A stretch of 64,000 nt of DNA from Candidatus Wolfebacteria bacterium (GTDB lineage: Bacteria > Patescibacteriota > Minisyncoccia > UBA6257 > UBA9933): positions 3,579-67,578 of the forward strand of contig JACPIO010000025.1 in NCBI GenBank assembly GCA_016188075.1. Direction: 5' to 3'. Position 1 is the first letter of the stretch. Every line of letters starts with the position of its first letter. The position numbers and the translations under genes were made by a program. The notes below the pieces were generated by a model, which had not been told where the DNA came from, did not search any database, and saw only the letters and a list, made by a program, of their open reading frames with translations. Positions 1 to 64,000 of this stretch are shown piece by piece.

Positions 1-73
1 TTTTATCAATACCCCGATTGTAAACGTGGTAAATCTCTCCTTCGGTAAATTGAATGTTTCTCATATTCTCTAT

Positions 74-96
74 CTTACGAGGCTTAACCTCGTAAA
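74..96. repeat. palindromic element copy 1 (cttacgagg-cttaa-cctcgtaaa)
   Basis: hairpin-forming inverted repeat; near-identical copies at 207-233 and 23093-23121. Confidence 0.7.
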
Positions 97-206
97 ATCA
101 AGGCTGAGTTATCCACAACCCTTTAATTGTTTACTTTTGGAAAACAAAGTAAAATCTTATTAGGAATCGAAAAAGAATAAGCAGATCAGCAATGGGTTAA
201 TTTCCC

Positions 207-233
207 AATCTTACGAGGCTTAGCCTCGTAAAG
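207..233. repeat. palindromic element copy 2 (aatcttacgaggc-tta-gcctcgtaaag)
   Basis: same sequence as 74-96 and 23093-23121; just upstream of the giant surface-protein gene. Confidence 0.7.
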
Positions 234-244
234 TTAATGATTCG

Positions 245-3200
245 ATGATTGGCAAGACAAAAAAGCATTACCAAAAATTTTTAGCCACAACGATTGCGAT
301 CGCCACGATCGTTTCGTTGGTTTTTTATTCCGTCCCGCAACCTGCGGAAGCGGCCACCTATACATTCCAGCAAACCAATTGGGCTGGGGGAGCGTCGACT
401 TCCACGGCCACGCATCCGGGGGATCAGACCAGTTGGAATAAATATGCTTCGGGCGGCGCCACCAATGGCTTGGTTGGGTATTGGCCATTAGAAGAAGGCA
501 GTGGCACAAGCACGGCTGATTTAAGCGGTAATGGAAATACAGGGACGTTAGCGGCCAGCCCTGCAACTCCCACTTGGACCACGGCTGGAAAAATCGGCAA
601 TGCGTTGAGTTTTGATGGGAGTGATGATTACGTAAACGTTCCAGATAACAGTTCATTGAAACCTACTTCAGCGATTACTTATGCCATGTGGGTCTATCCG
701 AGACTTGCCAGCACTTTCGGAGTGTTCTTTGAAAAGGGAGATTCTACTACCGCGGGATATGGGGCATTTGTTACTTCTGACAACAAGTTCTGTTTTATAG
801 TTAAGACAACCACGGGAACGTATGCGGTTGGTAATTCAACTGCCCTTTATCAAGTGAATCAATGGCAGCACGTTGCAGTTACTTACGATTCTTCGGGAGC
901 CAAAAATATATATGTTAATGGAGTCAACCAAACTTTAACCTCAAGTGCGAATTGTGCTTTAACCAATGGAAGCGGTGACATTAGCCAAAGTACCGCTGCT
1001 CTCATTTTTGGTGCGCGGACGGCTAATCAATATTTCTTCAACGGCTCAATTGACGAAGTCCGCGTCTACAACCGCGCGCTGGCTGCTACGGAGGTTGCGG
1101 AACTTTATGGGGGTATCTCCGCCATCAACTCCGGGGCGGATTTGAGGATTGCGACTTCCACGGCTTCTTCGACCACCCAGACTGATGACGGAACAACGAA
1201 TACGGGATTTAATTTGGCTGGGAATTCGAAATCAAGCACTTATGTCCAAGGCACGAGCACTGCGGCCAATGTTCAGCTTTCGACAACAACGATTGGGTGG
1301 TATACGACAACGTTGGATTCGACCGGAGATGTTGGCTATACACCAGTTTTGGCAATAGGTTCAGACGGTTTTGCGAGGATTGCTTATGGCGATGCCACAA
1401 ATACAACGCTTAAATTTATTCAATGCACAAATGCCAGCTGTTCTACTATGAATGTTTCAACCATAGATAGCGGTGTTTCTTTGGGTGTTATCAATCACCA
1501 GATAGCCCTTGTTTTAGGTAATGATGGATTTGGCAGAATTGTTTATGGTTCTCCAACTATAAAGTTTGCTCAGTGCGGCAATGCCAGTTGCTCGACTGCT
1601 ACAACAACGGTAATTCATACTGCGCCTGCCAACGATTGGGCTTCATTCGCGATTGCTTTAGGGTCAGATGGTTTTGCGAGATTCACCTTTTCTGATCCTG
1701 GCGGTCAAAATAACCCTCTTATATTTTATCAGTGCACAAATGACAGTTGTTCAACCAAGGCAAGCAGTACCATTGCTAATTCCGTTGGGCGTGATTCTGC
1801 TATTGCGATGGCGTCCGATGGCTTTGCAAGGATACTTAATAGTTATTGGTATCAATGTAATAATGCGAATTGTTCTAGTGTAACCACAAGTACCATTCCT
1901 TCTACTGCTCTATATTCTTCGCCTCTTTATCACGCATTGGTTTTGGGATCAGATGATTTTGGGAGAGTTACATTTTATAATGCTGGTGATGGAAACAGTT
2001 ATTTTTTCCAATGCACTAATGCCAGCTGTTCGACAACAACCAGCGCAAAAAGAATTGATTTAGCGTATCCGCAAAATAGTAGCTATCTGTCTTTTGCTTT
2101 GGACTCCGCCGGATTTGGTAGAATTAGTTATTATGCCACAAGCACCACTAGAGTGCTTAAATTCGCTCAATGCGCCGATGCCAGCTGTTCTTCGTATGCT
2201 TCCACGACTGTTGATTCAAGTTCGGCGGAGACTGGTTTGTACACCTCAATTAAACTCGGCACTGGCGCGAATCTGGATTTAGCTCGGATTGCTTACTACG
2301 ATAAGACCAACGGCAATCTCAAATACGCCTATCAAGCCTTGAATTATCCTTCGACTGGCACCTTTACCTCGGGCCCTATCAATGTCGGGAATTCAGCGGG
2401 TCTTTGGGGAAATTTATCTTGGAGCGCCACAACAACTGCCCAGACTTCTGTAACTATCAAAGCCAGATCAGCTACTAATTCTTCGATGACCGGAGCCACG
2501 GATTGGGCTTCTTGCTCCAATATCACGAATGGCGCCGCTTTATCAACCGGCGGCTGTGTTACCAATGGCAACAACCATCAATACATCCAGTATCAAGCGA
2601 CTTTATCCACCACTGACGCCACTCAAACCCCTTCTCTAAATGATATCACAATCAATTATCAATTTTATGGAACTTCCGGCGTCTTAACTTCTTCAGCTTA
2701 CGACTCCAATGACGCCGCTAACCTTATTGGCACTTTGGCTTGGGACGAAGATACGACTTCACCATCAAATACCACCAGCACCTTGTCTTTGCGCACTGCT
2801 TCTTCGTCATCTAATTTAGCCTTAATGTCCTGGACTGATTTTACTGTCAACACCTCTGGTTGTTCCAAGGCTTCTGGCACTGTAACCTGCGGTTCATCTG
2901 CCATTCCCAGCTCAATGAAAACCGGAGCAGATGACCAATGGTTTCAGTACAAAATAACTCTGGCCTCTTCCAATACCGGCAACACTCCCACCATCGCCGA
3001 AGTCCGGGTTCAATACGTTGTTAATGCCCCGCCTCAATTCAATCCTTCCTATGGCACTGGCGGCGTTTCTGTTGCCCAAAATTCTTCTTCAACTGACAGT
3101 AACTGGGGTAAAGTCCAGATTACCTATCAGGTTTTGGATCCTGACACCACTTCCGGCACTGCCACGCCCAACAATGTTTCTTCTTCCTTTGAATACAATA

Positions 3201-6200
3201 TCGGCGGCAGTTGGACAGCTGTTTCCCCGACCAATTTAGCCGCAGGCGATACAAACAATAAAACCGTAAGTCCAGACACCTATACTCAATATACCGCCAC
3301 TTGGGACGCTAAAACCCAAATTCCCAATACCTATTATGCTACAGCTCAAGTAAGACAAACCGTGAATGACCACGAAGCTGCTAATAATACCGCGATTGCC
3401 ACGAGTTCCGCTTTTATCCTGGACACTAAAAATCCCTCCTCCACAATGACTCTAAACGGCGCCTCTTCCACTTTTACTTATACTCTAACAGATGATTCGA
3501 ATATCAGCTTTACGCTCTCGAACAACAGCAACCTGTCAGCTGACGGGTTGAACGCTTCGTCGGGAATTTTGCAAACTCTTTCTGTCACCTCAACTTCAGC
3601 CACTGTAAACTGGACTCTGGCCACTTCAAGCTATCCCACGGTTTATTTGAATGTGCGAGATATCTATGGCAACAATGTAACTGGCACCGCAGTGGCTCCC
3701 ACTCTTCCTTCTTCAATGGACATCAAAGACGTTTCCAATGTTACGACTAATTCATATTCCAACTTTATCTCCTGGGGAGTCTACAGCTCTGGAGCCAACG
3801 CCACTTTTTCCAATTATCGGGTGTTTCGGTCAACAAATGGCGGAAGCACTTATTCTCTTTTGACCACGATCACTGACGTGAACACCAATTATTACAGGGA
3901 CGCCTCTTTATCCTCTTCCACCACTTATTACTACAAAACCACGATTACGGATACGGACAACGACGTCTCCAGTTTTTCCTCGTCGGTCAATCACCAGCCC
4001 GTTGGTTCTGGCGGCACTGACCTTACTCCTCCAGCCATCACCAATGTTACGGTAACCTCAACTCAAGCCACCTGGGCCAGAATCACCTGGACCACGGATG
4101 AGTTGGCCACTCCGGAAATCAATTATTCGGCTTCTTCCACTGCTTACAATTTGACCGCGTCTACCACATCTTATTTAACTTCTCACGATATTACTCTTTC
4201 GGGTTTAACTCCCAATACGGTTTATTATTTCCGAGTGAGATCAACGGATATTGAAGGAAACCGAGGCACGAATGACAATGGGGGCTCCGGCTTTACCTTT
4301 ACCACCACAGGCGGCCCCATTATCTCGGATGTGACCACGGAATCTGTGACTGACAATTCCGCCACCATTATCTGGAATACCAATGTGGCGGCAAACTCCG
4401 CAGTTGTTTACGCTCAAAACATAACTGCTCTAAGAACCGGCGCTGGCATCTCGGAAGTTTCAAGCTCCAGCCCTGTGACCGGACCTCCGTATCAGCACCG
4501 AATCACGATTACTGGTTTAACTTCCAGAACCACCTATTACTACTATCCCAAAGTAACCGCTTCTTCGGATACCACGACCGACTCCAATTCCGGCAACTAT
4601 TATTCTTTCCGCACGGCTTACGACACCAAACCACCGGTGATCACCAATGTCACAACCACTGTTGTTACCAAAAACTCGGCTGTGATTACCTGGGTAACTG
4701 ACGAGTTATCTTCGAGTCAAGCTGACTATGGTTTAGCTGCCGGCTCCTATACCAATGCCACGACCATTGATTCCTTATTATCCATTACCCATTCCGCAAC
4801 TATTATTGGTCTTGCCCGAACCACCACTTATTATTTCCGAGTGAGATCAATTGACGCGGCTAACAATGAAGCCATCTCTCCGGAAGCTAATTTCCGCACC
4901 ACTGAAGCTGACACCATTATTATCTCAACAGGAGGCGCTGGCGGCGCTCCGCCTCCACCGCCCAGAGACACCACCCCGCCCAAGATCTCGGATATTCAAG
5001 CCGTAGATATTTCGGCTTTCGGAGCCACGGTGAAATTCGAAACAAACGAGTCGGCTCTCGCCATTATGGATTACGGCGAAACCAATATCTACGGCTTCGC
5101 GGCCGCGAGTCGCGACTTTCTGACCGGTCACGCCATTAAGCTCTCCGGCTTAAAACTCGGCACCGATTATCACTTTAAGATAAAGGCGATTGACAAAGAT
5201 AATAATTCGGCGACATCAGAAGATAATACTTTTCGGACGAAATTTTTCGCTGAATCCGTGGCCGAATTAAAAACAGTGGAGAACGCGTATCAGTTTCAGC
5301 AGGAAGTCGAAGAATCAATTGAATCAATCTTGCCGAGCATCATCCCGCCCTTTATCGAGAAGCCGAGAGTGGTTGACATTGCCGAAAATTCGGCGACCGT
5401 GCTTTGGAAAACTAATGTAAAAGCTTTCTCGGTCGTTGCTTACGCGCCGGAAGATGAATACGAAAAAGATCCGGTGAAACCCTACACCGCCGAGGCGGCT
5501 AATATCGAACGCAAAGTTCAAGAACATGAAGTGAAGCTCGCTGGTCTCAAGTCCAACACCCTTTATCACTATCAGGCTAAAGCTTTTAGTCTGCCTCAAG
5601 CTCTAAGCAAAACACCGGATTCGACTTTCCTTACGAAAACAGCCAAGACCCAGCCGCGAGTAGCTGATGTTGATAAAGACGCGATTCGAATCGTCTGGCG
5701 AACAGACGAGACGGCCAGTTCCATTGTGGAATACAAAAATTTGCGGACCGGGGAAATTAATCGGAAGATTAACGAAGAGAAAGTGAGCGATCACGACGCG
5801 CGGATTGAAAATTTATCTCCGGATACCACGTATCAAATCAGCGTTTCCGGCTATAATGTTAAAGATAATTTAATTGAAGGCGGCGAGCCCATTACTGTTA
5901 AAACCTCGAAGGACGTAACGCCGCCGGTGATCTCCTCGATTAAAATTGACAACGCCTTAGTGCCGGGCCGCACCGATCGCGTGCAAACCGTGGTCGGTTG
6001 GAAGACCAACGAGCCGGCGACATCCGTTGTTTTCTACGAAGAAGGAACCTCCGGGAAAAAGGGAACTGCCTTGGCGAATAAAATTGAAATTCCCAATCAG
6101 TTAGTGACGGACCACAATGTTATTTTAACCGAACTCCGGCCCGGAATACTTTACCGCGTTCAGTTGACATCCGTGGACGAAGCCGGCAATAAAATAACCT

Positions 6201-6304
6201 CGCCGGTCAGAACAATCATCACTCCCCAGCAAGCGCAATCAATTGTTGACGTTATTGTCAAAAATTTCGAAGACACCTTTAAATTTTTGAAAGAGATTAG
6301 GTAG
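245..6304 (+). CDS. giant secreted/cell-surface protein (2019 aa): N-terminal TM/signal, LamG/concanavalin-like domain, ~6 tandem ~50-aa Cys repeats (F-x-QCTNASCST), multiple FN3-like modules, Pro-rich linker
   Basis: single uninterrupted ORF; hydrophobic N-terminus; LamG-like block (FDGSDDYVNVPD...WQHVAVTYD...DEVRVYNRAL); repeated TWTTDE...YYFRVRS FN3-like signatures. Confidence 0.8.
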   Translation: MIGKTKKHYQKFLATTIAIATIVSLVFYSVPQPAEAATYTFQQTNWAGGASTSTATHPGDQTSWNKYASGGATNGLVGYWPLEEGSGTSTADLSGNGNTGTLAASPATPTWTTAGKIGNALSFDGSDDYVNVPDNSSLKPTSAITYAMWVYPRLASTFGVFFEKGDSTTAGYGAFVTSDNKFCFIVKTTTGTYAVGNSTALYQVNQWQHVAVTYDSSGAKNIYVNGVNQTLTSSANCALTNGSGDISQSTAALIFGARTANQYFFNGSIDEVRVYNRALAATEVAELYGGISAINSGADLRIATSTASSTTQTDDGTTNTGFNLAGNSKSSTYVQGTSTAANVQLSTTTIGWYTTTLDSTGDVGYTPVLAIGSDGFARIAYGDATNTTLKFIQCTNASCSTMNVSTIDSGVSLGVINHQIALVLGNDGFGRIVYGSPTIKFAQCGNASCSTATTTVIHTAPANDWASFAIALGSDGFARFTFSDPGGQNNPLIFYQCTNDSCSTKASSTIANSVGRDSAIAMASDGFARILNSYWYQCNNANCSSVTTSTIPSTALYSSPLYHALVLGSDDFGRVTFYNAGDGNSYFFQCTNASCSTTTSAKRIDLAYPQNSSYLSFALDSAGFGRISYYATSTTRVLKFAQCADASCSSYASTTVDSSSAETGLYTSIKLGTGANLDLARIAYYDKTNGNLKYAYQALNYPSTGTFTSGPINVGNSAGLWGNLSWSATTTAQTSVTIKARSATNSSMTGATDWASCSNITNGAALSTGGCVTNGNNHQYIQYQATLSTTDATQTPSLNDITINYQFYGTSGVLTSSAYDSNDAANLIGTLAWDEDTTSPSNTTSTLSLRTASSSSNLALMSWTDFTVNTSGCSKASGTVTCGSSAIPSSMKTGADDQWFQYKITLASSNTGNTPTIAEVRVQYVVNAPPQFNPSYGTGGVSVAQNSSSTDSNWGKVQITYQVLDPDTTSGTATPNNVSSSFEYNIGGSWTAVSPTNLAAGDTNNKTVSPDTYTQYTATWDAKTQIPNTYYATAQVRQTVNDHEAANNTAIATSSAFILDTKNPSSTMTLNGASSTFTYTLTDDSNISFTLSNNSNLSADGLNASSGILQTLSVTSTSATVNWTLATSSYPTVYLNVRDIYGNNVTGTAVAPTLPSSMDIKDVSNVTTNSYSNFISWGVYSSGANATFSNYRVFRSTNGGSTYSLLTTITDVNTNYYRDASLSSSTTYYYKTTITDTDNDVSSFSSSVNHQPVGSGGTDLTPPAITNVTVTSTQATWARITWTTDELATPEINYSASSTAYNLTASTTSYLTSHDITLSGLTPNTVYYFRVRSTDIEGNRGTNDNGGSGFTFTTTGGPIISDVTTESVTDNSATIIWNTNVAANSAVVYAQNITALRTGAGISEVSSSSPVTGPPYQHRITITGLTSRTTYYYYPKVTASSDTTTDSNSGNYYSFRTAYDTKPPVITNVTTTVVTKNSAVITWVTDELSSSQADYGLAAGSYTNATTIDSLLSITHSATIIGLARTTTYYFRVRSIDAANNEAISPEANFRTTEADTIIISTGGAGGAPPPPPRDTTPPKISDIQAVDISAFGATVKFETNESALAIMDYGETNIYGFAAASRDFLTGHAIKLSGLKLGTDYHFKIKAIDKDNNSATSEDNTFRTKFFAESVAELKTVENAYQFQQEVEESIESILPSIIPPFIEKPRVVDIAENSATVLWKTNVKAFSVVAYAPEDEYEKDPVKPYTAEAANIERKVQEHEVKLAGLKSNTLYHYQAKAFSLPQALSKTPDSTFLTKTAKTQPRVADVDKDAIRIVWRTDETASSIVEYKNLRTGEINRKINEEKVSDHDARIENLSPDTTYQISVSGYNVKDNLIEGGEPITVKTSKDVTPPVISSIKIDNALVPGRTDRVQTVVGWKTNEPATSVVFYEEGTSGKKGTALANKIEIPNQLVTDHNVILTELRPGILYRVQLTSVDEAGNKITSPVRTIITPQQAQSIVDVIVKNFEDTFKFLKEIR

Positions 6305-6323
6305 GGGACGGATACCTGCCTTA

Positions 6324-6351
6324 TTGACAAACCCGTTGGGCTGATTATAAT
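6324..6351 (+). promoter_or_regulatory. sigma70-like promoter (TTGACA-16-TATAAT) for the TA operon
   Basis: ttgaca at 6324-6329, tataat at 6346-6351, about 25 nt upstream of ATG 6375. Confidence 0.55.
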
Positions 6352-6374
6352 AATATTATAATAGCAAAAAAGAT

Positions 6375-6608
6375 ATGACGCAAAAAGTTTTAAAGGTAGG
6401 GTCTTCCGCCGCCGTCACGATTCCCAAAAAATCGCTTAAAGAACTCGGTTTGAAAATTGGCGATTGGGTGTCTGTTGTTGTTGGCGCAAGGTCGGTGGTT
6501 ATTAGGCCGCACAGCAACTTTTCAAAAAGCGAAAATAAAATAGCGGAGTTAACGCTTAATTTTGTGAACCGTTATCGCAAAGATTTGGAAAATTTGTCCA
6601 AAAAGTAA
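6375..6608 (+). CDS. AbrB/MazE/SpoVT-type antitoxin
   Basis: 77 aa; swapped-hairpin motif VGSSAAVTIPKKSLKELGLKIGDWVSV; immediately upstream of the Doc gene with a 1-nt gap. Confidence 0.7.
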   Translation: MTQKVLKVGSSAAVTIPKKSLKELGLKIGDWVSVVVGARSVVIRPHSNFSKSENKIAELTLNFVNRYRKDLENLSKK

Positions 6609-6609
6609 A

Positions 6610-6993
6610 GTGGAATATCTAACCAGAAAAGACGTTTTATTGATTCATTCGATAATAATTGATGAAACGGGCGGGAGTCATGGCGTGAGAGATCATCACG
6701 CCATTTTAGTATTAGAAGATTTGCCGCGTCAGGCGGTTTTTGGGAAAGAGTTATATCCGACGATATATTTAAAAGCAGCGCTTTACGCGAGGAATATCAT
6801 CATGAGCCACCCGTTCATTGATGGGAATAAAAGGACCGGAGCGACCGCCGCATCGGTATTTTTAGAGAATAACGGCCATAAAATAACCGCTCAAAAAGGA
6901 GAGATTGAAAAATTCACCTTGAGAATCGTAAAGCAAAAACTGGATTTGGAAGAAATCGCTGATTGGTTTAAAAAACATTCGCGCAAGATTTAA
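6610..6993 (+). CDS. doc: Doc (death-on-curing) / Fic-family toxin
   Basis: 127 aa; Fic/Doc motif HPFIDGNKRTG. Confidence 0.8.
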   Translation: MEYLTRKDVLLIHSIIIDETGGSHGVRDHHAILVLEDLPRQAVFGKELYPTIYLKAALYARNIIMSHPFIDGNKRTGATAASVFLENNGHKITAQKGEIEKFTLRIVKQKLDLEEIADWFKKHSRKI

Positions 6994-7021
6994 TGAAAGC
7001 GGAATTAGATTGTTTGGCGTG

Positions 7022-7050
7022 AAAAATCGCCGCATTATGCGGCGATTTTT
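7022..7050 (+). terminator. intrinsic terminator after doc
   Basis: perfect 10-bp stem atcgccgcat/atgcggcgat followed by TTTTT. Confidence 0.75.
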
Positions 7051-7243
7051 GATTTGGGGATAAATTGTGCATAATTTTGCAGGTACATTAAAAATTTGGC
7101 TTAAATACTTGTTTTGTGATTTATGTTTCATGATATATGAAATAGTTGACTTTGTGGGGTTGGATGCCGCATTATTAATGCTAAGTGGGGAATTGTGGAT
7201 AACTCTGGGGATAAGTAGGCAAAGCGGGGGATAAGTCGAGGTC

Positions 7244-7444
7244 GCCACATCTCCCTTCTCACTAAATTTCAGTCGCCAATAAATAAAACTTGTTTCGCTC
7301 AATTTTCCTACAAAAATTCGGTTCCCGTTCCTCCTTCGTTTCTCTCAGGATTTTCCGACCAAATTTTTGTGATTAGGAAAATTTTCACTAAACTTCGTTA
7401 ATTTATTATGGCGACTTCAAAAAGCGTTCGAAGGGAGATGTGGC
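7244..7444. mobile_element. ~200-bp MITE-like element with 15-bp terminal inverted repeats (gccacatctcccttc / gaagggagatgtggc) and nested sub-terminal IRs
   Basis: perfect 15-bp TIRs at 7244-7258 and 7430-7444; non-coding; related TIRs at 15141-15252. Confidence 0.5.
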
Positions 7445-7496
7445 TCCCGGTAAAGGGTATTATTTAAAGTAAATTTCTGGCGAAAGTATTTCGATT

Positions 7497-7536
7497 TCTA
7501 AATTCATAATTCTTAATTCATTATTCATAATTCATG
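7497..7536. repeat. 8-bp periodic array (ttcataattc units) abutting the mraZ start
   Basis: same family as the arrays at 19166-19206 and 51442-51473. Confidence 0.6.
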
Positions 7537-7971
7537 AACGCCTTTATCGGTGAATACTCGCACAATTTAGATCAGAAGGGCCGAATGGCGATTCCGGCGA
7601 AATTTAGAGAGAAGATGGTGGGCGGCGCGATTGTAACGCGCGGATTAGACCACTGCCTTTTTGTTTTTACCAATAAAGAATGGGAAGCGTTGGCGCAAAA
7701 GTTGGTAAGTTTGCCTTTGGCGCAATCAAATTCTCGGGCGTTTGTCCGTTTGATGCTCGCCGGAGCAATGGATGTGGAATTGGATAAGCAAGGCAGAATT
7801 TTAATTCCGGACTATCTAAGGGATTACGCTTGTTTGAAAAAACAGGTGGTGGTGGCTGGAATTTATAATCGTTTTGAAATTTGGGACAGCGAGGCGTGGA
7901 AGCAGTATAAAAATAAAACCGAAAGTCAGTCGGATGAGATAGCGGAGAAACTTTCGGAGTTAGGGATTTAG
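7534..7971 (+). CDS. mraZ: transcriptional regulator MraZ
   Basis: 145 aa; N-terminal IGEYSHNLDQKGRMAIP and second DKQGRILIP repeat typical of MraZ. Confidence 0.85.
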   Translation: MNAFIGEYSHNLDQKGRMAIPAKFREKMVGGAIVTRGLDHCLFVFTNKEWEALAQKLVSLPLAQSNSRAFVRLMLAGAMDVELDKQGRILIPDYLRDYACLKKQVVVAGIYNRFEIWDSEAWKQYKNKTESQSDEIAEKLSELGI

Positions 7972-7982
7972 CTTATTAGCTT
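7971..7982. repeat. left 12-bp inverted repeat (gcttattagctt) of the IVS-protein cassette
   Basis: perfect reverse complement of 8365-8376. Confidence 0.6.
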
Positions 7983-8005
7983 CATTAGCTTTTCAGGGAT
8001 TAGTC

Positions 8006-8371
8006 ATGATGGTCCATTCATACAAAGATTTAATAGTTTGGCAGAGGTCAGTTGAGCTAGTGGTCGCTGTTTATGAACTAACAGAAAAATTTCCAAAAGA
8101 AGAGATTTATGGATTGGTTTCACAAATGAGGAGAGCGGCGGTTTCAATTCCGTCGAACATCGCGGAAGGAAGATTAAGAGGAACAAGAAAAGATTTCTCG
8201 CAGTATTTAAGAATCGCGTACAGTTCGGGGGCTGAGTTGGAAACGCAAGTAGTAATAGCCAAAGCGCTTCCCAAGATGAAAAATCTCAATTATTTAAAAG
8301 TTGATTCATTATTGGAAGAAACAATGAAAATGCTGAACGTAATGATAAGGGGGTTAAATCCTAAAAGCTAA
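8006..8371 (+). CDS. four-helix-bundle protein, 23S rRNA intervening-sequence protein family
   Basis: 121 aa; motif FPKEE...QMRRAAVSIPSNIAEG...FLRIAYSSGAELETQ; inserted between mraZ and rsmH; flanked by 12-bp inverted repeats. Confidence 0.8.
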   Translation: MMVHSYKDLIVWQRSVELVVAVYELTEKFPKEEIYGLVSQMRRAAVSIPSNIAEGRLRGTRKDFSQYLRIAYSSGAELETQVVIAKALPKMKNLNYLKVDSLLEETMKMLNVMIRGLNPKS

Positions 8372-8376
8372 TAAGC
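8365..8376. repeat. right 12-bp inverted repeat (aagctaataagc) of the IVS-protein cassette
   Basis: perfect reverse complement of 7971-7982. Confidence 0.6.
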
Positions 8377-8394
8377 TATAGAAGCTAAAGGGCT

Positions 8395-9405
8395 ATGCAC
8401 CAACCGGTTCTTTTAAAAGAAACAATAGCTTTACTGGATCCGAAGCCCGGAGAATTCATTATTGATGGAACAATTGGTTCGGGCGGCCACGCAGCTAAAA
8501 TTTTTGAGAAAATTTTACCTCAAGGTAAATTGATTGGTATAGATTTAGATAAAGATAATCTTAAAAAAACAGAATCAAAAATTTTAGCTGAAATCAAAAA
8601 TGAAAAAGACCCGCCGGGGAGCGCAGCAGTAAAGATTAAAAATAATTTAATTCTGATTCAGGGAAATTACGCGGACTTACCGGAAATTCTTCAAAGCGCG
8701 GAACTACGCGGACTAAACGCAGACAAACGCGGAAAAAGAAAAGTTGATGGGTTATTACTCGATTTGGGGATGTCGTCGGAGCAGATAGAGCGGTCGGGAA
8801 GGGGGTTCAGTTTTTTGAGAAACGAGAAGTTAGACATGAGATATAACCATGAAGCAGGAAGCATGAATCATGAAGCATGGGCGACGGCAGGGGAAGTAAT
8901 AAATCGATTAAGTGAGAAGGAGTTGGCGGAGATTTTTTGGAAATACGGGGAGGAAAGATATTCGCGGCGGATCGCTAAGGGAATAGTAGAAAGTAGAAAG
9001 AGAATGGCGATTAAAACAACATTTGATCTGGTTCGCATCATAAGAAAATCAGCGCCAAAAAGTTATGAGAAGGGGCGTATACATCCGGCCACCAGAATTT
9101 TTCAGGCGCTTCGAATATATATAAACGACGAGTTGGGAAACTTAGAAAGATTGTTGAAAAATGCGCCTAATATTTTAAAAAGTGGCGGCCGGGCAGTAAT
9201 AATTTCTTTTCATTCGCTCGAGGATCGGTTAGTGAAAAATTATTTTAGAGAGATGAAAAAAGAAGGAAAAGCGGAGATTTTGACAAAAAAACCCATTATG
9301 GCTACGAGAGAAGAGGTGAAATTGAATCCTCGGTCTCGCTCCGCCAAACTTAGGGCAATAAAATTTAATTATTCTACGAAATTCGTAGACGATCGGCGAC
9401 CATGA
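8395..9405 (+). CDS. rsmH: 16S rRNA m4C1402 methyltransferase RsmH (MraW), with a low-complexity in-frame insert
   Basis: MHQPVLLKE...DGTIGSGGHA SAM-binding motif; ~25 aa longer than typical; insert SAELRGLNADKRGKRK is encoded by the ACGCGGA array at 8665-8738. Confidence 0.85.
   Translation: MHQPVLLKETIALLDPKPGEFIIDGTIGSGGHAAKIFEKILPQGKLIGIDLDKDNLKKTESKILAEIKNEKDPPGSAAVKIKNNLILIQGNYADLPEILQSAELRGLNADKRGKRKVDGLLLDLGMSSEQIERSGRGFSFLRNEKLDMRYNHEAGSMNHEAWATAGEVINRLSEKELAEIFWKYGEERYSRRIAKGIVESRKRMAIKTTFDLVRIIRKSAPKSYEKGRIHPATRIFQALRIYINDELGNLERLLKNAPNILKSGGRAVIISFHSLEDRLVKNYFREMKKEGKAEILTKKPIMATREEVKLNPRSRSAKLRAIKFNYSTKFVDDRRP
8665..8738. repeat. ACGCGGA-type periodic array inside rsmH coding sequence
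   Basis: units attacgcggactta, agcgcggaact, acgcggactaa, acgcagacaa, acgcggaaaa. Confidence 0.6.
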
Positions 9406-9692
9406 CTATCGTTCAACCCAATAAAAATAATTTAACAAAATTGAATCTAACCATCGGCGGTATGGCGCTTGTTTTGGTTTCCATTATTTTCGGAGGAGTA
9501 TTCGCTTATAACGACGTTGTTGATTTCCGGCACGAATTGAGTCGTGTGAAGACGGAGCTCGGCCGCGTCGAAGTGCAAAACGCGGAATTAAAAAATAGTT
9601 TTTATAAAATCGTGGATGCCGGAAAACTGGAAAAGCTGGCTCTAAGCGGCGGGCTGATTTTGGATAAGAATCCCCAGTATTTCGGGCGCTAA
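9402..9692 (+). CDS. FtsL-like cell-division protein (TM + coiled coil)
   Basis: 96 aa; single TM then coiled coil; positioned between rsmH and ftsI as in dcw clusters. Confidence 0.5.
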   Translation: MTIVQPNKNNLTKLNLTIGGMALVLVSIIFGGVFAYNDVVDFRHELSRVKTELGRVEVQNAELKNSFYKIVDAGKLEKLALSGGLILDKNPQYFGR

Positions 9693-9709
9693 AAAACGAA
9701 TAAAAAATT

Positions 9710-11395
9710 ATGACAGGGAATTGGAGAGTGGCGAGTTTAATTATCATCTTTAGCCTTATCTATTCTTTTTTAATTTTTAATATTTACAATCTCCAGTTCG
9801 AAAAGAGAGTTTACTATTTGAGTTTGGCGGAAGCGCGGGATGAAGCCGGCGGAGTCTTGAAAGCCGAGCGGGGAAATATTTATTTTACCGATAAAAACGG
9901 CACTGCCATTCAGGCGGTTTTGAACAAAGAATATCCGATAATTTACGCCGTCCCCGCTGAAGTTCAGAGAAACGCCGATCAACGCGGATTCGGAACGCGG
10001 ATTTACGCGGAGCAATTAGAAACGATATTGGGTATCTCTGCTTCCGAATTAGAAAAAAAATTAGTTAAACCGAATGACGAATATGAACTTCTTGTCGAGA
10101 AAGCAACCGCCGAGCAGGTGGCGGCGATGAAGAGGTTGGATATTAAGGGTATCTATGTCAAAAATGAATTGCTTCGATTTTATCCCTTTGGCGATTTGGC
10201 GGCGCATCTTTTGGGTTTTGTTTCGCCGGCGAGCGACAAAGAAGACTCGCCTTCCGGGGAGGCGGAGTTTGGTCGGTACGGAGTCGAACTTTATTTTAAT
10301 AAGTTTTTAGCCGGACAGAACGGAACGCTTAAGGACGATAAACTGATTGAATCCGAAAAAGGAAAAGATTTGTTTTTGACGATTGATCGGAGTATCCAAT
10401 CCGAAGCCGAAGAAATTCTGAAAAATTTGGTTCAAGAAAAAGAAGCGGAGGCAGGGACGGTCATCGTCGAAGAGCCGAAAACCGGGAAAATTTTGGCCAT
10501 GGCTAATTTTCCCAATTTTGATCCAAATAATTATTCCGGATTTGGGGTGGGTAAATTTTTAAATCCGGCCACGGAGGCGGTTTACGAACCGGGTTCGATT
10601 TTTAAGATATTCACGATGGCCGCCGGCATTGACAGCGGGAAAATTACGCCGGAGACGGAATACACGGATACCGGCAGCGTTACTTTTAACGGGAAAACAA
10701 TAAAAAACTGGGATTTGAAAGCGCACGGCAGGCAAACCATGACCGGCGTGATTGAGCAATCCATAAACACCGGCGCGGTTTTTGCCGAAAGAAAAACCGG
10801 TCATGATATTTTTTATACTTACTTGAATAAATTCGGGTTAAGCGAGCCGACTAAAATTCAGTTGCCCGGAGAAGTGTCGGGCAATCTTAAGAATCTAAAA
10901 AACGGCCGCGACATTGATTTTGCAACGGCCTCTTTTGGCCAGGGAGTTGCCGTTACGCCGATTGAATTGGTGAACGCCGCCTCCGTCGTAGCCAATGGAG
11001 GGCTTCTTATGAGACCTTACATCTTGAAAAATGAAGAGCCGAAAGTAGTGCGCCGAGTTTTAAAAGAAGAGACCAGTCGAGCTGTTCGAGAAATGATGAC
11101 TTCGGCAGTTGTAAAAAACAAATTGGCGGCCATTCCCAATTATAACGTGGCTGGGAAAACCGGAACCGCTTTTGTGCCGGATTTCAAACGCGGCGGATAT
11201 ACCGATGAAGTTATAAACACCTACATTGGTTTTGCTCCGGCTTCGGATCCCCGTTTTATAATTTCCGTAAAGTTGGAAAAGCCGGCCGGTAGTCCTTTGG
11301 CTGGCCAGACCGTGGTGCCGGCTTTCCGGGCGCTCGCCGAATTTATTTTGAATTACTACAATATACCGCCGGATAAATTAGACCAACATCAATGA
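9710..11395 (+). CDS. ftsI: peptidoglycan transpeptidase FtsI / PBP
   Basis: 561 aa; SxxK (GSIFKIF), SxN (SINTGAV) and KTG(T) motifs. Confidence 0.85.
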   Translation: MTGNWRVASLIIIFSLIYSFLIFNIYNLQFEKRVYYLSLAEARDEAGGVLKAERGNIYFTDKNGTAIQAVLNKEYPIIYAVPAEVQRNADQRGFGTRIYAEQLETILGISASELEKKLVKPNDEYELLVEKATAEQVAAMKRLDIKGIYVKNELLRFYPFGDLAAHLLGFVSPASDKEDSPSGEAEFGRYGVELYFNKFLAGQNGTLKDDKLIESEKGKDLFLTIDRSIQSEAEEILKNLVQEKEAEAGTVIVEEPKTGKILAMANFPNFDPNNYSGFGVGKFLNPATEAVYEPGSIFKIFTMAAGIDSGKITPETEYTDTGSVTFNGKTIKNWDLKAHGRQTMTGVIEQSINTGAVFAERKTGHDIFYTYLNKFGLSEPTKIQLPGEVSGNLKNLKNGRDIDFATASFGQGVAVTPIELVNAASVVANGGLLMRPYILKNEEPKVVRRVLKEETSRAVREMMTSAVVKNKLAAIPNYNVAGKTGTAFVPDFKRGGYTDEVINTYIGFAPASDPRFIISVKLEKPAGSPLAGQTVVPAFRALAEFILNYYNIPPDKLDQHQ

Positions 11396-12637
11396 ACTGG
11401 TTTTTGAATAAATTGGCAAGGATTACGGTTTGGCGTTTTGAGCCGAAGATTATTGCTGTTACCGGAAGTGTCGGCAAAACCGCGACCGTGGAGAAGATCG
11501 AAGCGGTTTTGAAGCACCCGGTTTTTTTGTCAGAGAGAGATAATCGCGGTGCCACTCGCGCTCTTGGGCGATTGGCGCGATGAAGATTTAGGGCTCTTAA
11601 CTTTTAACGACTTGCCCGTCTCCCAAAAAATTAAAAAAATATTTTTTTGGACTAAGGTGATTTTAACGCCAATCATTAAATTGTTTTTTCGGCTTCGAAA
11701 AAAACATCAAGAGATTTTGATTCTCGAATACGGACTTCAGAAAAACTTGAAGATAAGAGATTTTTTGGAAATGGCCAAACCCGATATCGGAGTAGTGACG
11801 GCTGTTGGCGATATTCCGGCGCATGTCGAATTTTGGAGCGGCCCTTGGGCAGTCGCCCGAGAAAAGTCAAAAGTGGTTGAATGCCTCGACTCCGATGGTT
11901 TTGCCGTGTTGAATTTTGATGACGAGGCGGTTTTGGAGATGAAAAAGCGAACAAGGGCTAGAATCATTACTTTTGGTTTTGGCCCAGGGGCGGATGTAAG
12001 AATTATGAATTTTGAAAATCAATTCGAGAATCCCGAGTCCTACGGAATCAATTTTAAGATTGGCTACGGCGGGAGCGTGGTGCCGGTCAAGCTTCGTAAT
12101 GTTTTCGGCAAGGCCGAAGCGTATGCCGCCTCCGCGGCAGTTTGCATTGGTTTGATTTTTGATTTGAACTTGGTTGAAATTGCCGAAGCCTTGCAAAGTT
12201 CGCATTCCCTTTATTCCGGCAAGAGGATTTTAAAAGGAGTCAAAGAAACGGTGATTATTGAAGATTTGAGCGATGTTTCGCCTTTGTCAATGGATGAAGC
12301 CATTCATGTTTTGGGAGAATTTAGAGACCGAAGGAAAATCGCGGTTTTGGGAGATATGCTTGATTTGGGTAAGTGGAGCATTGAAGCTCACGAAGCCATC
12401 GGCCGGCTCACGTCCACGACCGTTGATCTTTTGTTTACGGTCGGGCCCCGGGGAAAATTAATAGCCGAGGGAGCCCGAGAAGGGGGTCTATTCAAAAATA
12501 AAATTTTAAGCTACGATACTTCGGTCGAGGCTGGAAGAAAACTTCAAGATTTATTAAAGAAAGGGGACGCGGTTTTGATAACCGGAGCCAGAGAGTTGAG
12601 AATGGGAGAGGTGGTGGAAGAAGTAAAAAGTAATTAG
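11392..12637 (+). CDS. murF: Mur ligase, MurF-like, interrupted by a frameshift at a T7 homopolymer (11522-11528)
   Basis: ORF 11392-11583 carries the P-loop TGSVGKTAT; reading continues in another frame from about 11511 (…EIIAVPLALL… then Mur middle/C-terminal domains, LGDMLDLG); the two frames overlap across the T7 run. Confidence 0.65.
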
Positions 12638-12660
12638 TAATTGGTAATTAGGATTAATTA
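12631..12660. repeat. 8-bp periodic AT-rich array (taattagtaattggtaattaggattaatta)
   Basis: related arrays at 59908-59970 and, reverse-complemented, at 23831-23855. Confidence 0.5.
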
Positions 12661-12712
12661 CTATGGCGCTTTCGTCTAGTGGTCAAGTCCCGATGTAGTC
12701 AAAAATTTATGC

Positions 12713-12785
12713 GCCGCCATCGTCTAGTGGCCTAGGACACTAGGTTCTCATCCTAGAAACCGGGGTTCGATTCCCCGTGGCGGTA
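12713..12785 (+). tRNA. tRNA-Glu (anticodon CUC)
   Basis: cloverleaf: acceptor gccgcca/tggcggt, D-arm tcgtctagtggcctaggac, anticodon loop ttCTCat, T-arm cgggg-ttcgatt-ccccg; matches bacterial tRNA-Glu. Confidence 0.85.
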
Positions 12786-12845
12786 CATAAATTTTTGATA
12801 CTACATCGAGGATCCTCGATACGACATCAAAATTAAAATTTTGGT

Positions 12846-12905
12846 CGTATCGGGAGACATCACGTTCTCAACGTGGGGACCCGGGTTCAAATCCCGGTGA
12901 GAGCA
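12846..12905 (+). other. 5'-truncated tRNA-like sequence (D-arm onward, anticodon loop ttCTCaa, good T-arm and 3' acceptor tgagagc-a) lacking a matching 5' acceptor strand
   Basis: well-formed anticodon and T arms but nothing adjacent pairs with the 3' acceptor; a separate tRNA 5'-fragment-like sequence (gcgctttcgtctagtggtcaag) lies at 12665-12690. Confidence 0.4.
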
Positions 12906-13002
12906 CAAATTTTTATTACAGTTGATTTCCGTTTTTTATTTTGCTACTTTTAGGCAGGCGGTTTTGGCCGGATTTTTTAGTTTTTAATTTTGTGTTTCCA
13001 AT

Positions 13003-13170
13003 AGCGTCGCTTGCTCGCCGAGCCCCCATCCCGTGCGGCAACTCGTGGACCCAGCCGGAGCTCGGTCTCGCCGAAGGCGAGTCCGGCTGGGGAGCGGTAG
13101 GGACGGCGAGCCGCTGGAGCGAGCCGAGCCCGGTGCCGTCAGGGATGCGGGGCTCGGCGCCAGGCCCACT
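13003..13170 (+). ncRNA. GC-rich, highly structured ~170-nt element upstream of atpB (candidate small RNA or cis-regulatory leader)
   Basis: GC island in an AT-leaning region; long-range closing helix cgccgagcccccatccc / gggatgcggggctcggcg plus internal hairpins; ORFs here overlap on both strands and read as nonsense. Confidence 0.45.
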
Positions 13171-13191
13171 TAGTCAAACATTACATTAGCT

Positions 13192-13935
13192 ATGTCCGAA
13201 ATTTCCATTAAAGCCGAAGAAATTTTTCAAATCAGCGGTTGGCCAGTAACTAACGCGGTGCTTTTATCGGCGCTTGCCGTTTTGGTTATTCTCGGCGCCT
13301 CCCTTCTTTTGCGGGGGAAGCTGTCGCTTTTACCCGGAAAGTTTCAGCTGATTTTCGAATTTTTGATTGAAGAAATTTTAAAGCTAATGGATGCGGTTTT
13401 GGGTTCGCGCCGGCTTTCCTTAAAATATCTGCCGTTTGTTGCCACGATCTTTTTATTTATTTTGACATCCAACTGGCTTGGACTTTTGCCGGTGATCGGG
13501 CCAGTTGGAATTAAGACCGCGCATTCGAATCCCGGCCTTGTGCCGCTTTTCCGATCGCCGGCGAGCGATTTGAATTTTACCATTGCTTTGGCTGTGATCT
13601 CGGTTTTGTCCGTGAACTTTTTGGCGATCACTGCCTTGGGTTTTAAAAAACATTTTTCCAAATTTTTTACTTTTAGGGATCCCATTCTCTCTTTCACCGG
13701 CCTACTTGAATTTATTTCCGAGTTTGTTAAGATTATATCGTTCTCTTTTCGATTATTCGGAAATGTTTTTGCCGGGGAGGTGCTCCTCGTCATTGTCGGA
13801 TTTTTAGTGCCTTATTTCCTGCCCCTGCCTTTTATTTTTCTGGAAATCTTTGTCGGGTTTATCCAGGCGTTCATTTTTTCGATGTTGACACTGGTTTTCA
13901 TTGGAATGGCGACCAACGAAGAACCGGCTCACTAA
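13192..13935 (+). CDS. atpB: F0F1 ATP synthase subunit a
   Basis: 247 aa polytopic membrane protein at the head of the atp operon. Confidence 0.85.
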   Translation: MSEISIKAEEIFQISGWPVTNAVLLSALAVLVILGASLLLRGKLSLLPGKFQLIFEFLIEEILKLMDAVLGSRRLSLKYLPFVATIFLFILTSNWLGLLPVIGPVGIKTAHSNPGLVPLFRSPASDLNFTIALAVISVLSVNFLAITALGFKKHFSKFFTFRDPILSFTGLLEFISEFVKIISFSFRLFGNVFAGEVLLVIVGFLVPYFLPLPFIFLEIFVGFIQAFIFSMLTLVFIGMATNEEPAH

Positions 13936-13965
13936 AGGTCAAAATAGTAAAATTAAATAATATAA

Positions 13966-14205
<240 letters not shown>

Positions 14206-14222
14206 GGAGTAATCGTTAATAT

Positions 14223-14729
14223 ATGAAGGGAATTTTGGATCAGTTGGGGGTCAATTGGCGGCTCCTTTTAACGCAAGGAGTCAATTTTTTTATTTTGCTC
14301 GCGGTTCTTACTTTTTTGGCGTATCGGCCTCTTATTCGAATAATGGAAGAGCGCCGAAAAAAAATTGAGCTTGGATTAAAAGCCGGGGAAGAAGGGGAAA
14401 AACGGTTAAAACACATCGAAGAATTGAAAGCCGAAAAACTGGCCCAAGCCGAAAGATCCAGCTTGAGCCTTATTTCCCGGGCCGAAGAAAAAGCCAAAAA
14501 AGAAGCCGGGGTGATTGTCAAAAATTCCGAAGCCAAAGCCAAGACGATTCTGGAAGAGGCTGTGGATTTAGCCCAAAGAAAAAAAATGGAAGAATTGGAA
14601 AATTTGACTGCCGAGGCCAAAAATATTATAAAGTCGGCCATCGTGAAAACTGTCCAGCTTGATCCGCGTTTGATTGACGAAGCGCTAATTAGTCGGGCAG
14701 TGGAGACGATTAAAAAAGAACGAGTATGA
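14223..14729 (+). CDS. atpF: F0F1 ATP synthase subunit b
   Basis: 168 aa; N-terminal TM then charged coiled coil. Confidence 0.8.
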   Translation: MKGILDQLGVNWRLLLTQGVNFFILLAVLTFLAYRPLIRIMEERRKKIELGLKAGEEGEKRLKHIEELKAEKLAQAERSSLSLISRAEEKAKKEAGVIVKNSEAKAKTILEEAVDLAQRKKMEELENLTAEAKNIIKSAIVKTVQLDPRLIDEALISRAVETIKKERV

Positions 14730-15118
14730 AATACCGCTCCGATTTTTACGCAAAAGCCCTTTTTGCGGCAACGGAAAAAAATCCGGAAGAAACGGAAAAT
14801 ATCATTCGGCGATTTTTCCGTCTACTTAAGAAAACCGGAGATATCAGTCAGTCTCGAAAAATTTTAGAATCGGTGGAAAAATTGGCAGTTAAAAAATCGG
14901 GTGACCGATGGGTAAAAATTGAATACAGCCGGTCAATGGATAAAAGGATGGAATCGAACATCAATAATTATTTTGGCAGCGGTTATCACGTTGAAAATGT
15001 TATCAATCCTTTGCTTATCGCCGGAGTTCGGATCACGATTGATGACGAAGAAGAATTGGATATTTCGCTTGCGAAAAAATTAAGGAAAATGTTTTCCACC
15101 GCTATCCACGAGTATTAA
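14726..15118 (+). CDS. atpH: F0F1 ATP synthase subunit delta (short form)
   Basis: 130 aa; C-terminal OSCP-like motif INPLLIAGVRITIDD; operon position. Confidence 0.65.
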   Translation: MKYRSDFYAKALFAATEKNPEETENIIRRFFRLLKKTGDISQSRKILESVEKLAVKKSGDRWVKIEYSRSMDKRMESNINNYFGSGYHVENVINPLLIAGVRITIDDEEELDISLAKKLRKMFSTAIHEY

Positions 15119-15140
15119 CGAGTGGCTATAGCGGTGAGAA

Positions 15141-15252
15141 CCCAGCACATATCTCACCCTAAGACGTGGTTATACCACCTAAGGAAGGCGATAGCCGACT
15201 TCGTCTACCAGAAGAGGTAATACCCCAAGCAGTGATCGAGATATGTGCTGGG
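15141..15252. mobile_element. ~110-bp element with perfect 15-bp terminal inverted repeats (cccagcacatatctc / gagatatgtgctggg) between atpH and atpA
   Basis: TIRs at 15141-15155 and 15238-15252; TIR sequence related to the 7244-7444 element (shared cacat(a)tctc core). Confidence 0.5.
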
Positions 15253-15315
15253 TGCTCAAATTTATAATTAAATTTATTTAAGGTAAAAAAATATAGAAAT
15301 TTAAATAAATTTGGC

Positions 15316-16851
15316 ATGGCTTTCGAAATTGTCGAAAAACTGAAAAGGGAAATTGAATCTTTTCGGGATGAATCAAAGTGGGAAAGAGTTGGAGAAGTGA
15401 CCGAGGCAGGCGATGGCATTGTTAAGATTTCCGGCCTTCGGAATGCTTTAAGTCAGGAAATCCTTTTGATTGAAACAGCGAAGGGCGAGGCAATCGCCTT
15501 GGCCGTGAACCTCGAGGAAAATTTTATCGGCGCCATTATTTTGGGAGAAGGAGAATCGGTTAAAGTTGGTGATCGGGTTCGCCAGACTGGCCGAGTACTT
15601 TCAATTAAAGCAGGAGATGAACTGATTGGAAGAGTCGTTAATCCTTTGGGCGAACCGCTTGACGGCAAGGGCGTAATTTTTAGAGATAGTCAAAAAGTCA
15701 AAGAATATCCGCTGGAAAAAACCGCGCCGAACGTTCTTCAAAGAGAACCGGTAAAAACGCCGCTCCATACCGGTGTTAAATCTATTGACGCGATGATTCC
15801 GATCGGCCGGGGTCAGCGCGAGCTTTTAATCGGCGATCGGCAAACCGGAAAAACCGCTCTGGCCATTGATACGATTTTAAATCAAAAACAGGATTCGGCC
15901 CGGCATCAGGTAATCTGTATTTACGTGGCCATCGGACAGAAAAATTCCAAAATCGCGAAAATCCTGAAATTACTGGAAGAGTCAGAAGCTTTGAGATATT
16001 CCATCGTTGTTTCGGCCCCGGCTTCTTCTCCGGCCAGCCTCCAGTATCTCGCGCCTTTCGCCGGCTGCGCCATCGGAGAATATTTTATGGATCAGGGGAA
16101 AGACGCTTTGGTTATCTATGACGATCTTGTGAAACACGCCGATGCCTATCGCGAGTTATCTTTGCTTTTGCGCCGGCCGCCGGGACGCGAGGCTTATCCC
16201 GGTGATATTTTTTATCTTCATTCGCGCTTGCTCGAACGCGCCGCCAAGCTGAATAAAGATTACGGCGGCGGCTCGCTCACGGCTATTCCCATAATCGAAA
16301 CCAAACTCGGCGATGTTTCAGCCTATATTCCCACAAACGTTATCTCTATTACTGACGGCCAGATTTATTTGGAATCAAGTCTTTTTTACCAAGGTATTCG
16401 TCCGGCGGTGAACGTCGGTTTATCGGTTTCTCGAGTGGGTTCTTCGGCTCAGACCAAAGCAATGAAAAAAGTGGCGAGCCGTTTGCGGCTCGAACTCGCC
16501 CAATTTCGGGAACTCGCGGCTTTTGTGCAATTTGCTTCGGATTTGGACGAAGCGACTCGTCAAAAAATTCGGCGCGGCGAACTTTTGACGGAAATTTTAA
16601 AGCAAGGCGACGGCGAACCGATTCCTTTCGAAAAACAAGTCGCGATACTTTACGCGGCCCTTAACGGTTTTTTAGACGACGTTGAATTGCAGAAAATGAA
16701 AGAATTTGAAAATAAATTCATTGATTATTTGGAAAAACGTCACGATGAAGATATTTTGGAGTCAATCCGCGAAAGCGGAGAACTCTTGAAAGAAGTCGAA
16801 GACAATCTAAAATCAGCCATATTGGCGTTCAAGAACGCATTTACCCTATAA
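15316..16851 (+). CDS. atpA: F0F1 ATP synthase subunit alpha
   Basis: 511 aa; Walker A GDRQTGKT. Confidence 0.9.
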
Positions 16852-16852
16852 A

Positions 16853-17764
16853 ATGGAATCTCTGCAGTCGTTAAAATCCCGTCTTCGGGCGGTAAAAAAT
16901 ATCGGGCAGATTACGAAAGCAATGGAAGTGGTCTCTGCCACCAAAATGCGGAGAGCGCAGGAGGCGGCGCTAAATTCCCGGCCGTATGCCTTTGAGGCCC
17001 TGCGTCTTTTGGATAAAGTGAGTCGAGTTTTTAAGAATGGGGCAATCGTCCCGCTTGGTGAGAGCCGTCCCGTTAAGGCAACGCTTGTTATCGTTGTTTC
17101 TTCGGATCGCGGATTGGCCGGCTCCTTTAATACGCAGATTTTCCGAATAATAGATAATTTTACGGCAGCGGATTTTTTTATAACTGTCGGTAAAAAAGCC
17201 GACCGATTTTGTTCCGGAAGGGGATTTAAAGTGATCGAGAGATTTTCCGGTTGGGGCGATTATGCCGAACCGCGTGAATGCGATCCGTTGGCTTCCGCGG
17301 TCATTGACGGTTTTTTGCGAAAGAAATGGGACAGGGCGATCGCGATATCAACGCATTTTCGCACAACCCTGAAGCAGGAAGTTTTGGTTCGCCAGATTTT
17401 ACCGGTTGATTTCGAAAAAATCCGGGAAACCGCGAGGGAGCTAGTTCCGGAAAGCGGTCGCTGGGCGGAGTTGAGAAAAAATATGGCTGACGACGCTAAC
17501 CATGACAATGACTATATTTTTGAACCGTCGCCATCCGAAGCGTTAAGCGCGCTTGTGCCGCATTTGGTTAGAATGCAAATTTATCATTTAATTTTAGAAG
17601 CTAACGCTTCGGAGCATTCGGCCCGGATGGTGGCGATGAAAAGCGCTTCGGATAACGCCGAAGAACTTTCCGGGGAAATCACTCTTGATTACAACAAGGC
17701 GCGGCAAGCGGGCATCACCAAAGAAATAATCGAAATAGTCGGAACGCAGACTGCGATGACATAA
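16853..17764 (+). CDS. atpG: F0F1 ATP synthase subunit gamma
   Basis: 303 aa; operon position; conserved C-terminal helix. Confidence 0.85.
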   Translation: MESLQSLKSRLRAVKNIGQITKAMEVVSATKMRRAQEAALNSRPYAFEALRLLDKVSRVFKNGAIVPLGESRPVKATLVIVVSSDRGLAGSFNTQIFRIIDNFTAADFFITVGKKADRFCSGRGFKVIERFSGWGDYAEPRECDPLASAVIDGFLRKKWDRAIAISTHFRTTLKQEVLVRQILPVDFEKIRETARELVPESGRWAELRKNMADDANHDNDYIFEPSPSEALSALVPHLVRMQIYHLILEANASEHSARMVAMKSASDNAEELSGEITLDYNKARQAGITKEIIEIVGTQTAMT

Positions 17765-17787
17765 ATTAACCAACAACCAACAACTAA

Positions 17788-19206
<1,419 letters not shown>

Positions 19207-19214
19207 CGTGAAAT

Positions 19215-19454
19215 ATGAATCTAAAAATTATTTCTCTAAAGGGAGCGCAATTTGAAGGCGAGGTGGTCGGTTTCAATGTTAAAACCGCGGCTGGGGAAAT
19301 TACGATTTTGGATCATCATCGGCCGATTATTTCCTCCCTGATTTTGGGCGCGGCGGTCATCATCGGGAAAGACGAGAATCGTCAAGCAATGCCCATTAAG
19401 TCCGGTTTTTTAGAGATGGACAAAAAAAATAATTTAACCGTCCTTATTGATTGA
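19215..19454 (+). CDS. atpC: F0F1 ATP synthase subunit epsilon (N-terminal beta-sandwich domain only)
   Basis: 79 aa; operon position. Confidence 0.7.
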   Translation: MNLKIISLKGAQFEGEVVGFNVKTAAGEITILDHHRPIISSLILGAAVIIGKDENRQAMPIKSGFLEMDKKNNLTVLID

Positions 19455-19532
19455 AGCAATAAAACCCCACGCCTCATTAGTTTATAATGCCTGTATGTTC
19501 TATGCGCGTCTTCTTCAAAGTTGAAAAGATTG

Positions 19533-19555
19533 GGTGGTAGCTTTAAAGCTACCAC
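19533..19555. repeat. palindrome ggtggtagctttaaagctaccac (second copy at 43817-43834)
   Basis: the 18-bp core ggtagctttaaagctacc recurs at a distant locus. Confidence 0.6.
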
Positions 19556-19644
19556 TGAAATTAAGAGCCGACGCTTTAAATCAACAAAAGAGAAGAATTT
19601 CCAAAAGTCTCCATGTCGATTGTCAATAAAGTGTTATATTTTAA

Positions 19645-20097
19645 ATGGAGAGGATGATTGCGAAGATAATAAGCAGAGATCACTACCGAGCTGATGCTTG
19701 CGTTGTTTGGTGTTTTGACGATCGGTTTGCTGGCTTGCTTGAGGATTTTATAAAAGCGAAAAACTTTAGGCGTGTGGATTTGATAAAAGTCGCGGGCGGA
19801 GCAAAAGATCTTGTTGGTTTTTCGGATACTATCACATGTGATAGTAAGCAGAGTTATCTTTTAGATCAGATTGCGAAGTCTATAAAATTACATCAAACGC
19901 CTTTAGTGATTTTAATGGTGCATGCGGATTGCGGGGCGTATGGGAAAAAATTCGAGACCGTTCTCGAAGAACAGGAATTTTATAGAGGAGAGTTAAATAA
20001 AGCAGAGGCGGTGGTTAGAAAATTTTTGGCGGAAAATCATTTAGAGGCGCGAATCGAAAAATATTTCGCGGATTTTGAAGGATTAAATAAAGTTTAA
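19645..20097 (+). CDS. hypothetical protein with beta-carbonic-anhydrase-like CxDxR / HxxC motifs
   Basis: 150 aa; CFDDR ... HADCG. Confidence 0.35.
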   Translation: MERMIAKIISRDHYRADACVVWCFDDRFAGLLEDFIKAKNFRRVDLIKVAGGAKDLVGFSDTITCDSKQSYLLDQIAKSIKLHQTPLVILMVHADCGAYGKKFETVLEEQEFYRGELNKAEAVVRKFLAENHLEARIEKYFADFEGLNKV

Positions 20098-20100
20098 TCT

Positions 20101-20445
20101 ATGATTCCCAGAAACGTTATCAAAGATTTAAAACTGCTCGCTTCATTCGGCGCCGCCATTTTCGCCTTATTTTTAGGATTCGTTTTCGTTTACATTCATT
20201 TCGCCGACTTTAATGGTTTGGTGATCATTCATTTCGATTCACGCGAAGGCATTGATTTTCTGGGGAGCGTGAAAGACGTGTTCGGCATTTTGGCTTCGGC
20301 TTTTATTATGATTGTTGTCAATCTTTTTTTATCCAATTTTCTTTACTACCGCGAGCGGTTTTTGGCCTATGTTTTTGCTTTTGTTAGCTTGGCGCTCGCT
20401 ATCTTGATTTTAATCGCGATATCGGTTATTGTGTCAATTAATTGA
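20101..20445 (+). CDS. hypothetical membrane protein
   Basis: 114 aa; 3-4 predicted TM helices. Confidence 0.5.
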   Translation: MIPRNVIKDLKLLASFGAAIFALFLGFVFVYIHFADFNGLVIIHFDSREGIDFLGSVKDVFGILASAFIMIVVNLFLSNFLYYRERFLAYVFAFVSLALAILILIAISVIVSIN

Positions 20446-20525
20446 TAAGCAGTTAGAATCTAGAATTTAGTATTTAGGGGGCGGGGATTAGATTCCTAAC
20501 TCCTAAATACTAACTCCTAACTACT

Positions 20526-20843
20526 ATGGGTTTTGCAATCATTCAAACTGGCGGGAAGCAATATAAAGTATCTCCGGGGCAAAAAATTAGAATAGAAAAA
20601 GTTGAACCTAACGAAGAGGGGAATTTTGTCTTTGATAAAGTTCTTTTGGTTGCGGAGCAAGACGGAGAGGTTAAAATCGGCACGCCGTATGTTTCGGGCG
20701 CGAAGGTCGAGGGAAAAGTTTTAAAACAGGGGAGAGATAAAAAGAAAATTATTTTCCGCTATCATTCGAAAACGCGCTATCGAAAAAAGAAAGGGCATAG
20801 GCAGCCGTTTACGGAAGTCCTGGTTGACAAAATTAAGGGTTAA
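20526..20843 (+). CDS. rplU: 50S ribosomal protein L21
   Basis: MGFAIIQTGGKQYKVSPGQKIRIEK. Confidence 0.9.
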   Translation: MGFAIIQTGGKQYKVSPGQKIRIEKVEPNEEGNFVFDKVLLVAEQDGEVKIGTPYVSGAKVEGKVLKQGRDKKKIIFRYHSKTRYRKKKGHRQPFTEVLVDKIKG

Positions 20844-20924
20844 AAGTAGAATTCCGGAAATAAGTTCGGAGGGTTTATTGGTTATCGAAGATCGAGAAAA
20901 GAATAGAATAATCTATCTTTTTCT

Positions 20925-21580
20925 TGCTCCTTGAGTAAGTTGTAAAGAGTGTGCCGCAAACATGCACCATAGGGGATCGCGCTGGCACGTCAGTCGCGAG
21001 AGGTTCGAATCCTCATGCATGGGGTTTGCTGTCTCGGTGTGGTGATCGTGGAAGGAGCCCATGCGTAAGGCGCTTTCGAAGGGGAAAGGTCTTTTTCCCT
21101 CGCTAGAGCCGGATTGGGTCTTTAAACCACGAAGTCTCACATCGTCCGTTCCCTCCGCTGTCCCAGGAAACTGGGGAGATTAGAGGGGTAATAAGACAGT
21201 AGGCCTGCGGCACGCTACTAAAATATCCGGCGCAATCAATGTGCCGAGAGAAGTCCGCGCCGAGGTGGGTCGGCCGCTCGCGATGCCAGCAGGAAGTAGT
21301 AGCGGCAGTCGCTGCGGTTGCGGCGCCCGATCGAGAGCTTCGCGCTCTCCGAGGCGTCGATACGGTCCCGCGCGCGGGCACGCAGGAGTGGACCACCTTG
21401 CCTTCCAAAAAGGTGAGGTGCCTGCAGGGGACTAGATACCCCCACCGGCCAACGACGACGGCCGTACCGCCACAAGGGCGGGTCGGGCTGGCGTCCGGGC
21501 TTCTTCCGGCGCCTCCCATGCGTCTCACAGCACACCAAGGCCTGATGGTAGTTCACCCATCAGGCCCACCTTTTTTAACA
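20925..21580 (+). ncRNA. ~650-nt GC-rich highly structured RNA of unknown class, ending in tandem intrinsic terminators
   Basis: sharp GC island; overlapping Arg/Ala-rich nonsense ORFs on both strands; T-loop-like GGTTCGAATCC at 21002-21012 followed by helix atgcatggg/cccatgcgt and TTTCGAAGGGG (permuted-tmRNA-like layout but no G3:U70); terminators at 21538-21576 and 21589-21612. Confidence 0.45.
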
Positions 21581-21781
21581 GTTGATTTGCCCCTCACGGG
21601 CGTTTTTTATTTTCGTTTAGATTTCGAGGTTGATTTTTCGATATCGTACCCCCACACCAAATGTGGATAATAATTTGGCGTTGGGCAGACTGGATTCAAA
21701 CTTTCTCAATTTAATGGGTTTATCAGGCAAATTTTAAATTTCTACTAAACCAATCCACATTTGGTGTGGGGGTAAAAGATT

Positions 21782-22375
21782 TTAAGAGCGGCGTTCGAGG
21801 GATTGGCTTAAGGTTTCCGGATCGGCGAACTCGATTTCGCCGCCGGTTGGTATCCCGCGGCCCAAGCGGCTGATTTTTTTCGCAAAACCCTGTAATTCTT
21901 TCACGACAATCGAGGCATTCAAGTCTCCGTAGGTCGTTGGATTAAAAGCCAAAATTATTTCTTCGACTTGGCCCTCTTTTTTAATCAAATGTTTTAAGTG
22001 ATTCAAGCGCAGTTTTTTGCCGCTGTCCAAATCTCCGCTTTTCGACAAATCTCCCAAAATCAAATAGAGGCCATTGAATTTTTTCGTCTTTTCTATCGAA
22101 ATTAAATTAGTTTCCTTCTCGACAATCATAATTAAGTTTTTATTCCGTTTGGGATCCCGGCAAATATCGCATATATTATCTTTGTTCTGATGCACAAAAA
22201 AGCACTGGGAGCAGGTTTTTAGATAGCGCAAATCCGAAACTGCCTGAGTGATTTCTTCTATTCTATTTCGGCCTTCGCCAATAAGTTTAAAAGCCAGTCG
22301 CGTTGCTTGGCGCACTCCGATTCCCGGCAGAGCCGAGAAAATCTCAATAAATTTTTTGATGGGCTGCGTTAGCAT
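21782..22375 (-). CDS. recR: recombination protein RecR
   Basis: 197 aa; C4 zinc finger CSQCFFV...CDIC; Toprim domain. Confidence 0.85.
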   Translation of the reverse strand: MLTQPIKKFIEIFSALPGIGVRQATRLAFKLIGEGRNRIEEITQAVSDLRYLKTCSQCFFVHQNKDNICDICRDPKRNKNLIMIVEKETNLISIEKTKKFNGLYLILGDLSKSGDLDSGKKLRLNHLKHLIKKEGQVEEIILAFNPTTYGDLNASIVVKELQGFAKKISRLGRGIPTGGEIEFADPETLSQSLERRS

Positions 22376-22415
22376 TTTGTTGTATTATATCCCAAATCTG
22401 ATAAAATTGAAATTG

Positions 22416-22676
22416 ATGCGCCTTGCGATTGTTCTATTTTTAGCTTTAGTTTTAGCCGCGGTCTCTACGCAGGGTTATTTTATTTTAAGAGAGAGGAATC
22501 AGCTTAAGGCCGAAGTTCCCAATTTGAATAGCCGGCTGTCGTCGCTTAATAAGGAGAATGAAAATTTGAAAGCAGACATAGAATATTTTTCCCGTCCGGA
22601 AAATTTAGAGAAGGAATTGCGGGCGAAATTTAATTATAAAAAGCCGGACGAGAAATTGATGATCGTGGTGCCATAA
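22416..22676 (+). CDS. FtsB/DivIC-like septum formation initiator
   Basis: N-terminal TM then coiled coil; ATG at 22416 inside longer ORF 22248. Confidence 0.55.
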   Translation: MRLAIVLFLALVLAAVSTQGYFILRERNQLKAEVPNLNSRLSSLNKENENLKADIEYFSRPENLEKELRAKFNYKKPDEKLMIVVP

Positions 22677-22691
22677 GGTGGTAGTATATTT

Positions 22692-22762
22692 GCGGGCGTA
22701 GTATAGTGGCAATACGCGACCTTCCCAAGGTTGAAGCGGGAGTTCGATTCTCCTCGCCCGCT
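22692..22762 (+). tRNA. tRNA-Gly (anticodon CCC)
   Basis: acceptor gcgggcg/cgcccgc, anticodon loop ttCCCaa, T-arm gggag-ttcgatt-ctcct. Confidence 0.8.
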
Positions 22763-22771
22763 CAAATTATC

Positions 22772-23965
22772 ATGAAATTTTTAAATTCGTTGGAGAAAAA
22801 AAGTCTTGCTGGCGAGATTTGTCTTTTGCGGATGGATTTGGATATTGAAAACACGGACTTACGCGGACTTAACGCTGACTCACACAGACAATTGCCATTC
22901 AGATTAGAAGCGGCTTTGCCGACAATTAAATTTTTGCTCGAAAGAAAAACCAAGGTGGTAATCTTGTCTCATCGCGGTAGGCCGCGGTCTGGGATATACG
23001 CGGATAGACGCAGAAAAGAATTCTCCCTGAAGCCGTTTGTGAAGATTTTAGCGTCCTTATTGAAACGCCCCATCTATTTTATCGATTTTAAAAATCTTAC
23101 GAGGCTTAGCCTCGTAAGATTGAAAAATGTTGTTAGAGACTCCGCCCCGGGCGCTATTTTTCTTTTGGAAAATTTAAGATTTTTGAAGGGTGAAATGGAA
23201 AACGACAAAAAATTCGCGAAACAATTGGCGTCGCTGGGAAGTTTTTACGTAAACGATGCTTTCGGCGTCAGTCATCGGGCGAACGCTTCAGTCGAAGCCA
23301 TTACTCATTTTTTGCCTTCATACGCCGGTTTGCACATGGAAAAAGAATTAGAAAAACTGAATGGGTTGACGAAAAAAGCGAAACGGCCATTCGTGATTAT
23401 TCTCGGCGGTTCGAAAACTCACGATAAACTGCCGCTTATAAAAAATTTATGGAATAAAGCGGATTATTTTCTTTTGGGCGGCGGGGTTGCCAATACTTTT
23501 TTCGCGGCTCAAGGATTGCTGATCGGAGATTCCTTGCGTGGAGACAGCGCGGAACTGCGCGGAATACTGCGCGGAATTACGCGGAAAGAATTATCACGAA
23601 AAGTTATCTTGCCAGTTGATGTTGCGATTAAGGATAGAAAAATTTTGGATATCGGACCGAAAACAGTTAAAAGATTCGGCGAAATTATAAAGAAAGCGAA
23701 AACGATTATTTGGAACGGGCCAATGGGATTGATTGAGGATCCGCGATTTGCCAAGGGTTCGGCGGAGGTGGCACGATTTATTTCTCAAAGCCGCGCTTTC
23801 TCTGTTGTTGGTGGAGGAGAAACTACCTCTCTAATTACCAATTACCAATTACCAATTACCAAAAGAAATATTTTTCTTTCTACCGGCGGCGGCGCGATGC
23901 TCGAATATCTGGCGGGCAAGAAATTACCGGGCATAGAGGTGTTGAAAAAGTCTACTGTCGACTGA
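22772..23965 (+). CDS. pgk: phosphoglycerate kinase carrying in-frame repeat-derived segments
   Basis: ILSHRGRP, FYVNDAFGVSHRANAS, GGGVANTF and STGGGAMLEY motifs; ATG at 22772 (the track ORF from 22706 overlaps tRNA-Gly); 10-aa insert NLTRLSLVRL from the 29-bp palindrome. Confidence 0.85.
   Translation: MKFLNSLEKKSLAGEICLLRMDLDIENTDLRGLNADSHRQLPFRLEAALPTIKFLLERKTKVVILSHRGRPRSGIYADRRRKEFSLKPFVKILASLLKRPIYFIDFKNLTRLSLVRLKNVVRDSAPGAIFLLENLRFLKGEMENDKKFAKQLASLGSFYVNDAFGVSHRANASVEAITHFLPSYAGLHMEKELEKLNGLTKKAKRPFVIILGGSKTHDKLPLIKNLWNKADYFLLGGGVANTFFAAQGLLIGDSLRGDSAELRGILRGITRKELSRKVILPVDVAIKDRKILDIGPKTVKRFGEIIKKAKTIIWNGPMGLIEDPRFAKGSAEVARFISQSRAFSVVGGGETTSLITNYQLPITKRNIFLSTGGGAMLEYLAGKKLPGIEVLKKSTVD
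22851..22885. repeat. ACGCGGA-type array inside pgk (encodes TDLRGLNADSH)
   Basis: units acacggactt, acgcggactta, acgctgactc. Confidence 0.5.
23093..23121. repeat. palindromic element copy 3 (aatcttacgaggc-tta-gcctcgtaagatt) in-frame inside pgk
   Basis: 13-bp arms; about 10 extra residues relative to E. coli Pgk at this position. Confidence 0.75.
23545..23590. repeat. ACGCGGA-type array inside pgk (encodes SAELRGILRGITRKE)
   Basis: gcgcggaact, gcgcggaatact, gcgcggaattac, gcggaaag. Confidence 0.6.
23831..23855. repeat. ccaattac x3 tandem repeat inside pgk (encodes ITNYQLPIT)
   Basis: reverse complement of the taattggtaatt family at 12631-12660. Confidence 0.5.
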
Positions 23966-24036
23966 CTACAGATTACAGCAAACACAACTTGCCGAAACTT
24001 GCCGTAGACCGTAGTCTGTAGACTGTAGTCAATTTT

Positions 24037-24921
24037 ATGAAATCCATCGTCGTTTTTTATCACAAAAATTGTCTTGATGGTTTTACCGCTGCGTGGGCGG
24101 CTTGGAGAAAATTTGGCAAGAACGCCGTTTATATCGGCATCGAAGCCAAAAGCGAGCCGGTAAAAAATCTTCGAAATAAAGAGATTTACTTTTTGGATGC
24201 TTGTTTTGAAGAAAAGCCGCTTCGCCGGATGGTGAAAAATAATAAAAAGGTTGTGGTTATTGATCATCATTTAAGCCGAAAAGATTTTGTCCATATCGCA
24301 ACCGAAGCAGTGTTTGATCTTAAGCGTTCTGGTTCGGCTTTGGCCTGGAATTATTTTCATTCCGAGAGGCTAATGCCGAAACTGGTTTCTTACGTGGAAG
24401 ATAACGATCTTTGGCGGTTTAGGTTGCCTTACGCAAGAGAGTTAAATAATTCTTTAGAAACCTATCCAATGACTTTTGAGGGATGGAGCAAGCTAGCCGC
24501 CGACTTTCAGTTTTCTGGCAAAAGAAAAAAATATATTGAGGAAGGGAGGGCGATTATCAAATATAAAAAGAAAATAGCCCAGGAGCTGGCGAAAGCAGGA
24601 GATGAAGTTTTTTTCGAGAATCATCGTGCTATCGCCGTTAACTCGTCGATTTTGAAGTCGGAGATCGGAGAATTTGTTTTACAAAATAAGATGGCGCCAC
24701 TTTTCATCCTTTGGCATTACGAGGCGAAACCAAAACCAAAAATTTATTTTAGTTTGCGCTCAAACGGAAAAATTAACGTTGCGGAGTTGGCTAAAAAATT
24801 CGGCGGCGGCGGGCACAGGGCTGCCGGCGGTTTTAACTTTGAACTTAAAAAAAATTTTCCCGGAATTTGTTTCGGGGAAAAATTGCCGTGGCAAAGAAAG
24901 AGTGGTAGAACGGAAAAATGA
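24037..24921 (+). CDS. DHH/DHHA1 phosphoesterase (NrnA-like oligoribonuclease/pAp phosphatase)
   Basis: DHH motif VIDHH; DHHA1 GGGGH. Confidence 0.75.
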   Translation: MKSIVVFYHKNCLDGFTAAWAAWRKFGKNAVYIGIEAKSEPVKNLRNKEIYFLDACFEEKPLRRMVKNNKKVVVIDHHLSRKDFVHIATEAVFDLKRSGSALAWNYFHSERLMPKLVSYVEDNDLWRFRLPYARELNNSLETYPMTFEGWSKLAADFQFSGKRKKYIEEGRAIIKYKKKIAQELAKAGDEVFFENHRAIAVNSSILKSEIGEFVLQNKMAPLFILWHYEAKPKPKIYFSLRSNGKINVAELAKKFGGGGHRAAGGFNFELKKNFPGICFGEKLPWQRKSGRTEK

Positions 24922-25469
24922 TGAAGATGAATAGTCTAAACTTTAAAGATTTGGATTTGGCTTTTGTGGATACCGAGACTACCGGCAGAGGATTGGAACA
25001 CGAGCTTATTGAAATCGCGGTGATTCGGGCAAGCGGATATAATTTTTCGATTTTAGACGAATGGGAAGCAAAAATTCAACCCAAAAAAATCGAGTTGGCC
25101 GAGGAAGGAGCTTTAAAGGTCAATCATTACAGTGGAGAAGCTTGGAAAGACGCTATCCCGTTAGAGGAGGCGATGAAAAAGTTTTTGGAAAAAACAGAAA
25201 AGACGATTCTCACGGCGCACAATTTAAATTTTGATTGGTACTATATTATGAAGGCGCTAGAAGAATGCGGTCTAAAAGCGACTTTTTGGTTTAAGGGATT
25301 GGACACTATTTCTTTGGCGTGGATGAAGTTAAGGCAGGATCCGCGAATTAAATTTTTGAGCGTTAAAGAACTTTGTCGGTATTTTGACATTAACCAGGAA
25401 AAACCGCATTCGGCATTGGATGACGCCCGAGTGACTTATCAGATGTTTAAAAAAATTTTGGAGATTTAG
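24918..25469 (+). CDS. DEDDh 3'-5' exonuclease (DnaQ/epsilon-like)
   Basis: Exo I FVDTETTG, Exo II HNLNFDWYY, Exo III HSALDDARVT. Confidence 0.8.
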   Translation: MMKMNSLNFKDLDLAFVDTETTGRGLEHELIEIAVIRASGYNFSILDEWEAKIQPKKIELAEEGALKVNHYSGEAWKDAIPLEEAMKKFLEKTEKTILTAHNLNFDWYYIMKALEECGLKATFWFKGLDTISLAWMKLRQDPRIKFLSVKELCRYFDINQEKPHSALDDARVTYQMFKKILEI

Positions 25470-25482
25470 CGAAGAATGGGAT

Positions 25483-25899
25483 ATGTCTAAAATTATTGTT
25501 TATATTGATGGCGGGGCAAGGGATAATCCCGGGCCAGCGGCGATTGGCGTAACGATAGGAGAAAGAGAATATTCTAAATATCTTGGTAGAGCGACCAATA
25601 ACGAGGCCGAATACGCGGCCGCGATTTTTGCCTTAAAGAAAATAAAGCAGCTTATTGGAAAGGAAAAGGCGAAAGATGCCGAGGTTCACATAAGATCCGA
25701 TAGCGAACTTTTAGTGAATCAGTTGAATGGCCAGTTTAAAATCAAAGAAAAAGATTTAATTCCGCTTTTTATTGAAATTTGGAACTTGAAACAGGATTTT
25801 GGAAAGATTGAGTTTGTTCAAATGATGAGAAGCGAAAATAAACGCGCTGATCAATTGGTTAACCAAGAGTTGAATAGCCAGAGAGGTTTATTTGGTTAG
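25483..25899 (+). CDS. rnhA: ribonuclease HI
   Basis: DGGARDNPGP ... TNNEAEYAA ... SDSELLVNQ ... NKRADQLV. Confidence 0.85.
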   Translation: MSKIIVYIDGGARDNPGPAAIGVTIGEREYSKYLGRATNNEAEYAAAIFALKKIKQLIGKEKAKDAEVHIRSDSELLVNQLNGQFKIKEKDLIPLFIEIWNLKQDFGKIEFVQMMRSENKRADQLVNQELNSQRGLFG

Positions 25900-25905
25900 G
25901 CCAAA

Positions 25906-26394
25906 ATGGATATTTTTTCTCACGCCCTTTTAGGAGCAGCGGTTGTCAATAACAAAGAACTGCTTTTGCCGGCGTTTTTATTCGGTGCCGGGCCGGATTT
26001 AATTAGCGGTATTCCGGTATGGACAGCCACGATTTATAGATTACGAAAAGAAAAGAAATCCTGGAGAGAAATTAGAAGATTTTTTTGTGATCCCCACAAC
26101 TGGCAGAGCGCGCCGGCCTGGACGCATACGTTTTATATCTATTTGCACAGCCTGCTTTTCGCTATTTTACTTTCTTGGTTTATTTATTATTTTTACCCGC
26201 CGTGGCTGATTTTAATGCGGGCTTGGTTTCTGCATATAATTCTGGATATTCCGACACACAAGGACTGGTTTGCTCACAAGCCGTTTTATCCGTTTAGCAA
26301 TCGAAATTTTGGTTTATTTAATTGGTTCGAAACGCCGCTTCTTTATCTGGGCGTTTTGATTTCGGCTGTAATTTTCGGGTTAGTGTATTTTTAG
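25906..26394 (+). CDS. hypothetical membrane protein
   Basis: 162 aa; several TM helices. Confidence 0.5.
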   Translation: MDIFSHALLGAAVVNNKELLLPAFLFGAGPDLISGIPVWTATIYRLRKEKKSWREIRRFFCDPHNWQSAPAWTHTFYIYLHSLLFAILLSWFIYYFYPPWLILMRAWFLHIILDIPTHKDWFAHKPFYPFSNRNFGLFNWFETPLLYLGVLISAVIFGLVYF

Positions 26395-26491
26395 CTTTTA
26401 TCATTGACTTTTTAATTTTTTTCTTATACCCTGTATTTAATCGGCAAGTCAGGCGATTACTGTCGTGCCTCACTATCGTTCGGCGCAAAAA

Positions 26492-26572
26492 AATACGAAT
26501 TTAACACGAAAAATACGAATGCCACGAATAAATTGATTCGTATCATTCGTGTAATTTCGTAGATTCGTATTA
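26492..26572. repeat. palindromic TACGAA/TTCGTA periodic array inserted in the P3 stem-loop of RNase P RNA
   Basis: lies between P3 strands gtcgtgcctc (26463-26472) and gaggcacga (26593-26601), making P3 about 135 nt. Confidence 0.6.
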
Positions 26573-26816
26573 TGTAAGTGGCGAGCGGCAGCGAGGCACG
26601 ATGGAGGAAAGTCCGGACACTCTCCCGATGAAAATCGGGATAAACAAGTAGCGGCTAACAGCCGTCGTCCAGCTTAGCGGGATAGAGGTGCGAGCAGTGA
26701 CGTCCCGAGACGAAAGTCGAGGGAGAGCCCGATCCCAAGCTTGACGGCTTAACTCTGCGATAGGGATAAGAAAGCAGAGGTGAAACGGCTAAATCCTTAC
26801 TGGGTGCAAGGTTGTG

Positions 26817-26844
26817 CCGAGCACATAACGCTTTATGTGCTCGG
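26817..26844. repeat. palindrome ccgagcacataacgc-tttatgtgctcgg inside rnpB (second copy at 56353-56380)
   Basis: near-identical 28-bp hairpin upstream of rpmA. Confidence 0.6.
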
Positions 26845-27009
26845 AATACCGCTAGAGCCTAAGAGTAATCGACGGCCCAGATAAATTATCGCCACCCCCC
26901 ACCACTTTTGAAAAAAAGTGGTGGGGGGACAGAATCCGGCTTATGACTTGCCGATTTTTTGTTTGTTAAACTAATTAGTGATTTTCGCCCATTGCGCTAT
27001 AATTTAAAA

Positions 27010-27840
27010 ATGGGTAGGAGGAATATCACAATTAAAGCTAACCAGCTTCGGGATTTGTATTTACGAAAAGAGTTCACGGCTGCCCAAATTGCAAACGTCC
27101 TTCAATGTACTGACGTTACTGTATTAAACAAACTTCATTATTATGGAATCAAAGTTAACCGGCCAGGTAGAAGAAATTTTAAATATAAAAAATTCCCATT
27201 TGACGGTAACTTATTAGAAAAATCCTACATGATGGGATTTCGTATGGGAGATTTAAATGTTTATCGACCAAAAAATAAGTTATCACGGATCTTTGTTGTT
27301 CGATGCCATACTACTTCTAAAGATCAATTAGGTGTTTTCCAAAAAATTTTCTTTAGGTATGGACATTCAACCGTTTCGGTTTCCCCTGATAATTCTTACC
27401 ACGTAAATTGCTATTTAGACCATTCCTTCATTTTTCTACTGGATAAAAGTAAAATTCCACAATGGATTGGGGAGGCTCCAAATCTCGGTTGGTCGTTTAT
27501 GGCGGGATACTGCGACGCCGAGGGTTCTTTTGGAATAGATCAAGGACGAGGAAGATTTAAAATTGATAGCTACGATTATTTTATTTTGAGGTGGATTAAA
27601 AAATTTTTAGATAAGAACCAAATAAAAAGTAAATTTAGATGTATATATAAACAAGGTAGTTTGCGTAAAGATGGGACGTTGTGGAATAATAATTTGTGGC
27701 GACTCAATATAAATACTGCATTATCGTTGGAGACATTCGTAAGATCTATTTTGCCTTTCTCGTTGCATAAAAAAAGAGTTAAAGATGCTAATAAAGTTTT
27801 AAGAAATATTAAAGTAAGAAGAGAAAATGGAACAATTTGA
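27010..27840 (+). CDS. LAGLIDADG-family homing-endonuclease-like protein with N-terminal HTH; AT-rich
   Basis: FMAGYCDAEGSFG (LAGxxDxEG) plus degenerate first motif MMGFRMGDLNV; ATG 27010 preceded by tataat (track ORF starts at TTG 26959); overlaps the lepA start. Confidence 0.5.
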   Translation: MGRRNITIKANQLRDLYLRKEFTAAQIANVLQCTDVTVLNKLHYYGIKVNRPGRRNFKYKKFPFDGNLLEKSYMMGFRMGDLNVYRPKNKLSRIFVVRCHTTSKDQLGVFQKIFFRYGHSTVSVSPDNSYHVNCYLDHSFIFLLDKSKIPQWIGEAPNLGWSFMAGYCDAEGSFGIDQGRGRFKIDSYDYFILRWIKKFLDKNQIKSKFRCIYKQGSLRKDGTLWNNNLWRLNINTALSLETFVRSILPFSLHKKRVKDANKVLRNIKVRRENGTI

Positions 27841-36583: not shown

Positions 36584-38293
36584 ATGCATCTAACCAAGGA
36601 AAATCTTAAAAAAATAATTTCCGAATCGGGCTTGGTAAGCGATGAGGATCTGCGGGTTGCCGAAAACGAGTCTTTTCGGTCGGGACAGACCTTAACAGAT
36701 GTTTTAATAGGCCGGGGCGCGCTCTCCGAACAGCTTTTGGTTGAATCTCTTTCGGATTTTTTTAAGGTTCCGATTGTTCAGCTCGAAAAACGTCGTATCG
36801 ATCGGGCCGTTCTGGAGCTCGTTCCCGAATCTTACGCGAAAAGCAAAGAGGTTGTCCTTTTTGAAATTGATGAAAATTTGAGAGAAGGCTCTTTGGCGAT
36901 GGCCGATCCCAATAATTTCGAAGTCATAAATCATCTCTCTTTAATGCTCGACCTCCGCCGGTTCAACGTTTATTTGACTACGGCATCCAGTCTTAAATTC
37001 GCCCTGAAATTTTACAAGCAGGAAATCAGCGAAGAATTTTCCAAAATCATTGAAGAGAATATTCAGGCTACGAGGGGTTTCGGCGGCACGGCGAGCGTCG
37101 GTAAATTAGCGGAATCGATTCCGATTATCAAAATTTTAGACAGCGTGATCGAGCATGCTGCCTCGCTGGGCGCCTCGGACATCCACTTTGAACCTTTCGA
37201 AGACAAACTTCTCGTGCGGTATCGTCTGGACGGCATTCTCGAGGAAATACTTTCTCTTTCCAAAGAGATAGCTCCGATACTGGTTGCCCGCATCAAAGTA
37301 ATCGCCAATCTTCAAATTGACGTTCATAACGCGCCGCAGGACGGCAGATTTCGTCACTCGCTGGAGAATCAGTTTATTGATATTCGCGTCTCGGTTGTTC
37401 CGACCTTCCACGGAGAAAAGGCGGAAATGCGGTTGCTCAAGGGATCGCTTCGGCCTCTTTCTTTGTCGGAGCTGGGATTATCCCACTCTGATTTGGAGAA
37501 ATTGACCCAAGCCATCAAAAAGCCGCATGGCTTAATTTTGGTTACCGGTCCCACTGGTTCCGGAAAAACCACGACTTTGTACGCCATTTTAGAAATTTTA
37601 AACACTCCTCGAGTTAACATTACCACCATTGAAGATCCGGTGGAGTACGAAATTCCTCGAGTGAATCAGATTCAGGTGAACGTGAAAACCGGTCTTACTT
37701 TCGCAAGCGGTCTGCGGACGATTGTCAGGCAAAATCCGGATATCGTGATGATTGGCGAAATCCGCGATCCGGAAAGCGCCGATATCGCCATTAACGCCGC
37801 CCTAACCGGCCACCTTCTGCTCTCGACGCTTCACACCAATGATGCTCCGGGCGCCGTGAGTCGACTCATAGATCTTAATGTCCAGCCGTTCCTTTTAGCC
37901 TCAACTCTCAATATGGTAATTGCCCAACGGCTCGTGAGGAGGCTGTGCAAGATTTGCGTTTCCAGTCGAACTCTTGATCCAAAAGACCAAAATACTTTGG
38001 AAAAGCAAGTGAAAGAACTGGGTTTAAATAGCGAAATTATTCCTAAGATGGTTTATGCCGCCAAGGGCTGTTCAGCATGTAGCTTCGCCGGCTATCAAGG
38101 TCAGGTCGGGATATTTGAAATTTTTAATCTAAGCGATGCCATAAGGGATCTTATAATGGAAAATGCCTCGACTCAAGCAATTAGGAAAAAAGCCCGAGAA
38201 GAAGGGATGCGAACGCTTTTTGAAAACGGAATGGAAAAGGTGACAGCTGGTTTTACTTCGCTAGAGGAAGTACTGCGGGTGGCAAGCGAATAG
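36584..38293 (+). CDS. pilB: type IV pilus assembly ATPase PilB/GspE
   Basis: Walker A GPTGSGKTTT; GspE N-domain; Asp/His boxes; ATG 36584 (track TTG start 36557 lies inside the cassette's right IR). Confidence 0.85.
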   Translation: MHLTKENLKKIISESGLVSDEDLRVAENESFRSGQTLTDVLIGRGALSEQLLVESLSDFFKVPIVQLEKRRIDRAVLELVPESYAKSKEVVLFEIDENLREGSLAMADPNNFEVINHLSLMLDLRRFNVYLTTASSLKFALKFYKQEISEEFSKIIEENIQATRGFGGTASVGKLAESIPIIKILDSVIEHAASLGASDIHFEPFEDKLLVRYRLDGILEEILSLSKEIAPILVARIKVIANLQIDVHNAPQDGRFRHSLENQFIDIRVSVVPTFHGEKAEMRLLKGSLRPLSLSELGLSHSDLEKLTQAIKKPHGLILVTGPTGSGKTTTLYAILEILNTPRVNITTIEDPVEYEIPRVNQIQVNVKTGLTFASGLRTIVRQNPDIVMIGEIRDPESADIAINAALTGHLLLSTLHTNDAPGAVSRLIDLNVQPFLLASTLNMVIAQRLVRRLCKICVSSRTLDPKDQNTLEKQVKELGLNSEIIPKMVYAAKGCSACSFAGYQGQVGIFEIFNLSDAIRDLIMENASTQAIRKKAREEGMRTLFENGMEKVTAGFTSLEEVLRVASE

Positions 38294-38968
38294 TTAGAAG
38301 TCGCTGCCGCTGCCCAAAATAGTGAGCTTGGTTCCTGCTTCGTAGAGAAGGCTATTATTGCCGCCGTCTTTCGCGGCTTTGGCGCCAATCGACAAACTTT
38401 CTAATTTGGAGTTTAGCTCAAATGTGCTGTCGCCTTTATCACAGGCGAAGCGATAAACTAAGGCAGTGCTCGAAACGTTGGCGGCGGTGCTTACTCCGGC
38501 AGTGATGTCATTGGTCGGATCAACCGGCATATCCGAAATGGGCGAGCCGCCAACCAAACTGCCTGATAGGTTGGTTTTAATCCAGCCATTGCCGTCAGTC
38601 AAGGTATAGTTGGCAGCCGTGGCTTGAGAAGAAGTGGTGAAAACGCCGCCGTCTAATATGATGTCGGTAATAGGGACGCTATCTGGGGTGCTATAAAATA
38701 GTCTGTTGCCGCCGGTCCCGTTTCGACAGTAGTTGTTGCTATTGCCGTCGAAAGCGATGGTCGAGGTGGTTTTCGTTACGTAGAGGGCCAAGGCAGTTTT
38801 TAAAGTTGCCAAATCAGCTACTCGTTGGGTGTCCCTCGCCTCTCGCAGGGTCTCGGCCGGATTCAGAACAAAAATAGCCACTGCCGCCAAAACAGAAATA
38901 ATGGCAATGACTATCAAAAGCTCGAGAAGCGTAAACCCTTTCTTTTTTGATTGCGTATTTTCTTGCAT
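38294..38968 (-). CDS. pilA: type IV major pilin (PilA-like)
   Basis: KKGFTLLELLIVIAIISVLAAVAI prepilin leader and methylation site. Confidence 0.8.
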   Translation of the reverse strand: MQENTQSKKKGFTLLELLIVIAIISVLAAVAIFVLNPAETLREARDTQRVADLATLKTALALYVTKTTSTIAFDGNSNNYCRNGTGGNRLFYSTPDSVPITDIILDGGVFTTSSQATAANYTLTDGNGWIKTNLSGSLVGGSPISDMPVDPTNDITAGVSTAANVSSTALVYRFACDKGDSTFELNSKLESLSIGAKAAKDGGNNSLLYEAGTKLTILGSGSDF

Positions 38969-39053
38969 GTTTTTTTATGATAAAACCCGACCTTTAGTAA
39001 TTTAATTATAAACAAACCACCTTTAAGGATAAAGAAAGAATCTGTGGATAACT

Positions 39054-39443
39054 TTACTTTAAATAACCGCTGATTCGTTTGATTAACTCTTCCAATTTAA
39101 CATCTGTTTTCACGAGATAAGCGTCCACTTTCATGGCTTTTATTTTCTCGATATCCATTGCTTGGCCCAGATTGGAAAGGACGATAACCGGTATTTTTTC
39201 CCAATCCCTGGTTTTTCTCAAAGTTTCGAGGATTTCAAAGCCGGAGACGTGGGGAAGCATTAAGTCCAGCAGAACCAAAGATGGTTTGGGCTCGGCGTTA
39301 TCTTTTATAAACTCCAGCGCTTCCTTGCCGTCCAAGAGGGGTTTAATGGTCACTCCTTCTTTTTGGGCTTTAATTTGGAGCGCCCTCGATAAAAGAACAT
39401 CATCTTCTATAAGGAGGATGTATTTTTTATTTGCCGAGCTCAT
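39054..39443 (-). CDS. single-domain CheY-like response regulator (PilG/PilH-like)
   Basis: 129 aa REC domain: ILLIEDD, VLLDLMLP, KP. Confidence 0.75.
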   Translation of the reverse strand: MSSANKKYILLIEDDVLLSRALQIKAQKEGVTIKPLLDGKEALEFIKDNAEPKPSLVLLDLMLPHVSGFEILETLRKTRDWEKIPVIVLSNLGQAMDIEKIKAMKVDAYLVKTDVKLEELIKRISGYLK

Positions 39444-39828
39444 TTTTAATCATTTCCACCAGCTTATTGATACTCGTAGTGGCTTTGAGGATATAAAAGC
39501 TGGCGCCCATATCTTTTACGGTTCGATCGTATTCTTCGCTTAGGTTGGTAAAAACAATGATTTTTTGCTTTTTCCCGCCGGGGTCGCTTTTCACCGCCCG
39601 CAAGAAATCAAAACCGCTCTTCTTGGGCAGGAGTAAATCGAGCAAGACAAGATCGTATTTTGTTTTTTTAATTTTTTCCAGGGCGTCTTCGCCGTTGGGC
39701 GACTGGTCCGCTGGAATATTATTTTGGCGCAATTTAAAGCTGATGGCTTCAAGCGTTCCTCTGTCGTCTTCAACCACCAAAACCTTTTTGTTTTCAGTTT
39801 TTATTAGATGGACAGGCGTTTTTTTCAT
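39427..39828 (-). CDS. single-domain CheY-like response regulator
   Basis: 133 aa REC domain: VLVVEDD, LVLLDLLLP. Confidence 0.75.
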   Translation of the reverse strand: MKKTPVHLIKTENKKVLVVEDDRGTLEAISFKLRQNNIPADQSPNGEDALEKIKKTKYDLVLLDLLLPKKSGFDFLRAVKSDPGGKKQKIIVFTNLSEEYDRTVKDMGASFYILKATTSINKLVEMIKNELGK

Positions 39829-40925
39829 GATTTTTTTGGAATGCTAAAAAAGAACGTCGACCCTTTATTTTCTCGTGATTCAAAATTAATGCGCCCGCCC
39901 CCCAGTTCTACCAGTTTTTTCGCCAAAGACAAGCCCAATCCGTCGCCGTCCGGAGATTTCACGATGGCGTTATCGGCTCGGAAGAATTTTTCGAAAATGC
40001 GATTTTGCTGATGGCTGGGAACTCCGATTCCGTTGTCGGTTACGGAGTAGGTTATTTCCTGGGGTTTAGATTCAATTTTTATTTCAATGCTTCCGCGCTC
40101 GTGGGAATAACGTATCGCATTCGTAAGAAGGTTGGTAATAGTCAGGCGGAGCATCGAGGCGTCAGTCGCTATTTCTTCTTTGGGCGCCGATTTAATCTCT
40201 ATTTTTACTTTTTTCTCGGAGATAGACGGTTCTAATTCATTTAATATGTCGTCAGTAAGTTTTTTCAAGTCCACGATATCATTCTGCATTTTTATCTGAC
40301 CGGCTTCAACGCGGGTGAGGGCTAAAACGAGATCAATGGTATTTATTAATCTAAGAGTCGCTTTGTAAACTTGATTGAGGAATGATTTTTGATCATTATT
40401 CAAAACCCCGGCGTCTCCGGATGAGAGTATTTCCGTATACCATCGGATCGAAGTAAGCGGCGTCCGAAGCTGATGCGCGGCGATTGACAAAAAATGAGAT
40501 TTCGCTTCATCTAAGCTTTTTTCCCGCGTAACATCGCGAAAAACGACCACGGCGCCAATGATTCGACCTTCATCTATAAAAGGAGTGGTCACTGACGCAA
40601 TCGGAAATTTTTTTCCGGATGTCGATTGATAGTAAAAATTATCTTCGAGATTGATTGTGACCGGCTTCTGATCTTGGTACACTTTTAAGAGCGGTCCTTC
40701 GTTTTCCGCCAGGTAGTCGTCTCCGCGGAATATCCGAATAGCGGTTCTTAAATCGCGGCCCAGGACATCGGCCGGGGCCACGCCGAGCAGTTCTCCGGCT
40801 TTGGGGTTCAAAAGCACAATTTTGTAGGATTTATCAACGAGTAAAAGTCCTTCTCCAATCGAAGAAATAATGGCCCCCAGCTGTTCTCGTTTGAGAAAAG
40901 AGTGTTCTTTGTCTGTATTGTCCAT
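39825..40925 (-). CDS. PAS-domain sensor histidine kinase
   Basis: H-box HQLRTPLTSI; HATPase G-boxes DNGIGV and GLGLSLAKKLVELGGG. Confidence 0.8.
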   Translation of the reverse strand: MDNTDKEHSFLKREQLGAIISSIGEGLLLVDKSYKIVLLNPKAGELLGVAPADVLGRDLRTAIRIFRGDDYLAENEGPLLKVYQDQKPVTINLEDNFYYQSTSGKKFPIASVTTPFIDEGRIIGAVVVFRDVTREKSLDEAKSHFLSIAAHQLRTPLTSIRWYTEILSSGDAGVLNNDQKSFLNQVYKATLRLINTIDLVLALTRVEAGQIKMQNDIVDLKKLTDDILNELEPSISEKKVKIEIKSAPKEEIATDASMLRLTITNLLTNAIRYSHERGSIEIKIESKPQEITYSVTDNGIGVPSHQQNRIFEKFFRADNAIVKSPDGDGLGLSLAKKLVELGGGRINFESRENKGSTFFFSIPKKS

Positions 40926-40957
40926 AGAGCGTTTTTCGTGTAGTATTATTTAAAAAG

Positions 40958-41010
40958 ATTCCGCGACTTTCCGCGTTAAGTCCGCGAGATTCCGCGATTA
41001 ATGCGAGAGC
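40958..41010. repeat. TCCGCG-type periodic array in the kinase / pilC intergenic region
   Basis: attccgcgact, ttccgcgttaag, tccgcgagat, tccgcgattaa. Confidence 0.55.
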
Positions 41011-41063
41011 ATTAATATAAGTATAATAGTGATTGGGCGCAAGTACAACTTTTGATTCTTTAA

Positions 41064-42302
41064 ATGGATACTTACCGGTATAAGGCGATAAATAAAGATG
41101 GGAATTCGCTGGAAGGAGAGGTGAGGGGAAATTCCCGAGAATCGGTCCTCGAGGACTTGAAGAAAGATGGTTTTTTGGTCGTTAAGCTGGAGAATAAAAA
41201 CAAGCGGAGTCAGTTTCCTTTTGCGGACAGACTGCGAATGTCGCTCTCTGCGGGGGGCGGAGTCGGCACACTCGACAAAATTCTTCTTGTTCGACATCTT
41301 TCCGTTGCTCTTAAAGCGGGTATCGGACTTCAAAAAGCGATGACTATAGTCTTGGATGACGTAAAAAAACCAGCAATGAAGAAAATGCTCCATGGCGCCA
41401 AAGAGGCGATCGAGAGGGGAGAAGCCCTGTCGTCTTTTTTTGAAAATTATCCTCGTTATTTTTCTCCGGTTTTCATCGGACTCCTTAAAGCCGGGGAGAC
41501 TTCGGGGACTCTCGAGGCCGCTTTGGAGAATCTCTACGATCAGCTTTTTCGCGATTATGATTTGTTAAAAAAGGTAAGGATGGCAATGGCGTACCCGGCG
41601 ATTCTCTTGGTCGGCAGCGCGGGGATTATTGTTCTGATGCTGGTTTTTGTGCTCCCCAGAATCGCCAAGGCTTTCCATGGGTTTGTCAAAGACCTGCCTT
41701 TCTTAACCAGATTTTTTATCGGCGCGAGCGCTTACGTCGGCGCCAGACCCTTTTCCACATTGGCAGTTTTAATTTTGATTATCGGTTTCGCTCTTTACGT
41801 CATTCGTTCTTCGCGAGGCAGGATTTTTATTTACGGAATTCTCCAAAGGCTTCCCGTGTCTTCGGAGTTGATAAAGAAATTGGCTCTGGCGCGATTCTCG
41901 AGAACTTTTAAAAATCTTTTGTCGAGCGGCGTCTCGGCCATAGAGGCCATTCGGATATCTTCTGGAACAGTGGCTAACCCGACCTACAAGCTATCGTTAA
42001 AATCAATCGGGGAGAGACTTGTGAAAGGGGGTGGCTTGGCGGATTCTTTTAGATCGCGTCCGGATCTCTACCCTTCAATGTTTTCCAGTCTTATTTCGAT
42101 TGGCGAAGAAACCGGTACGCTCGAAAAATCGCTTTCCACTCTAAGCGTTTTCTACGACGAAGAGGTGGATCGCCTCCTAAAGAATTTAGTATCGCTCGTG
42201 GAGCCGATTCTGATTTTTATAATGGGTATTGTGGTGGCTTTAATCGCTTTGTCCGTGCTTTTGCCGATCTTCCGGCTTATCCGGACTTTTCAGCAGTTTT
42301 GA
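41064..42302 (+). CDS. pilC: type IV pilus inner-membrane platform protein PilC/GspF
   Basis: 412 aa; duplicated GspF domains; three TM segments. Confidence 0.8.
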   Translation: MDTYRYKAINKDGNSLEGEVRGNSRESVLEDLKKDGFLVVKLENKNKRSQFPFADRLRMSLSAGGGVGTLDKILLVRHLSVALKAGIGLQKAMTIVLDDVKKPAMKKMLHGAKEAIERGEALSSFFENYPRYFSPVFIGLLKAGETSGTLEAALENLYDQLFRDYDLLKKVRMAMAYPAILLVGSAGIIVLMLVFVLPRIAKAFHGFVKDLPFLTRFFIGASAYVGARPFSTLAVLILIIGFALYVIRSSRGRIFIYGILQRLPVSSELIKKLALARFSRTFKNLLSSGVSAIEAIRISSGTVANPTYKLSLKSIGERLVKGGGLADSFRSRPDLYPSMFSSLISIGEETGTLEKSLSTLSVFYDEEVDRLLKNLVSLVEPILIFIMGIVVALIALSVLLPIFRLIRTFQQF

Positions 42303-42308
42303 TTTTTT

Positions 42309-42782
42309 CTAACGGGTGGTTACTCGGCCGTTAGGCGCCACGATAATGGATGAAGTTTGATTTAGATTTAGCGTTTGGAGGGTGATGGTTGTGGTGGTGC
42401 CAGCCGCAAGGTTGCCGGCCCGCTTTATAAATATGGTGTCCGTGGCATTGCCGGCTTGGGGTATCTGGAAAATTACTGATTCCGGAAGGTAGGCGCGGTC
42501 AGTCGTGGTGCCCAGAGAATAACTTGTTCCCCAAAAGACATCGTAAAAAGGGGATGAGCTTTGGCTGTTGTCAAAATGAATTCCCCAACTTGAGCCCTGT
42601 TCTCCGGTCATAGCTTTGTTTTGGGCGGCGCGGAGAGAATCCACGATCTTTATTCTTTCTTCTTCAAGGTCAGTCTGGGTTTTTTGTCCAAAAAGAAAAA
42701 TTGACCCGGCGACAGCCGCGGTTGTCATAATGGCGATGACAAGCAAAATTTCAATCAGCGAATAAGCCTTCGTTGCCTTCAT
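42309..42782 (-). CDS. pseudopilin (prepilin-type N-terminus)
   Basis: KAYSLIEILLVIAIMTTAAVAG. Confidence 0.65.
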   Translation of the reverse strand: MKATKAYSLIEILLVIAIMTTAAVAGSIFLFGQKTQTDLEEERIKIVDSLRAAQNKAMTGEQGSSWGIHFDNSQSSSPFYDVFWGTSYSLGTTTDRAYLPESVIFQIPQAGNATDTIFIKRAGNLAAGTTTTITLQTLNLNQTSSIIVAPNGRVTTR

Positions 42783-42833
42783 TGGGTTTATTGCATTTTA
42801 CCATATAAACTCGTTAAAACGAAAAACCGCCTT

Positions 42834-43622
42834 TTAGGCGGTCTTTCGTTCTGTTTCTGGAAATTCTACTGGAACCAAGGGTTGCGGTTTTACCATCTGC
42901 GTTACTCTTGGGACATTTCGTTTCTTTCTCCTCATTCCGTAGAAAGCCGCGATTGCGAGAATTATTCCGATGCCCACTGCCACTTGCGCCCAGATTCTTT
43001 TTCCTCCAATGGTGGAAGCGGTTTGGGCCAGCTCTTTTGAGTCTTCTTTCACTGCTGGAGTTTCCTCTATTGCTGAACTTTCGGCAACCAACGGATTCTC
43101 GCTTTCTACTTCTGCCATTGCTATTTCTTCTTGGATTGGTGCTATCGGTGCTCGCGAAACACTTGCCGGCGCTTTTGCCAATACGCTGCCCAAAGTATTT
43201 ATTTCAGCTGCCATTTGTGGCAACGAGGCGTTGATCGCAAGCAGCCTGCTTTTCATATTCGAAAGACCGGTAGCCAGAACTTCTTTGTTTTGAGCCAACC
43301 AGACAGGATTTTGAGCGTTTAATTCCGCCTGAAGAAGAGCGAGTTTCAACGTCTTGAGGCTTAGCTCTAACGTGAGCAAATCCTCCACGGTCATGGGAGC
43401 TCGCGGCGCTTCCGGCGCTTGAACTGCTTGAGGCGCGGTCACTTGGGCCTGTTGGGCTTTGAGCTGATTTACAACCTCTTTTAGCTGATTCAGTTTATCC
43501 TGAAGCGCTTGCGCCACTATTGGATCGATGTCAGACTCGGTTTGAGCTTGAACAGAATTTGTTCCCCAGCCGATCAAAACGATTCCCAGAAATACGGCTA
43601 AAATTAAGCTTGCTTTTTTCAT
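42834..43622 (-). CDS. secreted coiled-coil protein with C-terminal membrane anchor
   Basis: signal peptide MKKASLILAVFLGIV...; Gln/Ala-rich coiled coil; C-terminal TM + RRKKR; start taken at ATG 43622. Confidence 0.45.
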   Translation of the reverse strand: MKKASLILAVFLGIVLIGWGTNSVQAQTESDIDPIVAQALQDKLNQLKEVVNQLKAQQAQVTAPQAVQAPEAPRAPMTVEDLLTLELSLKTLKLALLQAELNAQNPVWLAQNKEVLATGLSNMKSRLLAINASLPQMAAEINTLGSVLAKAPASVSRAPIAPIQEEIAMAEVESENPLVAESSAIEETPAVKEDSKELAQTASTIGGKRIWAQVAVGIGIILAIAAFYGMRRKKRNVPRVTQMVKPQPLVPVEFPETERKTA

Positions 43623-43729
43623 TGCAGTTTTAATTAAAAAATTCGAACCTTTAAGCGATGCTATCAAAAACAAAGAGCAAAGCGTTGTCAAACTGCTAAA
43701 GGTAATTATATATTGGAAATAAATTTAAC

Positions 43730-43769
43730 GCAAGCCCCGTCACTCAATTAATTGAGTGACGGGGCTTGC
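43730..43769. repeat. perfect 18-bp-stem palindrome gcaagccccgtcactcaa-ttaa-ttgagtgacggggcttgc (likely terminator)
   Basis: exact inverted repeat; followed at 43817-43834 by the ggtagctttaaagctacc palindrome also seen at 19533. Confidence 0.6.
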
Positions 43770-43912
43770 GAAGCAATCTGCCTCGCGGTTTGCTGCGGGG
43801 CAGTTAATTTTGACATGGTAGCTTTAAAGCTACCGCTGGTCAGGGCGGGGAGGCAGGTGAAGCAGCTGATTTGGGACGAGGCGGTTGGTTTGAACCAACC
43901 GCTAATCGGAAA

Positions 43913-44566
43913 TTAAACCAAGGCAAAATTGATTAACTCACGCAAATAATTCTTAATTGAATCATCCGTGATGTCGAAAGGTTGAATTTTGCTATTTTTA
44001 AAAATTTGTTCTTCAAGCTGTTTTAAATCTCGCGATCGGATTTCAAACCATGTAGAGGCTATTGATTTATCTTTGCGGTCTTTGTATCGCTCTCTGCCTT
44101 CTTTGAGCCTCTCTTCTACTGATAAGATACTAAAAGGCCCGACACGTTGATCCGCGTAGCAGCAAATCTTTTTTTCAAAACTTTTTTCCGAGAGATTCTG
44201 GGTTGTTTTGGAAAATCCAATGGCACTAAGATAGGATATTGTTTTTTTCGAAACTCCTATTTCTTTCGCGATAAGAAGAGTGGCGCGGTGTTCCTCTTTC
44301 CCGTACTTTTTCTCAAATTCTTGTTTGACCGCGTTCCAATATTTTAAACCTTGGGGTTCAAGAAATTGCGGGAAATAATTAAGATCAAACTTGATAATAT
44401 TGCCCATATCGTGAATAAGGCAGGCTGACACGACCTCGGCTATATTTAATTTCTCTTCCCGTGATTTACAAATTTGTTGAGCTACGGCGGCAACCTTCAT
44501 TTGGTGCTCCCGCAAGCTAAGCATTATTTTATAGTGTTCGTATATCTCTAAGCTTTTTTTGGTCAT
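43913..44566 (-). CDS. HD-domain phosphohydrolase
   Basis: H...HD motif LIHDMGNI. Confidence 0.6.
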   Translation of the reverse strand: MTKKSLEIYEHYKIMLSLREHQMKVAAVAQQICKSREEKLNIAEVVSACLIHDMGNIIKFDLNYFPQFLEPQGLKYWNAVKQEFEKKYGKEEHRATLLIAKEIGVSKKTISYLSAIGFSKTTQNLSEKSFEKKICCYADQRVGPFSILSVEERLKEGRERYKDRKDKSIASTWFEIRSRDLKQLEEQIFKNSKIQPFDITDDSIKNYLRELINFALV

Positions 44567-44664
44567 GTATTTTTACTAAAGTCATTCTCACGGCCGTGAG
44601 TATTACTTTAGTGTTGCTGGTGCAGTTAACTGCACCGCTTCGGATTTAAGATTGACCGGAGACC

Positions 44665-45276
44665 TTATTTAGTGTTTATGTCCAATCGATTAAATTCCTC
44701 AATCAAAGATTCTGGCGACTGAAACCTAATTGTCTGCATACCCAGTCGTGAAGCGGAAGCTAAATTTTTTGGAGAATCATCCACGAACAAACATTCTTCC
44801 GGTTTAGATTTTAATTTCTCCAGTATGAGTTCATAGGCCTTCTTGTCTGGTTTGCATACGGCAACCTCGAAAGAATACAGGACTGAATCGAATAATTTAT
44901 GGTAATCAAACTCTCTTTCACAATGATCAATCCATTCTTTCGCATGAACCGAAAGCAGGCCGAGTTGATACCCATTCTTCTTTAGTTTCTCGATGATTTT
45001 ACGAACGCCTTTAATTTCCCTGAAATTGCTGCGGACAATTTCTTTGAGCTCGTTAATATTTATATTCCACCGGTATTTCCGCACTGCTGCCTTCCAGTAG
45101 TCCTCCTCGGCAATTTTTCCTTCAAAGAGACTTTGCATCTCAGGAATTTCTAAGTCGAGAGCTTCAACGTTTATGCCGAGCTTTTTTGATAATATCTCAT
45201 GAGTTCCCAACAGTCCGCGTAGATATACTTCAGATAAATCAAAAATAATTGTCTTTATCATAGAAAGTTTAGTCAC
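44665..45276 (-). CDS. HAD-superfamily hydrolase
   Basis: motif I IIFDLSEV; motif IV LFVDDSPKNLASA. Confidence 0.6.
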   Translation of the reverse strand: MTKLSMIKTIIFDLSEVYLRGLLGTHEILSKKLGINVEALDLEIPEMQSLFEGKIAEEDYWKAAVRKYRWNININELKEIVRSNFREIKGVRKIIEKLKKNGYQLGLLSVHAKEWIDHCEREFDYHKLFDSVLYSFEVAVCKPDKKAYELILEKLKSKPEECLFVDDSPKNLASASRLGMQTIRFQSPESLIEEFNRLDINTK

Positions 45277-45523
45277 AATTTTTTAGACACGTTGCCCCGC
45301 TTGCCCTGAACGTAGTTGAAGGGTTTCGATCAGAGTTATTTTTCGGTCATCAGCGGCGTTTTATATTCGTATGAACGTTTGTCAACTTCGATCGGGTCAT
45401 AAACGCGAATTCCTTCTGGAGAGTAAAAAATGTATTCCTTTAAATGTATTATAATTTATCGTAGTCTTTCGTGGTACTGCGTTGACTGGTGTCGCCGGAG
45501 AAGATTATCGGCGATGTTCTTGG

Positions 45524-48349
45524 TTAGAATTCCTGCAAAAGTTTTAGAAGTTTCTCTTTTATCGCGTTTAAGGCTTGAGAAATAGCCGCGAGGTTCCTGG
45601 CGCGAACATCAAAGGAGGAAGTACTAGTGGAAAAATTAAAGATGCTTGTCCCGAAAAGACTGCGGTCATCGCCGTATGAGAATGTCACTACCAAGCGGTG
45701 CGGATTGTCGTTTGGACTTAACGCTTGTCCGGTGTAGGTGAAATTCGTTGACGGCGCTGGCCAGGCCGACCATGCCACGTCACCCGTTGTCCTCTTATAA
45801 AGCGTCATGCTGTATGACGGACTGGTCACGCTTGGATCTCCCGAAACAGTGATTGAGAACGGGGAAGAAACCGTTGAACCATCCGCTGGACTAGCGATGA
45901 CTGGAGGGGCATACAGCTTGAACGATTTGGTTTGGCTCGGACTGCTTTCAACACCACTCGTATCAACGGCCGTCACATAAAATTTGTATTCTCCTTGCAA
46001 AGCATCCGGAGCAAGGCCGGTAAGAGTAGTCCACCACTGCCATCCATTCACATCCCGATGATAAAGATTGGATTCACCGCTTGCCGGAAGCGGAAGAATT
46101 GACGGATTAACCGGCGTTTGCGCGCTATAAGTGTATTTCACAAATGAAGCGTCGGTCGGTCTTTTTCGATACACGTTAAAGGATTGAGTTGTTGATTGGA
46201 GGGTGTAATTAAAAACCACCTCATACCACATCTCGGGAGGTTGTGATTGGCTGCCGGCAGTGGTCACCGCCTGGATATTTGTCGGTGCTGGCGGTCCTGC
46301 TGGTAAAGTTGCCGTTGATACGGGAGCGGATTGCGCCGAAACATTCCCGGCCGCATCGTACGCGGCAACCGTGTAGCTATATGAGATTCCGGCCGAGAGT
46401 CCGGCGTCGGAGTATGAAGTCCCGTTAACTACGGTGGTAATTTGAGTAGCGCTCCGATAAATCCGGTAGCCAGTAACGCCCACATTATCTGTCGAAGCGA
46501 CCCAAGAGAGATTGATAATTTGCGAGGAAGAAACGGCTGTGGTAAGCCCGGTGGGCACCGAGGGTGCTTGGGTATCCGTAGATGGATTTGTAGCTGACCC
46601 AGTTACAGTCTCCGCCCAATTATACAAAACTTCACTACGACTCAACGCATAATTATAAATTCTCAAATTATCAAAATCGGTGTCCACCGCCGTGTCCCCG
46701 ATAATAATATCCACCGCAGGTGTTTTAGCTTGAGCCGAATCCGTATTGCGATATATGGATACTCCATCCAAATAGTATTCGGAGCCGCTTGGATCTTTTG
46801 TGTACACAACATGATGCCATTGGTTATGAGCAAGCTGGTTAGAATTTGTAACACCTACATAATATCCGGTACTGCGGTTTACGTAAGATGCTTGGATCGG
46901 CCCAAAATTGTACTCATTCCATAGTTGTCTCCAGATCCAAAAATTTACATTCCCACTAGGATAATAGTCGCGGGAACCTTTAGAAATTAAATCCTGTCTA
47001 AAGCTTTGATTGGAACGTTGGCGAAACCAAAATTCAATCGTAAAATTATCAGGCAAATCAAACATGCTATTGTAAGGAATTTTTGCAGAATCAGTTCCGG
47101 TTGGAATATATAAATACCCGCCGAATTTACCGCCGCTTGATTTAAAGAGGGCATTGCTCACTGTTATCGCGTTCGGACTCCCCGCGATTTCATTACTGCC
47201 GCTGCCGTCAAACTTCCAATAACCAATCGGCGCAGCGCTCGGCGCGGTTACCGGAACAATAATACTGAAAACGTTATTGCTCTCATCAAAATTGTTAGAG
47301 TATGCATTATTATAAACACGAATTTTGTAATCGTTTCCAGAAGCAATGGTAGCAGGAACTATCCAGTTAACACTCCCATTATTAGAAACATTGGATGCTA
47401 TCGAAATGTTATAACTTCCTGATTTGTAAAGATCGATGCTTGCGGTTGAAACGCTCGTGCCCGTTGATGTCCATGTTATAGTGTATGTATTCCCCGCGGT
47501 CCACTGTTCCCCGCCATTCGGAGAAGTAATCGCAAAAACCGGAGGCGCGACAGTGATGGTAGTCGTCGCAGTACTGCTCGCGGTGGTCGTAGTGGTTGAT
47601 GTCGATACAACGGGTGTTGTCGGAGTAGTAACGGTTCCGGCTCCGGATGCGGGAACAGTGGAAGTCGCGGAAACGGCTGGTACTGTCGGAATTATTCCTG
47701 AAAGAGTGGTTGTTGCGGTGGCTGGCGTCGTGGTTGCCATTGATGACATTGGGGTGGCTGAAACTTCTATTTTTTTCCCGCCAGGGGCGAGGCTCGCCCC
47801 AATGGGCGGCTGAATACCCGGAGCCATTAAGAGTCCGGGAGGAATAACTCCGGAAGCTCTGCCAAGTTCTTGGAATTTGGCGATGCTTTTTGGTCCGATG
47901 ATGCCTACTGATTCAATACCGTGTTTTTCCTGCCACTTTTTTACGGCGGTTTCGGTTTTAGGACCAAAAACACCCGTGATCAAAGCATCCGGATAAATTT
48001 CTTTATCTTTAGCAAGAAATGCTTGGAGTTTACGGACATCATCGCCAGAGGAGCCGCGCGATAAGTATCGGGTAAATTCAGGTAGAGCGGTTTCGGTTTT
48101 GGTGGTTGTTATCTCTGGTGTTGTCGTCACGGTTGGCGTCTCTATTTCTGGAGGCGTTGCGGCTTCCGGCGATCTACCAAGTTCTATCTGCAGTGTAGTC
48201 ACTTGTTGCTGGAGCGACTGAATTAGTTTCAAGAGATCCTGAATTTGTTTTTGAAGATCAGCGATGGAAGCTGGTTGGCTAAAAACTTGGGCGAAAACTA
48301 AAGAAGGAAGGAAGATTATGAAAAATAATAAGACAAGGAGTTTTTTCAT
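45524..48349 (-). CDS. giant secreted protein (941 aa): signal peptide, peptidoglycan-binding domain, Thr-rich linker, FN3-like modules, LamG/concanavalin-like domain
   Basis: PG_binding-like DDVRKLQAFLAKDK...GVFGPKTETAVKKWQEKHG; LamG block shares signatures with the N-terminus of the 245-6304 protein. Confidence 0.7.
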   Translation of the reverse strand: MKKLLVLLFFIIFLPSLVFAQVFSQPASIADLQKQIQDLLKLIQSLQQQVTTLQIELGRSPEAATPPEIETPTVTTTPEITTTKTETALPEFTRYLSRGSSGDDVRKLQAFLAKDKEIYPDALITGVFGPKTETAVKKWQEKHGIESVGIIGPKSIAKFQELGRASGVIPPGLLMAPGIQPPIGASLAPGGKKIEVSATPMSSMATTTPATATTTLSGIIPTVPAVSATSTVPASGAGTVTTPTTPVVSTSTTTTTASSTATTTITVAPPVFAITSPNGGEQWTAGNTYTITWTSTGTSVSTASIDLYKSGSYNISIASNVSNNGSVNWIVPATIASGNDYKIRVYNNAYSNNFDESNNVFSIIVPVTAPSAAPIGYWKFDGSGSNEIAGSPNAITVSNALFKSSGGKFGGYLYIPTGTDSAKIPYNSMFDLPDNFTIEFWFRQRSNQSFRQDLISKGSRDYYPSGNVNFWIWRQLWNEYNFGPIQASYVNRSTGYYVGVTNSNQLAHNQWHHVVYTKDPSGSEYYLDGVSIYRNTDSAQAKTPAVDIIIGDTAVDTDFDNLRIYNYALSRSEVLYNWAETVTGSATNPSTDTQAPSVPTGLTTAVSSSQIINLSWVASTDNVGVTGYRIYRSATQITTVVNGTSYSDAGLSAGISYSYTVAAYDAAGNVSAQSAPVSTATLPAGPPAPTNIQAVTTAGSQSQPPEMWYEVVFNYTLQSTTQSFNVYRKRPTDASFVKYTYSAQTPVNPSILPLPASGESNLYHRDVNGWQWWTTLTGLAPDALQGEYKFYVTAVDTSGVESSPSQTKSFKLYAPPVIASPADGSTVSSPFSITVSGDPSVTSPSYSMTLYKRTTGDVAWSAWPAPSTNFTYTGQALSPNDNPHRLVVTFSYGDDRSLFGTSIFNFSTSTSSFDVRARNLAAISQALNAIKEKLLKLLQEF

Positions 48350-48474
48350 GTTTTAATCCAAGCGCCAGCAATTCCTCGCCGCTTGCGGCGCAGACGGGTT
48401 CACTATTTTTTTATCTTCTTACATAATAGCACTGTCAAGGATGGCAAAACAAGAAACAGTTATCCACAAAGGAG

Positions 48475-48981
48475 TTATGCGAAGTTTTTATGGGCTGATT
48501 CTAATTCTTGTAAAGCGGCTGTTTTGTCTCTGAAACCTTTAATCTCCACAGTCTTGTTCTTTTGAGCTCCTAATTCTCGGAAAAATTCTTCAAAAATGGT
48601 TTTGTAGTCAAAAGGCAGATCATCCAACTTCTCATATTTTTGAGATGCGGGATCGGCAATCGGCGCTGCTAAAATTTTATTATCCTTTTCGCCTCGATCA
48701 AGAAGTTCAATCATACCAATGGCGCGGCATTCGACAATGGTTCCTAAGGCGACAGAGCGCGAGCCCAATACAAACGCGTCGAGGTGGTCTCCGTCTCCAC
48801 CGCGCGTTTCCGGTATATACCCGTAATCAAACGGAAAATTGAATCCGTTCGTAAAAATCCAATCCAGCTTTATCGCATCCAGGTCTTCGTCGTATTCGTA
48901 CTTTACCTCGCTGCCTTTGGGAATTTCAACCACCGCATTGAATTTTTCCGGCGCTCCAAATGGTATATTTTTATAGCTCAT
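48475..48981 (-). CDS. ppa: inorganic pyrophosphatase
   Basis: GGDGDHLDAFVL and KYEYDEDLD motifs. Confidence 0.85.
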   Translation of the reverse strand: MSYKNIPFGAPEKFNAVVEIPKGSEVKYEYDEDLDAIKLDWIFTNGFNFPFDYGYIPETRGGDGDHLDAFVLGSRSVALGTIVECRAIGMIELLDRGEKDNKILAAPIADPASQKYEKLDDLPFDYKTIFEEFFRELGAQKNKTVEIKGFRDKTAALQELESAHKNFA

Positions 48982-49319
48982 TTTAATTTATCGCCAATCT
49001 TAACGGATTTTTTCGCTGGGGTGACCAAAACCCAGCCAATGCCGTCGGTATTCGGGAAACCCAAAGTAAGCACTTCAGAAAGGAATTTGCCAATTCGTTT
49101 TGCCGGGAAATTTACAACGCATATCACAAGCATTCCTAAAAGCTCCTCTTTGGTATGCGGCCCGACGGCTTGAACGCTTGAGGTCTTAATTCCGATCTCT
49201 GGACCAAAATCAATTTTCAGTTTAAATGAGGGATTCCGCGCCTCGGGGAAATCCAAAACCTCGGCTATTTTCCCTAACCGGATATCCACTTTTTCAAAAT
49301 CTTCAAAAGTGATGGTCAT
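48978..49319 (-). CDS. CsaA/Trbp111-like tRNA-binding domain protein
   Basis: FEKVDIRLGKIAEV ... (EMAP/tRNA-binding OB fold); track ORF extends to 49394. Confidence 0.6.
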   Translation of the reverse strand: MTITFEDFEKVDIRLGKIAEVLDFPEARNPSFKLKIDFGPEIGIKTSSVQAVGPHTKEELLGMLVICVVNFPAKRIGKFLSEVLTLGFPNTDGIGWVLVTPAKKSVKIGDKLK

Positions 49320-49350
49320 AGATTTTTGAGGGGGGATGGGGGAGTCGAAT

Positions 49351-49878
49351 TTAAATAGGAAGCCATTTCGCTTCCCAAAGAATCTCTTCCGCAACAGCCT
49401 TTATTGATTTATTTTCAGTATCTACGACAAAATCCTCAATTCGATCCCGTTCCAATTGTTTTTCAAGTTCGACGGCTCGTTCCAAGTGCCAGTTTAACGA
49501 AATTCCTGTTTCCCGATTTTTGAGCCGTTCGTGAAGGATCGCAACCGGAGTTTTAAGTCGTACGATTTGAATATCAGCTTCTGGTATCGCGGCGGCTATG
49601 CTGTCTCGATCGCTCCGTTCTTCGATTACGCTCGGAATTATCACGTGGGTAACACCGACTTCTTTATAATTTTGCCACACCGAAGCGAGATTTTTGTATC
49701 CCAAAGCCATGTGATGTGGATCGTCCGCGGGCCGAGGAAAAGAACTTCTCAAATTATCAAGATCAATAACCGCATTCGGAATCGATTGTTCCGAGAGAAT
49801 TTCAGATATTGCGTTCGCGGCACTAGTCTTCCCAGCGCCGACCGCACCGCTTATAACGAGTACACTTAACTTTCTCAT
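49351..49878 (-). CDS. P-loop kinase-like protein (zeta-toxin / AAA_33-like)
   Basis: Walker A ISGAVGAGKTSA; Walker-B-like VIDLDNL. Confidence 0.5.
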   Translation of the reverse strand: MRKLSVLVISGAVGAGKTSAANAISEILSEQSIPNAVIDLDNLRSSFPRPADDPHHMALGYKNLASVWQNYKEVGVTHVIIPSVIEERSDRDSIAAAIPEADIQIVRLKTPVAILHERLKNRETGISLNWHLERAVELEKQLERDRIEDFVVDTENKSIKAVAEEILWEAKWLPI

Positions 49879-49988
49879 AATAGGAGTTAAATTCCTATGG
49901 TTGTCCAGTTCGGTTTAGCTAGTGATAGGATGCATCAACAATTATAAGCCTTCTTTCTGGGTCAAAATAGGGGAGTAACTAACCCGTC

Positions 49989-50834
49989 TCAGTCAATGAT
50001 ATATTTATTGATTAAAGTTTCCAAGCTAATCCAGTTTGTTATTTCAGACTGAAGTTTTTTTATAAAATTATCGCAATCAATACCTCCTATTAGATGGTTA
50101 TTCTTTATAAATTTACAAATCCAAAAGAATCGACCCTCATGAGAGGTGTCTATTTGCATCCATCGAAACATTATACCTAATGTTTTATCGTTGCTCTTAA
50201 AAAATGAATTTGTGGCGTTTATAATTACACTTTCTATGCTGGAATTTTCTACCCATATCTCTGAAATTTTTATGAAAAGTAGCGATGGTTCGCCGCCTGG
50301 AACCTGCGTTTTCGCTTGGTTCAATGTATCTAGCAAAGTAGCTTCACTCAATTTAGTACTATCTATTTTATGTTTTACTTCACAATTTACCTCTATCTCG
50401 TCCTTAATTTTTATATCGAAATCTGAACCTTTTAGACCATGAGGTTTTACAAAATCAAATGCAATGCGCCTGCCGTATAAATGCTTCGCCGCTTCAAGTT
50501 CGGCGTAGCGTGAAGTTAAATTCCCTTGCTTTATATCACGTATAATTCTTGATATGCCAGTTACGTTTTGTAAATTATATACTCTCTCGGCTAATTTAAA
50601 GATTAACTCTTGCCATTGATATCCATGGTCATAAGATTTTAAATATCCCCTAGCTTCTTCTGTTTTTGTTGGTTTATTTGGATGTTGATAATGGATTGCT
50701 TGATTTGTCCACTCAAGACCGAAAAAAAATATTAGTATTTCTCGAGCCAGTGCCAACTTGTGGAACTCACAACTATGTTGCGGATATTTTGATTTTAGAA
50801 TATTGCAAATATATTCAATCTTGTTTTCTGTCAT
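49989..50834 (-). CDS. hypothetical protein, strongly AT-rich, with possible PD-(D/E)XK signature (DFDIKIKDEIEVNCEVK)
   Basis: 281 aa; about 30% GC versus about 48% for neighbours; adjacent to tRNA-Gln. Confidence 0.4.
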   Translation of the reverse strand: MTENKIEYICNILKSKYPQHSCEFHKLALAREILIFFFGLEWTNQAIHYQHPNKPTKTEEARGYLKSYDHGYQWQELIFKLAERVYNLQNVTGISRIIRDIKQGNLTSRYAELEAAKHLYGRRIAFDFVKPHGLKGSDFDIKIKDEIEVNCEVKHKIDSTKLSEATLLDTLNQAKTQVPGGEPSLLFIKISEIWVENSSIESVIINATNSFFKSNDKTLGIMFRWMQIDTSHEGRFFWICKFIKNNHLIGGIDCDNFIKKLQSEITNWISLETLINKYIID

Positions 50835-50877
50835 AACATTCTTCCAGGCGAATGAAATACATTCGCAGCGCCTTAGC

Positions 50878-50951
50878 TGGCTGCGGGGCTAGGAATCGGA
50901 CCTAGATTCCATGGTTCAGAGCCATGTTGCCTACCATTAGCAGACCCCGCA
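50878..50951 (-). tRNA. tRNA-Gln (anticodon CUG), CCA encoded
   Basis: minus-strand reading: tgcgggg-tc-tgc-taatggtag-gca-a-catgg-ctCTGaa-ccatg-gaat-ctagg-tccgatt-cctag-ccccgca-g-cca; the T-loop deviates slightly (TCCGATT). Confidence 0.7.
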
Positions 50952-50998
50952 AATAATATAACCAATAACTAACAACATACAACCTACAACAAGTTAAA

Positions 50999-52144
50999 TC
51001 ACATTTCAACGGGTTTCCCGCCTTCAATCTGAATTTTTTTCAATTTCAACACCGACGCGCGAGTCGGTGCTCCGACTCCTTCGGGACGTCGGAGTTTTCC
51101 GTTAATTAATTCCGCCTCCAAAATTTTTATTCTTTGAGGTCCACCCTTCGACGGGCTCAGGGTAAATACTCCTGGTTCGGGATTTAAAGCCCGAATTTTC
51201 CGCTCTATTTGAATCGCGATTTCTCCGCCCTCGCTCCGCGCGTTTTCTAAATCCGCTGGTTCAATAAAAGCATCTTCAGTTTTGAATTTTTTGGTATAGG
51301 TGGCTCGCGATTCGTCTTGGGGTGTGAGGTTCAATCTCCCAAATATTGACTCTAATTCATGAGGAGATTGAACCTCCCGAAATTGATTCAAAAATTCCAC
51401 CAGTAAATCGCCGCCCAATTCCGCCAATTTCCGCATTAGCGATTCATAATTCATAATTCCTAATTCATAATTCTCAAGCGCTTTTTGCGCGAGAACTGGT
51501 CCGTGATCCACTTTTTCATCCATTAAAAAAAGCGTTACGCCGGTTTCTTTTTCGCCGTTCAAAATCGCGGACTGAATAGGGGAGGGGCCGCGGTATTTTG
51601 GCAAGAGCGACGGATGAATTCCGATTGAGCCGAGCCGCGGAATCTCCAAAATTTCTTTGGGAAGAATTTTCGCGTAAGCGGCAACTACAAAGAAATCATA
51701 TTCCCGATATAATAAATTTGCCGTGGGTCCGGAATGGTTCGGGTTCGGGATTGACACCCGAGACCCCGGGGCTCGATTCCCCGCGGATCCACGGTCTTCT
51801 GATTTATCCACAAGGGGGCTTGACAACTGGTCATCGTTTAATATACTAATGTTAGGTGTCAATCCCGGATTTCTCGAATCATTCGAGGTTTCGGCAAAAG
51901 CCCCGTTTAAAGCGGGGTTTTTGGTTTTTAAATTTTCTGGTTGCCAAACCGGGATATCGTATTTTTGAGCAATAATTTTGGTAGGGGGTGATGTCAGTAT
52001 CTTTTTTCTTCCCACTGGCCGGTCGGGATTGCAAACAACCACTCCCGGCGCGAAACCGGCTTTAATCAATCTCTCCAAAATAATGGCGGCGAACTCAGGA
52101 GTACCGAAGAATACGAAATTTGGATTACGAAAATACGAAATCAT
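50999..52144 (-). CDS. fmt: methionyl-tRNA formyltransferase carrying two in-frame inserts
   Basis: FGTPEFA, HPSLLPKYRG, C-terminal domain; 381 aa versus about 315; about 65-aa GC-rich insert between the VWQP and VVAAYAKIL blocks (DNA 51721-51925); ENYELGIMNYES encoded by the 8-bp array. Confidence 0.85.
   Translation of the reverse strand: MISYFRNPNFVFFGTPEFAAIILERLIKAGFAPGVVVCNPDRPVGRKKILTSPPTKIIAQKYDIPVWQPENLKTKNPALNGAFAETSNDSRNPGLTPNISILNDDQLSSPLVDKSEDRGSAGNRAPGSRVSIPNPNHSGPTANLLYREYDFFVVAAYAKILPKEILEIPRLGSIGIHPSLLPKYRGPSPIQSAILNGEKETGVTLFLMDEKVDHGPVLAQKALENYELGIMNYESLMRKLAELGGDLLVEFLNQFREVQSPHELESIFGRLNLTPQDESRATYTKKFKTEDAFIEPADLENARSEGGEIAIQIERKIRALNPEPGVFTLSPSKGGPQRIKILEAELINGKLRRPEGVGAPTRASVLKLKKIQIEGGKPVEM
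51442..51473. repeat. 8-bp periodic array (attcataattcataattcctaattcataattc) in-frame in fmt
   Basis: same family as 19166-19206. Confidence 0.6.
51721..51925. mobile_element. ~200-bp GC-rich MITE-like element inserted in-frame in fmt, containing a plus-strand tRNA-like fold and 12-bp inverted repeats
   Basis: IR gggattgacacc (51747-51758) / ggtgtcaatccc (51855-51866); tRNA-like at 51725-51791 (acceptor gggtccg/cggatcc, anticodon arm tcggg-attgaca-cccga, T-arm cgggg-ctcgatt-ccccg, no D-arm); hairpin + T-run ccccgtttaaagcggggttttt at 51901-51922. Confidence 0.55.
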
Positions 52145-52160
52145 ACGAAAAATACGAAAT
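52110..52160. repeat. TACGAA periodic array at one end of the GxxExxY unit (overlaps the fmt N-terminus)
   Basis: atacgaaat, ttacgaaaa, tacgaaatca, tacgaaaaa, tacgaaatt. Confidence 0.6.
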
Positions 52161-52570
52161 TATTTTATATTGACTACTCTTTTAAATTTTACTCCTGATT
52201 TTGTAAATCTAGCTAGTATTCCTAATTTTAAATTCGTTGATTTTAAATAATTATAAATTTGCTCTATGTCTTTTTTACTAAAAACATTTCCTTGTTTAAT
52301 TTCTAAAACTATCTTTCCTTCAATTAAAAAATCTAAATAAATTGTTGTAATAAAATTATTTCTATAATTTATTCTAATTGGTAGTTCTTTTTCGTAATTA
52401 ATATTGGATTTTTTAAAGGCAATTTCTATGGCTTTTTGATATTGATTTTCTTTATAGCCAAAACCCAATTCTAAAAATACATCAAAAAGAACACCAATTA
52501 TCTGATAACTAAGTTCAGGATATAGTAAATCGGGGTTGTAAACTTTATTGTTTTTCGTACTTTCGTACAT
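52160..52570 (-). CDS. free-standing GxxExxY / PD-(D/E)XK nuclease-like protein
   Basis: LSYQIIGVLFDVFLELGFGYKENQYQKAIEIAF ... DFLIEGKIVLEIK; inserted between def and fmt. Confidence 0.7.
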   Translation of the reverse strand: MYESTKNNKVYNPDLLYPELSYQIIGVLFDVFLELGFGYKENQYQKAIEIAFKKSNINYEKELPIRINYRNNFITTIYLDFLIEGKIVLEIKQGNVFSKKDIEQIYNYLKSTNLKLGILARFTKSGVKFKRVVNIK

Positions 52571-53099
52571 TTTCGTACTTTCGTAAGTTCTTACATTTAT
52601 CGATGTACAAAATTCCATTTAGGTGGTCTACTTCATGTTGAAAAACTTTAGCCAAAAGTCCCCAGGCTTTGATTTTGATTTTTTTAGCGTTTTTATCCTG
52701 GCCGACAAGAGTAATTTTTTCCGGGCGTTCCACGTCGCCGTAATATCCTCCGGGCACGCTTAAGCAACCTTCTTCCATTAAGGTTTTTTTATCGGAGGTT
52801 TTTATTATTTTCGGATTAAAAATAGCGTAAAACTTCTGGTCTTCCGAGGTCACTGAATTAGCGCTTCGTCGCGAGGTGGCCCTTACTTGCGCCACAAATA
52901 CTCGCATATCAAGGCCGATTTGATTGGCAGCTAATCCGATCCCATCCGCCTCAATCATTTTCTCTTTCATTTCTTTTACCATCGCATTAATTTCTTTCTT
53001 GCTATATTTAGTAAAATCAAAATTCGCCGTCTGCCTGCGCAAAAATTTTTCTTCTGCCTTGTTATCTCTTGTTAAAATTTTTAAATTTTGATTTGGCAT
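52545..53099 (-). CDS. def: peptide deformylase
   Basis: GIGLAANQIG, EGCLSVPG, HEVDHLNG; start taken at MPNQ (53099); the track ORF extends to 53177 through a repeat-rich region. Confidence 0.85.
   Translation of the reverse strand: MPNQNLKILTRDNKAEEKFLRRQTANFDFTKYSKKEINAMVKEMKEKMIEADGIGLAANQIGLDMRVFVAQVRATSRRSANSVTSEDQKFYAIFNPKIIKTSDKKTLMEEGCLSVPGGYYGDVERPEKITLVGQDKNAKKIKIKAWGLLAKVFQHEVDHLNGILYIDKCKNLRKYENVRKYEKQ
52553..52590. repeat. TTCGTA periodic array at the other end of the GxxExxY unit (inverted orientation)
   Basis: ttcgtactttcgtacattttcgtactttcgtaag. Confidence 0.6.
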
Positions 53100-53436
53100 T
53101 TTTTCGTACTTTCGCCCGCCTCGCCGACTCGACCTCCGTAGCCACTTCGGCGAAGGAAGCAGCCTTCGGCGTAGCACGGGTATATTTTCGCACTTTCGTA
53201 AGTAGTGTCATGAAGTACGCTCCTTTATTGCTCACATTTTTTCTGTCGGAAACATCTCGCGCCAATTCCAATAGTTTTTGCTGGTCTTTTTCTTTGGCTA
53301 ATTTGATATAGAGCGATTTATGTTTTTCGTCGTTCAAAAGTTGGCTAATCAAAAGTCCGGTTAATTGATATTTCCGATAAACCCGACTCTTCTTGGCGCG
53401 CTCTTTAAGGGTTTCGATGTAACCTGTTTTTTCCAT
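53062..53436 (-). CDS. hypothetical basic protein
   Basis: 124 aa; overlaps the def start; contains a GC-rich segment flanked by TTCGTA units. Confidence 0.35.
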   Translation of the reverse strand: MEKTGYIETLKERAKKSRVYRKYQLTGLLISQLLNDEKHKSLYIKLAKEKDQQKLLELARDVSDRKNVSNKGAYFMTLLTKVRKYTRATPKAASFAEVATEVESARRAKVRKNAKSKFKNFNKR

Positions 53437-53521
53437 TTCAATTTAATTTATTTCCGATTTGACTTATTTTCTAAAGAAATTTAGCATAAAAGAGACGTCT
53501 GGGCAATTAGGGAGAATTTTT

Positions 53522-54106
53522 ATGAATCCTGAAAAAATCGTAAATTTTTTCTTCGAGGTGGCGAGTTTGCGGCGACTCACCCGTTCTCATCGCCAATTTA
53601 TCGGCGAAGTCAGCGATAACATTTCCGACCATAGTTTCCGAACGGCAATCATCGGTATGATTTTAGCCGAATTGGAAAAAGCGGATGTGAATAAGGTGAT
53701 AAAGATGTGTTTGTTCCACGATTTGGCCGAGGCGCGAACCGGCGATGTTCACGCAACAAATAAATTTTACGTTGACGTTAAAGAAGCAGAAGCGGAAAAA
53801 GATCAGCTGGAAGGATTGCCGATATTTGAAGAAATTTTTTCTCTGCTGGAAGAATATAAAAGAAAGGAAACCAAGGAATCAATCGTGGCAAAAGACGCCG
53901 ATTTAATAGACCAAATGCTATTACAGCAAGAATATTTTTATAAAGACCCAGACGGTGAAAATCATAAATTATGGCAGGATTTTTCAGCTAAAGGATTAAA
54001 AACCCAATCAGCAAAAGATCTCGCGGAAAAAATCAGAAACACTAATCCTCTTGAATGGCATTACGAGGTGTACGAAAAAAAATCAGGGAAGAAATTGGAG
54101 CGATAA
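53522..54106 (+). CDS. HD-domain hydrolase (YfbR-like 5'-deoxynucleotidase family)
   Basis: HSFRTAIIGMILA ... CLFHDLAEARTGDV. Confidence 0.65.
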   Translation: MNPEKIVNFFFEVASLRRLTRSHRQFIGEVSDNISDHSFRTAIIGMILAELEKADVNKVIKMCLFHDLAEARTGDVHATNKFYVDVKEAEAEKDQLEGLPIFEEIFSLLEEYKRKETKESIVAKDADLIDQMLLQQEYFYKDPDGENHKLWQDFSAKGLKTQSAKDLAEKIRNTNPLEWHYEVYEKKSGKKLER

Positions 54107-54118
54107 GGCGTTGATCAA

Positions 54119-54295
54119 TGAAGAAGCGGCTTTTTGTCGCGATCAATCTGCCTCAAGATACGAAAGAAGAAATTGAAAAGATTCTTCCAATATATCGAGG
54201 TTCAACCTCGATAGGTTCAACCTCGATATATTGCAACCTCGATATATTGCAGTATCAAGTCATCGCAAGCTCGACATTTGGCAATAAATAAAATA
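54119..54295 (+). pseudogene. possible 5' remnant of a 2'-5' RNA ligase (ThpR/LigT-like) gene, disrupted by tandem repeats
   Basis: MKKRLFVAINLPQDTKEEIEKILP then three tandem caacctcgatat-type units (54192-54252) and a stop. Confidence 0.3.
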
Positions 54296-54323
54296 TATTA
54301 AGCAGATATTCTTCGTCATTGCA

Positions 54324-55559
54324 ATGGAAAAATTTACCAAGAAAAAAATTATCCTGATTGGATTTTCGATCGTCTTAGTTGTCGGGTTCGTCGTCGGTTC
54401 TTTTTATTTCGGCTACGAAACCGGCAGAAAAAAACCTTATCGGATTGAGGTTCAGGGAGTGTCTAATTTGGAAAAAGGAAAAGCCCAGGATGTGGATTTC
54501 GGACTTTTTTGGGAAGTCTGGAAAAGATTGAAAGAAAAATACGTTGACCCTGCGAAGACCGGCAGTAATCAGGATTTGGTTTATGGCGCCATCTCCGGGC
54601 TTTTGGGATCGCTTAAGGATCCCAATACGGTTTTTTTCCCGCCGTCGGACGCGAAAAAATTCGGCGAAGATATCAGCGGCCAGTTTTCCGGTATTGGCGC
54701 CGAGATAGGAATGCGGAACGACCAGCTGGTTATTATCGCGCCCCTTAAAGACACGCCAGCCGAACGGGCCGGCCTGCGCTCCGGCGACAAAATTTTGAAA
54801 ATCGACGAAACTCAGACCGGGGGCATAACCGTTGACGAAGCGGTAAAATTGATAAGAGGCAAGGAAAGCACGGTTGTCGCTTTGACGATTTTGCGCAACG
54901 GCTGGGATAAGTCCAAAGAAATAAAAATAACCAGAGGAGTGATTCAGGTGCCGACTCTGGATTTTGAAATGAAAACCGACGGCATTGCCTATATCCATTT
55001 ATATAATTTCTACGAAAAATCCGTTCCGCTTTTTTACGAGGCTGTTTTTAAGATGGCCAAAGAGAATCCGCGGGGCTTGATTCTTGATTTGCGCGATAAT
55101 CCCGGCGGCTATCTTCAGGCGGCGGTTGATTTGGCCGGCTGGTTTTTGGAATCCGGAGAGGTGGTCGTGAAAGAAGAATTCCGTTCTGATCCGGAACAAG
55201 TTTTTAAGGCCCAACGTTCCGGAATTTTCAAAAATCTGCCGATGGTTATTTTGGTCAATCAAGGGTCGGCTTCGGCTTCGGAAATTTTAGCCGGCGCCCT
55301 TCACGACAATCGCGCCATAAAACTTATCGGTAAAAAAACTTTCGGCAAAGGGACGGTGCAGGAACTCGAAGAGCTGCCGGATAATTCTTTGCTTAAAATA
55401 ACCATTGCTCACTGGCGGCTTCCCGGCGGCCAGCTTATCGAAAAAAATGGCATTGCGCCGGATTATGAAGTTGATTTGAGTGACGAAGATGTAAAGAATA
55501 AAAAGGATCCGCAATTGGAGAAAGCGATGGAAATTTTGAAATCAGAGATTTCAAAATAA
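54324..55559 (+). CDS. ctpA: C-terminal processing (S41) peptidase with PDZ domain
   Basis: PDZ GLRSGDKILKID; S41 motifs LILDLRDNPGG and GSASASEILAGAL. Confidence 0.85.
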   Translation: MEKFTKKKIILIGFSIVLVVGFVVGSFYFGYETGRKKPYRIEVQGVSNLEKGKAQDVDFGLFWEVWKRLKEKYVDPAKTGSNQDLVYGAISGLLGSLKDPNTVFFPPSDAKKFGEDISGQFSGIGAEIGMRNDQLVIIAPLKDTPAERAGLRSGDKILKIDETQTGGITVDEAVKLIRGKESTVVALTILRNGWDKSKEIKITRGVIQVPTLDFEMKTDGIAYIHLYNFYEKSVPLFYEAVFKMAKENPRGLILDLRDNPGGYLQAAVDLAGWFLESGEVVVKEEFRSDPEQVFKAQRSGIFKNLPMVILVNQGSASASEILAGALHDNRAIKLIGKKTFGKGTVQELEELPDNSLLKITIAHWRLPGGQLIEKNGIAPDYEVDLSDEDVKNKKDPQLEKAMEILKSEISK

Positions 55560-55564
55560 ATCTT

Positions 55565-56011
55565 ATGAGGTTGATTCTCCGCGAAGACATAAAAGGGTTG
55601 GGTAGAAAATTTGACGTCAAAGAAGTGAAAGACGGTTACGCCAGGAATTTTTTGATCCCGCGAGGCTTGGTCGAGTTTGCCACTGATTCCAAAATTGAGG
55701 CAATGCGAGCTAAGATATTGGAACAGGAGAAAGAAGAAGAAAAATTAAAAGAAAAGCTTGGCGAGTGGGTCAAGGCGCTCGCGGCTCAAGAACTGGAGTT
55801 TTATGTTAAAACCGGCAGAAAGGGAGAAATTTTTGGTTCGGTAACAAAAGAAGATATCGAGGCACGAATTCGCGCGGATTTCGACTCCGAGAATTTAAAA
55901 ATTCATTTGGAGAAGCCGATTAAAACCATCGGCGATCACGTTGTTCAAATCGAGCTGGGCAAGGGAATTAAAACAAAAATTACAATCCGTCTTTCCGAAG
56001 AAAAATCTTGA
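55565..56011 (+). CDS. rplI: 50S ribosomal protein L9
   Basis: MRLILREDIKGLGRKFDVKEVKDGYARNFLIP. Confidence 0.9.
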   Translation: MRLILREDIKGLGRKFDVKEVKDGYARNFLIPRGLVEFATDSKIEAMRAKILEQEKEEEKLKEKLGEWVKALAAQELEFYVKTGRKGEIFGSVTKEDIEARIRADFDSENLKIHLEKPIKTIGDHVVQIELGKGIKTKITIRLSEEKS

Positions 56012-56018
56012 GGTTTTT

Positions 56019-56291
56019 TTAGAGGACGGAAATAGAAGTGGCGTGACGGTGGTTGCCGTCGAATCGAATCTTTTTCTTGCTGGAAAATTTTACCACTCCT
56101 TGTTTTAAGGCGTAGAGAGTGTCGTCTCGGCCGCGCCCCACGTTTAATCCTTGAAGATATTTTGTTCCTCTTTGGCGGATTAAAACCTCGCCGGCCAAAA
56201 CTTTTTGTCCTTCCTGTCTTTTTACTCCCAGTCGTTTTGAAGCCGACTCTCTGCCTAATTTAGTTGAACCACCGGATTTAGTATGGGCCAT
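56019..56291 (-). CDS. rpmA: 50S ribosomal protein L27
   Basis: [24 protein letters not shown]. Confidence 0.9.
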
Positions 56292-56352
56292 GCCAATTAT
56301 ATCTAAATTTTCGAGCCATCGGGCGAAGAAAATTTAGTATTAGAATTGAGCA

Positions 56353-56380
56353 CCGAGCACATAATGCGTTATGTGCTCGG
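56353..56380. repeat. palindrome ccgagcacataatgc-gttatgtgctcgg (copy of the element inside rnpB)
   Basis: near-identical to 26817-26844; followed by a T-run. Confidence 0.6.
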
Positions 56381-56429
56381 TAGTTTTTCGCTATTTATTT
56401 TATTACTATATTAATGTAAGCTTAAAACT

Positions 56430-57143
56430 ATGTCAACTCCAAAGTTAATTTTCGACATTGAAACAATCGGCGCGGATTTTGATTCTTTGGATAAAACAAC
56501 CCAAGACGTTTTAACGAGGTGGATTAAAAAGGAATCGGAAGACGGGGCGGATTACGAAGAGTCGCTAAAAAATTTAAAGGAAGGTTTGGGATTTTCTCCT
56601 TTAACCGGGGAAATTATTGTTATCGGCACTTTGGATTATGAAAAGAATCAGGGCGGAATTTATTTCCAGGCGCCCGGAAAAGAAATCGAAGATTTTACCG
56701 AGGATGGGATCAAATTTAAACAGATGACGGAAAAAGAAATGCTCTCGCGGTTTTGGCAGATAGCTAATCAATACGGCGAGTTTGTTTCTTTTAACGGCAG
56801 GGGTTTTGATGGGCCGTTTTTGATGATCCGATCAGCGGTGCACGGCATTGCGCCCACGAAAAATTTATCGGAATCAAGATATTTGTATCAGCAAAGGACT
56901 TGCGTTCATATTGATTTGATTGACCAGCTTACGTTTTACGGCAATATGCGAAAAAAGGGAGGATTGCATCTTTGGTCTAATTTATTCGGAATCGAGAGTC
57001 CGAAAGCCGAAGGCGTGAGCGGGGATGATGTCTCTCAACTATTCAAATCCGGAAAATTTTTGGAAATCGCGAAGTATAACGCGAGAGATCTCAAAGCCAC
57101 GAAGGAATTGTATGAAAAATGGAAAACCTATTTAAATTTCTAA
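56430..57143 (+). CDS. RNase-H-fold 3'-5' exonuclease (PolB-exonuclease-domain-like)
   Basis: LIFDIETIG ... FNGRGFDGPFL ... YNARDLKATKELY. Confidence 0.6.
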   Translation: MSTPKLIFDIETIGADFDSLDKTTQDVLTRWIKKESEDGADYEESLKNLKEGLGFSPLTGEIIVIGTLDYEKNQGGIYFQAPGKEIEDFTEDGIKFKQMTEKEMLSRFWQIANQYGEFVSFNGRGFDGPFLMIRSAVHGIAPTKNLSESRYLYQQRTCVHIDLIDQLTFYGNMRKKGGLHLWSNLFGIESPKAEGVSGDDVSQLFKSGKFLEIAKYNARDLKATKELYEKWKTYLNF

Positions 57144-57498
57144 TTTCTAATTAACCTAATTGACCTAAAAAATGACCAATTTGCAAAATCCCAAGAAATA
57201 CGATTTAGAAGAAAGAACTGCTAAATTTTATGGAGAATATTAAAGCTTGGCTATCAGAACATCGCAGGGACATCATTCTCTTTCTTTTGGTATTTTTAAT
57301 TAGTTCTTTAAGTTTCGGCTTGGGTTATTTGGTTAACCGCGAATTTAACCACGCCCCGATTGTGATAACCCAATGCGAATCTACGAATTGATGCGAATCC
57401 CTTGTGTTTCTTATAACGATTTGTTATTTTGAAATCAGCGAGGAAATGCGCTCGCGGCGTTTTTCCCTTGACTTGGGAATAAGGAGAAAGGAGGCAGT

Positions 57499-57867
57499 AT
57501 GTCGGTTCCGATCGCGACCCGACGGAAGTGGTCGAAGCAAATTAGAAAGGTGTTCCCGGGGTATGTGCCTCAATGGAATGATGGACGTTTCCTCTCGGTA
57601 ACGGCTTCATTGAGTCCGGAGGGGCTCGAAGAAAGGAGCGGATTGATGGGACGTGTTCGGGGCGACGAGTGGCGGGATGACGTGCCGTCGAAGAATTTCC
57701 GCGGGAAGCCGGTGAAGGCTCAATCGGCTCCCAAGGCGAAGACGGAATCAACCCCGCCACGGCAGGCCGAAGAACAGGCCGTCGCGGAGGTCGCGGAGGT
57801 TCTGGTCTCCGAGATCAGCCGCGGCGATCCGCGGCTACGTCCCCTCGCCAGTCTTCTCAAGCGTTGA
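57499..57867 (+). CDS. hypothetical basic protein on a GC-rich island
   Basis: strong RBS aggagaaaggagg 6 nt upstream; about 60% GC versus 45-50% locally; no recognisable domain. Confidence 0.4.
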   Translation: MSVPIATRRKWSKQIRKVFPGYVPQWNDGRFLSVTASLSPEGLEERSGLMGRVRGDEWRDDVPSKNFRGKPVKAQSAPKAKTESTPPRQAEEQAVAEVAEVLVSEISRGDPRLRPLASLLKR

Positions 57868-58065
57868 GTCGCATCCCGGGCGCCAAGGAGGTGATAAACC
57901 GCGCGCCCGCATTTTACCGGCCCTCGGCAAGAAGTCTTTGTCGAGGGTCGCTTCATTAACAAGAGATTTATTTTAAAACTTATCCACTTTTGGTTTTTGA
58001 CAAAGTAAATATATTCCTTTTTAATTAATGATAATAAAAAGTCGAGTAATTTTTTTAAAAAACCT

Positions 58066-58887
58066 ATGATTAAATATTTATTTTATTTTTTCGTTTTTCT
58101 TCTGGTCGCTTCCGGGGTAAAGGCGCAGGTGTCGCCAACTCCGAGGCAGGATGTTCGTAAAGAAGTGCGGGATATTAGACAAGATACCCGCAAAGAGGCG
58201 CAAGATTTGAGGCAAAATACCAGACAAGAAGTAAAAGATGTTCGGCAAAATATGAGACAGGAAACGGGTCAGATGAAACGAGAGGCTGTAGAGGCAGTGA
58301 GGGTTAAGAGGCAGGAAACCCAGCAGCTTATCCAGGTAAAAAGAGAAGAGTTTCGTAAAAAGGTAGATGAGAAAAAAGTAGAGCTGCGTCAAAAGGTGGA
58401 AGTAAAGAGGCAGGAGTTGAAAGATCGTCTGGTTAAAATTAAGGATGAAAAAAAGAAGCAAGCTGTCTTAAGAATCGATCAGGGACTAGACGCCTTAAAC
58501 GAGAAACAGCTTAATCACTTTTCTCAAGTTTTAGAAAAGCTTGAGACCGTGCTTACCAATATCAGTTCTCGAGCGGATAAGGCCGAGGCGAACGGGATTA
58601 ATGTGGCGCCGGTTCGACTCGCGCTCGAACAAGCTCGCAATCAAATTTCGCTTAGCCGTTCCGCCATCGAGGCGCAAAGCGGTAAAACTTACGCTATGGC
58701 CGTGACCACCGAGGAAAATTTAAAAACAGACGTTAAAAGAGCGCGCCAGGCCCTTCACGATGATCTGAATAAAGTGAAAGTTGCCGTAAAAACGGCTCAT
58801 GAGGCAGTAAGAAAGGCGGCTGTCACCTTGGCTCAAATTCCCCGGGTCGATACTCTGGAAGTGGAAGAGTCTAGTCCAAATCAATAA
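58066..58887 (+). CDS. secreted repetitive coiled-coil protein
   Basis: signal peptide; degenerate repeats (D/E)VR(K/Q)(E/N)xRQE. Confidence 0.5.
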   Translation: MIKYLFYFFVFLLVASGVKAQVSPTPRQDVRKEVRDIRQDTRKEAQDLRQNTRQEVKDVRQNMRQETGQMKREAVEAVRVKRQETQQLIQVKREEFRKKVDEKKVELRQKVEVKRQELKDRLVKIKDEKKKQAVLRIDQGLDALNEKQLNHFSQVLEKLETVLTNISSRADKAEANGINVAPVRLALEQARNQISLSRSAIEAQSGKTYAMAVTTEENLKTDVKRARQALHDDLNKVKVAVKTAHEAVRKAAVTLAQIPRVDTLEVEESSPNQ

Positions 58888-58905
58888 ACAGATTATTGAA
58901 AAAAC

Positions 58906-59163
58906 ATGAATAAAGTTATAATTATCATTATCGCGCTGGTTTTGCTCTTGGGCGCTGGAGTTTGGTTTTGGCGGTCACAGGCGCCTTCGTCTGCTCCATT
59001 GGGGACTTCTACCCCTGCCGGAACTTCGGGAGAGGAATCAAGAGCGTTAGCTCCATTGCCCGAAGATACGACCGCTAACATCCAAAAAGATTTGGACGAT
59101 GTTCGTCTTTTGGATGTTGATCAAGAGTTTAAAGATATCGATAAAGATTTAGAAAGCCTTTAG
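58906..59163 (+). CDS. small membrane-anchored protein
   Basis: 85 aa; N-terminal TM. Confidence 0.4.
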   Translation: MNKVIIIIIALVLLLGAGVWFWRSQAPSSAPLGTSTPAGTSGEESRALAPLPEDTTANIQKDLDDVRLLDVDQEFKDIDKDLESL

Positions 59164-59172
59164 GGTTTAACC

Positions 59173-59910
59173 GTGGGAAGTATGGAAGGTGAAGAGATGG
59201 TCGCTGCCAAAAAAGATTATCTTTTGCCGGCCAGTATTGTGGTGGCCGCCCTTTTAGTTGCCGGCGCCTGGGTTTATACCGCCGGATTAAAAAATGTAAA
59301 TCCGAACGGCGCCGTAAATCAACCCATTGCCCAGCCGACGCCCGAAAATGATTCCGGAATAAACATTTTGCCAATATCCGCGAATGATCACCTTCTGGGT
59401 AATCCGAACGCGCCGGTTAAAATTGTCGAATTTTCCGATTTGGAATGCCCGTTTTGCAAAAGTTTTCATCCAACTATGAAGCAAATCTTGGCCGATTACG
59501 GCGGCAAAGTGGCTTGGGTTTACCGGCATTTCCCTTTGGACCAGCTTCATCCGAAAGCGAGAAAAGAAGCTGAAGCGTCCGAATGCGCCAATGAGCTTGG
59601 CGGCAATGAAAAATTCTGGGCTTATATTGACCGGGTATTTGAAGTGACGCCGTCCAATAATGGTCTTGATCTGGCCCAGTTGCCGAAAATCGCCGAAGAC
59701 ATCGGCTTAAATAAAGTTCAGTTTCAAGCTTGTTTAGAAAGCGGAAAGTATAAAAACGCGGTCCAGGCAAACGTGGATGACGCGGTGTCCGCTGGCGGCC
59801 GCGGCACTCCGTATAGTGTGGTTCTTACTCCGAACAACAAAAAAATTCCGTTAAACGGCGCTCTGCCTTTGGCTCAAGTGAGATTAATAATTGATGAGGC
59901 GTTGCGATAA
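59173..59910 (+). CDS. DsbA-family thiol:disulfide oxidoreductase (membrane-anchored)
   Basis: CPFC active site; thioredoxin fold; N-terminal TM. Confidence 0.75.
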   Translation: MGSMEGEEMVAAKKDYLLPASIVVAALLVAGAWVYTAGLKNVNPNGAVNQPIAQPTPENDSGINILPISANDHLLGNPNAPVKIVEFSDLECPFCKSFHPTMKQILADYGGKVAWVYRHFPLDQLHPKARKEAEASECANELGGNEKFWAYIDRVFEVTPSNNGLDLAQLPKIAEDIGLNKVQFQACLESGKYKNAVQANVDDAVSAGGRGTPYSVVLTPNNKKIPLNGALPLAQVRLIIDEALR

Positions 59911-59970
59911 TTCGTAATTAGTAACTGGTAATTAGTAATTGGAATTAGTTTTTCTAATTATAATTTTTTT
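59908..59970. repeat. 8-bp periodic AT-rich array (taattcgtaattagtaactggtaattagtaattggaattag...)
   Basis: same family as 12631-12660. Confidence 0.5.
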
Positions 59971-60988
59971 GGTTTTGGCGGCCGGTCTAACCGGAATTTT
60001 TTGGTTAATCAAAAAGAGATTAGGCGAATCCAAAGGAGATGACCAATCTTTTGTACTGCTTCAGAATCAAATGAATGAAATCACGCGGACGCTGGATTTA
60101 AAACTCGGGGAGTCAACGCGGTTTTTAGAACGGCAGTTCGGCGAGAGCGCGAGGATTATCAAGGAAATCACGCAAGAATTGACCAAAGTCGGCGAAGGTC
60201 AAAAACAAGTGGTGGATGTGGCCCGACAGCTTGAAAATCTTCAGGATATTTTGAAAAATCCCAAACAAAGAGGCGTTTTGGGCGAGTATTATTTGAAAAC
60301 GGTTTTGGAAAATGTTCTGCCGCCCGGGACTTTTAAACTGCAGTATGAGTTTCAGAATGGCGAAGCGGTGGACGCGGCGATTTTCGTAAAAGATAAAATT
60401 ATTCCAATTGATTCCAAATTCAGTTTGGAAAATTACAATCGGATTCTTGAAGCCAAGGAAGAGGCCGAGCGGGCTCGTTACGAGTCCGCTTTTCGCGATG
60501 ATTTAAAAATCCGCATTGATGAAACTTCTAAATATATTCGGCCGTCAGAGGGCACGATGGAGTTCGCGTTTATGTTTATTCCGTCCGAGGCGGTGTATTA
60601 CGATTTATTGATAAATAAAATCGGCGCCGTGAAATCGAACACCCGAGATCTTATTCAATACGCCGCCGGCGAAAAAAAAGTGATGATAGTTTCGCCCACG
60701 ACTTTTCTGGCGTATCTCCAAACCGTGCTTCAGGGATTAAAAGCGCTTCAAATTGAAGAATCAGCCAAAGAAATCAGAAAAAGAGTTGATGAGTTGGGAC
60801 GGCATATCGGGAGCTACGAAAATTATATGAAGAAATTGGGAACGCATTTGGGCACCACGGTTAATATGTACAACTCGGCCTATAAAGAACTGGCGAAAAT
60901 TGATAAGGATGTTTTGAAAATCAGCGGCCGGGCTGCCGAGATTGAGCCAATGACTTTGGAGCGGCCGCAAGAGGAAATAGAGGAATAA
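59939..60988 (+). CDS. rmuC: DNA recombination protein RmuC-like
   Basis: N-terminal TM, long coiled coil, C-terminal RmuC-like nuclease region; TTG start. Confidence 0.55.
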   Translation: MELVFLIIIFLVLAAGLTGIFWLIKKRLGESKGDDQSFVLLQNQMNEITRTLDLKLGESTRFLERQFGESARIIKEITQELTKVGEGQKQVVDVARQLENLQDILKNPKQRGVLGEYYLKTVLENVLPPGTFKLQYEFQNGEAVDAAIFVKDKIIPIDSKFSLENYNRILEAKEEAERARYESAFRDDLKIRIDETSKYIRPSEGTMEFAFMFIPSEAVYYDLLINKIGAVKSNTRDLIQYAAGEKKVMIVSPTTFLAYLQTVLQGLKALQIEESAKEIRKRVDELGRHIGSYENYMKKLGTHLGTTVNMYNSAYKELAKIDKDVLKISGRAAEIEPMTLERPQEEIEE

Positions 60989-61011
60989 GAGGGGTTGACA
61001 GGTTTCTTTTT

Positions 61012-61042
61012 CCGTGCTAATAAATAAGCACGGCTGATTTTT
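61012..61042 (+). terminator. intrinsic terminator after rmuC
   Basis: ccgtgct-aataaat-aagcacgg followed by T-run. Confidence 0.6.
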
Positions 61043-61140
61043 AGCCGGGTGCACTTTGACTCTTCAGAGTCAACCCTGAGGAAGCTCGAATGGGTTGAAT
61101 TTTAGTCTCCGGATTACCGGAGATCAGGGGAGGGGGAAGC

Positions 61141-61335
61141 ATGGAGAAGTGGCTGGAGTGGATCTGGTTTTTCCTGGATCCGCTGGTCGCGACCGTGACG
61201 ATCTTTGGCCTTTTGATTGCGGTTATCCTTGGCTTCGGGTTTTTCCTTCTGCGGAAAAAGCCCGAAACCCTAAATCGGCTTCTCGGCATCGAGAAGCCAA
61301 AAGGAGGAGACGATGAGGTTTCTAGTGGCAGATGA
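61141..61335 (+). CDS. small membrane protein
   Basis: 64 aa; two TM helices; SD ggggaggggg upstream. Confidence 0.4.
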   Translation: MEKWLEWIWFFLDPLVATVTIFGLLIAVILGFGFFLLRKKPETLNRLLGIEKPKGGDDEVSSGR

Positions 61336-61669
61336 AGACGGAGGGATTCGCGAGACCGTCGAGGCGGGATTAAAGAAAATGGATCACGAGGCGGAAACAG
61401 TCAGTAATGGATTTCACGCCTCGACGCTGATCCAAAGCTTCGTTTTTAACATCGTTATCCTTGACACGAAACTGCTCGGCGTCAGCTGGTATGAGCTCGC
61501 CTACGATGCAAAGGATCTGAAAAATCCCCCCTCTGTGATTGTAATGGAGAGAGAGGGAGAGATACCGATTCACTGGCGGCAATTTGTTGATGGTTTTCTT
61601 CCTAAACCATTCGGCGTTCCCGAACTGGCGGCAGCGATCGCAGCGGTAACGAAGAACGCCGTCGCCTAA
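61313..61669 (+). CDS. stand-alone receiver (REC) domain protein
   Basis: LVADED acidic pair, ILDTKL phospho-acceptor Asp, KP motif; terminator hairpin cccccacacc...ggtgtggggg follows. Confidence 0.55.
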   Translation: MRFLVADEDGGIRETVEAGLKKMDHEAETVSNGFHASTLIQSFVFNIVILDTKLLGVSWYELAYDAKDLKNPPSVIVMEREGEIPIHWRQFVDGFLPKPFGVPELAAAIAAVTKNAVA

Positions 61670-61794
61670 CCCTCCTTTTTTGCCCCCACACCAAACGAGA
61701 AGACACGCTTTCTCGTTATGGTGTGGGGGCTTGACAAATTTTTCAAGCTTCGTATAGAATAGGCTGTCGATAAAGAAAGGTCAAAGTTAAAGTA

Positions 61795-61880
61795 TCGATG
61801 CGAATATACGAATTATACTAATGATACGAATTTTATTCGTATAATTCGTACATTTGTATATTGGTATCGATACGCGCGAA
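61795..61880. promoter_or_regulatory. palindromic TACGAA/TTCGTA array upstream of groES (candidate operator; no CIRCE present)
   Basis: perfect IR tacgaattatac (61807-61818) / gtataattcgta (61839-61850) plus flanking gtatcgat repeats. Confidence 0.45.
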
Positions 61881-61885
61881 GCGAT

Positions 61886-62176
61886 ATGAATTTTAAACCG
61901 CTTTCTAATCATATTTTTCTCGAGCCGGTGGAGGAGGAAAAAACCACTAAATCCGGCATTGTGCTTCCGGAGACCGCCGAGAAAGAAAAACCCATTAAGG
62001 GCAGGGTCATCGCGGTTGGTCCGGGAAAGTTGAACGAAAAAGGCGAACGCATGCAGATGTCCGTCAAGGTCGGCGATATGGTTTTATTCAAAAAATACGG
62101 ACCCGACGAAATCGAAATTGAAGCAAAGAAATATTTAGTCGGAGACGAAGAAGATATACTTGCGATAATCGAGTAA
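61886..62176 (+). CDS. groES: co-chaperonin GroES
   Basis: 96 aa; GIVLPE, mobile loop, KVGD. Confidence 0.9.
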   Translation: MNFKPLSNHIFLEPVEEEKTTKSGIVLPETAEKEKPIKGRVIAVGPGKLNEKGERMQMSVKVGDMVLFKKYGPDEIEIEAKKYLVGDEEDILAIIE

Positions 62177-62180
62177 TCGC

Positions 62181-62260
62181 TCATACGAAAATACGAAAAC
62201 ATACGAAATTTCGAAAAATAAATTTTAATTTCGTACATTCGTAAAATTTCGTACTTTCGT
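62181..62260. repeat. palindromic TACGAA array in the groES-groEL spacer
   Basis: tacgaaaatacgaaaacatacgaaatttcgaaaa ... tttcgtacattcgtaaaatttcgtactttcgtaag. Confidence 0.6.
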
Positions 62261-62280
62261 AAGAGTGAGCGACAGCGAAC

Positions 62281-63948
62281 ATGGCTAAGCAAATTATTTT
62301 TAACGAGGAAGCGCGAACGGCGCTCAAAAAAGGAATAGATAAATTGGCGGACGCGGTGCGGATGACTTTGGGTCCGAGAGGTCGGGCGGTCGTGATCGAA
62401 AAAGGCTACGGCGCGCCGCAGGTGACTTTTGACGGCGTCACCGTTGCCAAAGAAATCGAACTCGAAGGCAAATACGAAAATCTCGGAGCGGATTTTATCA
62501 AGCAAGCCGCCGAGAAAACCAATGATAACGTGGGCGACGGAACAACCACGGCCGTAGTTTTGGCGCACGCGATGATGGACGAAGGAGAGCGTTTGATCCG
62601 GGAAAAAGGCTTTAACGTCATCCAGCTGGCCGAGGAGCTGAAAAAGGCGAGCGATGTCATTGTGAAGAGTTTGGAAGCCCAGCGAGAGCTTATTAATGAA
62701 GTGAAGAAAATCAAAGAAGTGGCCACGCTCTCGGCTAAAGACGAGGCGATCGGAGAGCTGATTGCGAGTGTGATGGAAAAAGTGGACAAAGAAGGCGTGG
62801 TTACGGTTGAGGATTCAAACACCATTGGCAATTCTTACGAAATCGTGGAAGGATTGCAGTTTGATCGAGGCTACATTTCTCCGTATATGATGACCAATGC
62901 CGAGCGGATGGAGTCGGCGCTGGACGAGCCGTATATACTAGTTACCGACAAAAAAATTTCCGCTATCAACGAACTTTTGCCGCTTTTGGAAAAATTGGTT
63001 CAGGCCGGCAAAAAGGAATTGATGATTTTGGGCGAAGACGTTGAAGGCGAAGCCTTGGCCACATTAGTCGTCAATAAATTGCGGGGGATTTTTAATGTCT
63101 TGGCGGTCAAAGCGCCGGGGTTCGGCGATCGGAAAAAAGAAATGCTTGAGGATATTGCCATCGTGACCGGCGCGAAATTTATCTCCGAAGATTTGGGGAA
63201 AAAACTGGAAAATGTCGATTTGGGTGATTTGGGTCAGGCGCATCGGGTGGTGGCGAACAAAGACGCGACCACGATCGTTGGGGGAAAGGGGGATAAGCAG
63301 AAAATCGAGTCCCGCGTCCTGCAAATTCGGGCTCAAATAAAAGAAACCGATTCGGAATTCGATAAAGAAAAATTACAGGAGCGATTGGGAAAATTATCCG
63401 GCGGAGTGGCGGTTATCAAGGTCGGCGCGCCGACCGAGTCAGCTCAAAAAGAGTTGAAACAGCGGGTTGAGGATGCGGTGGCCGCGACTCGCGCCGCGAT
63501 GGAAGAAGGAATTGTGCCCGGTGGCGGCATCGCGCTTTTCAATGTCATTTCCGGAATTGACGCGCGTGAAAATTCTTCGAGCGATTCTCCGGTAAAGATT
63601 GCCACTCTCTCAATTTTGCGAAGAGCGTTGGGCGCGCCGCTTTCCGCCATTGTTTTAAACAGCGGCGAATCATCGAGCGCCGTCAGCAAAGATTTAACGG
63701 CCAAGAAAGAAGAACTCAAGGATATCTGGCTCGGTTTTAACGCGGTGACGAATAAAATCGTCAATCTCAAAGAAGCGGGCATTGTCGATCCTTTGAAAGT
63801 GGTAAGAAGCGCTTTTGTGAACGCGATTTCGGTGGCTGCCAATTATTTGACAGTCGGCGCGGCTATCACAGATTTGCCGGAGAAAAAAGAAAAGATGGGC
63901 GGCGGTATGCCGGGCATGGGCGGAATGGGAGGAGGAATGGACTACTAA
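62281..63948 (+). CDS. groEL: chaperonin GroEL
   Basis: 555 aa; AKQIIFNEEAR..., GDGTTTA, C-terminal GGM repeats. Confidence 0.95.
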   Translation: MAKQIIFNEEARTALKKGIDKLADAVRMTLGPRGRAVVIEKGYGAPQVTFDGVTVAKEIELEGKYENLGADFIKQAAEKTNDNVGDGTTTAVVLAHAMMDEGERLIREKGFNVIQLAEELKKASDVIVKSLEAQRELINEVKKIKEVATLSAKDEAIGELIASVMEKVDKEGVVTVEDSNTIGNSYEIVEGLQFDRGYISPYMMTNAERMESALDEPYILVTDKKISAINELLPLLEKLVQAGKKELMILGEDVEGEALATLVVNKLRGIFNVLAVKAPGFGDRKKEMLEDIAIVTGAKFISEDLGKKLENVDLGDLGQAHRVVANKDATTIVGGKGDKQKIESRVLQIRAQIKETDSEFDKEKLQERLGKLSGGVAVIKVGAPTESAQKELKQRVEDAVAATRAAMEEGIVPGGGIALFNVISGIDARENSSSDSPVKIATLSILRRALGAPLSAIVLNSGESSSAVSKDLTAKKEELKDIWLGFNAVTNKIVNLKEAGIVDPLKVVRSAFVNAISVAANYLTVGAAITDLPEKKEKMGGGMPGMGGMGGGMDY

Positions 63949-64000
63949 AGTTAGATTTCCCGCCTCTGGCGGAAAGAAGCAAGATTTAAGTCAAAAAACT

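What the first reader, a model, noticed from the sequence alone, without database searches (positions are those of the whole stretch)
7244..7444. Two MITE-like elements with related 15-bp terminal inverted repeats (doc-mraZ spacer and atpH-atpA spacer)
The element at 7244-7444 has TIRs gccacatctcccttc / gaagggagatgtggc plus nested sub-terminal inverted repeats. The element at 15141-15252 has TIRs cccagcacatatctc / gagatatgtgctggg. It sits between atpH and atpA, genes that are normally tightly linked. The two TIRs share a cacat(a)tctc core. Both elements are non-coding and roughly 110-200 bp.
Basis: seen in the sequence. Interest (0 to 1): 0.5.

Follow-up and report, generated by a model that had tools for sequence, protein, structure and literature searches.

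The report
Two unrelated palindromic inserts in operon spacers
Two stretches of non-coding DNA bounded by inverted repeats have been inserted into transcribed spacers of the cell-division and ATP-synthase operons of an uncultured Wolfebacteria-like bacterium; they are small palindromic insertion elements of a kind common in this lineage, but they are not two copies of one transposon family.

Summary
Both inverted repeats are real and far beyond chance. Neither element matches an Rfam family, and neither is conserved in relatives.

E1 (7244-7444) is an orphan 201-bp nested fold-back. It lies in the mraZ 5' leader, between the conserved MraZ operator repeats and the start codon. That site is empty in about a third of relatives. 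Elsewhere it holds at least six unrelated inserts, most bounded by inverted repeats. The closest relative has one, and another relative has a GIY-YIG gene cassette there.

E2 (15135-15258) is not an orphan. Its arms are the two halves of a 28-nt palindrome that recurs in the rpmA leader (56353-56380) and in the RNase P RNA gene (26817-26844). The sequence from E2 to the atpA start is paralogous to the rpmA leader. Relatives have atpH-atpA spacers with a median of 24 nt, against 197 nt here.

The E1/E2 arm similarity is not significant. I found no target-site duplications, no matching transposase and no second copy of either interior.

Best reading: these are REP/MITE-like palindromic insertions that are tolerated because their stems close them off in the mRNA. 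How they move is unknown. "MITE-like" is partly supported; "related TIRs" is not.

The parts
7146..7175 (+). Predicted mraZ/dcw promoter (TTGACT, 18 nt, CATTAT)
   Evidence: Consensus scan. The TTGAC and the -10 element are conserved at the same place in relatives.
7184..7240 (+). MraZ-operator-like repeats (GTGGGG / TGTGGATAA / TGGGGATAA / GGGGGATAAGT) at about 10-nt spacing. This is the conserved left boundary of the insertion site.
   Evidence: Aligns at 73-91% identity with the mraZ upstream regions of many relatives. That these are MraZ binding sites is inferred from published MraZ operators.
7244..7444 (.). E1: orphan 201-bp nested fold-back element in the mraZ 5' leader
   Evidence: Perfect 15-bp arms, nested inverted repeats and a palindromic interior. 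No homologue found anywhere searched; the IMG/VR scan with its 15-nt arm gave only single unpaired hits.
7244..7258 (+). E1 left arm, GCCACATCTCCCTTC
7430..7444 (+). E1 right arm, GAAGGGAGATGTGGC
7445..7533 (+). AT-rich tract between E1 and the mraZ ATG. Positions 7494-7537 are a dispersed AT-rich repeat.
   Evidence: Self-BLAST finds copies at 19166-19230, 51441-51473, 11997-12017 and 32610-32647. Four independent Logan contigs begin at 7505. Similar AT-rich tracts precede the mraZ ATG in relatives that have long leaders.
15123..15320 (+). Module that contains E2. The 5' flank GGCTATAGCGGT resembles the antisense of the RNase P RNA gene next to its hairpin. The 3' part (TGCTCAA, AT-rich tract, TTGGCATGGC) is paralogous to the rpmA leader.
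   Evidence: In one search, excluding the palindrome, 45 of 74 columns are identical (z = 5.2, 0 of 1000 shuffles), and 21 control upstream regions all score lower.
15135..15258 (.). E2: 21-bp stem (16 bp perfect) enclosing a unique 82-nt interior, between atpH and atpA
   Evidence: The interior has no similarity to RNase P RNA or to anything else searched.
56353..56380 (-). Compact copy of the E2 palindrome (CCGAGCACATAACGCATTATGTGCTCGG) in the rpmA (L27) 5' leader. A TTGACA-17-TAATAT promoter-like site lies upstream, read by eye.
   Evidence: rpmA identified by Pfam.
26817..26844 (+). Copy of the same palindrome inside the RNase P RNA gene (26441-26958), aligned by cmscan to a canonical hairpin of RF00010. 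Calling that hairpin P16/P17 is my reading of the model.
   Evidence: It is 27 of 28 identical to the rpmA-leader copy. An identical hairpin with identical flanks is present in the closest relative, L221, at 19550-19577.
7969..8378 (+). Neighbouring unit bounded by a 14-bp inverted repeat (TAGCTTATTAGCTT) that carries a 121-aa PF05635 '23S rRNA intervening sequence protein' ORF, between mraZ and rsmH
   Evidence: Among the 80 mraZ loci from other species, none has a PF05635 ORF between mraZ and rsmH.
36273..36585 (+). Unit bounded by a 19-bp inverted repeat that carries a single-domain GIY-YIG nuclease ORF and sits on the start codon of a pilB-like T2SSE gene. Included as context for how such units insert in this lineage.

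Best explanation
E1 and E2 are two independent, non-coding palindromic insertions of the REP/MITE-like kind that litter intergenic spacers of this Wolfebacteria-like CPR genome and its relatives. They are not two members of one family.

E1 is an orphan nested fold-back. It landed between the MraZ operator and the mraZ start codon, a position where small inserts, most of them bounded by inverted repeats, are repeatedly gained, lost and replaced in related genomes.

E2 is the stem of a genome-specific 28-nt palindrome, split by 82 nt of unique sequence. It arrived in front of atpA as part of a roughly 190-bp module copied from, or sharing an origin with, the rpmA leader.

Shown: these are insertions relative to relatives. 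E2's arms and flanks are repeated. The interiors are not conserved. The arms stay perfectly complementary even where family members differ.

Inferred:
1. Both elements are co-transcribed with their operons.
2. The long stems fold each insert into a closed hairpin. An AT-rich single-stranded tract is left in front of the start codon, so expression survives. RNase III may process the stems.
3. Spread happens at the DNA level, by insertion at or next to start codons or by recombination between palindrome copies. A structure-specific nuclease, such as the single-domain GIY-YIG proteins carried by sister elements, may catalyse it.
For: Inverted repeats in the window
- The window has 66 12-mer inverted-repeat seeds against 0-3 in shuffles.
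- Stems bound non-coding DNA, a GIY-YIG ORF, a PF05635 ORF and a tRNA.

E1 site
- The promoter and operator are conserved in relatives.
- The distance from operator to ATG is 10 nt or less in 16 of 50 relatives, 11-100 nt in 14, and more than 100 nt in 20.
- The long leaders fall into at least six unrelated sequence types, most bounded by inverted repeats. One is a GIY-YIG cassette, in L032.
- L017 and L020 have near-identical flanks but completely different inserts.
- The closest relative (MraZ 87% identical) has an unrelated 163-bp element with 15-bp arms at the same point.
- Two of the insert types have copies at other loci.

E2
- atpH-atpA spacers in 73 relatives have a median of 24 nt. 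50 are 45 nt or shorter and only 7 are 150 nt or longer. The three closest are -4, 86 and -1 nt.
- The palindrome recurs at 56353-56380 and 26817-26844, with a compensated C/G difference.
- Leader paralogy with rpmA has z = 5.2.
- Contigs assembled independently from the same species break at E2's arm: two start at 15238, one ends at 15265 and one ends at 15127. This suggests a repeat or a structural polymorphism there.

Family traits in related genomes
- Outer 5'-CCC...GGG-3' ends are enriched: 21 of 254 pairs, against 7.5 +/- 2.6 for shuffled arms and 3 pairs with the opposite polarity.
- ORF-less derivatives share arms with GIY-YIG-bearing units: L014 with window 36276, and L074 with L016.

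No evidence of RNA-level selection on the sense strand
- The stems are almost purely Watson-Crick.
- The antisense strand of E1 folds 16 kcal/mol better than the sense strand.

Not an assembly artefact
- E1 and E2 are identical in independent Logan assemblies.
Against: - No target-site duplication at either element.
- No second copy of either interior. I could search only 64 kb of this genome plus about 1.8 Mb of other genomes.
- No transposase, RAYT or nuclease whose flanks match the E1 or E2 arms. The window's only GIY-YIG gene has different arms.
- The palindrome copy in the RNase P RNA gene aligns to a canonical helix rather than to an insertion. The direction of copying is therefore unknown, and a functional reason for the shared sequence is possible.
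- A shared rpmA/atpA leader that extends to the start codon could be a regulatory module rather than selfish DNA.
- Relatives of this species are distant: no AtpH homologue, AtpA at most 71% identical, MraZ at most 87%. Presence or absence could not be tested within the species.
Confidence: 0.55

Rival explanations
1. The elements are host-selected cis-acting RNA elements. The stems are processing, stability or translation-control structures, for example RNase III sites or 3'-end protectors that uncouple atpBEFH from atpAGDC and modulate dcw expression. The palindrome shared by the rpmA leader, the atpA leader and RNase P RNA would be the binding site of a common trans-acting factor.
For: - Both elements lie in transcribed spacers of essential operons, just upstream of AT-rich tracts and start codons.
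- The rpmA and atpA leaders are paralogous right up to TTGGCATGGC.
- The hairpin is 27 of 28 identical to a canonical RNase P RNA helix that is conserved in the closest relative.
- Long stems also enclose a tRNA here and in L023, which looks like a processing stem.
- In related genomes a 57-60-nt unit with an ACCCTGTTAAATA stem has covarying inner hairpins.
- The TGCTCAA flank is always on the 3' side in the sense orientation.
Against: - There is no conservation of E1 or E2 in relatives. Most relatives have short spacers.
- The E1 site holds unrelated sequences in different genomes, and nothing in a third of them.
- There are almost no G-U pairs, and the antisense strand of E1 folds better.
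- No Rfam family matches.
Confidence: 0.25
2. The elements are classical MITEs: deletion derivatives of a DDE-transposase insertion sequence, mobilised in trans through their terminal inverted repeats, with E1 and E2 belonging to one family.
For: They have perfect terminal inverted repeats, a size of 110-200 bp, no ORF, and they are insertions relative to other genomes.
Against: - No target-site duplication.
- The E1/E2 arm similarity is not significant.
- No other copy of either interior.
- In about 1.8 Mb of related loci no element with matching ends was found; protein searches there used only MraZ, RsmH, PF05635 and GIY-YIG queries, so transposases were not specifically sought.
- Only the GIY-YIG and PF05635 profiles were run against every window ORF of at least 50 aa (one hit each); Pfam was run on about 16 selected ORFs, so other ORFs were not screened for a transposase.
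- The perfect complementarity of the arms persists even where family members differ, which is atypical of transposase-binding ends.
Confidence: 0.07
3. The elements are small RNA genes. Each stem-bounded unit would be cut out of the operon transcript to yield a stable non-coding RNA, as seems to happen for the stem-enclosed tRNA-Glu.
For: The structures are very stable. There is the analogy with the tRNA enclosed by a 21-bp stem at 12691-12808 and in L023.
Against: - The interiors have no homologues and no Rfam match.
- The E1 interior is simply a continuation of the palindrome.
- No independent promoter or terminator signals were found.
Confidence: 0.08
4. The elements are assembly or amplification artefacts, that is, fold-back chimeras.
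For: Contigs of the same species break at inverted-repeat arms.
Against: Identical E1 and E2 sequences occur in independent assemblies from different sequencing runs (L001, L002) and in the NCBI MAG.
Confidence: 0.02

Closest known systems
REP / BIME elements (repetitive extragenic palindromes) of Proteobacteria
   Same: These are short palindromes repeated in transcribed intergenic spacers, often as inverted pairs separated by variable linkers. They fold into stem-loops in mRNA. They have no target-site duplication and no ORF. The E2 arms behave like such a palindrome: three copies in 64 kb, with one pair split by a linker.
   Different: No RAYT (Y1 transposase) gene was seen. Copy number in the whole genome is unknown. 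One copy coincides with a canonical helix of RNase P RNA. E2 came with about 70 nt of leader sequence that is also duplicated.
Correia/NEMIS (Neisseria) and ERIC/YPAL (enterobacteria) palindromic MITE-like elements (comparison from my own knowledge)
   Same: These are 100-170-bp non-coding elements with long terminal inverted repeats, inserted in operon spacers. They are co-transcribed, fold into long hairpins that RNase III or RNase E can process, and differ in presence or absence between relatives. E1 resembles them most.
   Different: Those families have hundreds of near-identical copies, and Correia elements have a TA duplication. E1 is a singleton in all data searched and has no duplication.
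Ssn nucleases and their NTS/SRM hairpin repeats (Chenal et al. 2025, PMC11893778)
   Same: Single-domain GIY-YIG genes of about 90 aa are flanked by inverted hairpin-forming repeats, with an IS-like architecture, and orphan repeats are scattered in intergenic DNA. The window and related genomes contain GIY-YIG genes bounded by inverted repeats and ORF-less derivatives with the same arms. Some related loci (L071, L081, L135, L117) carry arms that look like the SRM consensus (my comparison by eye).
   Different: The E1 and E2 arms do not match the SRM consensus (CGTCATTCCCGCG...GCGGGAATC), by eye. They are not individually hairpin-forming, and they do not match the arms of the window's own GIY-YIG unit. 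The subfamily of this GIY-YIG protein (cd10448) could not be tested. Its nearest solved structures are UPF0213 and SLX1 proteins.
Intervening sequences (IVS) of 23S rRNA genes carrying a PF05635 ORF (comparison from my own knowledge)
   Same: These are insertions bounded by inverted repeats in a transcribed region, closed by a long stem that RNase III removes. The neighbouring unit at 7969-8378 carries the very protein family named after them.
   Different: Here the inserts sit in mRNA spacers and leaders, not in rRNA. E1 and E2 have no ORF.
STRR repeats inside cyanobacterial RNase P RNA genes (comparison from my own knowledge)
   Same: A genome-wide short repeat family also occurs within the rnpB gene.
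   Different: Those are tandem heptamer repeats inserted in a peripheral helix. Here a 28-nt palindrome coincides with a canonical hairpin of the Rfam model, which I read as P16/P17.

Membership tests
MITE (prokaryotic miniature inverted-repeat transposable element) | Terminal inverted repeats | tested here: met
   15-bp arms for E1 and 16-bp arms (21 bp with one mismatch) for E2, all perfect over the stated core.
MITE (prokaryotic miniature inverted-repeat transposable element) | Target-site duplication flanking the element | tested here: not met
   E1 flanks are ...gtcgaggtc | tcccggtaa.... E2 flanks are ...gctatagcgg | aatttataa.... Neither shows a direct repeat. A weak TGGC(T)AT(A/G)GC repeat flanks the larger E2 module, but the rpmA copy has it too, so it is part of the module.
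MITE (prokaryotic miniature inverted-repeat transposable element) | Small size and no coding capacity | tested here: met
   201 bp and 124 bp. The longest internal ORFs are 12 and 3 codons. There is no remnant of a GIY-YIG coding sequence.
MITE (prokaryotic miniature inverted-repeat transposable element) | Several similar full-length copies in the genome | tested here: inconclusive
   No second copy of either interior exists in the 64-kb window or in related loci. The E2 arms and flanks recur twice in the window. The rest of this genome could not be searched. Contig breaks at the E2 arm hint at more copies.
MITE (prokaryotic miniature inverted-repeat transposable element) | A cognate autonomous IS with the same ends | tested here: not met
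   Nothing with E1-like or E2-like ends was found in the window or in about 1.8 Mb of related loci.
REP/BIME-like repeated palindrome | A short imperfect palindrome repeated at several extragenic transcribed sites | tested here: met
   This applies to the E2 arms only. The motif CC(C/G)AGCACATA...TATGTGCT(G/C)GG occurs at 15140-15253, 26817-26844 and 56353-56380. The E1 arms are not repeated.
REP/BIME-like repeated palindrome | Association with a RAYT (TnpA-REP) gene | not tested
   The window's ORFs were not screened for Y1 transposases, and the rest of the genome is unavailable.
Ssn / SRM system | The repeat matches the SRM/NTS consensus and flanks a cd10448 GIY-YIG gene | tested here: not met
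   By eye, the E1 and E2 arms differ from CGTCATTCCCGCG...GCGGGAATC (consensus from PMC11893778). The only GIY-YIG gene in the window is flanked by CCCAGTAACTCAACTTCAA, which matches neither arm.
Rfam cis-regulatory RNA or ribozyme families | A match to a curated covariance model | tested here: not met
   There are no hits at gathering thresholds, and only chance-level hits at E up to 10.
Conserved structured leader or intercistronic RNA | Presence at the orthologous site in relatives, with covariation | tested here: not met
   E1 is not similar to any leader insert in relatives. E2 is absent from 73 related atpH-atpA spacers.
RNase III-excised intervening sequence (IVS-like) | A long terminal stem that is cleaved in the transcript | not testable with these tools
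   Stems of 15-21 bp are predicted. Testing cleavage needs RNA data.

The most novel reading that the evidence does not exclude
Paceibacteria-type CPR genomes may host a class of cassettes bounded by inverted repeats that insert exactly at start codons.

GIY-YIG-bearing members always show the junctions ATG|CC(C)AG...CTGG(G)|(T)ATG. In three of the homologues checked the nuclease ORF was called from that upstream ATG and reads in frame through the arm. Closure of the stem could re-juxtapose the host ribosome-binding region and the regenerated ATG.

On this reading E1, E2 and the many mraZ-leader inserts are ORF-less relics of such events. The palindrome shared by the atpA leader, the rpmA leader and RNase P RNA would mark a recognition site for the machinery or for a common RNA-binding factor.
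Probability: 0.15. Interest if true: 0.7.

Novelty: new variant of a known kind. Interest (0 to 1): 0.45.

Why it matters
CPR/Patescibacteria genomes are usually described as small, streamlined and poor in mobile DNA. Here even the leader of the cell-division operon, the ATP synthase operon and the neighbourhood of the RNase P RNA gene carry palindromic inserts. The mraZ leader turns over between close relatives.

This matters for annotating these genomes. Long 'intergenic' gaps inside conserved operons are insertions, not missing genes. It also matters for assembly, because contigs break at these elements.

The elements may help explain how essential operons tolerate insertions: stem closure combined with an AT-rich landing pad in front of the start codon. 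The link to single-domain GIY-YIG nucleases and the start-codon junctions gives a concrete, testable lead on how such elements move.

Tried and rejected
- **Rfam.** Searches of the whole window and of both regions at permissive thresholds found nothing relevant. The same was true for seven related loci.
- **tRNA scan.** No tRNA-like structure in the elements.
- **DNA similarity.** Self-BLAST of the window, and BLAST of E1, E2 and E3 against all fetched loci, found no copies of the interiors.
- **Arm searches in IMG/VR.** Exact 15-mer searches gave 8 and 31 loci, each with a single unpaired match, which I treat as chance hits.
- **Phage collection.** blastn found no match.
- **AtpH searches.** AtpH has no homologue other than itself among 5.8 billion proteins. 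An AtpH-based metagenome scan found nothing. Within-species presence or absence of E2 could therefore not be tested.
- **Synteny.** None of the 80 mraZ loci from other species contains the atp operon.
- **GIY-YIG remnants.** A search for GIY-YIG coding remnants inside E1, E2 and similar ORF-less elements was negative.
- **E1 against leader inserts of relatives.** Tests against L014, L015, L017, L008, L086, L221, L039 and L030 were not significant; the best had z = 2.5 and 1.8.
- **E2 interior against RNase P RNA.** Not significant.
- **Shared E1/E2 core.** Not significant directly. An element in L028 resembles both arms (p about 0.002 and 0.008), but that does not survive correction for about 250 arms compared.
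- **attC-like reading of the ACCCTGTTAAATA arms.** Rejected, because the GTT/AAC cores are in the wrong arms.
- **Apparent RNase P motif in L039.** It turned out to lie in protein-coding sequence that I read as gyrB.
Full report
**Observation**

E1 has perfect 15-bp arms at 7244-7258 and 7430-7444, separated by 171 nt. Nested inverted repeats lie inside it, and its interior is itself palindromic (z = 5.2). E2 has perfect 16-bp arms at 15140-15155 and 15238-15253. These extend to 21 bp with one mismatch, 15135-15258.

Only about 0.03 perfect 15-mers and 0.009 perfect 16-mers of this kind are expected by chance in 64 kb. Predicted folds are far more stable than shuffles, with z = -7.9 for E1 and -6.4 for E2. 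Pfam confirms the flanking genes: MazE-like and Fic/Doc, then MraZ; ATP synthase b and delta, then alpha. Identical E1 and E2 sequences occur in independent Logan assemblies of other sequencing runs, so they are not assembly artefacts.

**Organism and setting**

The window comes from a CPR/Patescibacteria genome. Sources name its proteins 'Candidatus Wolfebacteria bacterium'. The closest MraZ in any collection is 87% identical, the closest AtpA is 71% identical, and AtpH has no detectable homologue.

The window is unusually rich in long-range inverted repeats. It has 66 12-mer seeds against 0-3 in shuffles. Besides E1 and E2, such stems bound:

| Coordinates | What the stem encloses |
|---|---|
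| 7969-8378 | 121-aa PF05635 '23S rRNA intervening sequence protein' ORF, between mraZ and rsmH |
| 36273-36585 | 85-92-aa single-domain GIY-YIG ORF |
| 12691-12808 | tRNA-Glu |
| 21647-21774 | another non-coding unit |

**E1**

A TTGACT-18-CATTAT promoter lies at 7146-7175. Repeats of GTGGGG / TGTGGATAA / TGGGGATAA at about 10-nt spacing follow it, up to about 7240. Both are conserved in the mraZ upstream regions of dozens of relatives. By analogy with published MraZ operators this is the operator. E1 therefore lies in the 5' UTR of the dcw operon, not in a generic spacer.

In 16 of 50 relatives the last repeat abuts the start codon (10 nt or less). In 14 the distance is 11-100 nt, and in 20 it exceeds 100 nt. 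In the window it is 298 nt.

The long leaders fall into at least six unrelated sequence types, most bounded by their own inverted repeats. In L032 the occupant is a GIY-YIG gene cassette. L017 and L020 have near-identical promoters, operators and pre-ATG tracts, yet carry entirely different inserts between them. The closest relative, L221, carries an unrelated 163-bp element with 15-bp arms at the same point. It has no PF05635 ORF between mraZ and rsmH.

Two of the insert types also occur at other loci in other genomes:
- the GC-rich core seen in L014, L015 and L017, also found in L008 and L086;
- the ACCCTGTTAAATA unit, found three times in L020 and in L024, L034 and L051.

The site is therefore a hot spot of gain, loss and replacement. 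It is not a conserved structured leader.

E1 itself has no significant similarity to any of these inserts. It has no other copy in the window and no target-site duplication. Its antisense strand folds 16 kcal/mol better than the sense strand, which argues against selection on the mRNA structure.

**E2**

In 73 related loci the atpH-atpA spacer has a median of 24 nt. 50 are 45 nt or shorter and 7 are 150 nt or longer. The three closest relatives have -4, 86 and -1 nt. The window has 197 nt. The few long spacers elsewhere hold other, unrelated hairpins or small ORFs.

The key result is that E2's arms are not unique. The palindrome CCGAGCACATAA-NNNN-TTATGTGCTCGG occurs at two further places in the window:
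- at 56353-56380, in the 5' leader of rpmA (L27, minus strand);
- at 26817-26844, inside the RNase P RNA gene (26441-26958; RF00010, 76 bits, E = 2e-23, below the gathering score).

In the RNase P RNA gene, cmscan aligns the palindrome to a canonical hairpin, which I read as P16/P17. The two compact copies are 27 of 28 identical. E2's stem (CCCAGCACATAT / ATATGTGCTGGG) differs from them by a compensated change.

The similarity extends beyond the stem. From E2's 3' arm to the third codon of atpA, the sequence aligns with the rpmA leader (TGCTCAA...TAAATTT...AAATTTARATAWA-TTGGCATGGC). Excluding the palindrome, 45 of 74 columns are identical (z = 5.2, 0 of 1000 shuffles), and 21 control upstream regions all score lower. 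The 12 nt upstream of E2 (GGCTATAGCGGT) match the antisense of the RNase P RNA gene next to its hairpin, and the rpmA copy also has ATAGCG there.

E2 is therefore the stem of a genome-specific repeated palindrome, split by 82 nt of unique sequence. That interior has no similarity to RNase P RNA or to anything else searched. E2 sits within a module of about 190 bp (15123-15320) that is paralogous to the rpmA leader.

Contigs assembled independently from the same species break at this module. Two start exactly at 15238, one ends at 15265 and one ends at 15127. For comparison, four contigs start at 7505, inside a demonstrably dispersed AT-rich repeat. This suggests further copies or a structural polymorphism at E2, but it is indirect evidence.

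**Are E1 and E2 related?**

The shared 'cacat(a)tctc' string is not above chance (p about 0.07-0.16), and the interiors are unrelated. One element in L028 (arms TCCCGCACATCTCCGCA) resembles both (p about 0.002 and 0.008), but this does not survive correction for the roughly 250 arms compared.

E2 does share a broader trait with many inverted-repeat-bounded units in related genomes: an outer 5'-(A/T)CCC...GGG(T/A)-3' end. This occurs in 21 of 254 pairs, against 7.5 +/- 2.6 for shuffled arms and 3 pairs with the opposite polarity. E1 does not share it.

**Sister elements and a lead on mobility**

Homologues of the window's GIY-YIG protein (55-78% identical) in other metagenomes carry homologous arms with compensated substitutions. 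Their junctions follow one pattern. In five of the six units examined (window, L164, L166, L206, L210) a host ATG is followed by CC(C)AG, then the element, then CTGG(G), then (T)ATG and the host gene. The sixth (L214) has ATGGG|CCCGG on the left and a GTG host start on the right. In three homologues the nuclease ORF was called from that upstream ATG and reads in frame through the arm.

ORF-less derivatives with the same arms and junctions exist (L014 5626-5763). Another GIY-YIG and ORF-less pair shares ACCCGCCTAA arms (L016 and L074). Other short non-coding units (ATCCCACACATAAC in L008 and L020; ATCCCGTTAGA in L023) carry an ATG at both junctions, read from the sequence without checking the downstream ORFs.

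Insertion at start codons would place an element between an operator that abuts the ATG and the ATG itself, which is where E1 and its counterparts lie. For E1 and E2 this is an inference, because neither has an ATG at its junctions. The published Ssn/NTS system (single-domain GIY-YIG nucleases that cut single-stranded DNA, flanked by hairpin repeats; PMC11893778) is the nearest described analogue. The arms here do not match its consensus.

**Mechanism**

Shown:
- Both elements are insertions relative to relatives.
- E2's arms and flanks are repeated.
- The arms remain perfectly Watson-Crick even where family members differ.
- There is no sense-strand bias in folding.
- There is no Rfam match.

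Inferred:
- Both elements are co-transcribed.
- The stems close the insert into a hairpin, which RNase III may cleave.
- An AT-rich unstructured tract remains in front of the start codon, which would make the insertions tolerable.
- Spread occurs at the DNA level, through hairpin- or cruciform-specific cutting or through recombination between palindrome copies.

The main rival is that the stems, and especially the palindrome shared by rpmA, atpA and rnpB, are host-selected RNA elements recognised by a common factor. The data do not exclude this, and I give it about a quarter of the probability.

**Verdict**

It is partly wrong: they are not one family, not classical MITEs, and have neither a target-site duplication nor a transposase partner. 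E2 is a split copy of a local palindrome inside a duplicated leader. I class this as a new variant of a known kind (REP-, MITE- or Correia-like elements) in a lineage where such elements have hardly been described, and I rate the interest as moderate.

Noticed in passing
window 36273-36585; L164 3001-3316; L166 2940-3250; L206 10001-10320; L210 10001-10330; L214 4985-5290; L014 5626-5763: A single-domain GIY-YIG ORF is bounded by 19-bp perfect inverted repeats (CCCAGTAACTCAACTTCAA). Homologues in other genomes keep the arms through compensated changes. Five of the six units examined have the junctions ATG|CC(C)AG...CTGG(G)|(T)ATG on the start codon of a host gene (L214 has ATGGG|CCCGG and a GTG host start). 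In the window and in L206 the host gene is the same pilB-like T2SSE gene. In three homologues the nuclease ORF was called from the upstream ATG, in frame through the arm. L014 holds a 138-bp ORF-less derivative. This looks like a start-codon-targeting homing or IS-like cassette.
   Followed up: partly
window 7969-8378: A 121-aa PF05635 / TIGR02436 'four helix bundle, 23S rRNA IVS protein' ORF is bounded by a 14-bp inverted repeat that begins on the mraZ stop codon. It is inserted between mraZ and rsmH. Among the 80 mraZ loci from other species, none has a PF05635 ORF in that spacer.
   Followed up: partly
window 26441-26958: The RNase P RNA gene scores below the Rfam gathering threshold (76 against 100 bits). 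It carries a 125-nt insertion in an early helix (P3 by my reading) made of TACGAAT-type palindromes. These recur in the intergenic region 61780-61860. Another hairpin of the gene (P16/P17 by my reading) is the palindrome shared with the rpmA and atpA leaders.
   Followed up: partly
window 12660-12910; L023 5316-5441: An intact tRNA-Glu(CTC) lies inside a stem of about 21 bp. A string resembling a tRNA 5' half lies just upstream. A second tRNA-like sequence lacking an acceptor stem lies at 12842-12897 (Rfam 31.8 bits; not called by ARAGORN). L023 also has a tRNA-Glu enclosed by an inverted repeat (CCCCGCACTAAAA).
   Followed up: no
window 7494-7537, 19166-19230, 51441-51473, 11997-12017, 32610-32647: A dispersed AT-rich repeat (TTCATAATTC-type) occurs at these sites. 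One copy directly precedes the mraZ ATG. Four independent short-read contigs start inside that copy, at 7505.
   Followed up: partly
window 21647-21774 and 61682-61730; L054 1150-1813; L210 17480-17545: A third arm family is (A)CCCCCACACCAAA. In the window it forms a 128-bp non-coding unit with 22-bp arms just 3' of the recR gene (21782-22375, minus strand). It also forms a compact hairpin after a response-regulator gene.
   Followed up: partly
L020 1773-1832, 9799-9895, 16686-16742; L024 479-536; L034 17105-17161; L051 11430-11570: A 57-60-nt unit has an invariant 13-bp outer stem (ACCCTGTTAAATA / TATTTAACAGGGT) and two inner hairpins that covary between copies. It lies in intercistronic spacers of several distantly related CPR genomes. 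It has no Rfam match. It is a candidate for a new structured element.
   Followed up: partly
L014 3572-3760, L015 9775-9925, L017 3072-3215, L008 18190-18275, L086 655-810 (minus); L221 9794-9956, L039 9816-9986, L030 1000-1165: Two GC-rich conserved cores are each enclosed by outer stems that differ between copies. One is ...GGGAAACCATGCCCGCTC.GCCTGCG.... The other is ...CTCCGCAATACTCAC.... They occur in mraZ leaders and at other loci. They are either unknown structured RNAs or mobile-element families.
   Followed up: partly
L027 18142-18218, L031 18159-18234, L036 11784-11919: Long perfect stems enclose a conserved loop, GAGCACTCA...GGAGGTCACCA, in three genomes. The identity of this motif is unknown.
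   Followed up: no
window 7194-7202: One of the conserved operator repeats upstream of mraZ is a perfect DnaA-box sequence (TGTGGATAA). It is conserved in relatives.
   Followed up: no
window 43729-43770; 8492-8590: There is a 42-nt perfect palindrome at 43729-43770. A 16-bp perfect inverted repeat lies inside the rsmH coding sequence at 8492-8507 and 8575-8590. The latter lies within the RsmH (Methyltransf_5) reading frame and was not examined further.
   Followed up: no

What the first reader, a model, noticed from the sequence alone, without database searches (positions are those of the whole stretch)
7971..8376. 23S-rRNA-IVS-family four-helix-bundle gene flanked by 12-bp inverted repeats, inserted between mraZ and rsmH
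mraZ and rsmH are almost universally adjacent. Here a 121-aa four-helix-bundle protein of the 23S rRNA intervening-sequence family is wedged between them. Its motif is QMRRAAVSIPSNIAEG...AYSSGAELETQ. It is bounded by gcttattagctt (7971-7982) and its exact reverse complement aagctaataagc (8365-8376). This family is known from intervening sequences and other insertion contexts. The perfect inverted repeats suggest it arrived as a discrete unit.
Basis: partly seen in the sequence, partly recalled or inferred. Interest (0 to 1): 0.55.

Follow-up and report, generated by a model that had tools for sequence, protein, structure and literature searches.

The report
Hairpin-armed four-helix-bundle gene cassette
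A small gene of the family first found inside ribosomal-RNA intervening sequences sits exactly between two normally adjacent cell-division genes, and it belongs to a widespread, apparently undescribed class of self-contained cassettes whose two arms are inverted arrays of short tandem repeats.

Summary
Confirmed and extended. ORF 8006-8371 is a PF05635/TIGR02436 four-helix-bundle protein (E 1e-35). It fills the space between the mraZ stop and the rsmH start. The closest relatives have mraZ and rsmH adjacent without it.

Each arm has five tandem 7-9-nt units, TAG-core on the left and CTA-core on the right.

This is not a local accident:
- 67% of 69 homologous genes from many phyla have such arms, against 2% of neighbouring genes.
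- About 89% share the strand of each neighbour, in tight operon spacers.
- The nearest homologues (77-82% aa) lie in unrelated operons yet carry the same TAGCTT arms. Homology ends at the arm edges.

So ORF plus arms is a discrete cassette. Architecturally it is an rRNA intervening sequence lodged in an mRNA operon.

A second, unrelated cassette splits def-fmt in the same window: a GxxExxY nuclease-fold gene with TAC-core arms. ORF-less hairpins of the same build occupy mraZ-rsmH in relatives and groES-groEL here.

Stem formation, RNase III processing and recognition of the arms by the encoded protein are inferred, not shown. I found no paper describing this association.

The parts
7534..7971 (+). 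mraZ (145 aa). Its stop codon TAG 7969-7971 is the second TAG-core unit of the cassette's left arm and the first base triplet of the inverted repeat.
   Evidence: PF02381 E 3e-42, TIGR00242 E 7e-46. The C-terminus ...AEKLSELGI* is the same as in relatives L086 and L087.
7969..8394 (+). The whole cassette of 426 bp: left arm, ribosome-binding region, ORF and right arm. It fills the entire mraZ-stop to rsmH-start interval.
   Evidence: Homology with cassettes in four unrelated contexts begins and ends at the arms (alignment A1). GC is 37.8% against 45.0% for mraZ and 44.4% for the window.
7961..8003 (+). Left arm: five TAG-core units (TAG at 7961, 7969, 7977, 7986, 8001; spacing 8, 8, 9, 15). 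The TAGs fall in all three reading frames.
   Evidence: Sequence. TRF period 9, 2.8 copies, at 7968-7991. TAG chain statistics.
7969..7982 (+). Left half of the perfect 14-nt inverted repeat TAGCTTATTAGCTT.
   Evidence: the repeat finder I6, 100% complementary.
7995..7999 (+). AGGGA, a likely Shine-Dalgarno for the cassette ORF, 6 nt before the ATG at 8006 (inferred).
   Evidence: Read from the sequence. Not tested.
8006..8371 (+). Four-helix-bundle protein gene, 121 aa (PF05635 / TIGR02436). A second ATG at 8009 matches the MIHSYK start of the homologues.
   Evidence: Closest solved structure is 2GSC XCC0516, E 2.6e-22. dN/dS is 0.06 or less against homologues.
8361..8395 (+). Right arm: five CTA-core units (CTA at 8361, 8368, 8376, 8384, 8393; spacing 7, 8, 8, 9). 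It overlaps the ORF stop TAA 8369-8371 and the first base of the rsmH ATG.
   Evidence: TRF period 8, 3.5 copies, at 8361-8388. The repeat finder I1 and I2.
8365..8378 (+). Right half of the perfect 14-nt inverted repeat AAGCTAATAAGCTA.
   Evidence: the repeat finder I6.
8395..9405 (+). rsmH (336 aa). Its start codon abuts the last arm unit (CTATG).
   Evidence: PF01795 E 2e-93, TIGR00006 E 1e-86.
52126..52585 (-). A separate element of the same class: a GxxExxY / PDDEXK_3 gene (about 52160-52570, minus strand) between def (52545-53177) and fmt (50999-52144). Its arms are inverted (TACGAAA)n arrays at 52126-52159 and 52553-52585.
   Evidence: PF13366 E 9e-28, TIGR04256 E 9e-28; def PF01327, fmt PF00551. 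TRF. GC is 23% against 42-46% in the flanks.
62177..62265 (+). ORF-less hairpin of inverted (TACGAAA)n arrays in the groES|groEL spacer. It has the same build as the cassette arms but no gene in the loop.
   Evidence: RNA fold -25.4 kcal/mol, z -6.4. groES is PF00166.
20450..20528 (+). ORF-less hairpin of inverted TAG-core arrays (TTAGAAT.. / ..TCCTAAC) ending at the rplU (L21) start.
   Evidence: Fold -27.5 kcal/mol, z -4.5. L21 is PF00829.

Best explanation
Positions 7969-8394 are one self-contained, promoter-less gene cassette. It is of the same architectural kind as the ORF-bearing intervening sequences (IVS) of 23S rRNA, but it is lodged in an mRNA operon.

The loop holds a four-helix-bundle gene (PF05635) that is under strong purifying selection. 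The two arms are inverted arrays of four to five tandem 7-9-nt units, with a TAG core on the 5' side and CTA on the 3' side.

Shown:
- ORF plus arms is inherited and relocated as a unit between spacers of unrelated operons, almost always in the sense orientation.
- The arm sequence co-diverges with the protein. It is conserved beyond the saturated synonymous sites of the ORF.
- The site is empty, or holds an ORF-less hairpin, in relatives.

Inferred:
- The cassette is transcribed from the dcw promoter together with mraZ and rsmH.
- In that transcript the arms pair into a ~26-35-bp stem that closes off the ORF.
- As in rRNA IVSs, RNase III cuts the stem. The flanking cistrons are released as separate, still translatable RNAs, and the insertion is tolerated.
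- The left arm terminates incoming translation in every frame and supplies mraZ's stop.

More speculative: the periodic, family-specific core (TAG here, TAC for the GxxExxY cassettes) is the recognition motif of the cassette's own oligomeric protein, which would promote maintenance or relocation.
For: Family and position.

Arms:
- 14-nt perfect and 35-nt extended inverted repeat.
- Periodic units.

Family-wide property:
- A flanking-repeat score of 12 or more occurs in 67% of 69 homologues from CPR, Bacteroidota, Acidobacteriota, Planctomycetota, Clostridia and other groups. It occurs in 2% of 303 control ORFs in the same loci (p 3e-22).
- Cross-locus pairing of arms gives background scores: mean 6.8, 95th percentile 10.
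- Sequences are shown.

Operon wedging:
- The upstream neighbour is on the same strand in 59 of 66 loci. The downstream neighbour is also on the same strand in 59 of 66. Gaps are mostly 15-80 nt.
- Examples are sufC|sufB and pilB|pilC and cmr3|cmr2 (PMC3936711).

Discrete unit:
- The same TAGCTT arms appear with the closest proteins in five unrelated contexts.
- Homology stops at the arm edges (A1).
- Arm similarity tracks protein identity. Cross-locus complementarity is 16.8 at 70% identity or more, against about 7 below 60%.

Selection:
- pS is 0.72-0.85 (saturated), dN is 0.12-0.19 and dN/dS is 0.06 or less.
- Yet the arm blocks TAGCTTC[GA]TTAGCT persist.

Empty site.

Stem:
- The MFE and centroid folds of 7955-8410 both close the ORF with the arm-arm helix.
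- ORF-less versions fold at z -4.5 to -6.4.
- No terminator and no convincing internal promoter were found.

IVS precedent: the Coxiella IVS is 428 nt, has a 28-bp terminal stem and an S23p ORF in the loop, and is cut by RNase III in vitro (PMC4990558).

Family-specific core:
- Three or more TAGs lie upstream in 56% of four-helix-bundle loci (controls 4%).
- Three or more TACs lie upstream in 100% of 19 GxxExxY loci, where TAG reaches 5%.

Oligomer: 2GSC and 2RLD each hold five chains. The pentamer is described in Lin et al. 2006, as cited in PMC4990558.
Against: - No transcript or cleavage data exist for this organism.
- Mismatches in the arms show no sense-strand G-U bias (28 G-U type vs 33 A-C type). 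Selection could therefore act on DNA rather than on the sense RNA.
- The whole-cassette fold is only modestly better than shuffles (z -1.75).
- Ribosomes terminating at the mraZ stop (inside the left arm) and at the cassette stop (inside the right arm) would compete with stem formation.
- No RNase III gene lies in these 64 kb. This says nothing about the rest of the genome.
- No target-site duplication, no nuclease or recombinase in this cassette, and no presence/absence polymorphism were found.
- Synonymous saturation means the relocations are ancient, so active mobility today is unproven.
- TACGAAA arms carry no stop codons. The three-frame-stop role therefore cannot be the general reason for the arrays.
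Confidence: 0.6

Rival explanations
1. Hairpin first. The mraZ|rsmH spacer of this clade, like many operon spacers in this genome, carries a host hairpin built of inverted tandem arrays. Such a hairpin would be an RNA-processing, stability or regulator-binding element. The four-helix-bundle gene merely landed in its loop, so the inverted repeats are not part of a mobile unit.
For: - Relatives L087, L088/89 and L090/91 have ORF-less hairpins of inverted 7-9-nt arrays exactly between mraZ and rsmH.
- The window has ORF-less hairpins before rplU, before groES and between groES and groEL.
- In Geobacter metallireducens, paired opposite-strand hepta/octanucleotide arrays lie in operon spacers. IS110-family elements are inserted between the arrays of a pair (PMC2700814).
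Against: - The arms follow the ORF lineage, not the site. The same TAGCTT units occur with the closest proteins in five unrelated contexts, and homology ends at the arm edges.
- The relatives' hairpins at this site use other units (TAGGTGT, GTTCATAAA, AAATCCGAA).
- No other TAGCTT array exists in the window.
Confidence: 0.2
2. Arms as protein-binding arrays. The periodic trinucleotide cores are binding sites for the cassette's own ring-shaped oligomer. This would resemble TRAP wrapping (G/U)AG repeats. The role could be autoregulation, control of the flanking genes, or marking the element's ends for relocation. The stem would be secondary. This can coexist with the best explanation.
For: - The core is family-specific while the rest of the unit drifts: TAG for PF05635 across phyla, TAC for GxxExxY.
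- Arm sequence is conserved despite saturated synonymous sites.
- The number of units per arm is bimodal with a mode of 4-5, and the window has 5 + 5. Both solved homologues hold five chains.
- The family is homologous to DGR Avd (PMC10053308). From my own knowledge, Avd binds the reverse transcriptase and nucleic acid.
- GxxExxY has a PD-(D/E)XK nuclease fold (PF13366; PMC3424549).
Against: - There are no binding data.
- In the sense RNA only the left arm shows UAG; the right arm shows CUA.
- Four to five units of 7 nt is also simply the length of an RNase III-competent stem.
- The GxxExxY sample consists of close CPR relatives only, so its uniform TAC core may be shared ancestry.
- 44% of four-helix-bundle loci lack three or more TAGs.
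Confidence: 0.3
3. Classical DNA transposon or MITE. The arms are terminal inverted repeats recognised by a transposase encoded elsewhere, and the ORF is passenger cargo.
For: - Inverted termini exist and the unit is discrete.
- ORF-less versions resemble non-autonomous derivatives.
Against: - There is no target-site duplication at 7968/8395.
- The arms differ widely between cassettes of one family, and between the two cassettes in this window.
- No second TAGCTT copy lies in 64 kb.
- The internally tandem, length-variable arms are unlike transposase-binding termini.
- The cargo is the same one or two protein families everywhere. This argues that the protein matters to the element.
Confidence: 0.08
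4. The gene is the Avd accessory protein of a diversity-generating retroelement.
For: Weak hits to bAvd (PF22296, 19.9 bits) and to NF033474 DGR Avd (20.8 bits). DGRs are common in CPR (my own knowledge).
Against: - Both hits are far below their cut-offs (40 and 80 bits).
- The neighbours are mraZ, rsmH, an ftsL-sized ORF, a PBP, MazE and Fic/Doc. No reverse transcriptase is adjacent.
- The cassette architecture recurs in housekeeping operons.
Confidence: 0.02
5. The inverted repeat is chance, or is the mraZ terminator.
For: A single 14-nt repeat in an AT-rich spacer is not impossible. 1.3% of control ORFs reach that score.
Against: - The family-wide excess has p 3e-22.
- No terminator-like site lies in 7300-8600, and no T-run follows either arm.
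- The arms enclose the ORF rather than following mraZ.
Confidence: 0.01

Closest known systems
ORF-bearing intervening sequences (IVS) of 23S rRNA (Leptospira; Coxiella burnetii CBU_2096/S23p)
   Same: - The same protein family sits in the loop.
- The size is similar: 426 bp here, 428 nt in Coxiella.
[quoted passage not shown]
- ORF-less and ORF-bearing versions exist side by side.
- Distribution is sporadic and horizontal (PMC4990558).
   Different: - The host transcript is an mRNA operon (mraZ-rsmH), not rRNA. No rRNA lies in the window.
- The arms are inverted arrays of tandem TAG-core units. I could not check whether rRNA IVS stems share this.
- The ORF here is under strong purifying selection. 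The Coxiella ORF is decaying and apparently not expressed.
- RNase III cleavage is proven there and only inferred here.
Intergenic heptamer/octamer tandem arrays: cyanobacterial STRR, Beggiatoa/cyanobacteria/Bacteroidetes TAACTGA repeats, Xanthomonas GGGAATC repeats, Geobacter metallireducens paired arrays
   Same: - Units of 7-8 nt lie in tandem directly next to start or stop codons in operon spacers.
- Forward orientation gives stops in all frames (PMC4679880).
- About 70 convergent pairs occur in Xanthomonas (PMC4692102).
- Geobacter has 24 + 21 + 8 opposite-strand pairs, for example nifD|nifK and proB|proA (PMC2700814).
   Different: - None of these papers connects the arrays to PF05635 or GxxExxY genes. 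They were read as G-quadruplexes, global-regulator sites or post-transcriptional signals.
- Here the pairs bracket a specific small gene and travel with it.
MITE-like elements cotranscribed in operons and cut by RNase III (Neisseria Correia elements; enterobacterial ERIC). Recalled from my own knowledge, not checked here.
   Same: - Short inverted-repeat elements are inserted between genes of operons.
- They fold in the mRNA.
- They are processed by RNase III or alter mRNA stability.
- They resemble the ORF-less hairpins seen here.
   Different: - Those have fixed-sequence termini, target-site duplications and many near-identical copies.
- They carry no gene.
- Their arms are not internally tandem.
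DGR accessory protein Avd (bAvd, PDB 4DWL)
   Same: A homologous four-helix-bundle fold that forms a pentamer and is a nucleic-acid- and RT-binding accessory factor (PMC10053308).
   Different: - The score is below the Avd model cut-offs.
- No reverse transcriptase or template/variable repeats are nearby.
Integron gene cassettes
   Same: A promoter-less single ORF carries a hairpin-forming imperfect inverted repeat. It is inserted in sense orientation behind a host promoter.
   Different: - An integron attC is a single site at one end and is recombined by IntI at attI.
- Here the two halves of the hairpin lie on either side of the ORF, insertion sites are scattered operon spacers, and no integrase is involved.

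Membership tests
PF05635 / TIGR02436 four-helix-bundle (23S rRNA IVS protein) family | Profile match above the curated cut-off over the full domain | tested here: met
   PF05635: 122.5 bits (cut-off 33.8), residues 7-111 on profile positions 1-105 of 106. TIGR02436: 114.7 bits (cut-off 24). NF008911: 137.1 bits (cut-off 137).
PF05635 / TIGR02436 four-helix-bundle (23S rRNA IVS protein) family | Conserved R-x3-S-x3-N-x2-E motif (GxxRxxxSxxxNxxE of Zhang & Ye / Lin et al.) | tested here: met
   R42-AAV-S46-IPS-N50-IA-E53 in QMRRAAVSIPSNIAEG. The motif is quoted in PMC3936711. The leading G is not at the expected spacing.
PF05635 / TIGR02436 four-helix-bundle (23S rRNA IVS protein) family | Four-helix-bundle fold assembling into a pentameric ring | not tested
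   Only sequence similarity to solved pentamers was checked: 2GSC (E 2.6e-22) and 2RLD (E 2e-3). No structure prediction or oligomer test was run.
rRNA intervening sequence (IVS) as a genetic element | Located inside a 23S (or 16S) rRNA gene, replacing a helix tip | tested here: not met
   It lies between the protein-coding genes mraZ and rsmH. Rfam finds only tRNAs in the window. None of the 17 homologous loci scanned lies in rRNA.
rRNA intervening sequence (IVS) as a genetic element | Bordered by complementary sequences that form a long terminal stem enclosing the ORF | tested here: met
   14-nt perfect and 35-nt extended repeat. The arm-arm helix is present in both the MFE and centroid folds.
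rRNA intervening sequence (IVS) as a genetic element | Excised from the host transcript by RNase III | not testable with these tools
   [quoted passage not shown] The precedent is in PMC4990558.
DGR Avd | Match to the Avd equivalog model above its cut-off | tested here: not met
   NF033474: 20.8 bits against a cut-off of 80. PF22296: 19.9 bits against 40.
DGR Avd | Adjacent reverse transcriptase and template/variable repeat pair | tested here: not met
   The genes within about 5 kb are a 2019-aa surface protein, MazE, Fic/Doc, mraZ, rsmH, a small ORF and a PBP. No reverse transcriptase was seen. The whole window was not profile-scanned.
TIR transposon / MITE | Target-site duplication flanking the inverted termini | tested here: not met
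   The outer flanks are ...GGGATT | TAGCTT... and ...GGGCTA | TGCACC. No direct repeat is present.
TIR transposon / MITE | Multiple near-identical copies in the genome | tested here: inconclusive
   No other TAGCTT array and no other PF05635 ORF lies in the 64-kb window. The rest of the genome is not available.
Long simple-sequence (heptamer-class) intergenic tandem arrays | Three or more tandem units of 7-9 nt directly abutting start or stop codons in intergenic spacers | tested here: met
   TRF: 7968-7991 has period 9 and 8361-8388 has period 8. Across homologous loci the spacing is 7 nt (169 cases) or 8 nt (50 cases).

The most novel reading that the evidence does not exclude
PF05635 four-helix-bundle genes and GxxExxY nuclease-fold genes are the 'autonomous' members of a widespread, undescribed class of operon-dwelling loop cassettes. 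Each family carries inverted arms of periodic repeats with its own conserved trinucleotide core (TAG or TAC). The encoded oligomer recognises that core to maintain or relocate the element. The abundant ORF-less heptamer-array hairpins would be their non-autonomous relatives or landing sites. These include STRR, TAACTGA and GGGAATC arrays and the Geobacter paired arrays. The classical rRNA intervening sequences would be just the first-noticed special case.
Probability: 0.3. Interest if true: 0.85.

Novelty: new variant of a known kind. Interest (0 to 1): 0.7.

Why it matters
Three long-standing loose ends could be tied together and made testable.
- The function of the very abundant 'four helix bundle' / 23S-IVS protein family is unknown. 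Its only characterised relative is DGR Avd.
- The origin and mobility of rRNA intervening sequences is unresolved.
- The meaning of intergenic heptamer-class tandem arrays has been noted for decades in cyanobacteria, Xanthomonas, Beggiatoa, Geobacter and Bacteroidetes.

The data give a concrete sequence rule: an ORF in the loop, plus inverted arms of 4-5 units with a family-specific core. That rule can be searched genome-wide. It also yields direct biochemical predictions: RNase III cleavage of the arm-arm stem, and binding of the pentamer to TAG-core repeats.

There is also a practical point for annotators. Apparent breaks of universally conserved gene pairs can be these cassettes rather than assembly or gene-order anomalies. 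Examples seen here are mraZ-rsmH, def-fmt, sufC-sufB and pilB-pilC.

Tried and rejected
- G-U versus A-C mismatch asymmetry in 46 arm pairs, to decide between RNA-level and DNA-level selection. The result was 28 vs 33, so no signal and the test is inconclusive.
- Search for other copies of the family or of the TAGCTT unit in the window. None was found.
- Search for rRNA context among 17 homologous loci with atypical spacing. None lies in rRNA; only two riboswitches turned up in L065.
- RNase III gene in the window. Absent, which is uninformative.
- Presence/absence polymorphism through exact-protein look-ups of the cassette protein and MraZ. Only contigs that carry the cassette were found.
- Three-frame stop codons as the general purpose of the arrays. 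Rejected as a universal explanation, because TACGAAA-type arms have no stops in either orientation and are even read into the def and fmt ORFs.
- Terminator or promoter explanation. There are no terminator-like sites, and promoter-like hits are at background level.
- DGR Avd. Below cut-offs, with no reverse transcriptase nearby.
- Literature. Six full-text searches found no paper linking PF05635/TIGR02436 or GxxExxY to flanking tandem-repeat arms. The library is incomplete, so prior description elsewhere, for example in database family notes, cannot be excluded.
- Structure prediction and the large representative-protein search were not run, because the profile matches were already decisive.
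Full report
**1. The observation**

The window is a 44% GC contig. Database names for its proteins point to a Candidatus Wolfebacteria (CPR/Patescibacteria) genome.

The ORF at 8006-8371 (121 aa) matches PF05635 23S_rRNA_IVP (E 1.1e-35) and TIGR02436 'four helix bundle protein' (E 2.2e-33). Its neighbours are MraZ (7534-7971) and RsmH (8395-9405). The closest solved structure is Xanthomonas XCC0516 (2GSC, five chains, E 2.6e-22).

The perfect match is 14 nt (7969-7982 / 8365-8378). It extends to 35-nt arms at 71% complementarity.

Read base by base, each arm is a short tandem array.
- Left arm: TAG at 7961, 7969, 7977, 7986 and 8001.
- Right arm: CTA at 8361, 8368, 8376, 8384 and 8393.

The TAG at 7969 is the mraZ stop codon. 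The last CTA overlaps the rsmH ATG. The whole mraZ-rsmH interval (426 bp) is therefore arm-ORF-arm with nothing left over. The region has no terminator-like site and only background promoter-like matches.

**2. It is an insertion**

The closest RsmH proteins in the 5.8-billion-protein collection are only 60-68% identical. I examined six loci holding four of them (L086-L091). In all six, mraZ is followed directly by rsmH, then a small ORF, a PBP and a Mur ligase, with no four-helix-bundle gene. In L086 the two genes overlap (ATGA).

L087, L088/89 and L090/91 carry a 72-114-nt hairpin in exactly this spacer. Each hairpin is built of inverted tandem 7-9-nt arrays with no ORF. The L087 example reads TAG ATAGGTGT TAGGTGA TAGGTTT TAGATGT TAG-aaaaaa-CCTAAAAA CTAAAA CCTAAAAA... 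ATG. These hairpins fold with z-scores of -4.6 to -5.7.

**3. The arms are a property of the gene family, not of this locus**

I fetched 80 loci encoding homologues (43-77% identity). They come from species-representative genomes of CPR, Bacteroidota, Acidobacteriota, Planctomycetota, Clostridia, Proteobacteria and even archaeal bins.
- A flanking inverted-repeat score of 12 or more is reached by 67% of 69 usable genes. It is reached by 2% of 303 other ORFs in the same loci (Mann-Whitney p = 3e-22).
- Pairing the upstream side of one locus with the downstream side of another gives background values: mean 6.8, 95th percentile 10.
- The arms are tandem arrays, typically (TAGnnnn)n upstream and (nnnnCTA)n downstream. 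The sequences are listed.
- Spacing is 7 nt in 169 cases and 8 nt in 50.
- The number of units per arm is bimodal, with a mode at 4-5.
- Three or more TAGs lie within 60 nt upstream in 56% of loci, against 4% of controls. Three or more CTAs lie downstream in 53%, against 4%.
- The genes share the strand of the upstream neighbour in 59 of 66 loci and of the downstream neighbour in 59 of 66. Gaps are mostly 15-80 nt.
- Identified contexts include sufC|sufB, pilB|pilC and sua5 neighbours. A published case is cmr3|cmr2 (PMC3936711).
- Copies with arms also occur on viral contigs.

**4. ORF plus arms is one unit**

The closest homologues of the window protein (77-82% aa identity) lie in unrelated contexts:
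- between a hypothetical gene and pilMN (L092);
- after an asparaginase gene (L094);
- after gyrA (L095);
- before a prgI-like gene (L006).

All have arms of the same unit family, TAGCTTnn / nnAAGCTA. They even share blocks such as TAGCTTCGTTAGCT and TAGCTTCATTAGCT. In a five-way DNA alignment, homology (73% mean column identity) spans arms and ORF and vanishes outside the arms (A1).

Arm similarity tracks protein similarity across all loci with arms. Cross-locus arm complementarity is 16.8 for protein identity of 70% or more. It is about 7 below 60% (1225 pairs).

Synonymous sites between these cassettes are saturated (pS 0.72-0.85), while dN is 0.12-0.19 (dN/dS 0.06 or less). Two things follow. 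The protein is functional, and the arm sequence is itself under constraint. The relocations are old.

The cassette GC (37.8%) is below that of mraZ (45%) and of the window (44.4%).

**5. A second cassette family and ORF-less hairpins in the same window**

Tandem Repeats Finder shows many 7-11-nt arrays in the window.

Between def (52545-53177, minus strand) and fmt (50999-52144, minus strand) lies a GxxExxY / PDDEXK_3 gene (PF13366 and TIGR04256, E 9e-28). def-fmt is another near-universal gene pair. This gene is flanked by (TACGAAA)n at 52126-52159 and by the inverse array at 52553-52585. Its GC is 23%, against 42-46% for the flanks.

Of 24 metagenomic relatives of this protein examined, nearly all have inverted arms with a TAC core (TACGAAA, TACAAAT, TACTAAA, TACAGAT). 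In the 19 loci counted, three or more TACs lie upstream in 100% and three or more TAGs in 5%.

ORF-less hairpins of the same build lie before rplU (20450-20528), before groES (61790-61870) and between groES and groEL (62177-62265). Their fold z-scores are -4.5 to -6.4.

**6. How it most likely works**

Shown: the unit structure, its sense-oriented lodging in operon spacers, co-inheritance of arms and ORF, constraint on both, and the empty or hairpin-only state of the site in relatives.

Inferred from the family's experimentally studied rRNA members: co-transcription with the host operon, pairing of the arms into a ~26-35-bp helix, and RNase III cleavage.
- The rRNA members have a 28-bp terminal stem and are excised by RNase III (PMC4990558).
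- The arm-arm helix is present in both the MFE and centroid folds.
- Cleavage would free mraZ, the cassette and rsmH as separate translatable RNAs. That would explain why even essential operons tolerate the insertion.

The TAG units stop incoming translation in all three frames (51% of loci vs 17% of controls). TACGAAA arms have no stops, however, so this cannot be the general rationale.

The family-specific core points to recognition by a family-specific factor. So does arm conservation beyond synonymous saturation. The most economical candidate is the encoded oligomer. It is a pentameric ring in the solved homologues and is related to nucleic-acid-binding Avd (PMC10053308).

Caveats:
- There is no G-U bias in arm mismatches (28 vs 33).
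- The whole-cassette fold has a modest z-score of -1.75.
- Terminating ribosomes would sit on both arms.
- No mobility enzyme, target duplication or polymorphism was found.

**7. Comparison with what is known**

Architecturally this is an ORF-bearing IVS. It fails the defining feature of lying in rRNA, so I file it as an IVS-like cassette in an mRNA operon, not as an IVS.

It is not a DGR Avd. The scores are below both cut-offs, and no reverse transcriptase is adjacent.

Intergenic heptamer or octamer arrays, including convergent pairs in operon spacers, have been reported in Beggiatoa/cyanobacteria/Bacteroidetes (PMC4679880), Xanthomonas/Nostoc (PMC4692102) and Geobacter (PMC2700814). They were read as regulatory sites or G-quadruplexes, and none was linked to these genes.

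Six full-text searches found no description of the association. The library is incomplete, so prior notice elsewhere cannot be excluded.

**8. Verdict**

It is a phylum-spanning cassette architecture with periodic, family-specific arms. This window shows two occupied sites in conserved gene pairs and several ORF-less hairpins.

Novelty: a new variant of a known kind (IVS-like). Interest: 0.7.

Noticed in passing
window 52126-52585 (minus strand): A GxxExxY / PD-(D/E)XK-fold gene is wedged between def and fmt. It is flanked by inverted (TACGAAA)n arrays and has 23% GC. The arrays are translated into the C-terminus of def (..NLRKYENVRKYEKQ*) and the predicted N-terminus of fmt (MISYFRNPNF..).
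   Followed up: yes
window 20450-20528; 61790-61870; 62177-62265: ORF-less hairpins made of inverted tandem 7-9-nt arrays lie directly before rplU, before groES, and in the groES|groEL spacer. Fold z-scores are -4.5 to -6.4.
   Followed up: partly
window 7496-7535 and 8848-8879: A (AATTCAT)5 array ends at the mraZ ATG. A partly complementary (CATGAAG)4.6 array lies inside rsmH and encodes ..NHEAGSMNHEAW... In RsmH relatives the same loop is hypervariable and carries different short peptide repeats (ELRIQNSELRN, IRNSKFEIRN, EMSNEKGEMRN). Tandem arrays therefore seem to be tolerated, and to turn over, inside this coding region.
   Followed up: partly
window 8665-8735, 22850-22880, 23535-23586, 28029-28066, 28835-28918, 29184-29265, 40956-41001: A second repeat class has 10-11-nt units around ACGCGGA / TCCGCG. 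Most copies lie inside long ORFs. In rsmH it encodes ..AELRGLNADKRGKRK.., an insertion relative to homologues. Its origin and effect are not examined.
   Followed up: no
L092 974-1321 and 2443-2808: One pilus-gene operon of another Patescibacteria genome carries two four-helix-bundle cassettes 1.1 kb apart. Their arm units differ (GCCAGAnn vs TAGCTTnn). Arms therefore follow the individual cassette, not the host locus.
   Followed up: partly
L009, L012, L029, L034 (downstream of the match); L006 2049-2543: Several CPR genomes have a four-helix-bundle cassette immediately upstream of the same small gene (MQFKVPQF..; PrgI family in L006). Each cassette has different but internally complementary arms. 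This may be a recurrent or ancient insertion site.
   Followed up: partly
window 6375-6993: A MazE-like antitoxin (PF04014) and a Fic/Doc toxin (PF02661) pair lies just upstream of the dcw cluster.
   Followed up: no
window 245-6304: A 2019-aa predicted surface protein has many internal repeats and Cys-rich 'CTNASCST'-type motifs. A large protein also lies upstream of mraZ in relative L086.
   Followed up: no
window 12842-12897: A partial tRNA-like Rfam hit (31.8 bits, model positions 8-63) lies 56 nt after tRNA-Glu (12713-12786). ARAGORN does not call it. It may be a tRNA fragment or pseudogene.
   Followed up: no

Follow-up and report, generated by a model that had tools for sequence, protein, structure and literature searches.

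Repeat arrays in a Candidatus Wolfebacteria genome as probable arms of small mobile elements resembling rRNA intervening sequences

Closest described systems

The intervening sequence (IVS) in the 23S rRNA of Coxiella has been described as a selfish element whose inverted repeats at either end make up a 28-bp stem and whose ORF, of a four-helix-bundle family, is preceded by tandem heptameric repeats (PMC4990558). The distribution of IVSs is sporadic and has been ascribed to horizontal transfer (PMC4990558; PMC11270868). Here, short tandem repeat arrays were analysed by sequence comparison in a stretch of 64,000 nucleotides from a Candidatus Wolfebacteria bacterium (the window). The elements found there resemble the rRNA IVSs of Coxiella burnetii and Leptospira (S23p ORF) in the inverted-repeat stem around an optional small ORF, in the family of that ORF (the four-helix-bundle family 23S_rRNA_IVP, also carried by element E1 of the window), in short ORF-less versions, in insertion at hairpin tips of structured RNA and in sporadic distribution (PMC4990558; PMC11270868); the tandem heptameric repeats ahead of the ORF are a likeness to the Coxiella IVS in particular. 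However, the window elements occur not in rRNA but in operon spacers, in the RNase P RNA and in frame in protein genes; a second cargo, a GxxExxY nuclease, predominates; the arms are made wholly of about four repeated units; and excision by RNase III would clash with the copies that are in frame within genes.

Homing endonuclease genes, those within inteins among them, are also similar, with a nuclease ORF at a fixed conserved site (here the G domain of LepA), patchy presence, a nuclease phylogeny that does not follow the host's, and identical nuclease and flanks in diverged hosts, which is like co-conversion. In contrast to them, no intron or intein was found with the LepA nuclease, which remains in the mature frame with disordered linkers on either side, and the elements here have inverted repeat arms and ORF-less derivatives, neither of which is a feature of homing endonuclease genes. 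REPIN/RAYT systems (REPtrons) share the dispersed short palindromic doublets and a gene that has those repeats on both sides in inverted orientation (PMC3116915). The protein here is a PD-(D/E)XK nuclease or a four-helix bundle, not an HUH Y1 transposase, and the arms are unit arrays rather than a single REP hairpin, with copies that lie in frame within coding sequence.

Rickettsia palindromic elements (RPEs), which Ogata et al. are said to have described in 2000, are reportedly about 100 nt long and lie in frame in housekeeping protein genes and also in RNA genes. Their inserts are tolerated as surface peptides, and the window elements are alike in this respect; RPEs are not known to have an ORF-bearing parent, differ in lineage and sequence and are not made of short tandem units. 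The foldback transposons of Drosophila have terminal inverted repeats of tandem short repeats, with or without an internal ORF, but are eukaryotic and much larger, with other proteins. The STRR heptamers of cyanobacteria form arrays dispersed in intergenic DNA, and no link between them and GxxExxY or 23S_rRNA_IVP cargo is established. No description of the elements reported here was found in the searchable literature.

Arrays and full-length elements in the window

Tandem Repeats Finder (TRF) gave 58 merged short-period array loci in the window, compared with 14.6 ± 3.7 in 20 Markov-3 simulations, and 24 arrays with a score of at least 40, compared with 2.45 in such simulations. TACGAA cores spaced 6–12 nt apart were seen 14 times against 0.02 expected, and CGCNGA cores 35 times against 2.0 expected. 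An earlier sequence-only reading had listed arrays throughout the window, and TRF and inspection of the sequences located them at essentially all of these places; the arrays also fall into families, as it had proposed. The repeats are indeed periodic, but the range it gave, 8–11 bp, is corrected to 7–11 nt, and the array at 57362–57390 (plus strand, like all features below unless stated otherwise) exists but is weak, with three GCGAAT/ACGAAT units and no TRF call. An origin of the arrays in errors of assembly or sequencing has a practically negligible probability. Logan contigs do end at arrays, a sign that the repeats disturb assembly, but four independent Logan assemblies from different sequencing runs agreed at 100% identity over 50851–53163 (2.3 kb including three arrays), a check that excludes the assembly artefact considered earlier; moreover, homologous structures turn up in many unrelated projects, and every host ORF is intact. 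The genes mraZ, rsmH, murF, pgk, lepA, pilC, fmt, def and those for a histidine kinase and a DsbA-like protein were assigned by Pfam or PDB, whereas groES, atpC and rplU were assigned by ORF position and translation only.

The window holds three full-length forms, in which a small ORF lies between inverted arms that each have about four units. E1 (7967–8389) fills the mraZ–rsmH spacer. It consists of a 5' arm of three TTAGCTT units (7967–7993), an ORF (8006–8371) for a 23S_rRNA_IVP four-helix-bundle protein (Pfam PF05635, E=1e-35) and an inverted 3' arm of three AAGCTAA units (8363–8389), and the stop codon TAG of mraZ lies within its first unit. E2 (28029–28480) stands in frame in lepA at site 1, where four ACGCAGA/ACGCGGA units (28029–28067), a GxxExxY PD-(D/E)XK nuclease domain (about 28070–28441, LepA aa 82–205) and four inverted TCCGCG/TCTGCG units (28442–28480) form a 152-aa insert relative to Thermus EF4. 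The domain matches Pfam PF13366 at LepA aa 86–199, within GTP_EFTU, as well as TIGR04256, and the AF2 model gives a folded domain with pLDDT below 50 in the arm-encoded segments. Searches found no Hint or intein domain and no intron family, and no Cys/Ser...His-Asn junction residues were seen by eye.

E3 (52112–52589, minus strand) lies between def and fmt and encodes a free-standing GxxExxY nuclease (ORF 52160–52570). Its arms are of the TACGAA/TTCGTA type: the 5' arm has four copies of GTACGAAA (52551–52589, minus strand) and the 3' arm five TTTCGTA units (52112–52159, minus-strand reading), and they overlap the C-terminus of def, the start codon of the nuclease and the fmt ATG at 52144. The nuclease is 100% identical to the NCBI entry 'GxxExxY protein [Candidatus Wolfebacteria bacterium]' (P0121), and its homologues elsewhere have the same arms in a different genomic context. 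At the level of sequence, the architecture of the elements is established. The earlier tie between the arrays and an associated nuclease stands, but the arrays are the inverted arms of the nuclease gene itself, which had been missed.

ORF-less palindromes and direct arrays

The folding test gave long hairpins (z −4 to −9) for six palindromic arrays (20453–20526, 26492–26572, 28835–28918, 29184–29265, 61795–61880 and 62181–62262), bearing out the statement that many arrays are palindromic, whereas direct-only arrays gave no such long hairpins in the same test. The palindromic arrays are two arms fused, with the ORF absent. The element at 62181–62262 (minus strand; groES–groEL spacer; z −6.5) matches over its whole length the two arms of E3 when the 5' arm is joined directly to the 3' arm (alignment score 100; identity about 85%, estimated from the printed alignment). 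The derivation of ORF-less forms from the ORF-bearing form is shown. Another TACGAA-type palindrome (61795–61880; z −4.6) ends 5 nt ahead of the groES ATG at 61886.

The TACGAA/TTCGTA palindrome with 4+4 units at 26492–26572 (−67.5 kcal/mol, z −9.4) lies inside the RNase P RNA gene (26440–26955). The Rfam alignment covers only 26584–26959, at 64.5 bits and below the gathering score; however, 26440–26451 is perfectly complementary to 26944–26955 and forms P1, and this pairing identifies 26461–26604 as an extended P3 with the palindrome at its tip, so that the array had been correctly placed in P3. In lepA, ACGCRGA/TCYGCGT palindromes stand in frame at site 2 (28835–28918; 4+4 units; aa 340–367; z −6.3), with pLDDT below 50 at aa 351–358, and at site 3 (29184–29265; about aa 457–480). 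At site 3, two other CPR LepA proteins, P0058 and P0063, carry a full nuclease instead of the array-only insert. The palindrome at 20453–20526 (z −4.1), which ends at the rplU ATG (20526), has units TTAGAAT/TTAGTAT followed by TCCTAAC/TACTAAC and resembles the arms around a 23S_rRNA_IVP gene at another locus (L098). Two heptamer arrays have short inverted parts: three AGTAATT units and an incomplete inverted AATTACT at the stop codon of murF (12629–12665; z −3.0), and six TAATTAG/GTAATTG units with a short inverted CTAATTA at 59908–59970, a weak hairpin (z −1.5) that covers both the DsbA-like gene's stop and the RmuC gene's start.

The direct-only arrays resemble one arm on its own. In spacers, a TTCATAA-type heptamer array (7496–7535) ends in the mraZ ATG, and a CAACTAA array (17768–17800), which resembles the 3' arm beside a 23S_rRNA_IVP gene at locus L113, ends at the atpD ATG. 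The 8.6-unit array at 19160–19220 provides the C-terminus and stop codon of atpD and the ATG of atpC, and its mixed ACGAATT/ATGAATT units connect the ATGAAT heptamers with the TACGAA family. Between the histidine kinase gene and pilC, the spacer holds four TCCGCG units (40956–41001), for which folding gave no hairpin (z −1.9). A TTTCGTA arm (53095–53215), interrupted by a GC-rich hairpin of 64 nt nested within it, occupies the 3' part of the minus-strand ORF 53062–53436. Within genes, rsmH has an in-frame single-arm array of five to six ACGCGGA units (8665–8738; net about +25 aa compared with Thermotoga MraW) and an in-frame CATGAAG heptamer array (8848–8879; peptide NHEAGSMNHEAW; net +7 aa), and ORF 9710–11395 has three ACGCGGA units (9983–10012) that were absent from the first list. 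Four ACRCGGA units at pgk site 1 (22850–22885; peptide ENTDLRGLNADSHRQ; net about +8 aa) lie in a variable-length hot-spot of CPR PGKs, five GCGCGGA units at site 2 (23535–23590; net about +4 aa) stand in place of a native helix, and 4.3 AATTACC units form site 3 (23833–23862; net +0–2 aa). An ATGAATT array is in frame in fmt (51442–51473, minus strand; peptide ENYELGIMNYES; net +2 aa), and the net gains in lepA are +152, +28 and about +24 aa.

Orthologue alignments confirmed that the coding arrays are lineage specific. They add peptide, as had been claimed, at rsmH and lepA, but the net gain is small or about nil at pgk site 3 and fmt; the frame is always kept, although this is automatic in intact genes. 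Insertion of a complete element does not simply explain the direct-only arrays, nor those that take the place of native residues with no net insertion (pgk sites 2 and 3; fmt). Slippage in situ, giving microsatellites unrelated to each other or to the ORFs, is an alternative origin of the arrays: the copy number of the heptamer repeat differs among Coxiella strains (PMC4990558), some Bacteroidota loci have 10–14 units, and different lineages appear to have different heptamers of near-constant length at pgk site 3, where the peptide of a relative (P0253), ISNFQFPISKK, would fit an AATTTCC-like heptamer when read back from protein to DNA. Against this, the inverted two-arm layout, the 4+4 unit count and the spacing are conserved, unit families are common to hundreds of lineages and occur across reading frames, and the lepA site 3 insert has 95% nucleotide identity between the window and L073 compared with 65% and 76% in its flanks. 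Slippage is already disfavoured and is very improbable. The same 95% identity, together with ORF-bearing and ORF-less versions at one LepA site in different lineages, makes the earlier suggestion of simply tolerated repeats too weak.

Other genomes and the probable mode of spread

Among 53 GxxExxY loci from species-representative genomes of Patescibacteria and Bacteroidota, 40 had flanking inverted repeats at an alignment score of at least 36 (median 37 nt, 88% identity), the median score being 44 in inverted orientation compared with 18 in the direct-orientation control. At least three units were present in the 3' arm at 47 of the 53 loci, with a mode of four. The arms are near-identical inside one locus and different between loci, variant units (TACTAA, TACGGA, ACGCGGA, ACGGAC) shift on both arms jointly, and the two arms of an element are seen from these comparisons to evolve in concert. 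Close nuclease homologues have the same arms in different contexts (def–fmt and corA–cysS), and the elements are distributed across phyla. A 40-locus search found no target-site duplication, with matches of only 0–2 nt, which speaks against transposition of the classical cut-and-paste kind but is compatible with homing.

That the arrays are binding sites of a host nucleoid or regulatory protein, with only an incidental nuclease association, would agree with the unit spacing of about one helical turn and the single orientation per arm. However, units vary by locus and lineage yet always match between the two arms of an ORF, which fits element-specific ends rather than a single host factor, and arrays also lie within coding sequence and an RNA gene; this explanation is distinctly unlikely. 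Recognition by a protein is in itself plausible, given that the two arms vary jointly in unit type and do so in step with the nuclease clade.

The elements are present or absent at fixed sites: 92 of 121 CPR LepA proteins have the nuclease at one fixed site, with the catalytic residues E, Y, D and E-x-K retained in 92/92. Sequence distances of LepA core and nuclease are uncorrelated (r = 0.03). The cores of P0008 and P0026 are 92% identical and their nucleases 53%, whereas P0012 and P0028 have 75% identical cores and identical nuclease, arms and flanks; these discordant pairs come from metagenome assemblies, and some could be chimeric contigs. These comparisons establish that the history of the nuclease does not follow that of the gene which houses it. 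Junction peptides across lineages come from the same DNA units in different reading frames. For array-only inserts at four LepA sites, the tree changes needed were about as many as the occurrences, on a shallowly resolved neighbour-joining tree (mean core distance 0.43). The closest relatives compared had at best 58–65% protein identity, and no recent gain or loss was seen directly among them.

Host-beneficial cis elements, serving in compact operons as RNase III processing sites, mRNA stabilisers, terminators or translational couplers and enclosing vertically inherited regulatory proteins, would account for the many arrays exactly at gene junctions that give stop or start codons, for the ATG within 40 nt beyond the 3' arm's outer end at 40 of 47 loci, and for the stable folding of palindromic arrays. 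RNase III is kept in CPR bacteria (PMC12641178), and classical IVSs are its substrates (PMC4990558). On the other hand, arm–arm mismatches comprised 29 G·U and 28 A·C, an absence of G·U excess that gives no sign of selection for sense-strand RNA pairing; arrays occur in frame in proteins and also within the RNase P RNA, places where processing would be harmful; and the decoupled nuclease history and the same element in unrelated contexts and across phyla also speak against a host function, which we consider unlikely.

We favour the reading that the arrays are probably the arms, or terminal inverted repeats, of small selfish elements of foldback type related to rRNA IVSs, with a nuclease that would drive homing-like spread. 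An arm comprises three to five units, mostly four, of 6–7 nt at spacings of 7–8, then 10–11, then 8 nt, and a full-length element of about 480 bp has one small ORF, either the GxxExxY PD-(D/E)XK nuclease, whose arms are of TACGAA or ACGCRGA type, or the four-helix-bundle 23S_rRNA_IVP protein with 7–8-nt units on a TAG/CTA core. Short forms, the commoner ones, are fused arms (palindromes of about 80 nt) or, to all appearance, a lone arm (direct arrays). Elements would persist only at harmless places: operon spacers, where they often supply the stop and start codons of the neighbours, the RNase P P3 tip, and, if in frame and stop-free, protein surface loops, where the arms would be translated into disordered linkers. 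The nuclease may act as the mobility enzyme through a homing-like break at an empty site and repair from a filled copy, or may instead recognise and cut its own arms, and ORF-less copies may be mobilised in trans. Since no catalytic activity is known for the 23S_rRNA_IVP cargo, elements of this class, at least, would have to be moved by another factor. In metagenomes, relatives of this protein have inverted arrays of 7–8-nt units on both sides (median score 32 inverted compared with 15 in the direct control; 28/73 compared with 6/73 loci at a score of at least 36). This second cargo class and the connection to rRNA intervening sequences had gone unnoticed in the sequence-only reading.

Arrays and ORF-bearing elements

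The sequence-only reading had described short periodic arrays in spacers, in a structured RNA, and in frame within genes. TRF returned 73 rows at a score of at least 30, merging to 58 loci (14.6 ± 3.7 in 20 Markov-3 simulations of the window), and 24 loci at a score of at least 40 (2.45 expected). TACGAA recurred at 6–12 nt spacing 14 times, compared with 0.02 expected, and the CGCNGA core recurred 35 times, compared with 2.0 expected. These results confirm the arrays as first observed. All the sites originally listed were found in the sequence, although 57362–57390 holds three weak units only. Positions 50851–53163 were recovered at 100% identity in four Logan assemblies built from different runs, which excludes an assembly artefact there. 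Independent short-read contigs (loci L005–L008, compared with window 51393–51445 and 53162–53163) stop at or inside arrays, indicating that arrays fragment CPR assemblies. Array density was similar at other CPR loci, at ~9 per 10 kb. In the protein collection, the closest relatives of LepA and PGK reached only 58–65% identity.

A search of the window for the GxxExxY motif located two PD-(D/E)XK nuclease ORFs, which were confirmed by TIGR04256 (GxxExxY; 97 and 125.6 bits, cut-off 35) and PF13366 (PDDEXK_3; 97.1 and 115.2 bits, cut-off 22). The first, element E2, lies in frame in lepA and encodes amino acids 82–205 of the protein; its left arm consists of four ACGCRGA units (28029–28067) and its right arm of four inverted TCYGCG units (28442–28480). 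The second, element E3, is free-standing between def and fmt (52160–52570, minus strand) and is flanked by TACGAAA and TTTCGTA arrays. Its longest ORF has 152 aa, and an internal ATG is the true start, giving 136 aa. A third element, E1, lies between mraZ and rsmH, and its ORF (8006–8371) encodes a 23S_rRNA_IVP four-helix bundle (PF05635, E = 1e-35, 122.5 bits, cut-off 33.8) between three TTAGCTT units and three inverted AAGCTAA units. Since all three ORFs are flanked by inverted arrays, the arrays represent the inverted arms of elements that carry an ORF.

The palindrome between groES and groEL aligned over its whole length with the joined 5′ and 3′ arms of E3. In addition, the lepA palindromes at site 2 (28835–28918) and site 3 (29184–29265) each contain 4+4 units matching the arms of site 1, the E2 nuclease site. 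Palindromic arrays are thus copies of the element that lack the ORF. The original suggestion that the arrays are connected with an associated nuclease was thus right in its link to the nuclease, whereas the arrays themselves make better sense as the ends and remnants of elements than as binding sites that form a family of their own. The array at 19160–19220 mixes ACGAATT and ATGAATT units, joining the ATGAAT heptamers to the TACGAA family, and several heptamer arrays, including those at 20453–20526 and 17768–17800, resemble the arms of 23S_rRNA_IVP genes elsewhere.

One array lies inside the RNase P RNA. The Rfam alignment of this RNA covers only 26584–26959, with a score below gathering. P1 is formed by the perfect pairing of 26440–26451 with 26944–26955, which places a TACGAA palindrome at the tip of the P3 hairpin (26461–26604, 144 nt, −67.5 kcal/mol, z −9.4), in agreement with the initial placement of arrays in P3. 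The elements explain why covariance models miss the RNase P RNA in the window; at the gathering threshold, the whole-window Rfam scan returned tRNAs only. An ORF at 26959–27840 starts 4 nt past the 3′ end of this RNA and overlaps the lepA start. It has a borderline LAGLIDADG_3 match (E = 1.7e-4, just below the Pfam cut-off) and is a possible homing endonuclease of a second type in this neighborhood.

LepA and other host genes

The 120 best CPR homologs of LepA were aligned with the window protein (n = 121). The nuclease was present at one common site in 92 of the 121 proteins, and site 1 was empty in others, such as homolog P0039, which reads VRMNWQGYILNL; the DNA sequence of an empty site is known from locus L073. 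The E and Y of GxxExxY and the D...E-x-K triad were kept in all 92 nucleases. As with homing endonuclease genes, the nuclease therefore occupies a fixed site in a conserved host gene and is present sporadically. Its presence required nine changes on the LepA tree, compared with 26 when the labels were shuffled. The junction peptides vary by lineage (TQTETRTDAE, NADNTQNNAE, FPRESASSPRESAQ, and ENPRLDPRESAQ). In the DNA of loci L001 and L002, the differing junction peptides are ACGCRGA/TCYGCG units read in different frames, indicating that the junctions are conserved at the nucleotide level.

Array-only inserts were found at at least four further LepA hot-spots, and on the neighbor-joining tree they gave 20 changes for 23 occurrences, 20 for 30, 11 for 12, and 9 for 11. 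Site 3 carries a full nuclease in homologs P0058 and P0063 and an array-only insert in the window, and homolog P0105 has a partial nuclease at yet another site. Pairwise distances of the LepA core and of the nuclease were uncorrelated (Pearson 0.03, 4186 pairs). Homologs P0008 and P0026 have LepA cores that are 92% identical and identical flanks, with nuclease and arms only 53% identical. In homologs P0012 and P0028, the cores are 75% identical, and the nuclease, the arms, and ~60 flanking residues on each side are identical, a block that resembles a co-conversion tract. At the DNA level, the site-3 insert is 95% identical between the window and L073, compared with 65% and 76% for the adjoining lepA sequence. 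Discordance between nuclease and host and apparent co-conversion of flanks, both seen in metagenome contigs and distances only, are likewise features of homing endonuclease genes. Taken together, the LepA patterns, as read from metagenome contigs by distance methods, are the signatures that would be expected of a homing-type element.

An intein was rejected, as LepA has no Hint/intein Pfam match and the junctions are array-encoded low-complexity peptides. A group I or II intron was also rejected, since no intron family was found in the Rfam scan of the window and the ORF is continuous with the host frame.

When the window LepA was modeled with AF2 (mean pLDDT 86), the LepA core and the nuclease domain were both confident. 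The arm-encoded segments had pLDDT values below 50 at amino acids 71–80, 203–219, and 351–358 and low values at ~455–475, indicating that the arms are translated as disordered linkers. Compared with orthologs, the net length change was +152, +28, and ~+24 aa in lepA; +25 and +7 aa in rsmH; ~+8, +4, and +0–2 aa in pgk; and +2 aa for the fmt array. These net changes indicate that some arrays replace native residues. The earlier proposal that coding arrays add peptide segments to conserved proteins does not hold for every array, and a simple insertion model does not account for the replacements.

Arms in spacers abut or overlap the neighboring genes and donate stop or start codons to them. The mraZ stop (7969–7971) comes from an element arm; the atpD C-terminus and stop and the atpC ATG come from the array at 19160–19220; and the E3 arms provide the fmt ATG (52142–52144) and the last 15 residues of def (52545–52590). 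The product of atpC (19215–19454) is a truncated epsilon subunit of only 79 aa. Within amino acids 77–143 of fmt (window ~51715–51915), GC-rich DNA adds an in-frame insert of ~63 aa. This insert is not array-built and holds a perfect 13-nt inverted repeat (51746–51758/51855–51867).

Distribution, related systems, and a proposed mechanism

A scan of species-representative genomes was performed with a close GxxExxY alignment, the broader one being too divergent. It yielded 60 loci, in many Patescibacteria lineages, in Bacteroidota, and in one MAG each labeled Bdellovibrionales and Woesearchaeota. A flanking inverted repeat with an alignment score of at least 36 was present in 40 of the 53 usable loci (median 37 nt, 88% identity), and the median score of the flanks was 44, compared with 18 for the direct-orientation control. 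At least three units were found in the 3′ arm of 47 of the 53 loci, most often four, with a usual spacing of 7–8, 10–11, and 8 nt; this spacing is the 8–11-bp period noted from the sequence alone. Measured between their outer ends, the elements span ~483 bp. The arms are near-identical within a locus and differ between loci, and variant units (TACTAA, TACGGA, and, in L004, ACGGAC) shift on both arms jointly. Close nuclease homologs with the same arms occur in different contexts, between def and fmt in the window and in L009 and between corA and cysS in L010. The 23S_rRNA_IVP relatives, at 80 metagenomic loci, showed the same inverted arrays, built of 7–8-nt units whose core is TAG on one flank and CTA on the opposite flank and whose sequence varies by locus. 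No GxxExxY homolog was found in the phage collection, and the GxxExxY motif was present in none of 120 PGK homologs.

Three Bacteroidota loci (L037, L043, and L055) have 10–14 units 3′ of the GxxExxY gene instead of four, and arms can therefore expand into long arrays. In the window, a 64-nt GC-rich hairpin flanked by a 20-nt direct repeat is nested between the two unit pairs of a TTTCGTA arm (53095–53198). Similar hairpins lie inside the arms of L034 and L055, in two other genomes, which suggests a second small element that targets arms.

The closest described system is the rRNA intervening sequence (IVS), and the window elements likewise have terminal inverted repeats that can pair as a stem, with or without a small ORF between them. 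However, IVSs lie in a helix of 23S or 16S rRNA, whereas those of the window are found in spacers, in RNase P RNA, and within coding sequence, and the Rfam scan found no rRNA gene in the window. The Coxiella 23S IVS has been termed a selfish element that is excised by RNase III, and the origin and function of IVSs "remain unclear" more than 25 years after their discovery (PMC4990558). A survey of CPR rRNA insertions reported 23S_rRNA_IVP ORFs together with many short, ORF-less, uncharacterized insertions, suggested that some are IVS-type, and described PF05635 as still functionally uncharacterized (PMC11270868). The function of PDDEXK_3 (PF13366/TIGR04256) was given as "Unknown" in a 2012 survey of PD-(D/E)XK enzymes (PMC3424549). 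Our literature search, with most subscription journals outside its reach, found no description of array-flanked GxxExxY genes, of the LepA insertion, or of in-frame CPR arrays.

The system also resembles several others in function. Homing endonuclease genes and inteins are comparable, but here there is no splicing; REPIN/RAYT systems use a different enzyme; and for Rickettsia palindromic elements the difference is that an ORF-bearing parent exists here. REPIN/RAYT does not fit in that the repeat-flanked gene is not an HUH Y1 enzyme (RAYT). The terminal inverted repeats and the many dispersed short copies match those of TIR transposons and MITEs. A transposase-bearing TIR transposon does not fit, as the cargo is a ~130-aa PD-(D/E)XK nuclease or a four-helix bundle, and no transposase family was found in the element ORFs, where the only matches were PF13366, PF05635, TIGR04256, and a weak sub-threshold match to bAvd. 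CRISPR or TIGR guide arrays were rejected because the inter-unit gaps of 1–5 nt are too short for guides.

The AF2 model of the nuclease (pLDDT 92) showed a generic PD-(D/E)XK fold. Its nearest solved structures by Foldseek were Cas4, lambda exonuclease, MGME1, Hjc resolvase, and tRNA-splicing endonuclease (TM ~0.45–0.53), Cas4 being the best fold match at ~0.5, and the sole sequence-level match in the PDB was T7 endonuclease I (E = 0.3); the PDB sequence and fold searches thus gave the generic fold and no specific functional assignment. Among arm mismatches there was no G·U excess (29 G·U versus 28 A·C), an argument that the arms keep their inverted symmetry as DNA and not via sense-RNA pairing. 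No target-site duplication of fixed length was found at 40 loci (0–2 nt matches), and homing by break repair fits this better than cut-and-paste transposition.

In the mechanism that we favor, the nuclease would break empty sites or the arms of its own element. A filled copy would then serve as the repair template and so spread the element, with ORF-less copies carried along. A bolder reading, held tentatively and at slightly under an even chance, is that GxxExxY nucleases are the long-sought enzymes that move IVS-type foldback elements, and that each clade recognizes its own four-unit arms or empty target and moves ORF-less copies in trans. On the same reading, the ACGCRGA lineage has specialized inside protein genes, spliceless, as an extra folded host domain with arms as flexible linkers, across LepA and other Patescibacteria housekeeping proteins. 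If this is true, these proteins harbor a "spliceless intein-like" homing element. From sequence comparison, the system appears to belong among IVS-like, homing-like elements, with the nuclease as the candidate enzyme.

PF13366/TIGR04256 and PF05635, both uncharacterized, thereby gain a testable role, and the origin of rRNA IVSs becomes approachable through their link to a broader class of elements that has a candidate enzyme for mobility. The very small CPR genomes would carry a dense load of selfish DNA in essential genes, in the window in lepA, pgk, rsmH, fmt, and RNase P RNA. Gene calling is affected because the elements donate start and stop codons, and protein-family alignments and phylogenomics are affected because the inserts have a history unlike that of the host gene. 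A nuclease domain that tolerates insertion via defined linkers may also serve protein engineering.

Additional features of the window

Several features were observed beside the arrays. A ~700-nt GC-rich stretch between rplU and recR (20900–21600) lacks a credible ORF, matches nothing in Rfam, contains a T-arm-like GGTTCGAATCC, and is followed by a perfect 22-nt inverted-repeat hairpin (21647–21774); stretch and hairpin may be an undescribed structured RNA. Rfam E-value scans of the GC-rich regions gave no informative family. At 54185–54251, upstream of the ORF at 54324–55559, repeats with a 15–16 nt period and a palindrome (AGGTTCAACCTCGATATATTG) do not resemble the other arrays and may represent an operator or an iteron-like site. 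Two pairs of 21–22-nt inverted repeats with 95% complementarity, neither array-built, enclose 269 nt upstream of the ORF at 36557 (36273–36585) and 82 nt in the atpH-atpA spacer (15135–15258). The tRNA-Glu (12699–12798) lies within a 21-nt inverted repeat that lengthens its acceptor stem by ~14 bp on either side. A Fic/DOC ORF (6610–6993) and a 2019-aa ORF (245–6304) are located upstream of the dcw cluster.

What the first reader, a model, noticed from the sequence alone, without database searches (positions are those of the whole stretch)
12660..12910. tRNA-Glu(CUC) nested inside inverted repeats between a tRNA 5' fragment and a 5'-truncated second tRNA-like gene
A canonical tRNA-Glu sits at 12713-12785. 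It is bracketed by an 18-20-nt inverted repeat (cgatgtagtcaaaaattt at 12691-12708; aaatttttgatactacatcg at 12789-12808). Upstream of the left repeat is a tRNA 5'-half-like sequence (gcgctttcgtctagtggtcaag). Downstream, after two more palindromes (cgaggatcctcg; cgatacgac...gtcgtatcg), lies a tRNA-like 3' portion (12846-12905). This has a proper D-stem, an anticodon arm also reading CUC, a T-arm and a 3' acceptor, but no 5' acceptor strand that pairs with it. It could be a tRNA gene disrupted by insertion of a palindrome-rich segment carrying a duplicated tRNA-Glu. It could also be a permuted or split arrangement, or an assembly artefact.
Basis: seen in the sequence. Interest (0 to 1): 0.5.

Follow-up and report, generated by a model that had tools for sequence, protein, structure and literature searches.

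The report
Replacement tRNA-Glu inside a broken tRNA-Glu
In this candidate-phyla-radiation bacterium, the glutamate tRNA gene that normally follows murF has been broken by a 168-base palindrome-rich insert. The insert carries a complete working copy of the same tRNA, and similar "tRNA inside tRNA" arrangements recur in a few related lineages.

Summary
The window comes from a Candidatus Wolfebacteria genome. In about 70 related genomes, murF is followed by one intact tRNA-Glu(CUC).

Here that slot holds four parts:
- a 23-nt tRNA-Glu 5' piece (12665-12687);
- a 168-nt insert (12688-12855) with inverted ends TCCCGAT/ATCGGGA;
- inside the insert, an intact tRNA-Glu(CUC) (12713-12785) on a 24-bp leader-trailer helix, plus a second hairpin;
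- the last 50 nt of another tRNA-Glu(CUC) (12856-12905).

The two outer pieces do not pair (2 of 7 acceptor pairs). They match two different natural alleles, so the outer gene is a chimeric relic, not a split or permuted tRNA.

Nested versions occur in three or four other lineages (L014, L092, L005, probably L011). Each has its own complementary flanking repeats. One narrow clade shows three states: resident gene only, replacement plus relic, and replacement only.

Best reading: a repeat-bounded replacement tRNA cassette inserted into the resident gene, which is now decaying. How the cassette moves is unknown. I found no BHB motif and no group I intron. No recombinase lies at the locus, and the two recombinase types seen next to related loci have no homologue in the window. 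Assembly artefact is unlikely. Interest is moderate.

The parts
12659..12664 (+). TACTAT, a possible -10 box just upstream of the 5' fragment. This is an inference.
   Evidence: Read from the sequence. The consensus scan did not call it. The orthologous flank TTAATTA is also present upstream of the L005 tRNA.
12665..12687 (+). Relic 5' piece of the resident tRNA-Glu(CUC). It comprises acceptor 5' strand GGCGCTT, U8 C9, D-stem 5' strand GTCT and D-loop AGTGGTCAAG.
   Evidence: It is 20/23 identical to the 5' end of the single tRNA-Glu of L184/L190 and 18/23 identical to the inner tRNA. See, family D1.
12688..12855 (+). 168-nt insert in the D arm, between tRNA positions 22 and 23. Its tips are inverted, TCCCGAT...ATCGGGA. 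The 22-nt terminal arms match at 16 of 22 positions.
   Evidence: (pair I2). L120 has an insert at the same site with the same tips.
12688..12712 (+). Left arm, which is the leader of the inner tRNA. It pairs with 12786-12812.
   Evidence: 24-bp duplex, -26.8 kcal/mol. It also appears in the minimum-free-energy fold and (pairs I1, I21).
12713..12785 (+). Intact, canonical tRNA-Glu(CUC). This is presumably the functional gene. No CCA is encoded.
   Evidence: ARAGORN. Rfam 61 bits. R1 88.9 bits. The acceptor pairs 7/7.
12786..12812 (+). Right arm, which is the trailer of the inner tRNA and is complementary to the left arm.
12813..12855 (+). Second hairpin. TCCTCGATACGAC pairs with GTCGTATCG-GGA, at -19.2 kcal/mol. 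Its left edge forms the palindrome CGAGGATCCTCG with the end of the right arm.
   Evidence: (pairs I3, I19). L120 has two tandem hairpins at the same site.
12856..12905 (+). 3' part of a different tRNA-Glu(CUC) allele. It comprises D-stem 3' strand GAC, the anticodon arm (12860-12876, anticodon CTC), variable loop GGAC, the T arm (12881-12897), acceptor 3' strand TGAGAGC and discriminator A.
   Evidence: Rfam partial hit, 31.8 bits. R1 42.7 bits. The intact L103 tRNA has the same acceptor, GCTCTCA/TGAGAGC.
12906..12916 (+). Trailer CAAATTTTTAT.
   Evidence: The same string follows the tRNA in L005 and precedes the right repeat in L014. See, family D4.

Best explanation
The locus is the murF-linked tRNA-Glu(CUC) slot of a Candidatus Wolfebacteria genome in a replaced state. 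A short cassette bounded by inverted repeats lies inside the D arm of the resident tRNA-Glu(CUC) gene. The cassette consists of a leader, a complete tRNA-Glu(CUC) and a trailer complementary to the leader, followed by a second hairpin.

The inner gene now supplies tRNA-Glu(CUC). The outer pieces are a decaying, chimeric relic that cannot fold into a tRNA.

Shown here:
- the anatomy of the locus;
- the intact ancestral state in relatives;
- recurrence of nested cassettes with lineage-specific complementary repeats;
- resident, replaced-plus-relic and replaced-only states within one narrow clade.

Inferred:
- The insert arrived as a discrete unit, either by transposition or site-specific recombination through its inverted ends, or by uptake of foreign DNA.
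- In the uptake case, recombination would have used the conserved tRNA blocks as homology arms. A left crossover in TCGTCTAGTGG would explain why the 5' piece is host-like while the 3' piece carries a foreign acceptor.
- In a read-through transcript, the 24-bp leader-trailer helix presents the inner tRNA for RNase P and 3' processing. It may also be an RNase III site.
For: 1. Taxon and synteny. MurF is 100% identical to a Candidatus Wolfebacteria protein. The locus lies between the dcw cluster and the atp operon.

2. Ancestral state. One intact tRNA-Glu(CUC) lies close downstream of murF, directly after it in the closest relatives L003-L005, in about 70 relatives.

3. Insert site. Removing 12688-12855 restores a tRNA-Glu D arm of normal length. 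L120 has a tRNA-less insert of two hairpins at the same position, with the same TCCCGAT/ATCGGGA tips.

4. Recurrence.
- L014 and L092 have an intact inner tRNA-Glu(CUC) between outer halves, and those halves pair 7/7.
- L005 keeps the right junction and the 3' half of the resident gene.
- L011 keeps the left junction.

5. Repeats are specific to nested loci.
- The flanking repeats differ in sequence between lineages, yet each pairs best with its own partner. Own pairs give -33.5, -36.1 and -26.5 kcal/mol; cross pairs give -12 to -18.
- The 65 control loci have a median of -12.3.
- The repeat motif occurs only at nested loci among 68 intact genes.

6. Replacement caught in the act, among genomes with 84-88% MurF identity to L005.
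- L191 has only the resident allele.
- L005 has a different intact allele plus the 3' half of an L191-like gene, 35/41 identical and starting at U35.
- L184 and L190 have only the replacement allele.

7. Chimeric outer gene in the window.
- The canonical acceptor gives 2/7 pairs.
- The 5' piece is closest to L184/L190, and the 3' acceptor equals that of L103.
Against: - No recombinase or transposase lies at the locus. The 64-kb window has no homologue of the L005 serine recombinase or the L182 rve protein.
- The window holds no second copy of the repeat motif. No copy of the cassette was found away from a tRNA-Glu gene, so mobility is not demonstrated.
- There is no clear target-site duplication. 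At most, an AG dinucleotide is shared at both junctions.
- L014 and L092 share a complex architecture: an extra D-arm hairpin and a conserved stretch GGCGCCAsGTTCCTTr. Their MurF identity is only about 53% and their nearer relatives lack the arrangement. This fits either horizontal spread or long-term retention. Long-term retention would imply that the outer RNA has some function.
- No close relative of the window organism exists in any collection. The order of events in this lineage therefore cannot be reconstructed.
Confidence: 0.55

Rival explanations
1. The locus is a scar field left by serial site-specific integrations and decay of larger integrative elements, or by tandem duplication followed by deletion. 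On this view it is not a discrete small cassette. The fragments are displaced att-site pieces, and the inverted repeats are leftover recombinase half-sites.
For: - tRNA genes are the classic targets of integrative elements, which split the gene and leave a displaced fragment (Islander paper, PMC4383910, found).
- L005 has a large serine recombinase gene next to the 3' fragment. L182 and L183 have an rve gene about 700 nt after the tRNA.
- Other loci carry simple 3' or 5' duplicates of this tRNA: L010, L095 and L030.
- In L010, the displaced 3' end pairs better with the 5' strand than the resident 3' end does.
- All three units in the window end with A + CAxAAATTT (families D2 and D4).
Against: - Only 60 nt separate the intact tRNA from the 3' piece, and no element body or integrase remains.
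- The 3' piece is not a direct repeat of the inner tRNA (34/50 identical).
- Ordinary tDNA islands carry only a partial tRNA copy. They do not leave a 5' fragment plus a complete inner gene between matched inverted repeats.
Confidence: 0.22
2. The nested arrangement is a functional RNA architecture. The outer halves, held together by the repeat helix after RNase P and RNase Z release the inner tRNA, would form a two-piece or spliced tRNA-like RNA. Alternatively they would act as a processing scaffold for the inner tRNA.
For: - The L014 and L092 outer acceptor stems both pair 7/7, although 4 of 7 pairs differ on both sides between them. One anticodon-stem pair is also swapped.
- Their minimum-free-energy folds keep the outer cloverleaf.
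- L014 has a near-consensus promoter (TTGACC-16-TATAGT) just upstream of the outer 5' end.
- The window region folds far better than shuffles.
Against: - In the window, the canonical acceptor gives 2/7 pairs. The shifted 7/7 pairing is expected in 7% of shuffles and excludes the D stem.
- In L014 and L092, the break lies inside the anticodon, between positions 34 and 35.
- There is no BHB motif and no group I intron.
- Presence or absence flips within a clade of 84-88% MurF identity. This fits relics better than a conserved RNA.
- In L011, a strong promoter for the inner tRNA lies inside the left repeat. The helix would then be absent from that transcript.
Confidence: 0.1
3. The left part of the arrangement is an assembly chimera. 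Tips of contigs from different strains or species would have been joined through the shared tRNA-Glu sequence.
For: - The independent Logan contig L001 starts at 12711, so the 5' fragment and left arm are seen only in this assembly.
- Two Logan contigs of the L014 organism also stop at the left side of its cassette.
- tRNA sequences are shared between co-occurring CPR genomes.
Against: - The left arm is complementary to the independently confirmed right arm over 24 bp. A chimeric join would not produce this.
- The same architecture appears in three other assemblies from NCBI and JGI.
- The left flank (the end of murF plus the TTAATTA motif) is the expected orthologous context.
Confidence: 0.05
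4. 12843-12905 is a complete but D-arm-less tRNA-Glu(CUC) with its own 5' strand, GGTCGTA.
For: R1 aligns 12843-12905 end to end at 42.7 bits, with GGTCGTA-TC-G at the 5' end and 5/7 acceptor pairs.
Against: - The acceptor has two mismatches and no D arm is present. No bacterial precedent is known (own knowledge).
- ARAGORN does not call it.
- The same bases form the stable second hairpin.
Confidence: 0.03

Closest known systems
Genomic islands and prophages integrated into tRNA genes (tDNA islands; Islander database, PMC4383910)
   Same: The target is a tRNA gene. The insertion splits it, the incoming DNA restores the tRNA function, and a displaced fragment of the old gene stays beside it. 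The locus is a hot spot: about 9 of roughly 70 related loci carry fragments.
   Different: - The incoming DNA is 168 nt with no integrase or cargo.
- It carries a whole tRNA gene rather than the matching 3' segment.
- It is bounded by inverted repeats, not direct repeats.
- Fragments remain on both sides.
- The insertion sites are D-arm 22/23 and anticodon 34/35.
Archaeal and algal disrupted tRNA genes: BHB introns at non-canonical sites, split and permuted tRNAs (PMC3218864, PMC4033280)
   Same: A tRNA is interrupted at a non-canonical position. Complementary sequences next to the break bring the two parts together.
   Different: - The host is bacterial.
- There is no bulge-helix-bulge geometry at the junctions.
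- The outer acceptor does not pair in the window.
- The intervening sequence contains a complete tRNA of the same anticodon.
Group I introns in Patescibacteria tRNA genes (PMC13011429)
   Same: The phylum is the same, and both are interrupted tRNA genes that standard finders miss.
   Different: - There is no group I intron signal in Rfam.
- The insert, apart from the tRNA, is only about 95 nt.
- The insertion is in the D arm here and at 34/35 in L014-type loci, not at 35/36.
- No tRNA-Glu case or nested tRNA is mentioned in that paper.
MITE-like palindromic elements (Correia, ERIC-type). This comparison rests on my own knowledge and is not tested against a database.
   Same: The element is small, non-coding and bounded by terminal inverted repeats. 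It folds into long hairpins when transcribed.
   Different: - The window holds no other copy.
- There is no clear target duplication.
- It carries a functional tRNA gene.
- It is found only inside tRNA-Glu(CUC).
Leader-trailer processing stems of rRNA operons (RNase III substrates). This comparison rests on my own knowledge.
   Same: A helix of about 24 bp, formed by leader and trailer, directly abuts the mature ends of the inner RNA.
   Different: Cleavage is untested. In L011, the predicted promoter lies inside the left arm.

Membership tests
Canonical bacterial tRNA gene | Full cloverleaf with a paired 7-bp acceptor stem, called by ARAGORN and Rfam RF00005 | tested here: met
   Applies to the inner gene, 12713-12785. 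ARAGORN calls it. Rfam scores 61 bits, R1 scores 88.9 bits, and the acceptor pairs 7/7.
Canonical bacterial tRNA gene | The same criteria, applied to the outer pieces 12665-12687 plus 12856-12905 | tested here: not met
   Rfam gives only a partial hit, model positions 8-63, 31.8 bits. The canonical acceptor gives 2/7 pairs. ARAGORN gives no call on the genomic sequence.
Integrase-mediated tDNA island | An integrase gene inside the inserted DNA, next to the tRNA | tested here: not met
   The insert is 168 nt with no ORF, and the neighbouring genes are murF and atpB. The window has no homologue of the L005 serine recombinase or the L182 rve protein. Tyrosine integrases were not searched for specifically.
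Integrase-mediated tDNA island | The displaced fragment is a direct repeat of the matching part of the regenerated tRNA (att core) | tested here: not met
   The 3' piece and the inner tRNA 3' part are 34/50 identical. The longest shared run is the anticodon loop GTTCTCA.
BHB-intron, split or permuted tRNA (archaeal type) | Bulge-helix-bulge at the exon-intron junctions: two 3-nt bulges separated by a 4-bp helix | tested here: not met
   Read from the sequence and the fold. The 5' junction follows a 10-nt unpaired D loop. The 3' junction abuts the intron-intron helix TCCCGAT/ATCGGGA with no bulge.
BHB-intron, split or permuted tRNA (archaeal type) | The exons reconstitute a tRNA with a paired acceptor | tested here: not met
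   The window gives 2/7 pairs. This feature is met in the comparators L014 and L092, at 7/7 each.
BHB-intron, split or permuted tRNA (archaeal type) | A splicing endonuclease (EndA) and ligase are encoded in the genome | not testable with these tools
   Only 64 kb of the genome is available.
Group I intron in tRNA | A match to the group I covariance model, with the P1-P9 core | tested here: not met
   No Intron_gpI hit at E <= 10 in 12400-13200.
MITE-like element | Terminal inverted repeats | tested here: met
   The tips match 7/7, and the 22-nt arms match at 16/22 positions (pair I2).
MITE-like element | Multiple copies in the genome and a target-site duplication | tested here: inconclusive
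   The 64-kb window has no other copy. The rest of the genome is not available. Only a shared AG dinucleotide is seen at the junctions.
RNase III-type processing stalk | A leader-trailer helix of about 20 bp or more abutting the mature ends | tested here: met
   24 bp, -26.8 kcal/mol. The helix is present in the minimum-free-energy fold.
RNase III-type processing stalk | Cleavage by RNase III | not testable with these tools
   This needs RNA end mapping or an in vitro assay.

The most novel reading that the evidence does not exclude
The cassette may belong to an undescribed class of self-compensating selfish tRNA cassettes in CPR bacteria. Each would be a unit of about 150-170 bp, consisting of a promoter or leader, tRNA-Glu(CUC) and a trailer, bounded by inverted repeats. 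It would home specifically into resident tRNA-Glu(CUC) genes, at D-arm position 22/23 or anticodon position 34/35. It would destroy the resident copy while supplying its own, which makes the host dependent on it. It would spread between lineages, possibly through DNA uptake and recombination using the flanking tRNA halves as homology arms.
Probability: 0.25. Interest if true: 0.75.

Novelty: new variant of a known kind. Interest (0 to 1): 0.45.

Why it matters
- If the cassette reading holds, tRNA genes in reduced CPR genomes are turned over by small non-coding inserts that carry a replacement copy of the gene they break. This is a minimal form of the "split the tRNA and restore it" strategy used by genomic islands.
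- It would also explain odd tRNA fragments and missed or duplicated tRNA calls in CPR assemblies.
- For annotation, the practical conclusion is simple. This locus has one functional tRNA-Glu(CUC), at 12713-12785. The flanking tRNA-like pieces are relics.

Tried and rejected
- **Exact or degenerate pattern of the 3' piece.** The pattern TTCTCAA-N9-CCGGGTTCAAATCCCGGTGAGAGC gave no match in GTDB species genomes or in JGI metagenomes. No close relative of this population is available.
- **Exact-protein look-ups.** MurF and FtsI of the window are not on record. The left junction could therefore not be confirmed independently.
- **Viral contigs.** The L014-type junction pattern gave 0 hits. A looser pattern gave 13 hits, roughly what I would expect by chance for a pattern this loose (own estimate, not computed), and none lies next to a tRNA-Glu.
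- **Genome-wide REP-like repeat.** The motif occurs nowhere else in the window. The TCCCGAT...ATCGGGA hairpin at 26623 belongs to RNase P RNA.
- **Trans partners for either outer piece.** GCTCTCA and AAGCGCC occur at chance frequency and never in a tRNA context.
- **Shifted acceptor register GCTTTCG/TGAGAGC.** It pairs 7/7 but was rejected as chance. It arises in 7% of shuffles and uses a 7-mer also present in the native tRNA of relatives (L005).
- **ARAGORN on artificially spliced constructs.** It calls tRNA-Glu for 225 of the 528 junction combinations tried, so it does not discriminate.
- **Other readings.** Group I intron, BHB intron and terminator readings were rejected.
- **Close relatives of L014.** None is above 63% MurF identity. 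Selection on its outer halves could therefore not be tested.

Full report
**What is there**

- ARAGORN and Rfam call one canonical tRNA-Glu(CUC) at 12713-12785/6.
- Rfam reports a second, partial tRNA match at 12842-12897. It scores 31.8 bits, covers model positions 8-63 and lacks an acceptor.
- The inner tRNA sits on a leader-trailer helix of 24 bp, 12688-12712 paired with 12786-12812, at -26.8 kcal/mol.
- A second hairpin follows at 12813-12855, at -19.2 kcal/mol.
- Upstream, 12665-12687 is a tRNA-Glu 5' piece: acceptor strand, U8 C9, D-stem strand and D loop. It is 18/23 identical to the inner gene.
- The whole 253-nt region folds at -106 kcal/mol, z = -8.55.

**Context**

The flanking genes are rsmH, ftsI and murF upstream, and the F-type ATP synthase operon downstream. 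MurF is 100% identical to a protein of a Candidatus Wolfebacteria MAG. The next relatives are only 57% identical or less. The host is therefore a CPR (Patescibacteria) bacterium with no close relative in the collections. DNA patterns taken from the 3' piece found nothing in GTDB species genomes or JGI metagenomes.

**Is it an artefact?**

An independent Logan assembly (L001) reproduces 12711-13200, including the inner tRNA, the right arm, the second hairpin and the 3' piece. That contig starts at 12711, so the 5' fragment and left arm are seen only in this assembly. However, the left arm is complementary over 24 bp to the independently confirmed right arm. The same architecture also occurs in other assemblies (see below). 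I consider an artefact unlikely.

**The ancestral state**

I fetched the murF neighbourhood from relatives through exact-protein look-ups and two MurF-profile scans. I searched these loci with ARAGORN and with a tRNA-Glu covariance model, R1, built from 28 of the genes. About 70 loci carry one intact tRNA-Glu(CUC) close downstream of murF, directly after it in the closest relatives (L003-L005). The window's 5' flank (TTAATTA) and the trailer after its 3' piece (CAAATTTTTAT) match those of the L005 tRNA. The outer pieces therefore occupy the orthologous slot.

**The insert**

Removing 12688-12855 joins ...GTCT AGTGGTCAAG to GAC A.... This gives a D arm of normal length. The insert has inverted tips, TCCCGAT...ATCGGGA, and its terminal arms match at 16/22 positions.

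L120, whose MurF is 36% identical to the window's, has a 5' tRNA-Glu fragment with an insert at the same place, between positions 22 and 23. That insert is made of two short tandem hairpins, the second being TCCCGAT-TTCAC-ATCGGGA, and it carries no tRNA. The window has the same two-hairpin layout, with the tRNA in the loop of the first hairpin.

**The outer pieces are not partners**

- In the canonical register, GGCGCTT pairs with TGAGAGC at only 2 of 7 positions.
- Folding and ARAGORN on spliced constructs use a register shifted by 3 nt (GCTTTCG), which pairs 7/7.
- That shifted register excludes the D stem and arises in 7% of shuffles. It uses a 7-mer also present in the native tRNA 5' end of L005. 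I treat it as chance.
- The 5' piece is closest to the single tRNA of L184/L190 (20/23). The 3' piece has the acceptor of the intact L103 tRNA, GCTCTCA...TGAGAGC.
- The outer gene is therefore a chimera of two alleles and cannot fold as a tRNA.

**Recurrence elsewhere**

L014 (Candidatus Liptonbacteria) and L092 (a JGI contig) each have an intact tRNA-Glu(CUC) flanked by inverted repeats. It lies inside another tRNA-Glu(CUC), this time between anticodon positions 34 and 35. Their outer halves pair 7/7. L005 keeps the right repeat and the outer 3' half, starting at U35. L011 keeps the left junction.

The repeats differ between lineages (CGATGTAGT..., CCCGTAT..., CCTGCACT...) but stay complementary.
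- Each leader pairs best with its own trailer: -33.5, -36.1 and -26.5 kcal/mol, against -12 to -18 for cross pairs.
- These three loci are the most stable of 68. The 65 controls have a median of -12.3 and a best value of -24.8.
- The repeat motif is found at no other intact murF-linked tRNA-Glu.

**Replacement caught in the act**

The following comes from genomes with 84-88% MurF identity to L005.
- L191 has only the allele GCCCCTA...TGGGGGC.
- L005 has a different intact allele, GCCGCTT...AAGCGGC. It is followed by the right repeat and by the 3' half of an L191-like gene, 35/41 identical.
- L184, L185, L186 and L190 have only the GCCGCTT allele, with no repeat and no fragment.

These are three stages of a gene replacement. 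The state also flips over short evolutionary distances, which fits relics better than a conserved structured RNA.

Other loci show simpler partial duplicates. L010 and L095 have 3' ends and L030 has a 16-nt 5' end. Mobile-element genes lie nearby in L005 (large serine recombinase) and in L182/L183 (rve). The locus is thus a recombination hot spot.

**Mechanism**

- Shown: the anatomy, the intact ancestral state, recurrence with lineage-specific complementary repeats, and the three states.
- Inferred: the insert is a discrete cassette bounded by repeats. The inner gene is the functional one. The chimeric outer gene arose because incoming DNA recombined within the conserved block TCGTCTAGTGG, leaving a host 5' end and a donor 3' end. 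In a read-through transcript, the leader-trailer helix presents the inner tRNA for processing.
- Unknown: the enzyme that moves the cassette. No recombinase lies at the locus, and neither recombinase type seen next to related loci has a homologue in the window. The window has no second copy of the motif.

**What argues for caution**

L014 and L092 share an extra D-arm hairpin and a conserved stretch, GGCGCCAsGTTCCTTr, although their MurF identity is about 53% and their nearer relatives lack the arrangement. Part of that stretch looks like the -35 box of a promoter for the inner tRNA. The scan supports this in L011 (TTGCCC-17-TATAAT). In L014 and L092 the scan calls no promoter there; I read weaker candidates by eye. 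Their outer stems differ by compensatory changes. That pattern could mean either independent insertions into different resident alleles or selection on the outer RNA. I could not separate these two, because L014 has no relative above 63% MurF identity.

**Comparison with known systems**

- The closest principle is integration of genomic islands into tRNA genes, which splits the gene, restores it and leaves a displaced fragment (PMC4383910). The differences here are the tiny non-coding insert, a complete tRNA as cargo, inverted rather than direct repeats, and fragments on both sides.
- It is not an archaeal-type disrupted tRNA. There is no BHB motif, the acceptor is unpaired and the host is bacterial (PMC3218864, PMC4033280).
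- It is not one of the group I introns recently described in Patescibacteria tRNAs (PMC13011429).

**Verdict**

The recurrent cassettes bounded by repeats are a new variant of tRNA-targeted insertion. Interest is moderate.

Noticed in passing
window 26441-26958 (+): RNase P RNA, class A. It scores 76.1 bits (E = 2.8e-23), below the Rfam gathering score of 100, so the default scan missed it. It is 518 nt against a 367-nt model, so it carries large insertions. It contains the hairpin TCCCGATGAAAATCGGGA at 26623-26640.
   Followed up: partly
window 13009-13165 (+): A very GC-rich, long imperfect hairpin of about 160 nt lies between the tRNA locus and atpB. Its minimum free energy is -103.8 kcal/mol, z = -3.65. 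It has no Rfam match and is overlapped by an 82-aa TTG ORF (12941-13189). It has two SNPs relative to the Logan contigs. Its function is unknown.
   Followed up: partly
window 11395-12637 (+): MurF here is only 362 aa, with a GTG start at 11549. Homologues are about 410-450 aa, and the match begins at about residue 120 of the murF model. The N-terminal domain may be missing, frameshifted or mis-started.
   Followed up: no
window 12711; L014 3121 (= L188/L189 contig ends): Independent Logan contigs break at the left side of the inner-tRNA cassette in both organisms. L001 starts at window 12711. Two contigs from different runs both end at L014 ...GGTGCGGGGCAG. This may reflect a branch in the assembly graph, that is, an alternative allele in the population or a shared tRNA sequence. 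Both organisms occur in the same sample series (SRR121133xx-SRR121134xx).
   Followed up: partly
L005 5476-7017 (-); L182/L183 4564-5286 (+): A large serine recombinase gene lies directly after the tRNA-Glu and 3' fragment in L005. An rve-family integrase gene lies about 700 nt after the tRNA-Glu in L182 and L183. The murF-linked tRNA-Glu therefore appears to be an integration hot spot in these bacteria.
   Followed up: partly
L013, L039, L040, L042, L056, L059, L067, L109, L113, L115, L124, L126, L141: In these relatives, the murF-linked tRNA-Glu(CUC) lies on the strand opposite to murF. The gene has therefore been inverted or re-inserted repeatedly.
   Followed up: no
window 51725-51791 (+): A weak match to the tRNA-Glu model R1 (17.9 bits, GC 0.67). 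It is not called by ARAGORN or by Rfam at the gathering score.
   Followed up: no
L007, L009, L014, L015, L016, L040 and others: Many of these tRNA-Glu(CUC) genes have a D loop enlarged by 2-3 nt (AGCCTGGTCTAG). Most have a G1-U72 wobble at the top of the acceptor stem.
   Followed up: no
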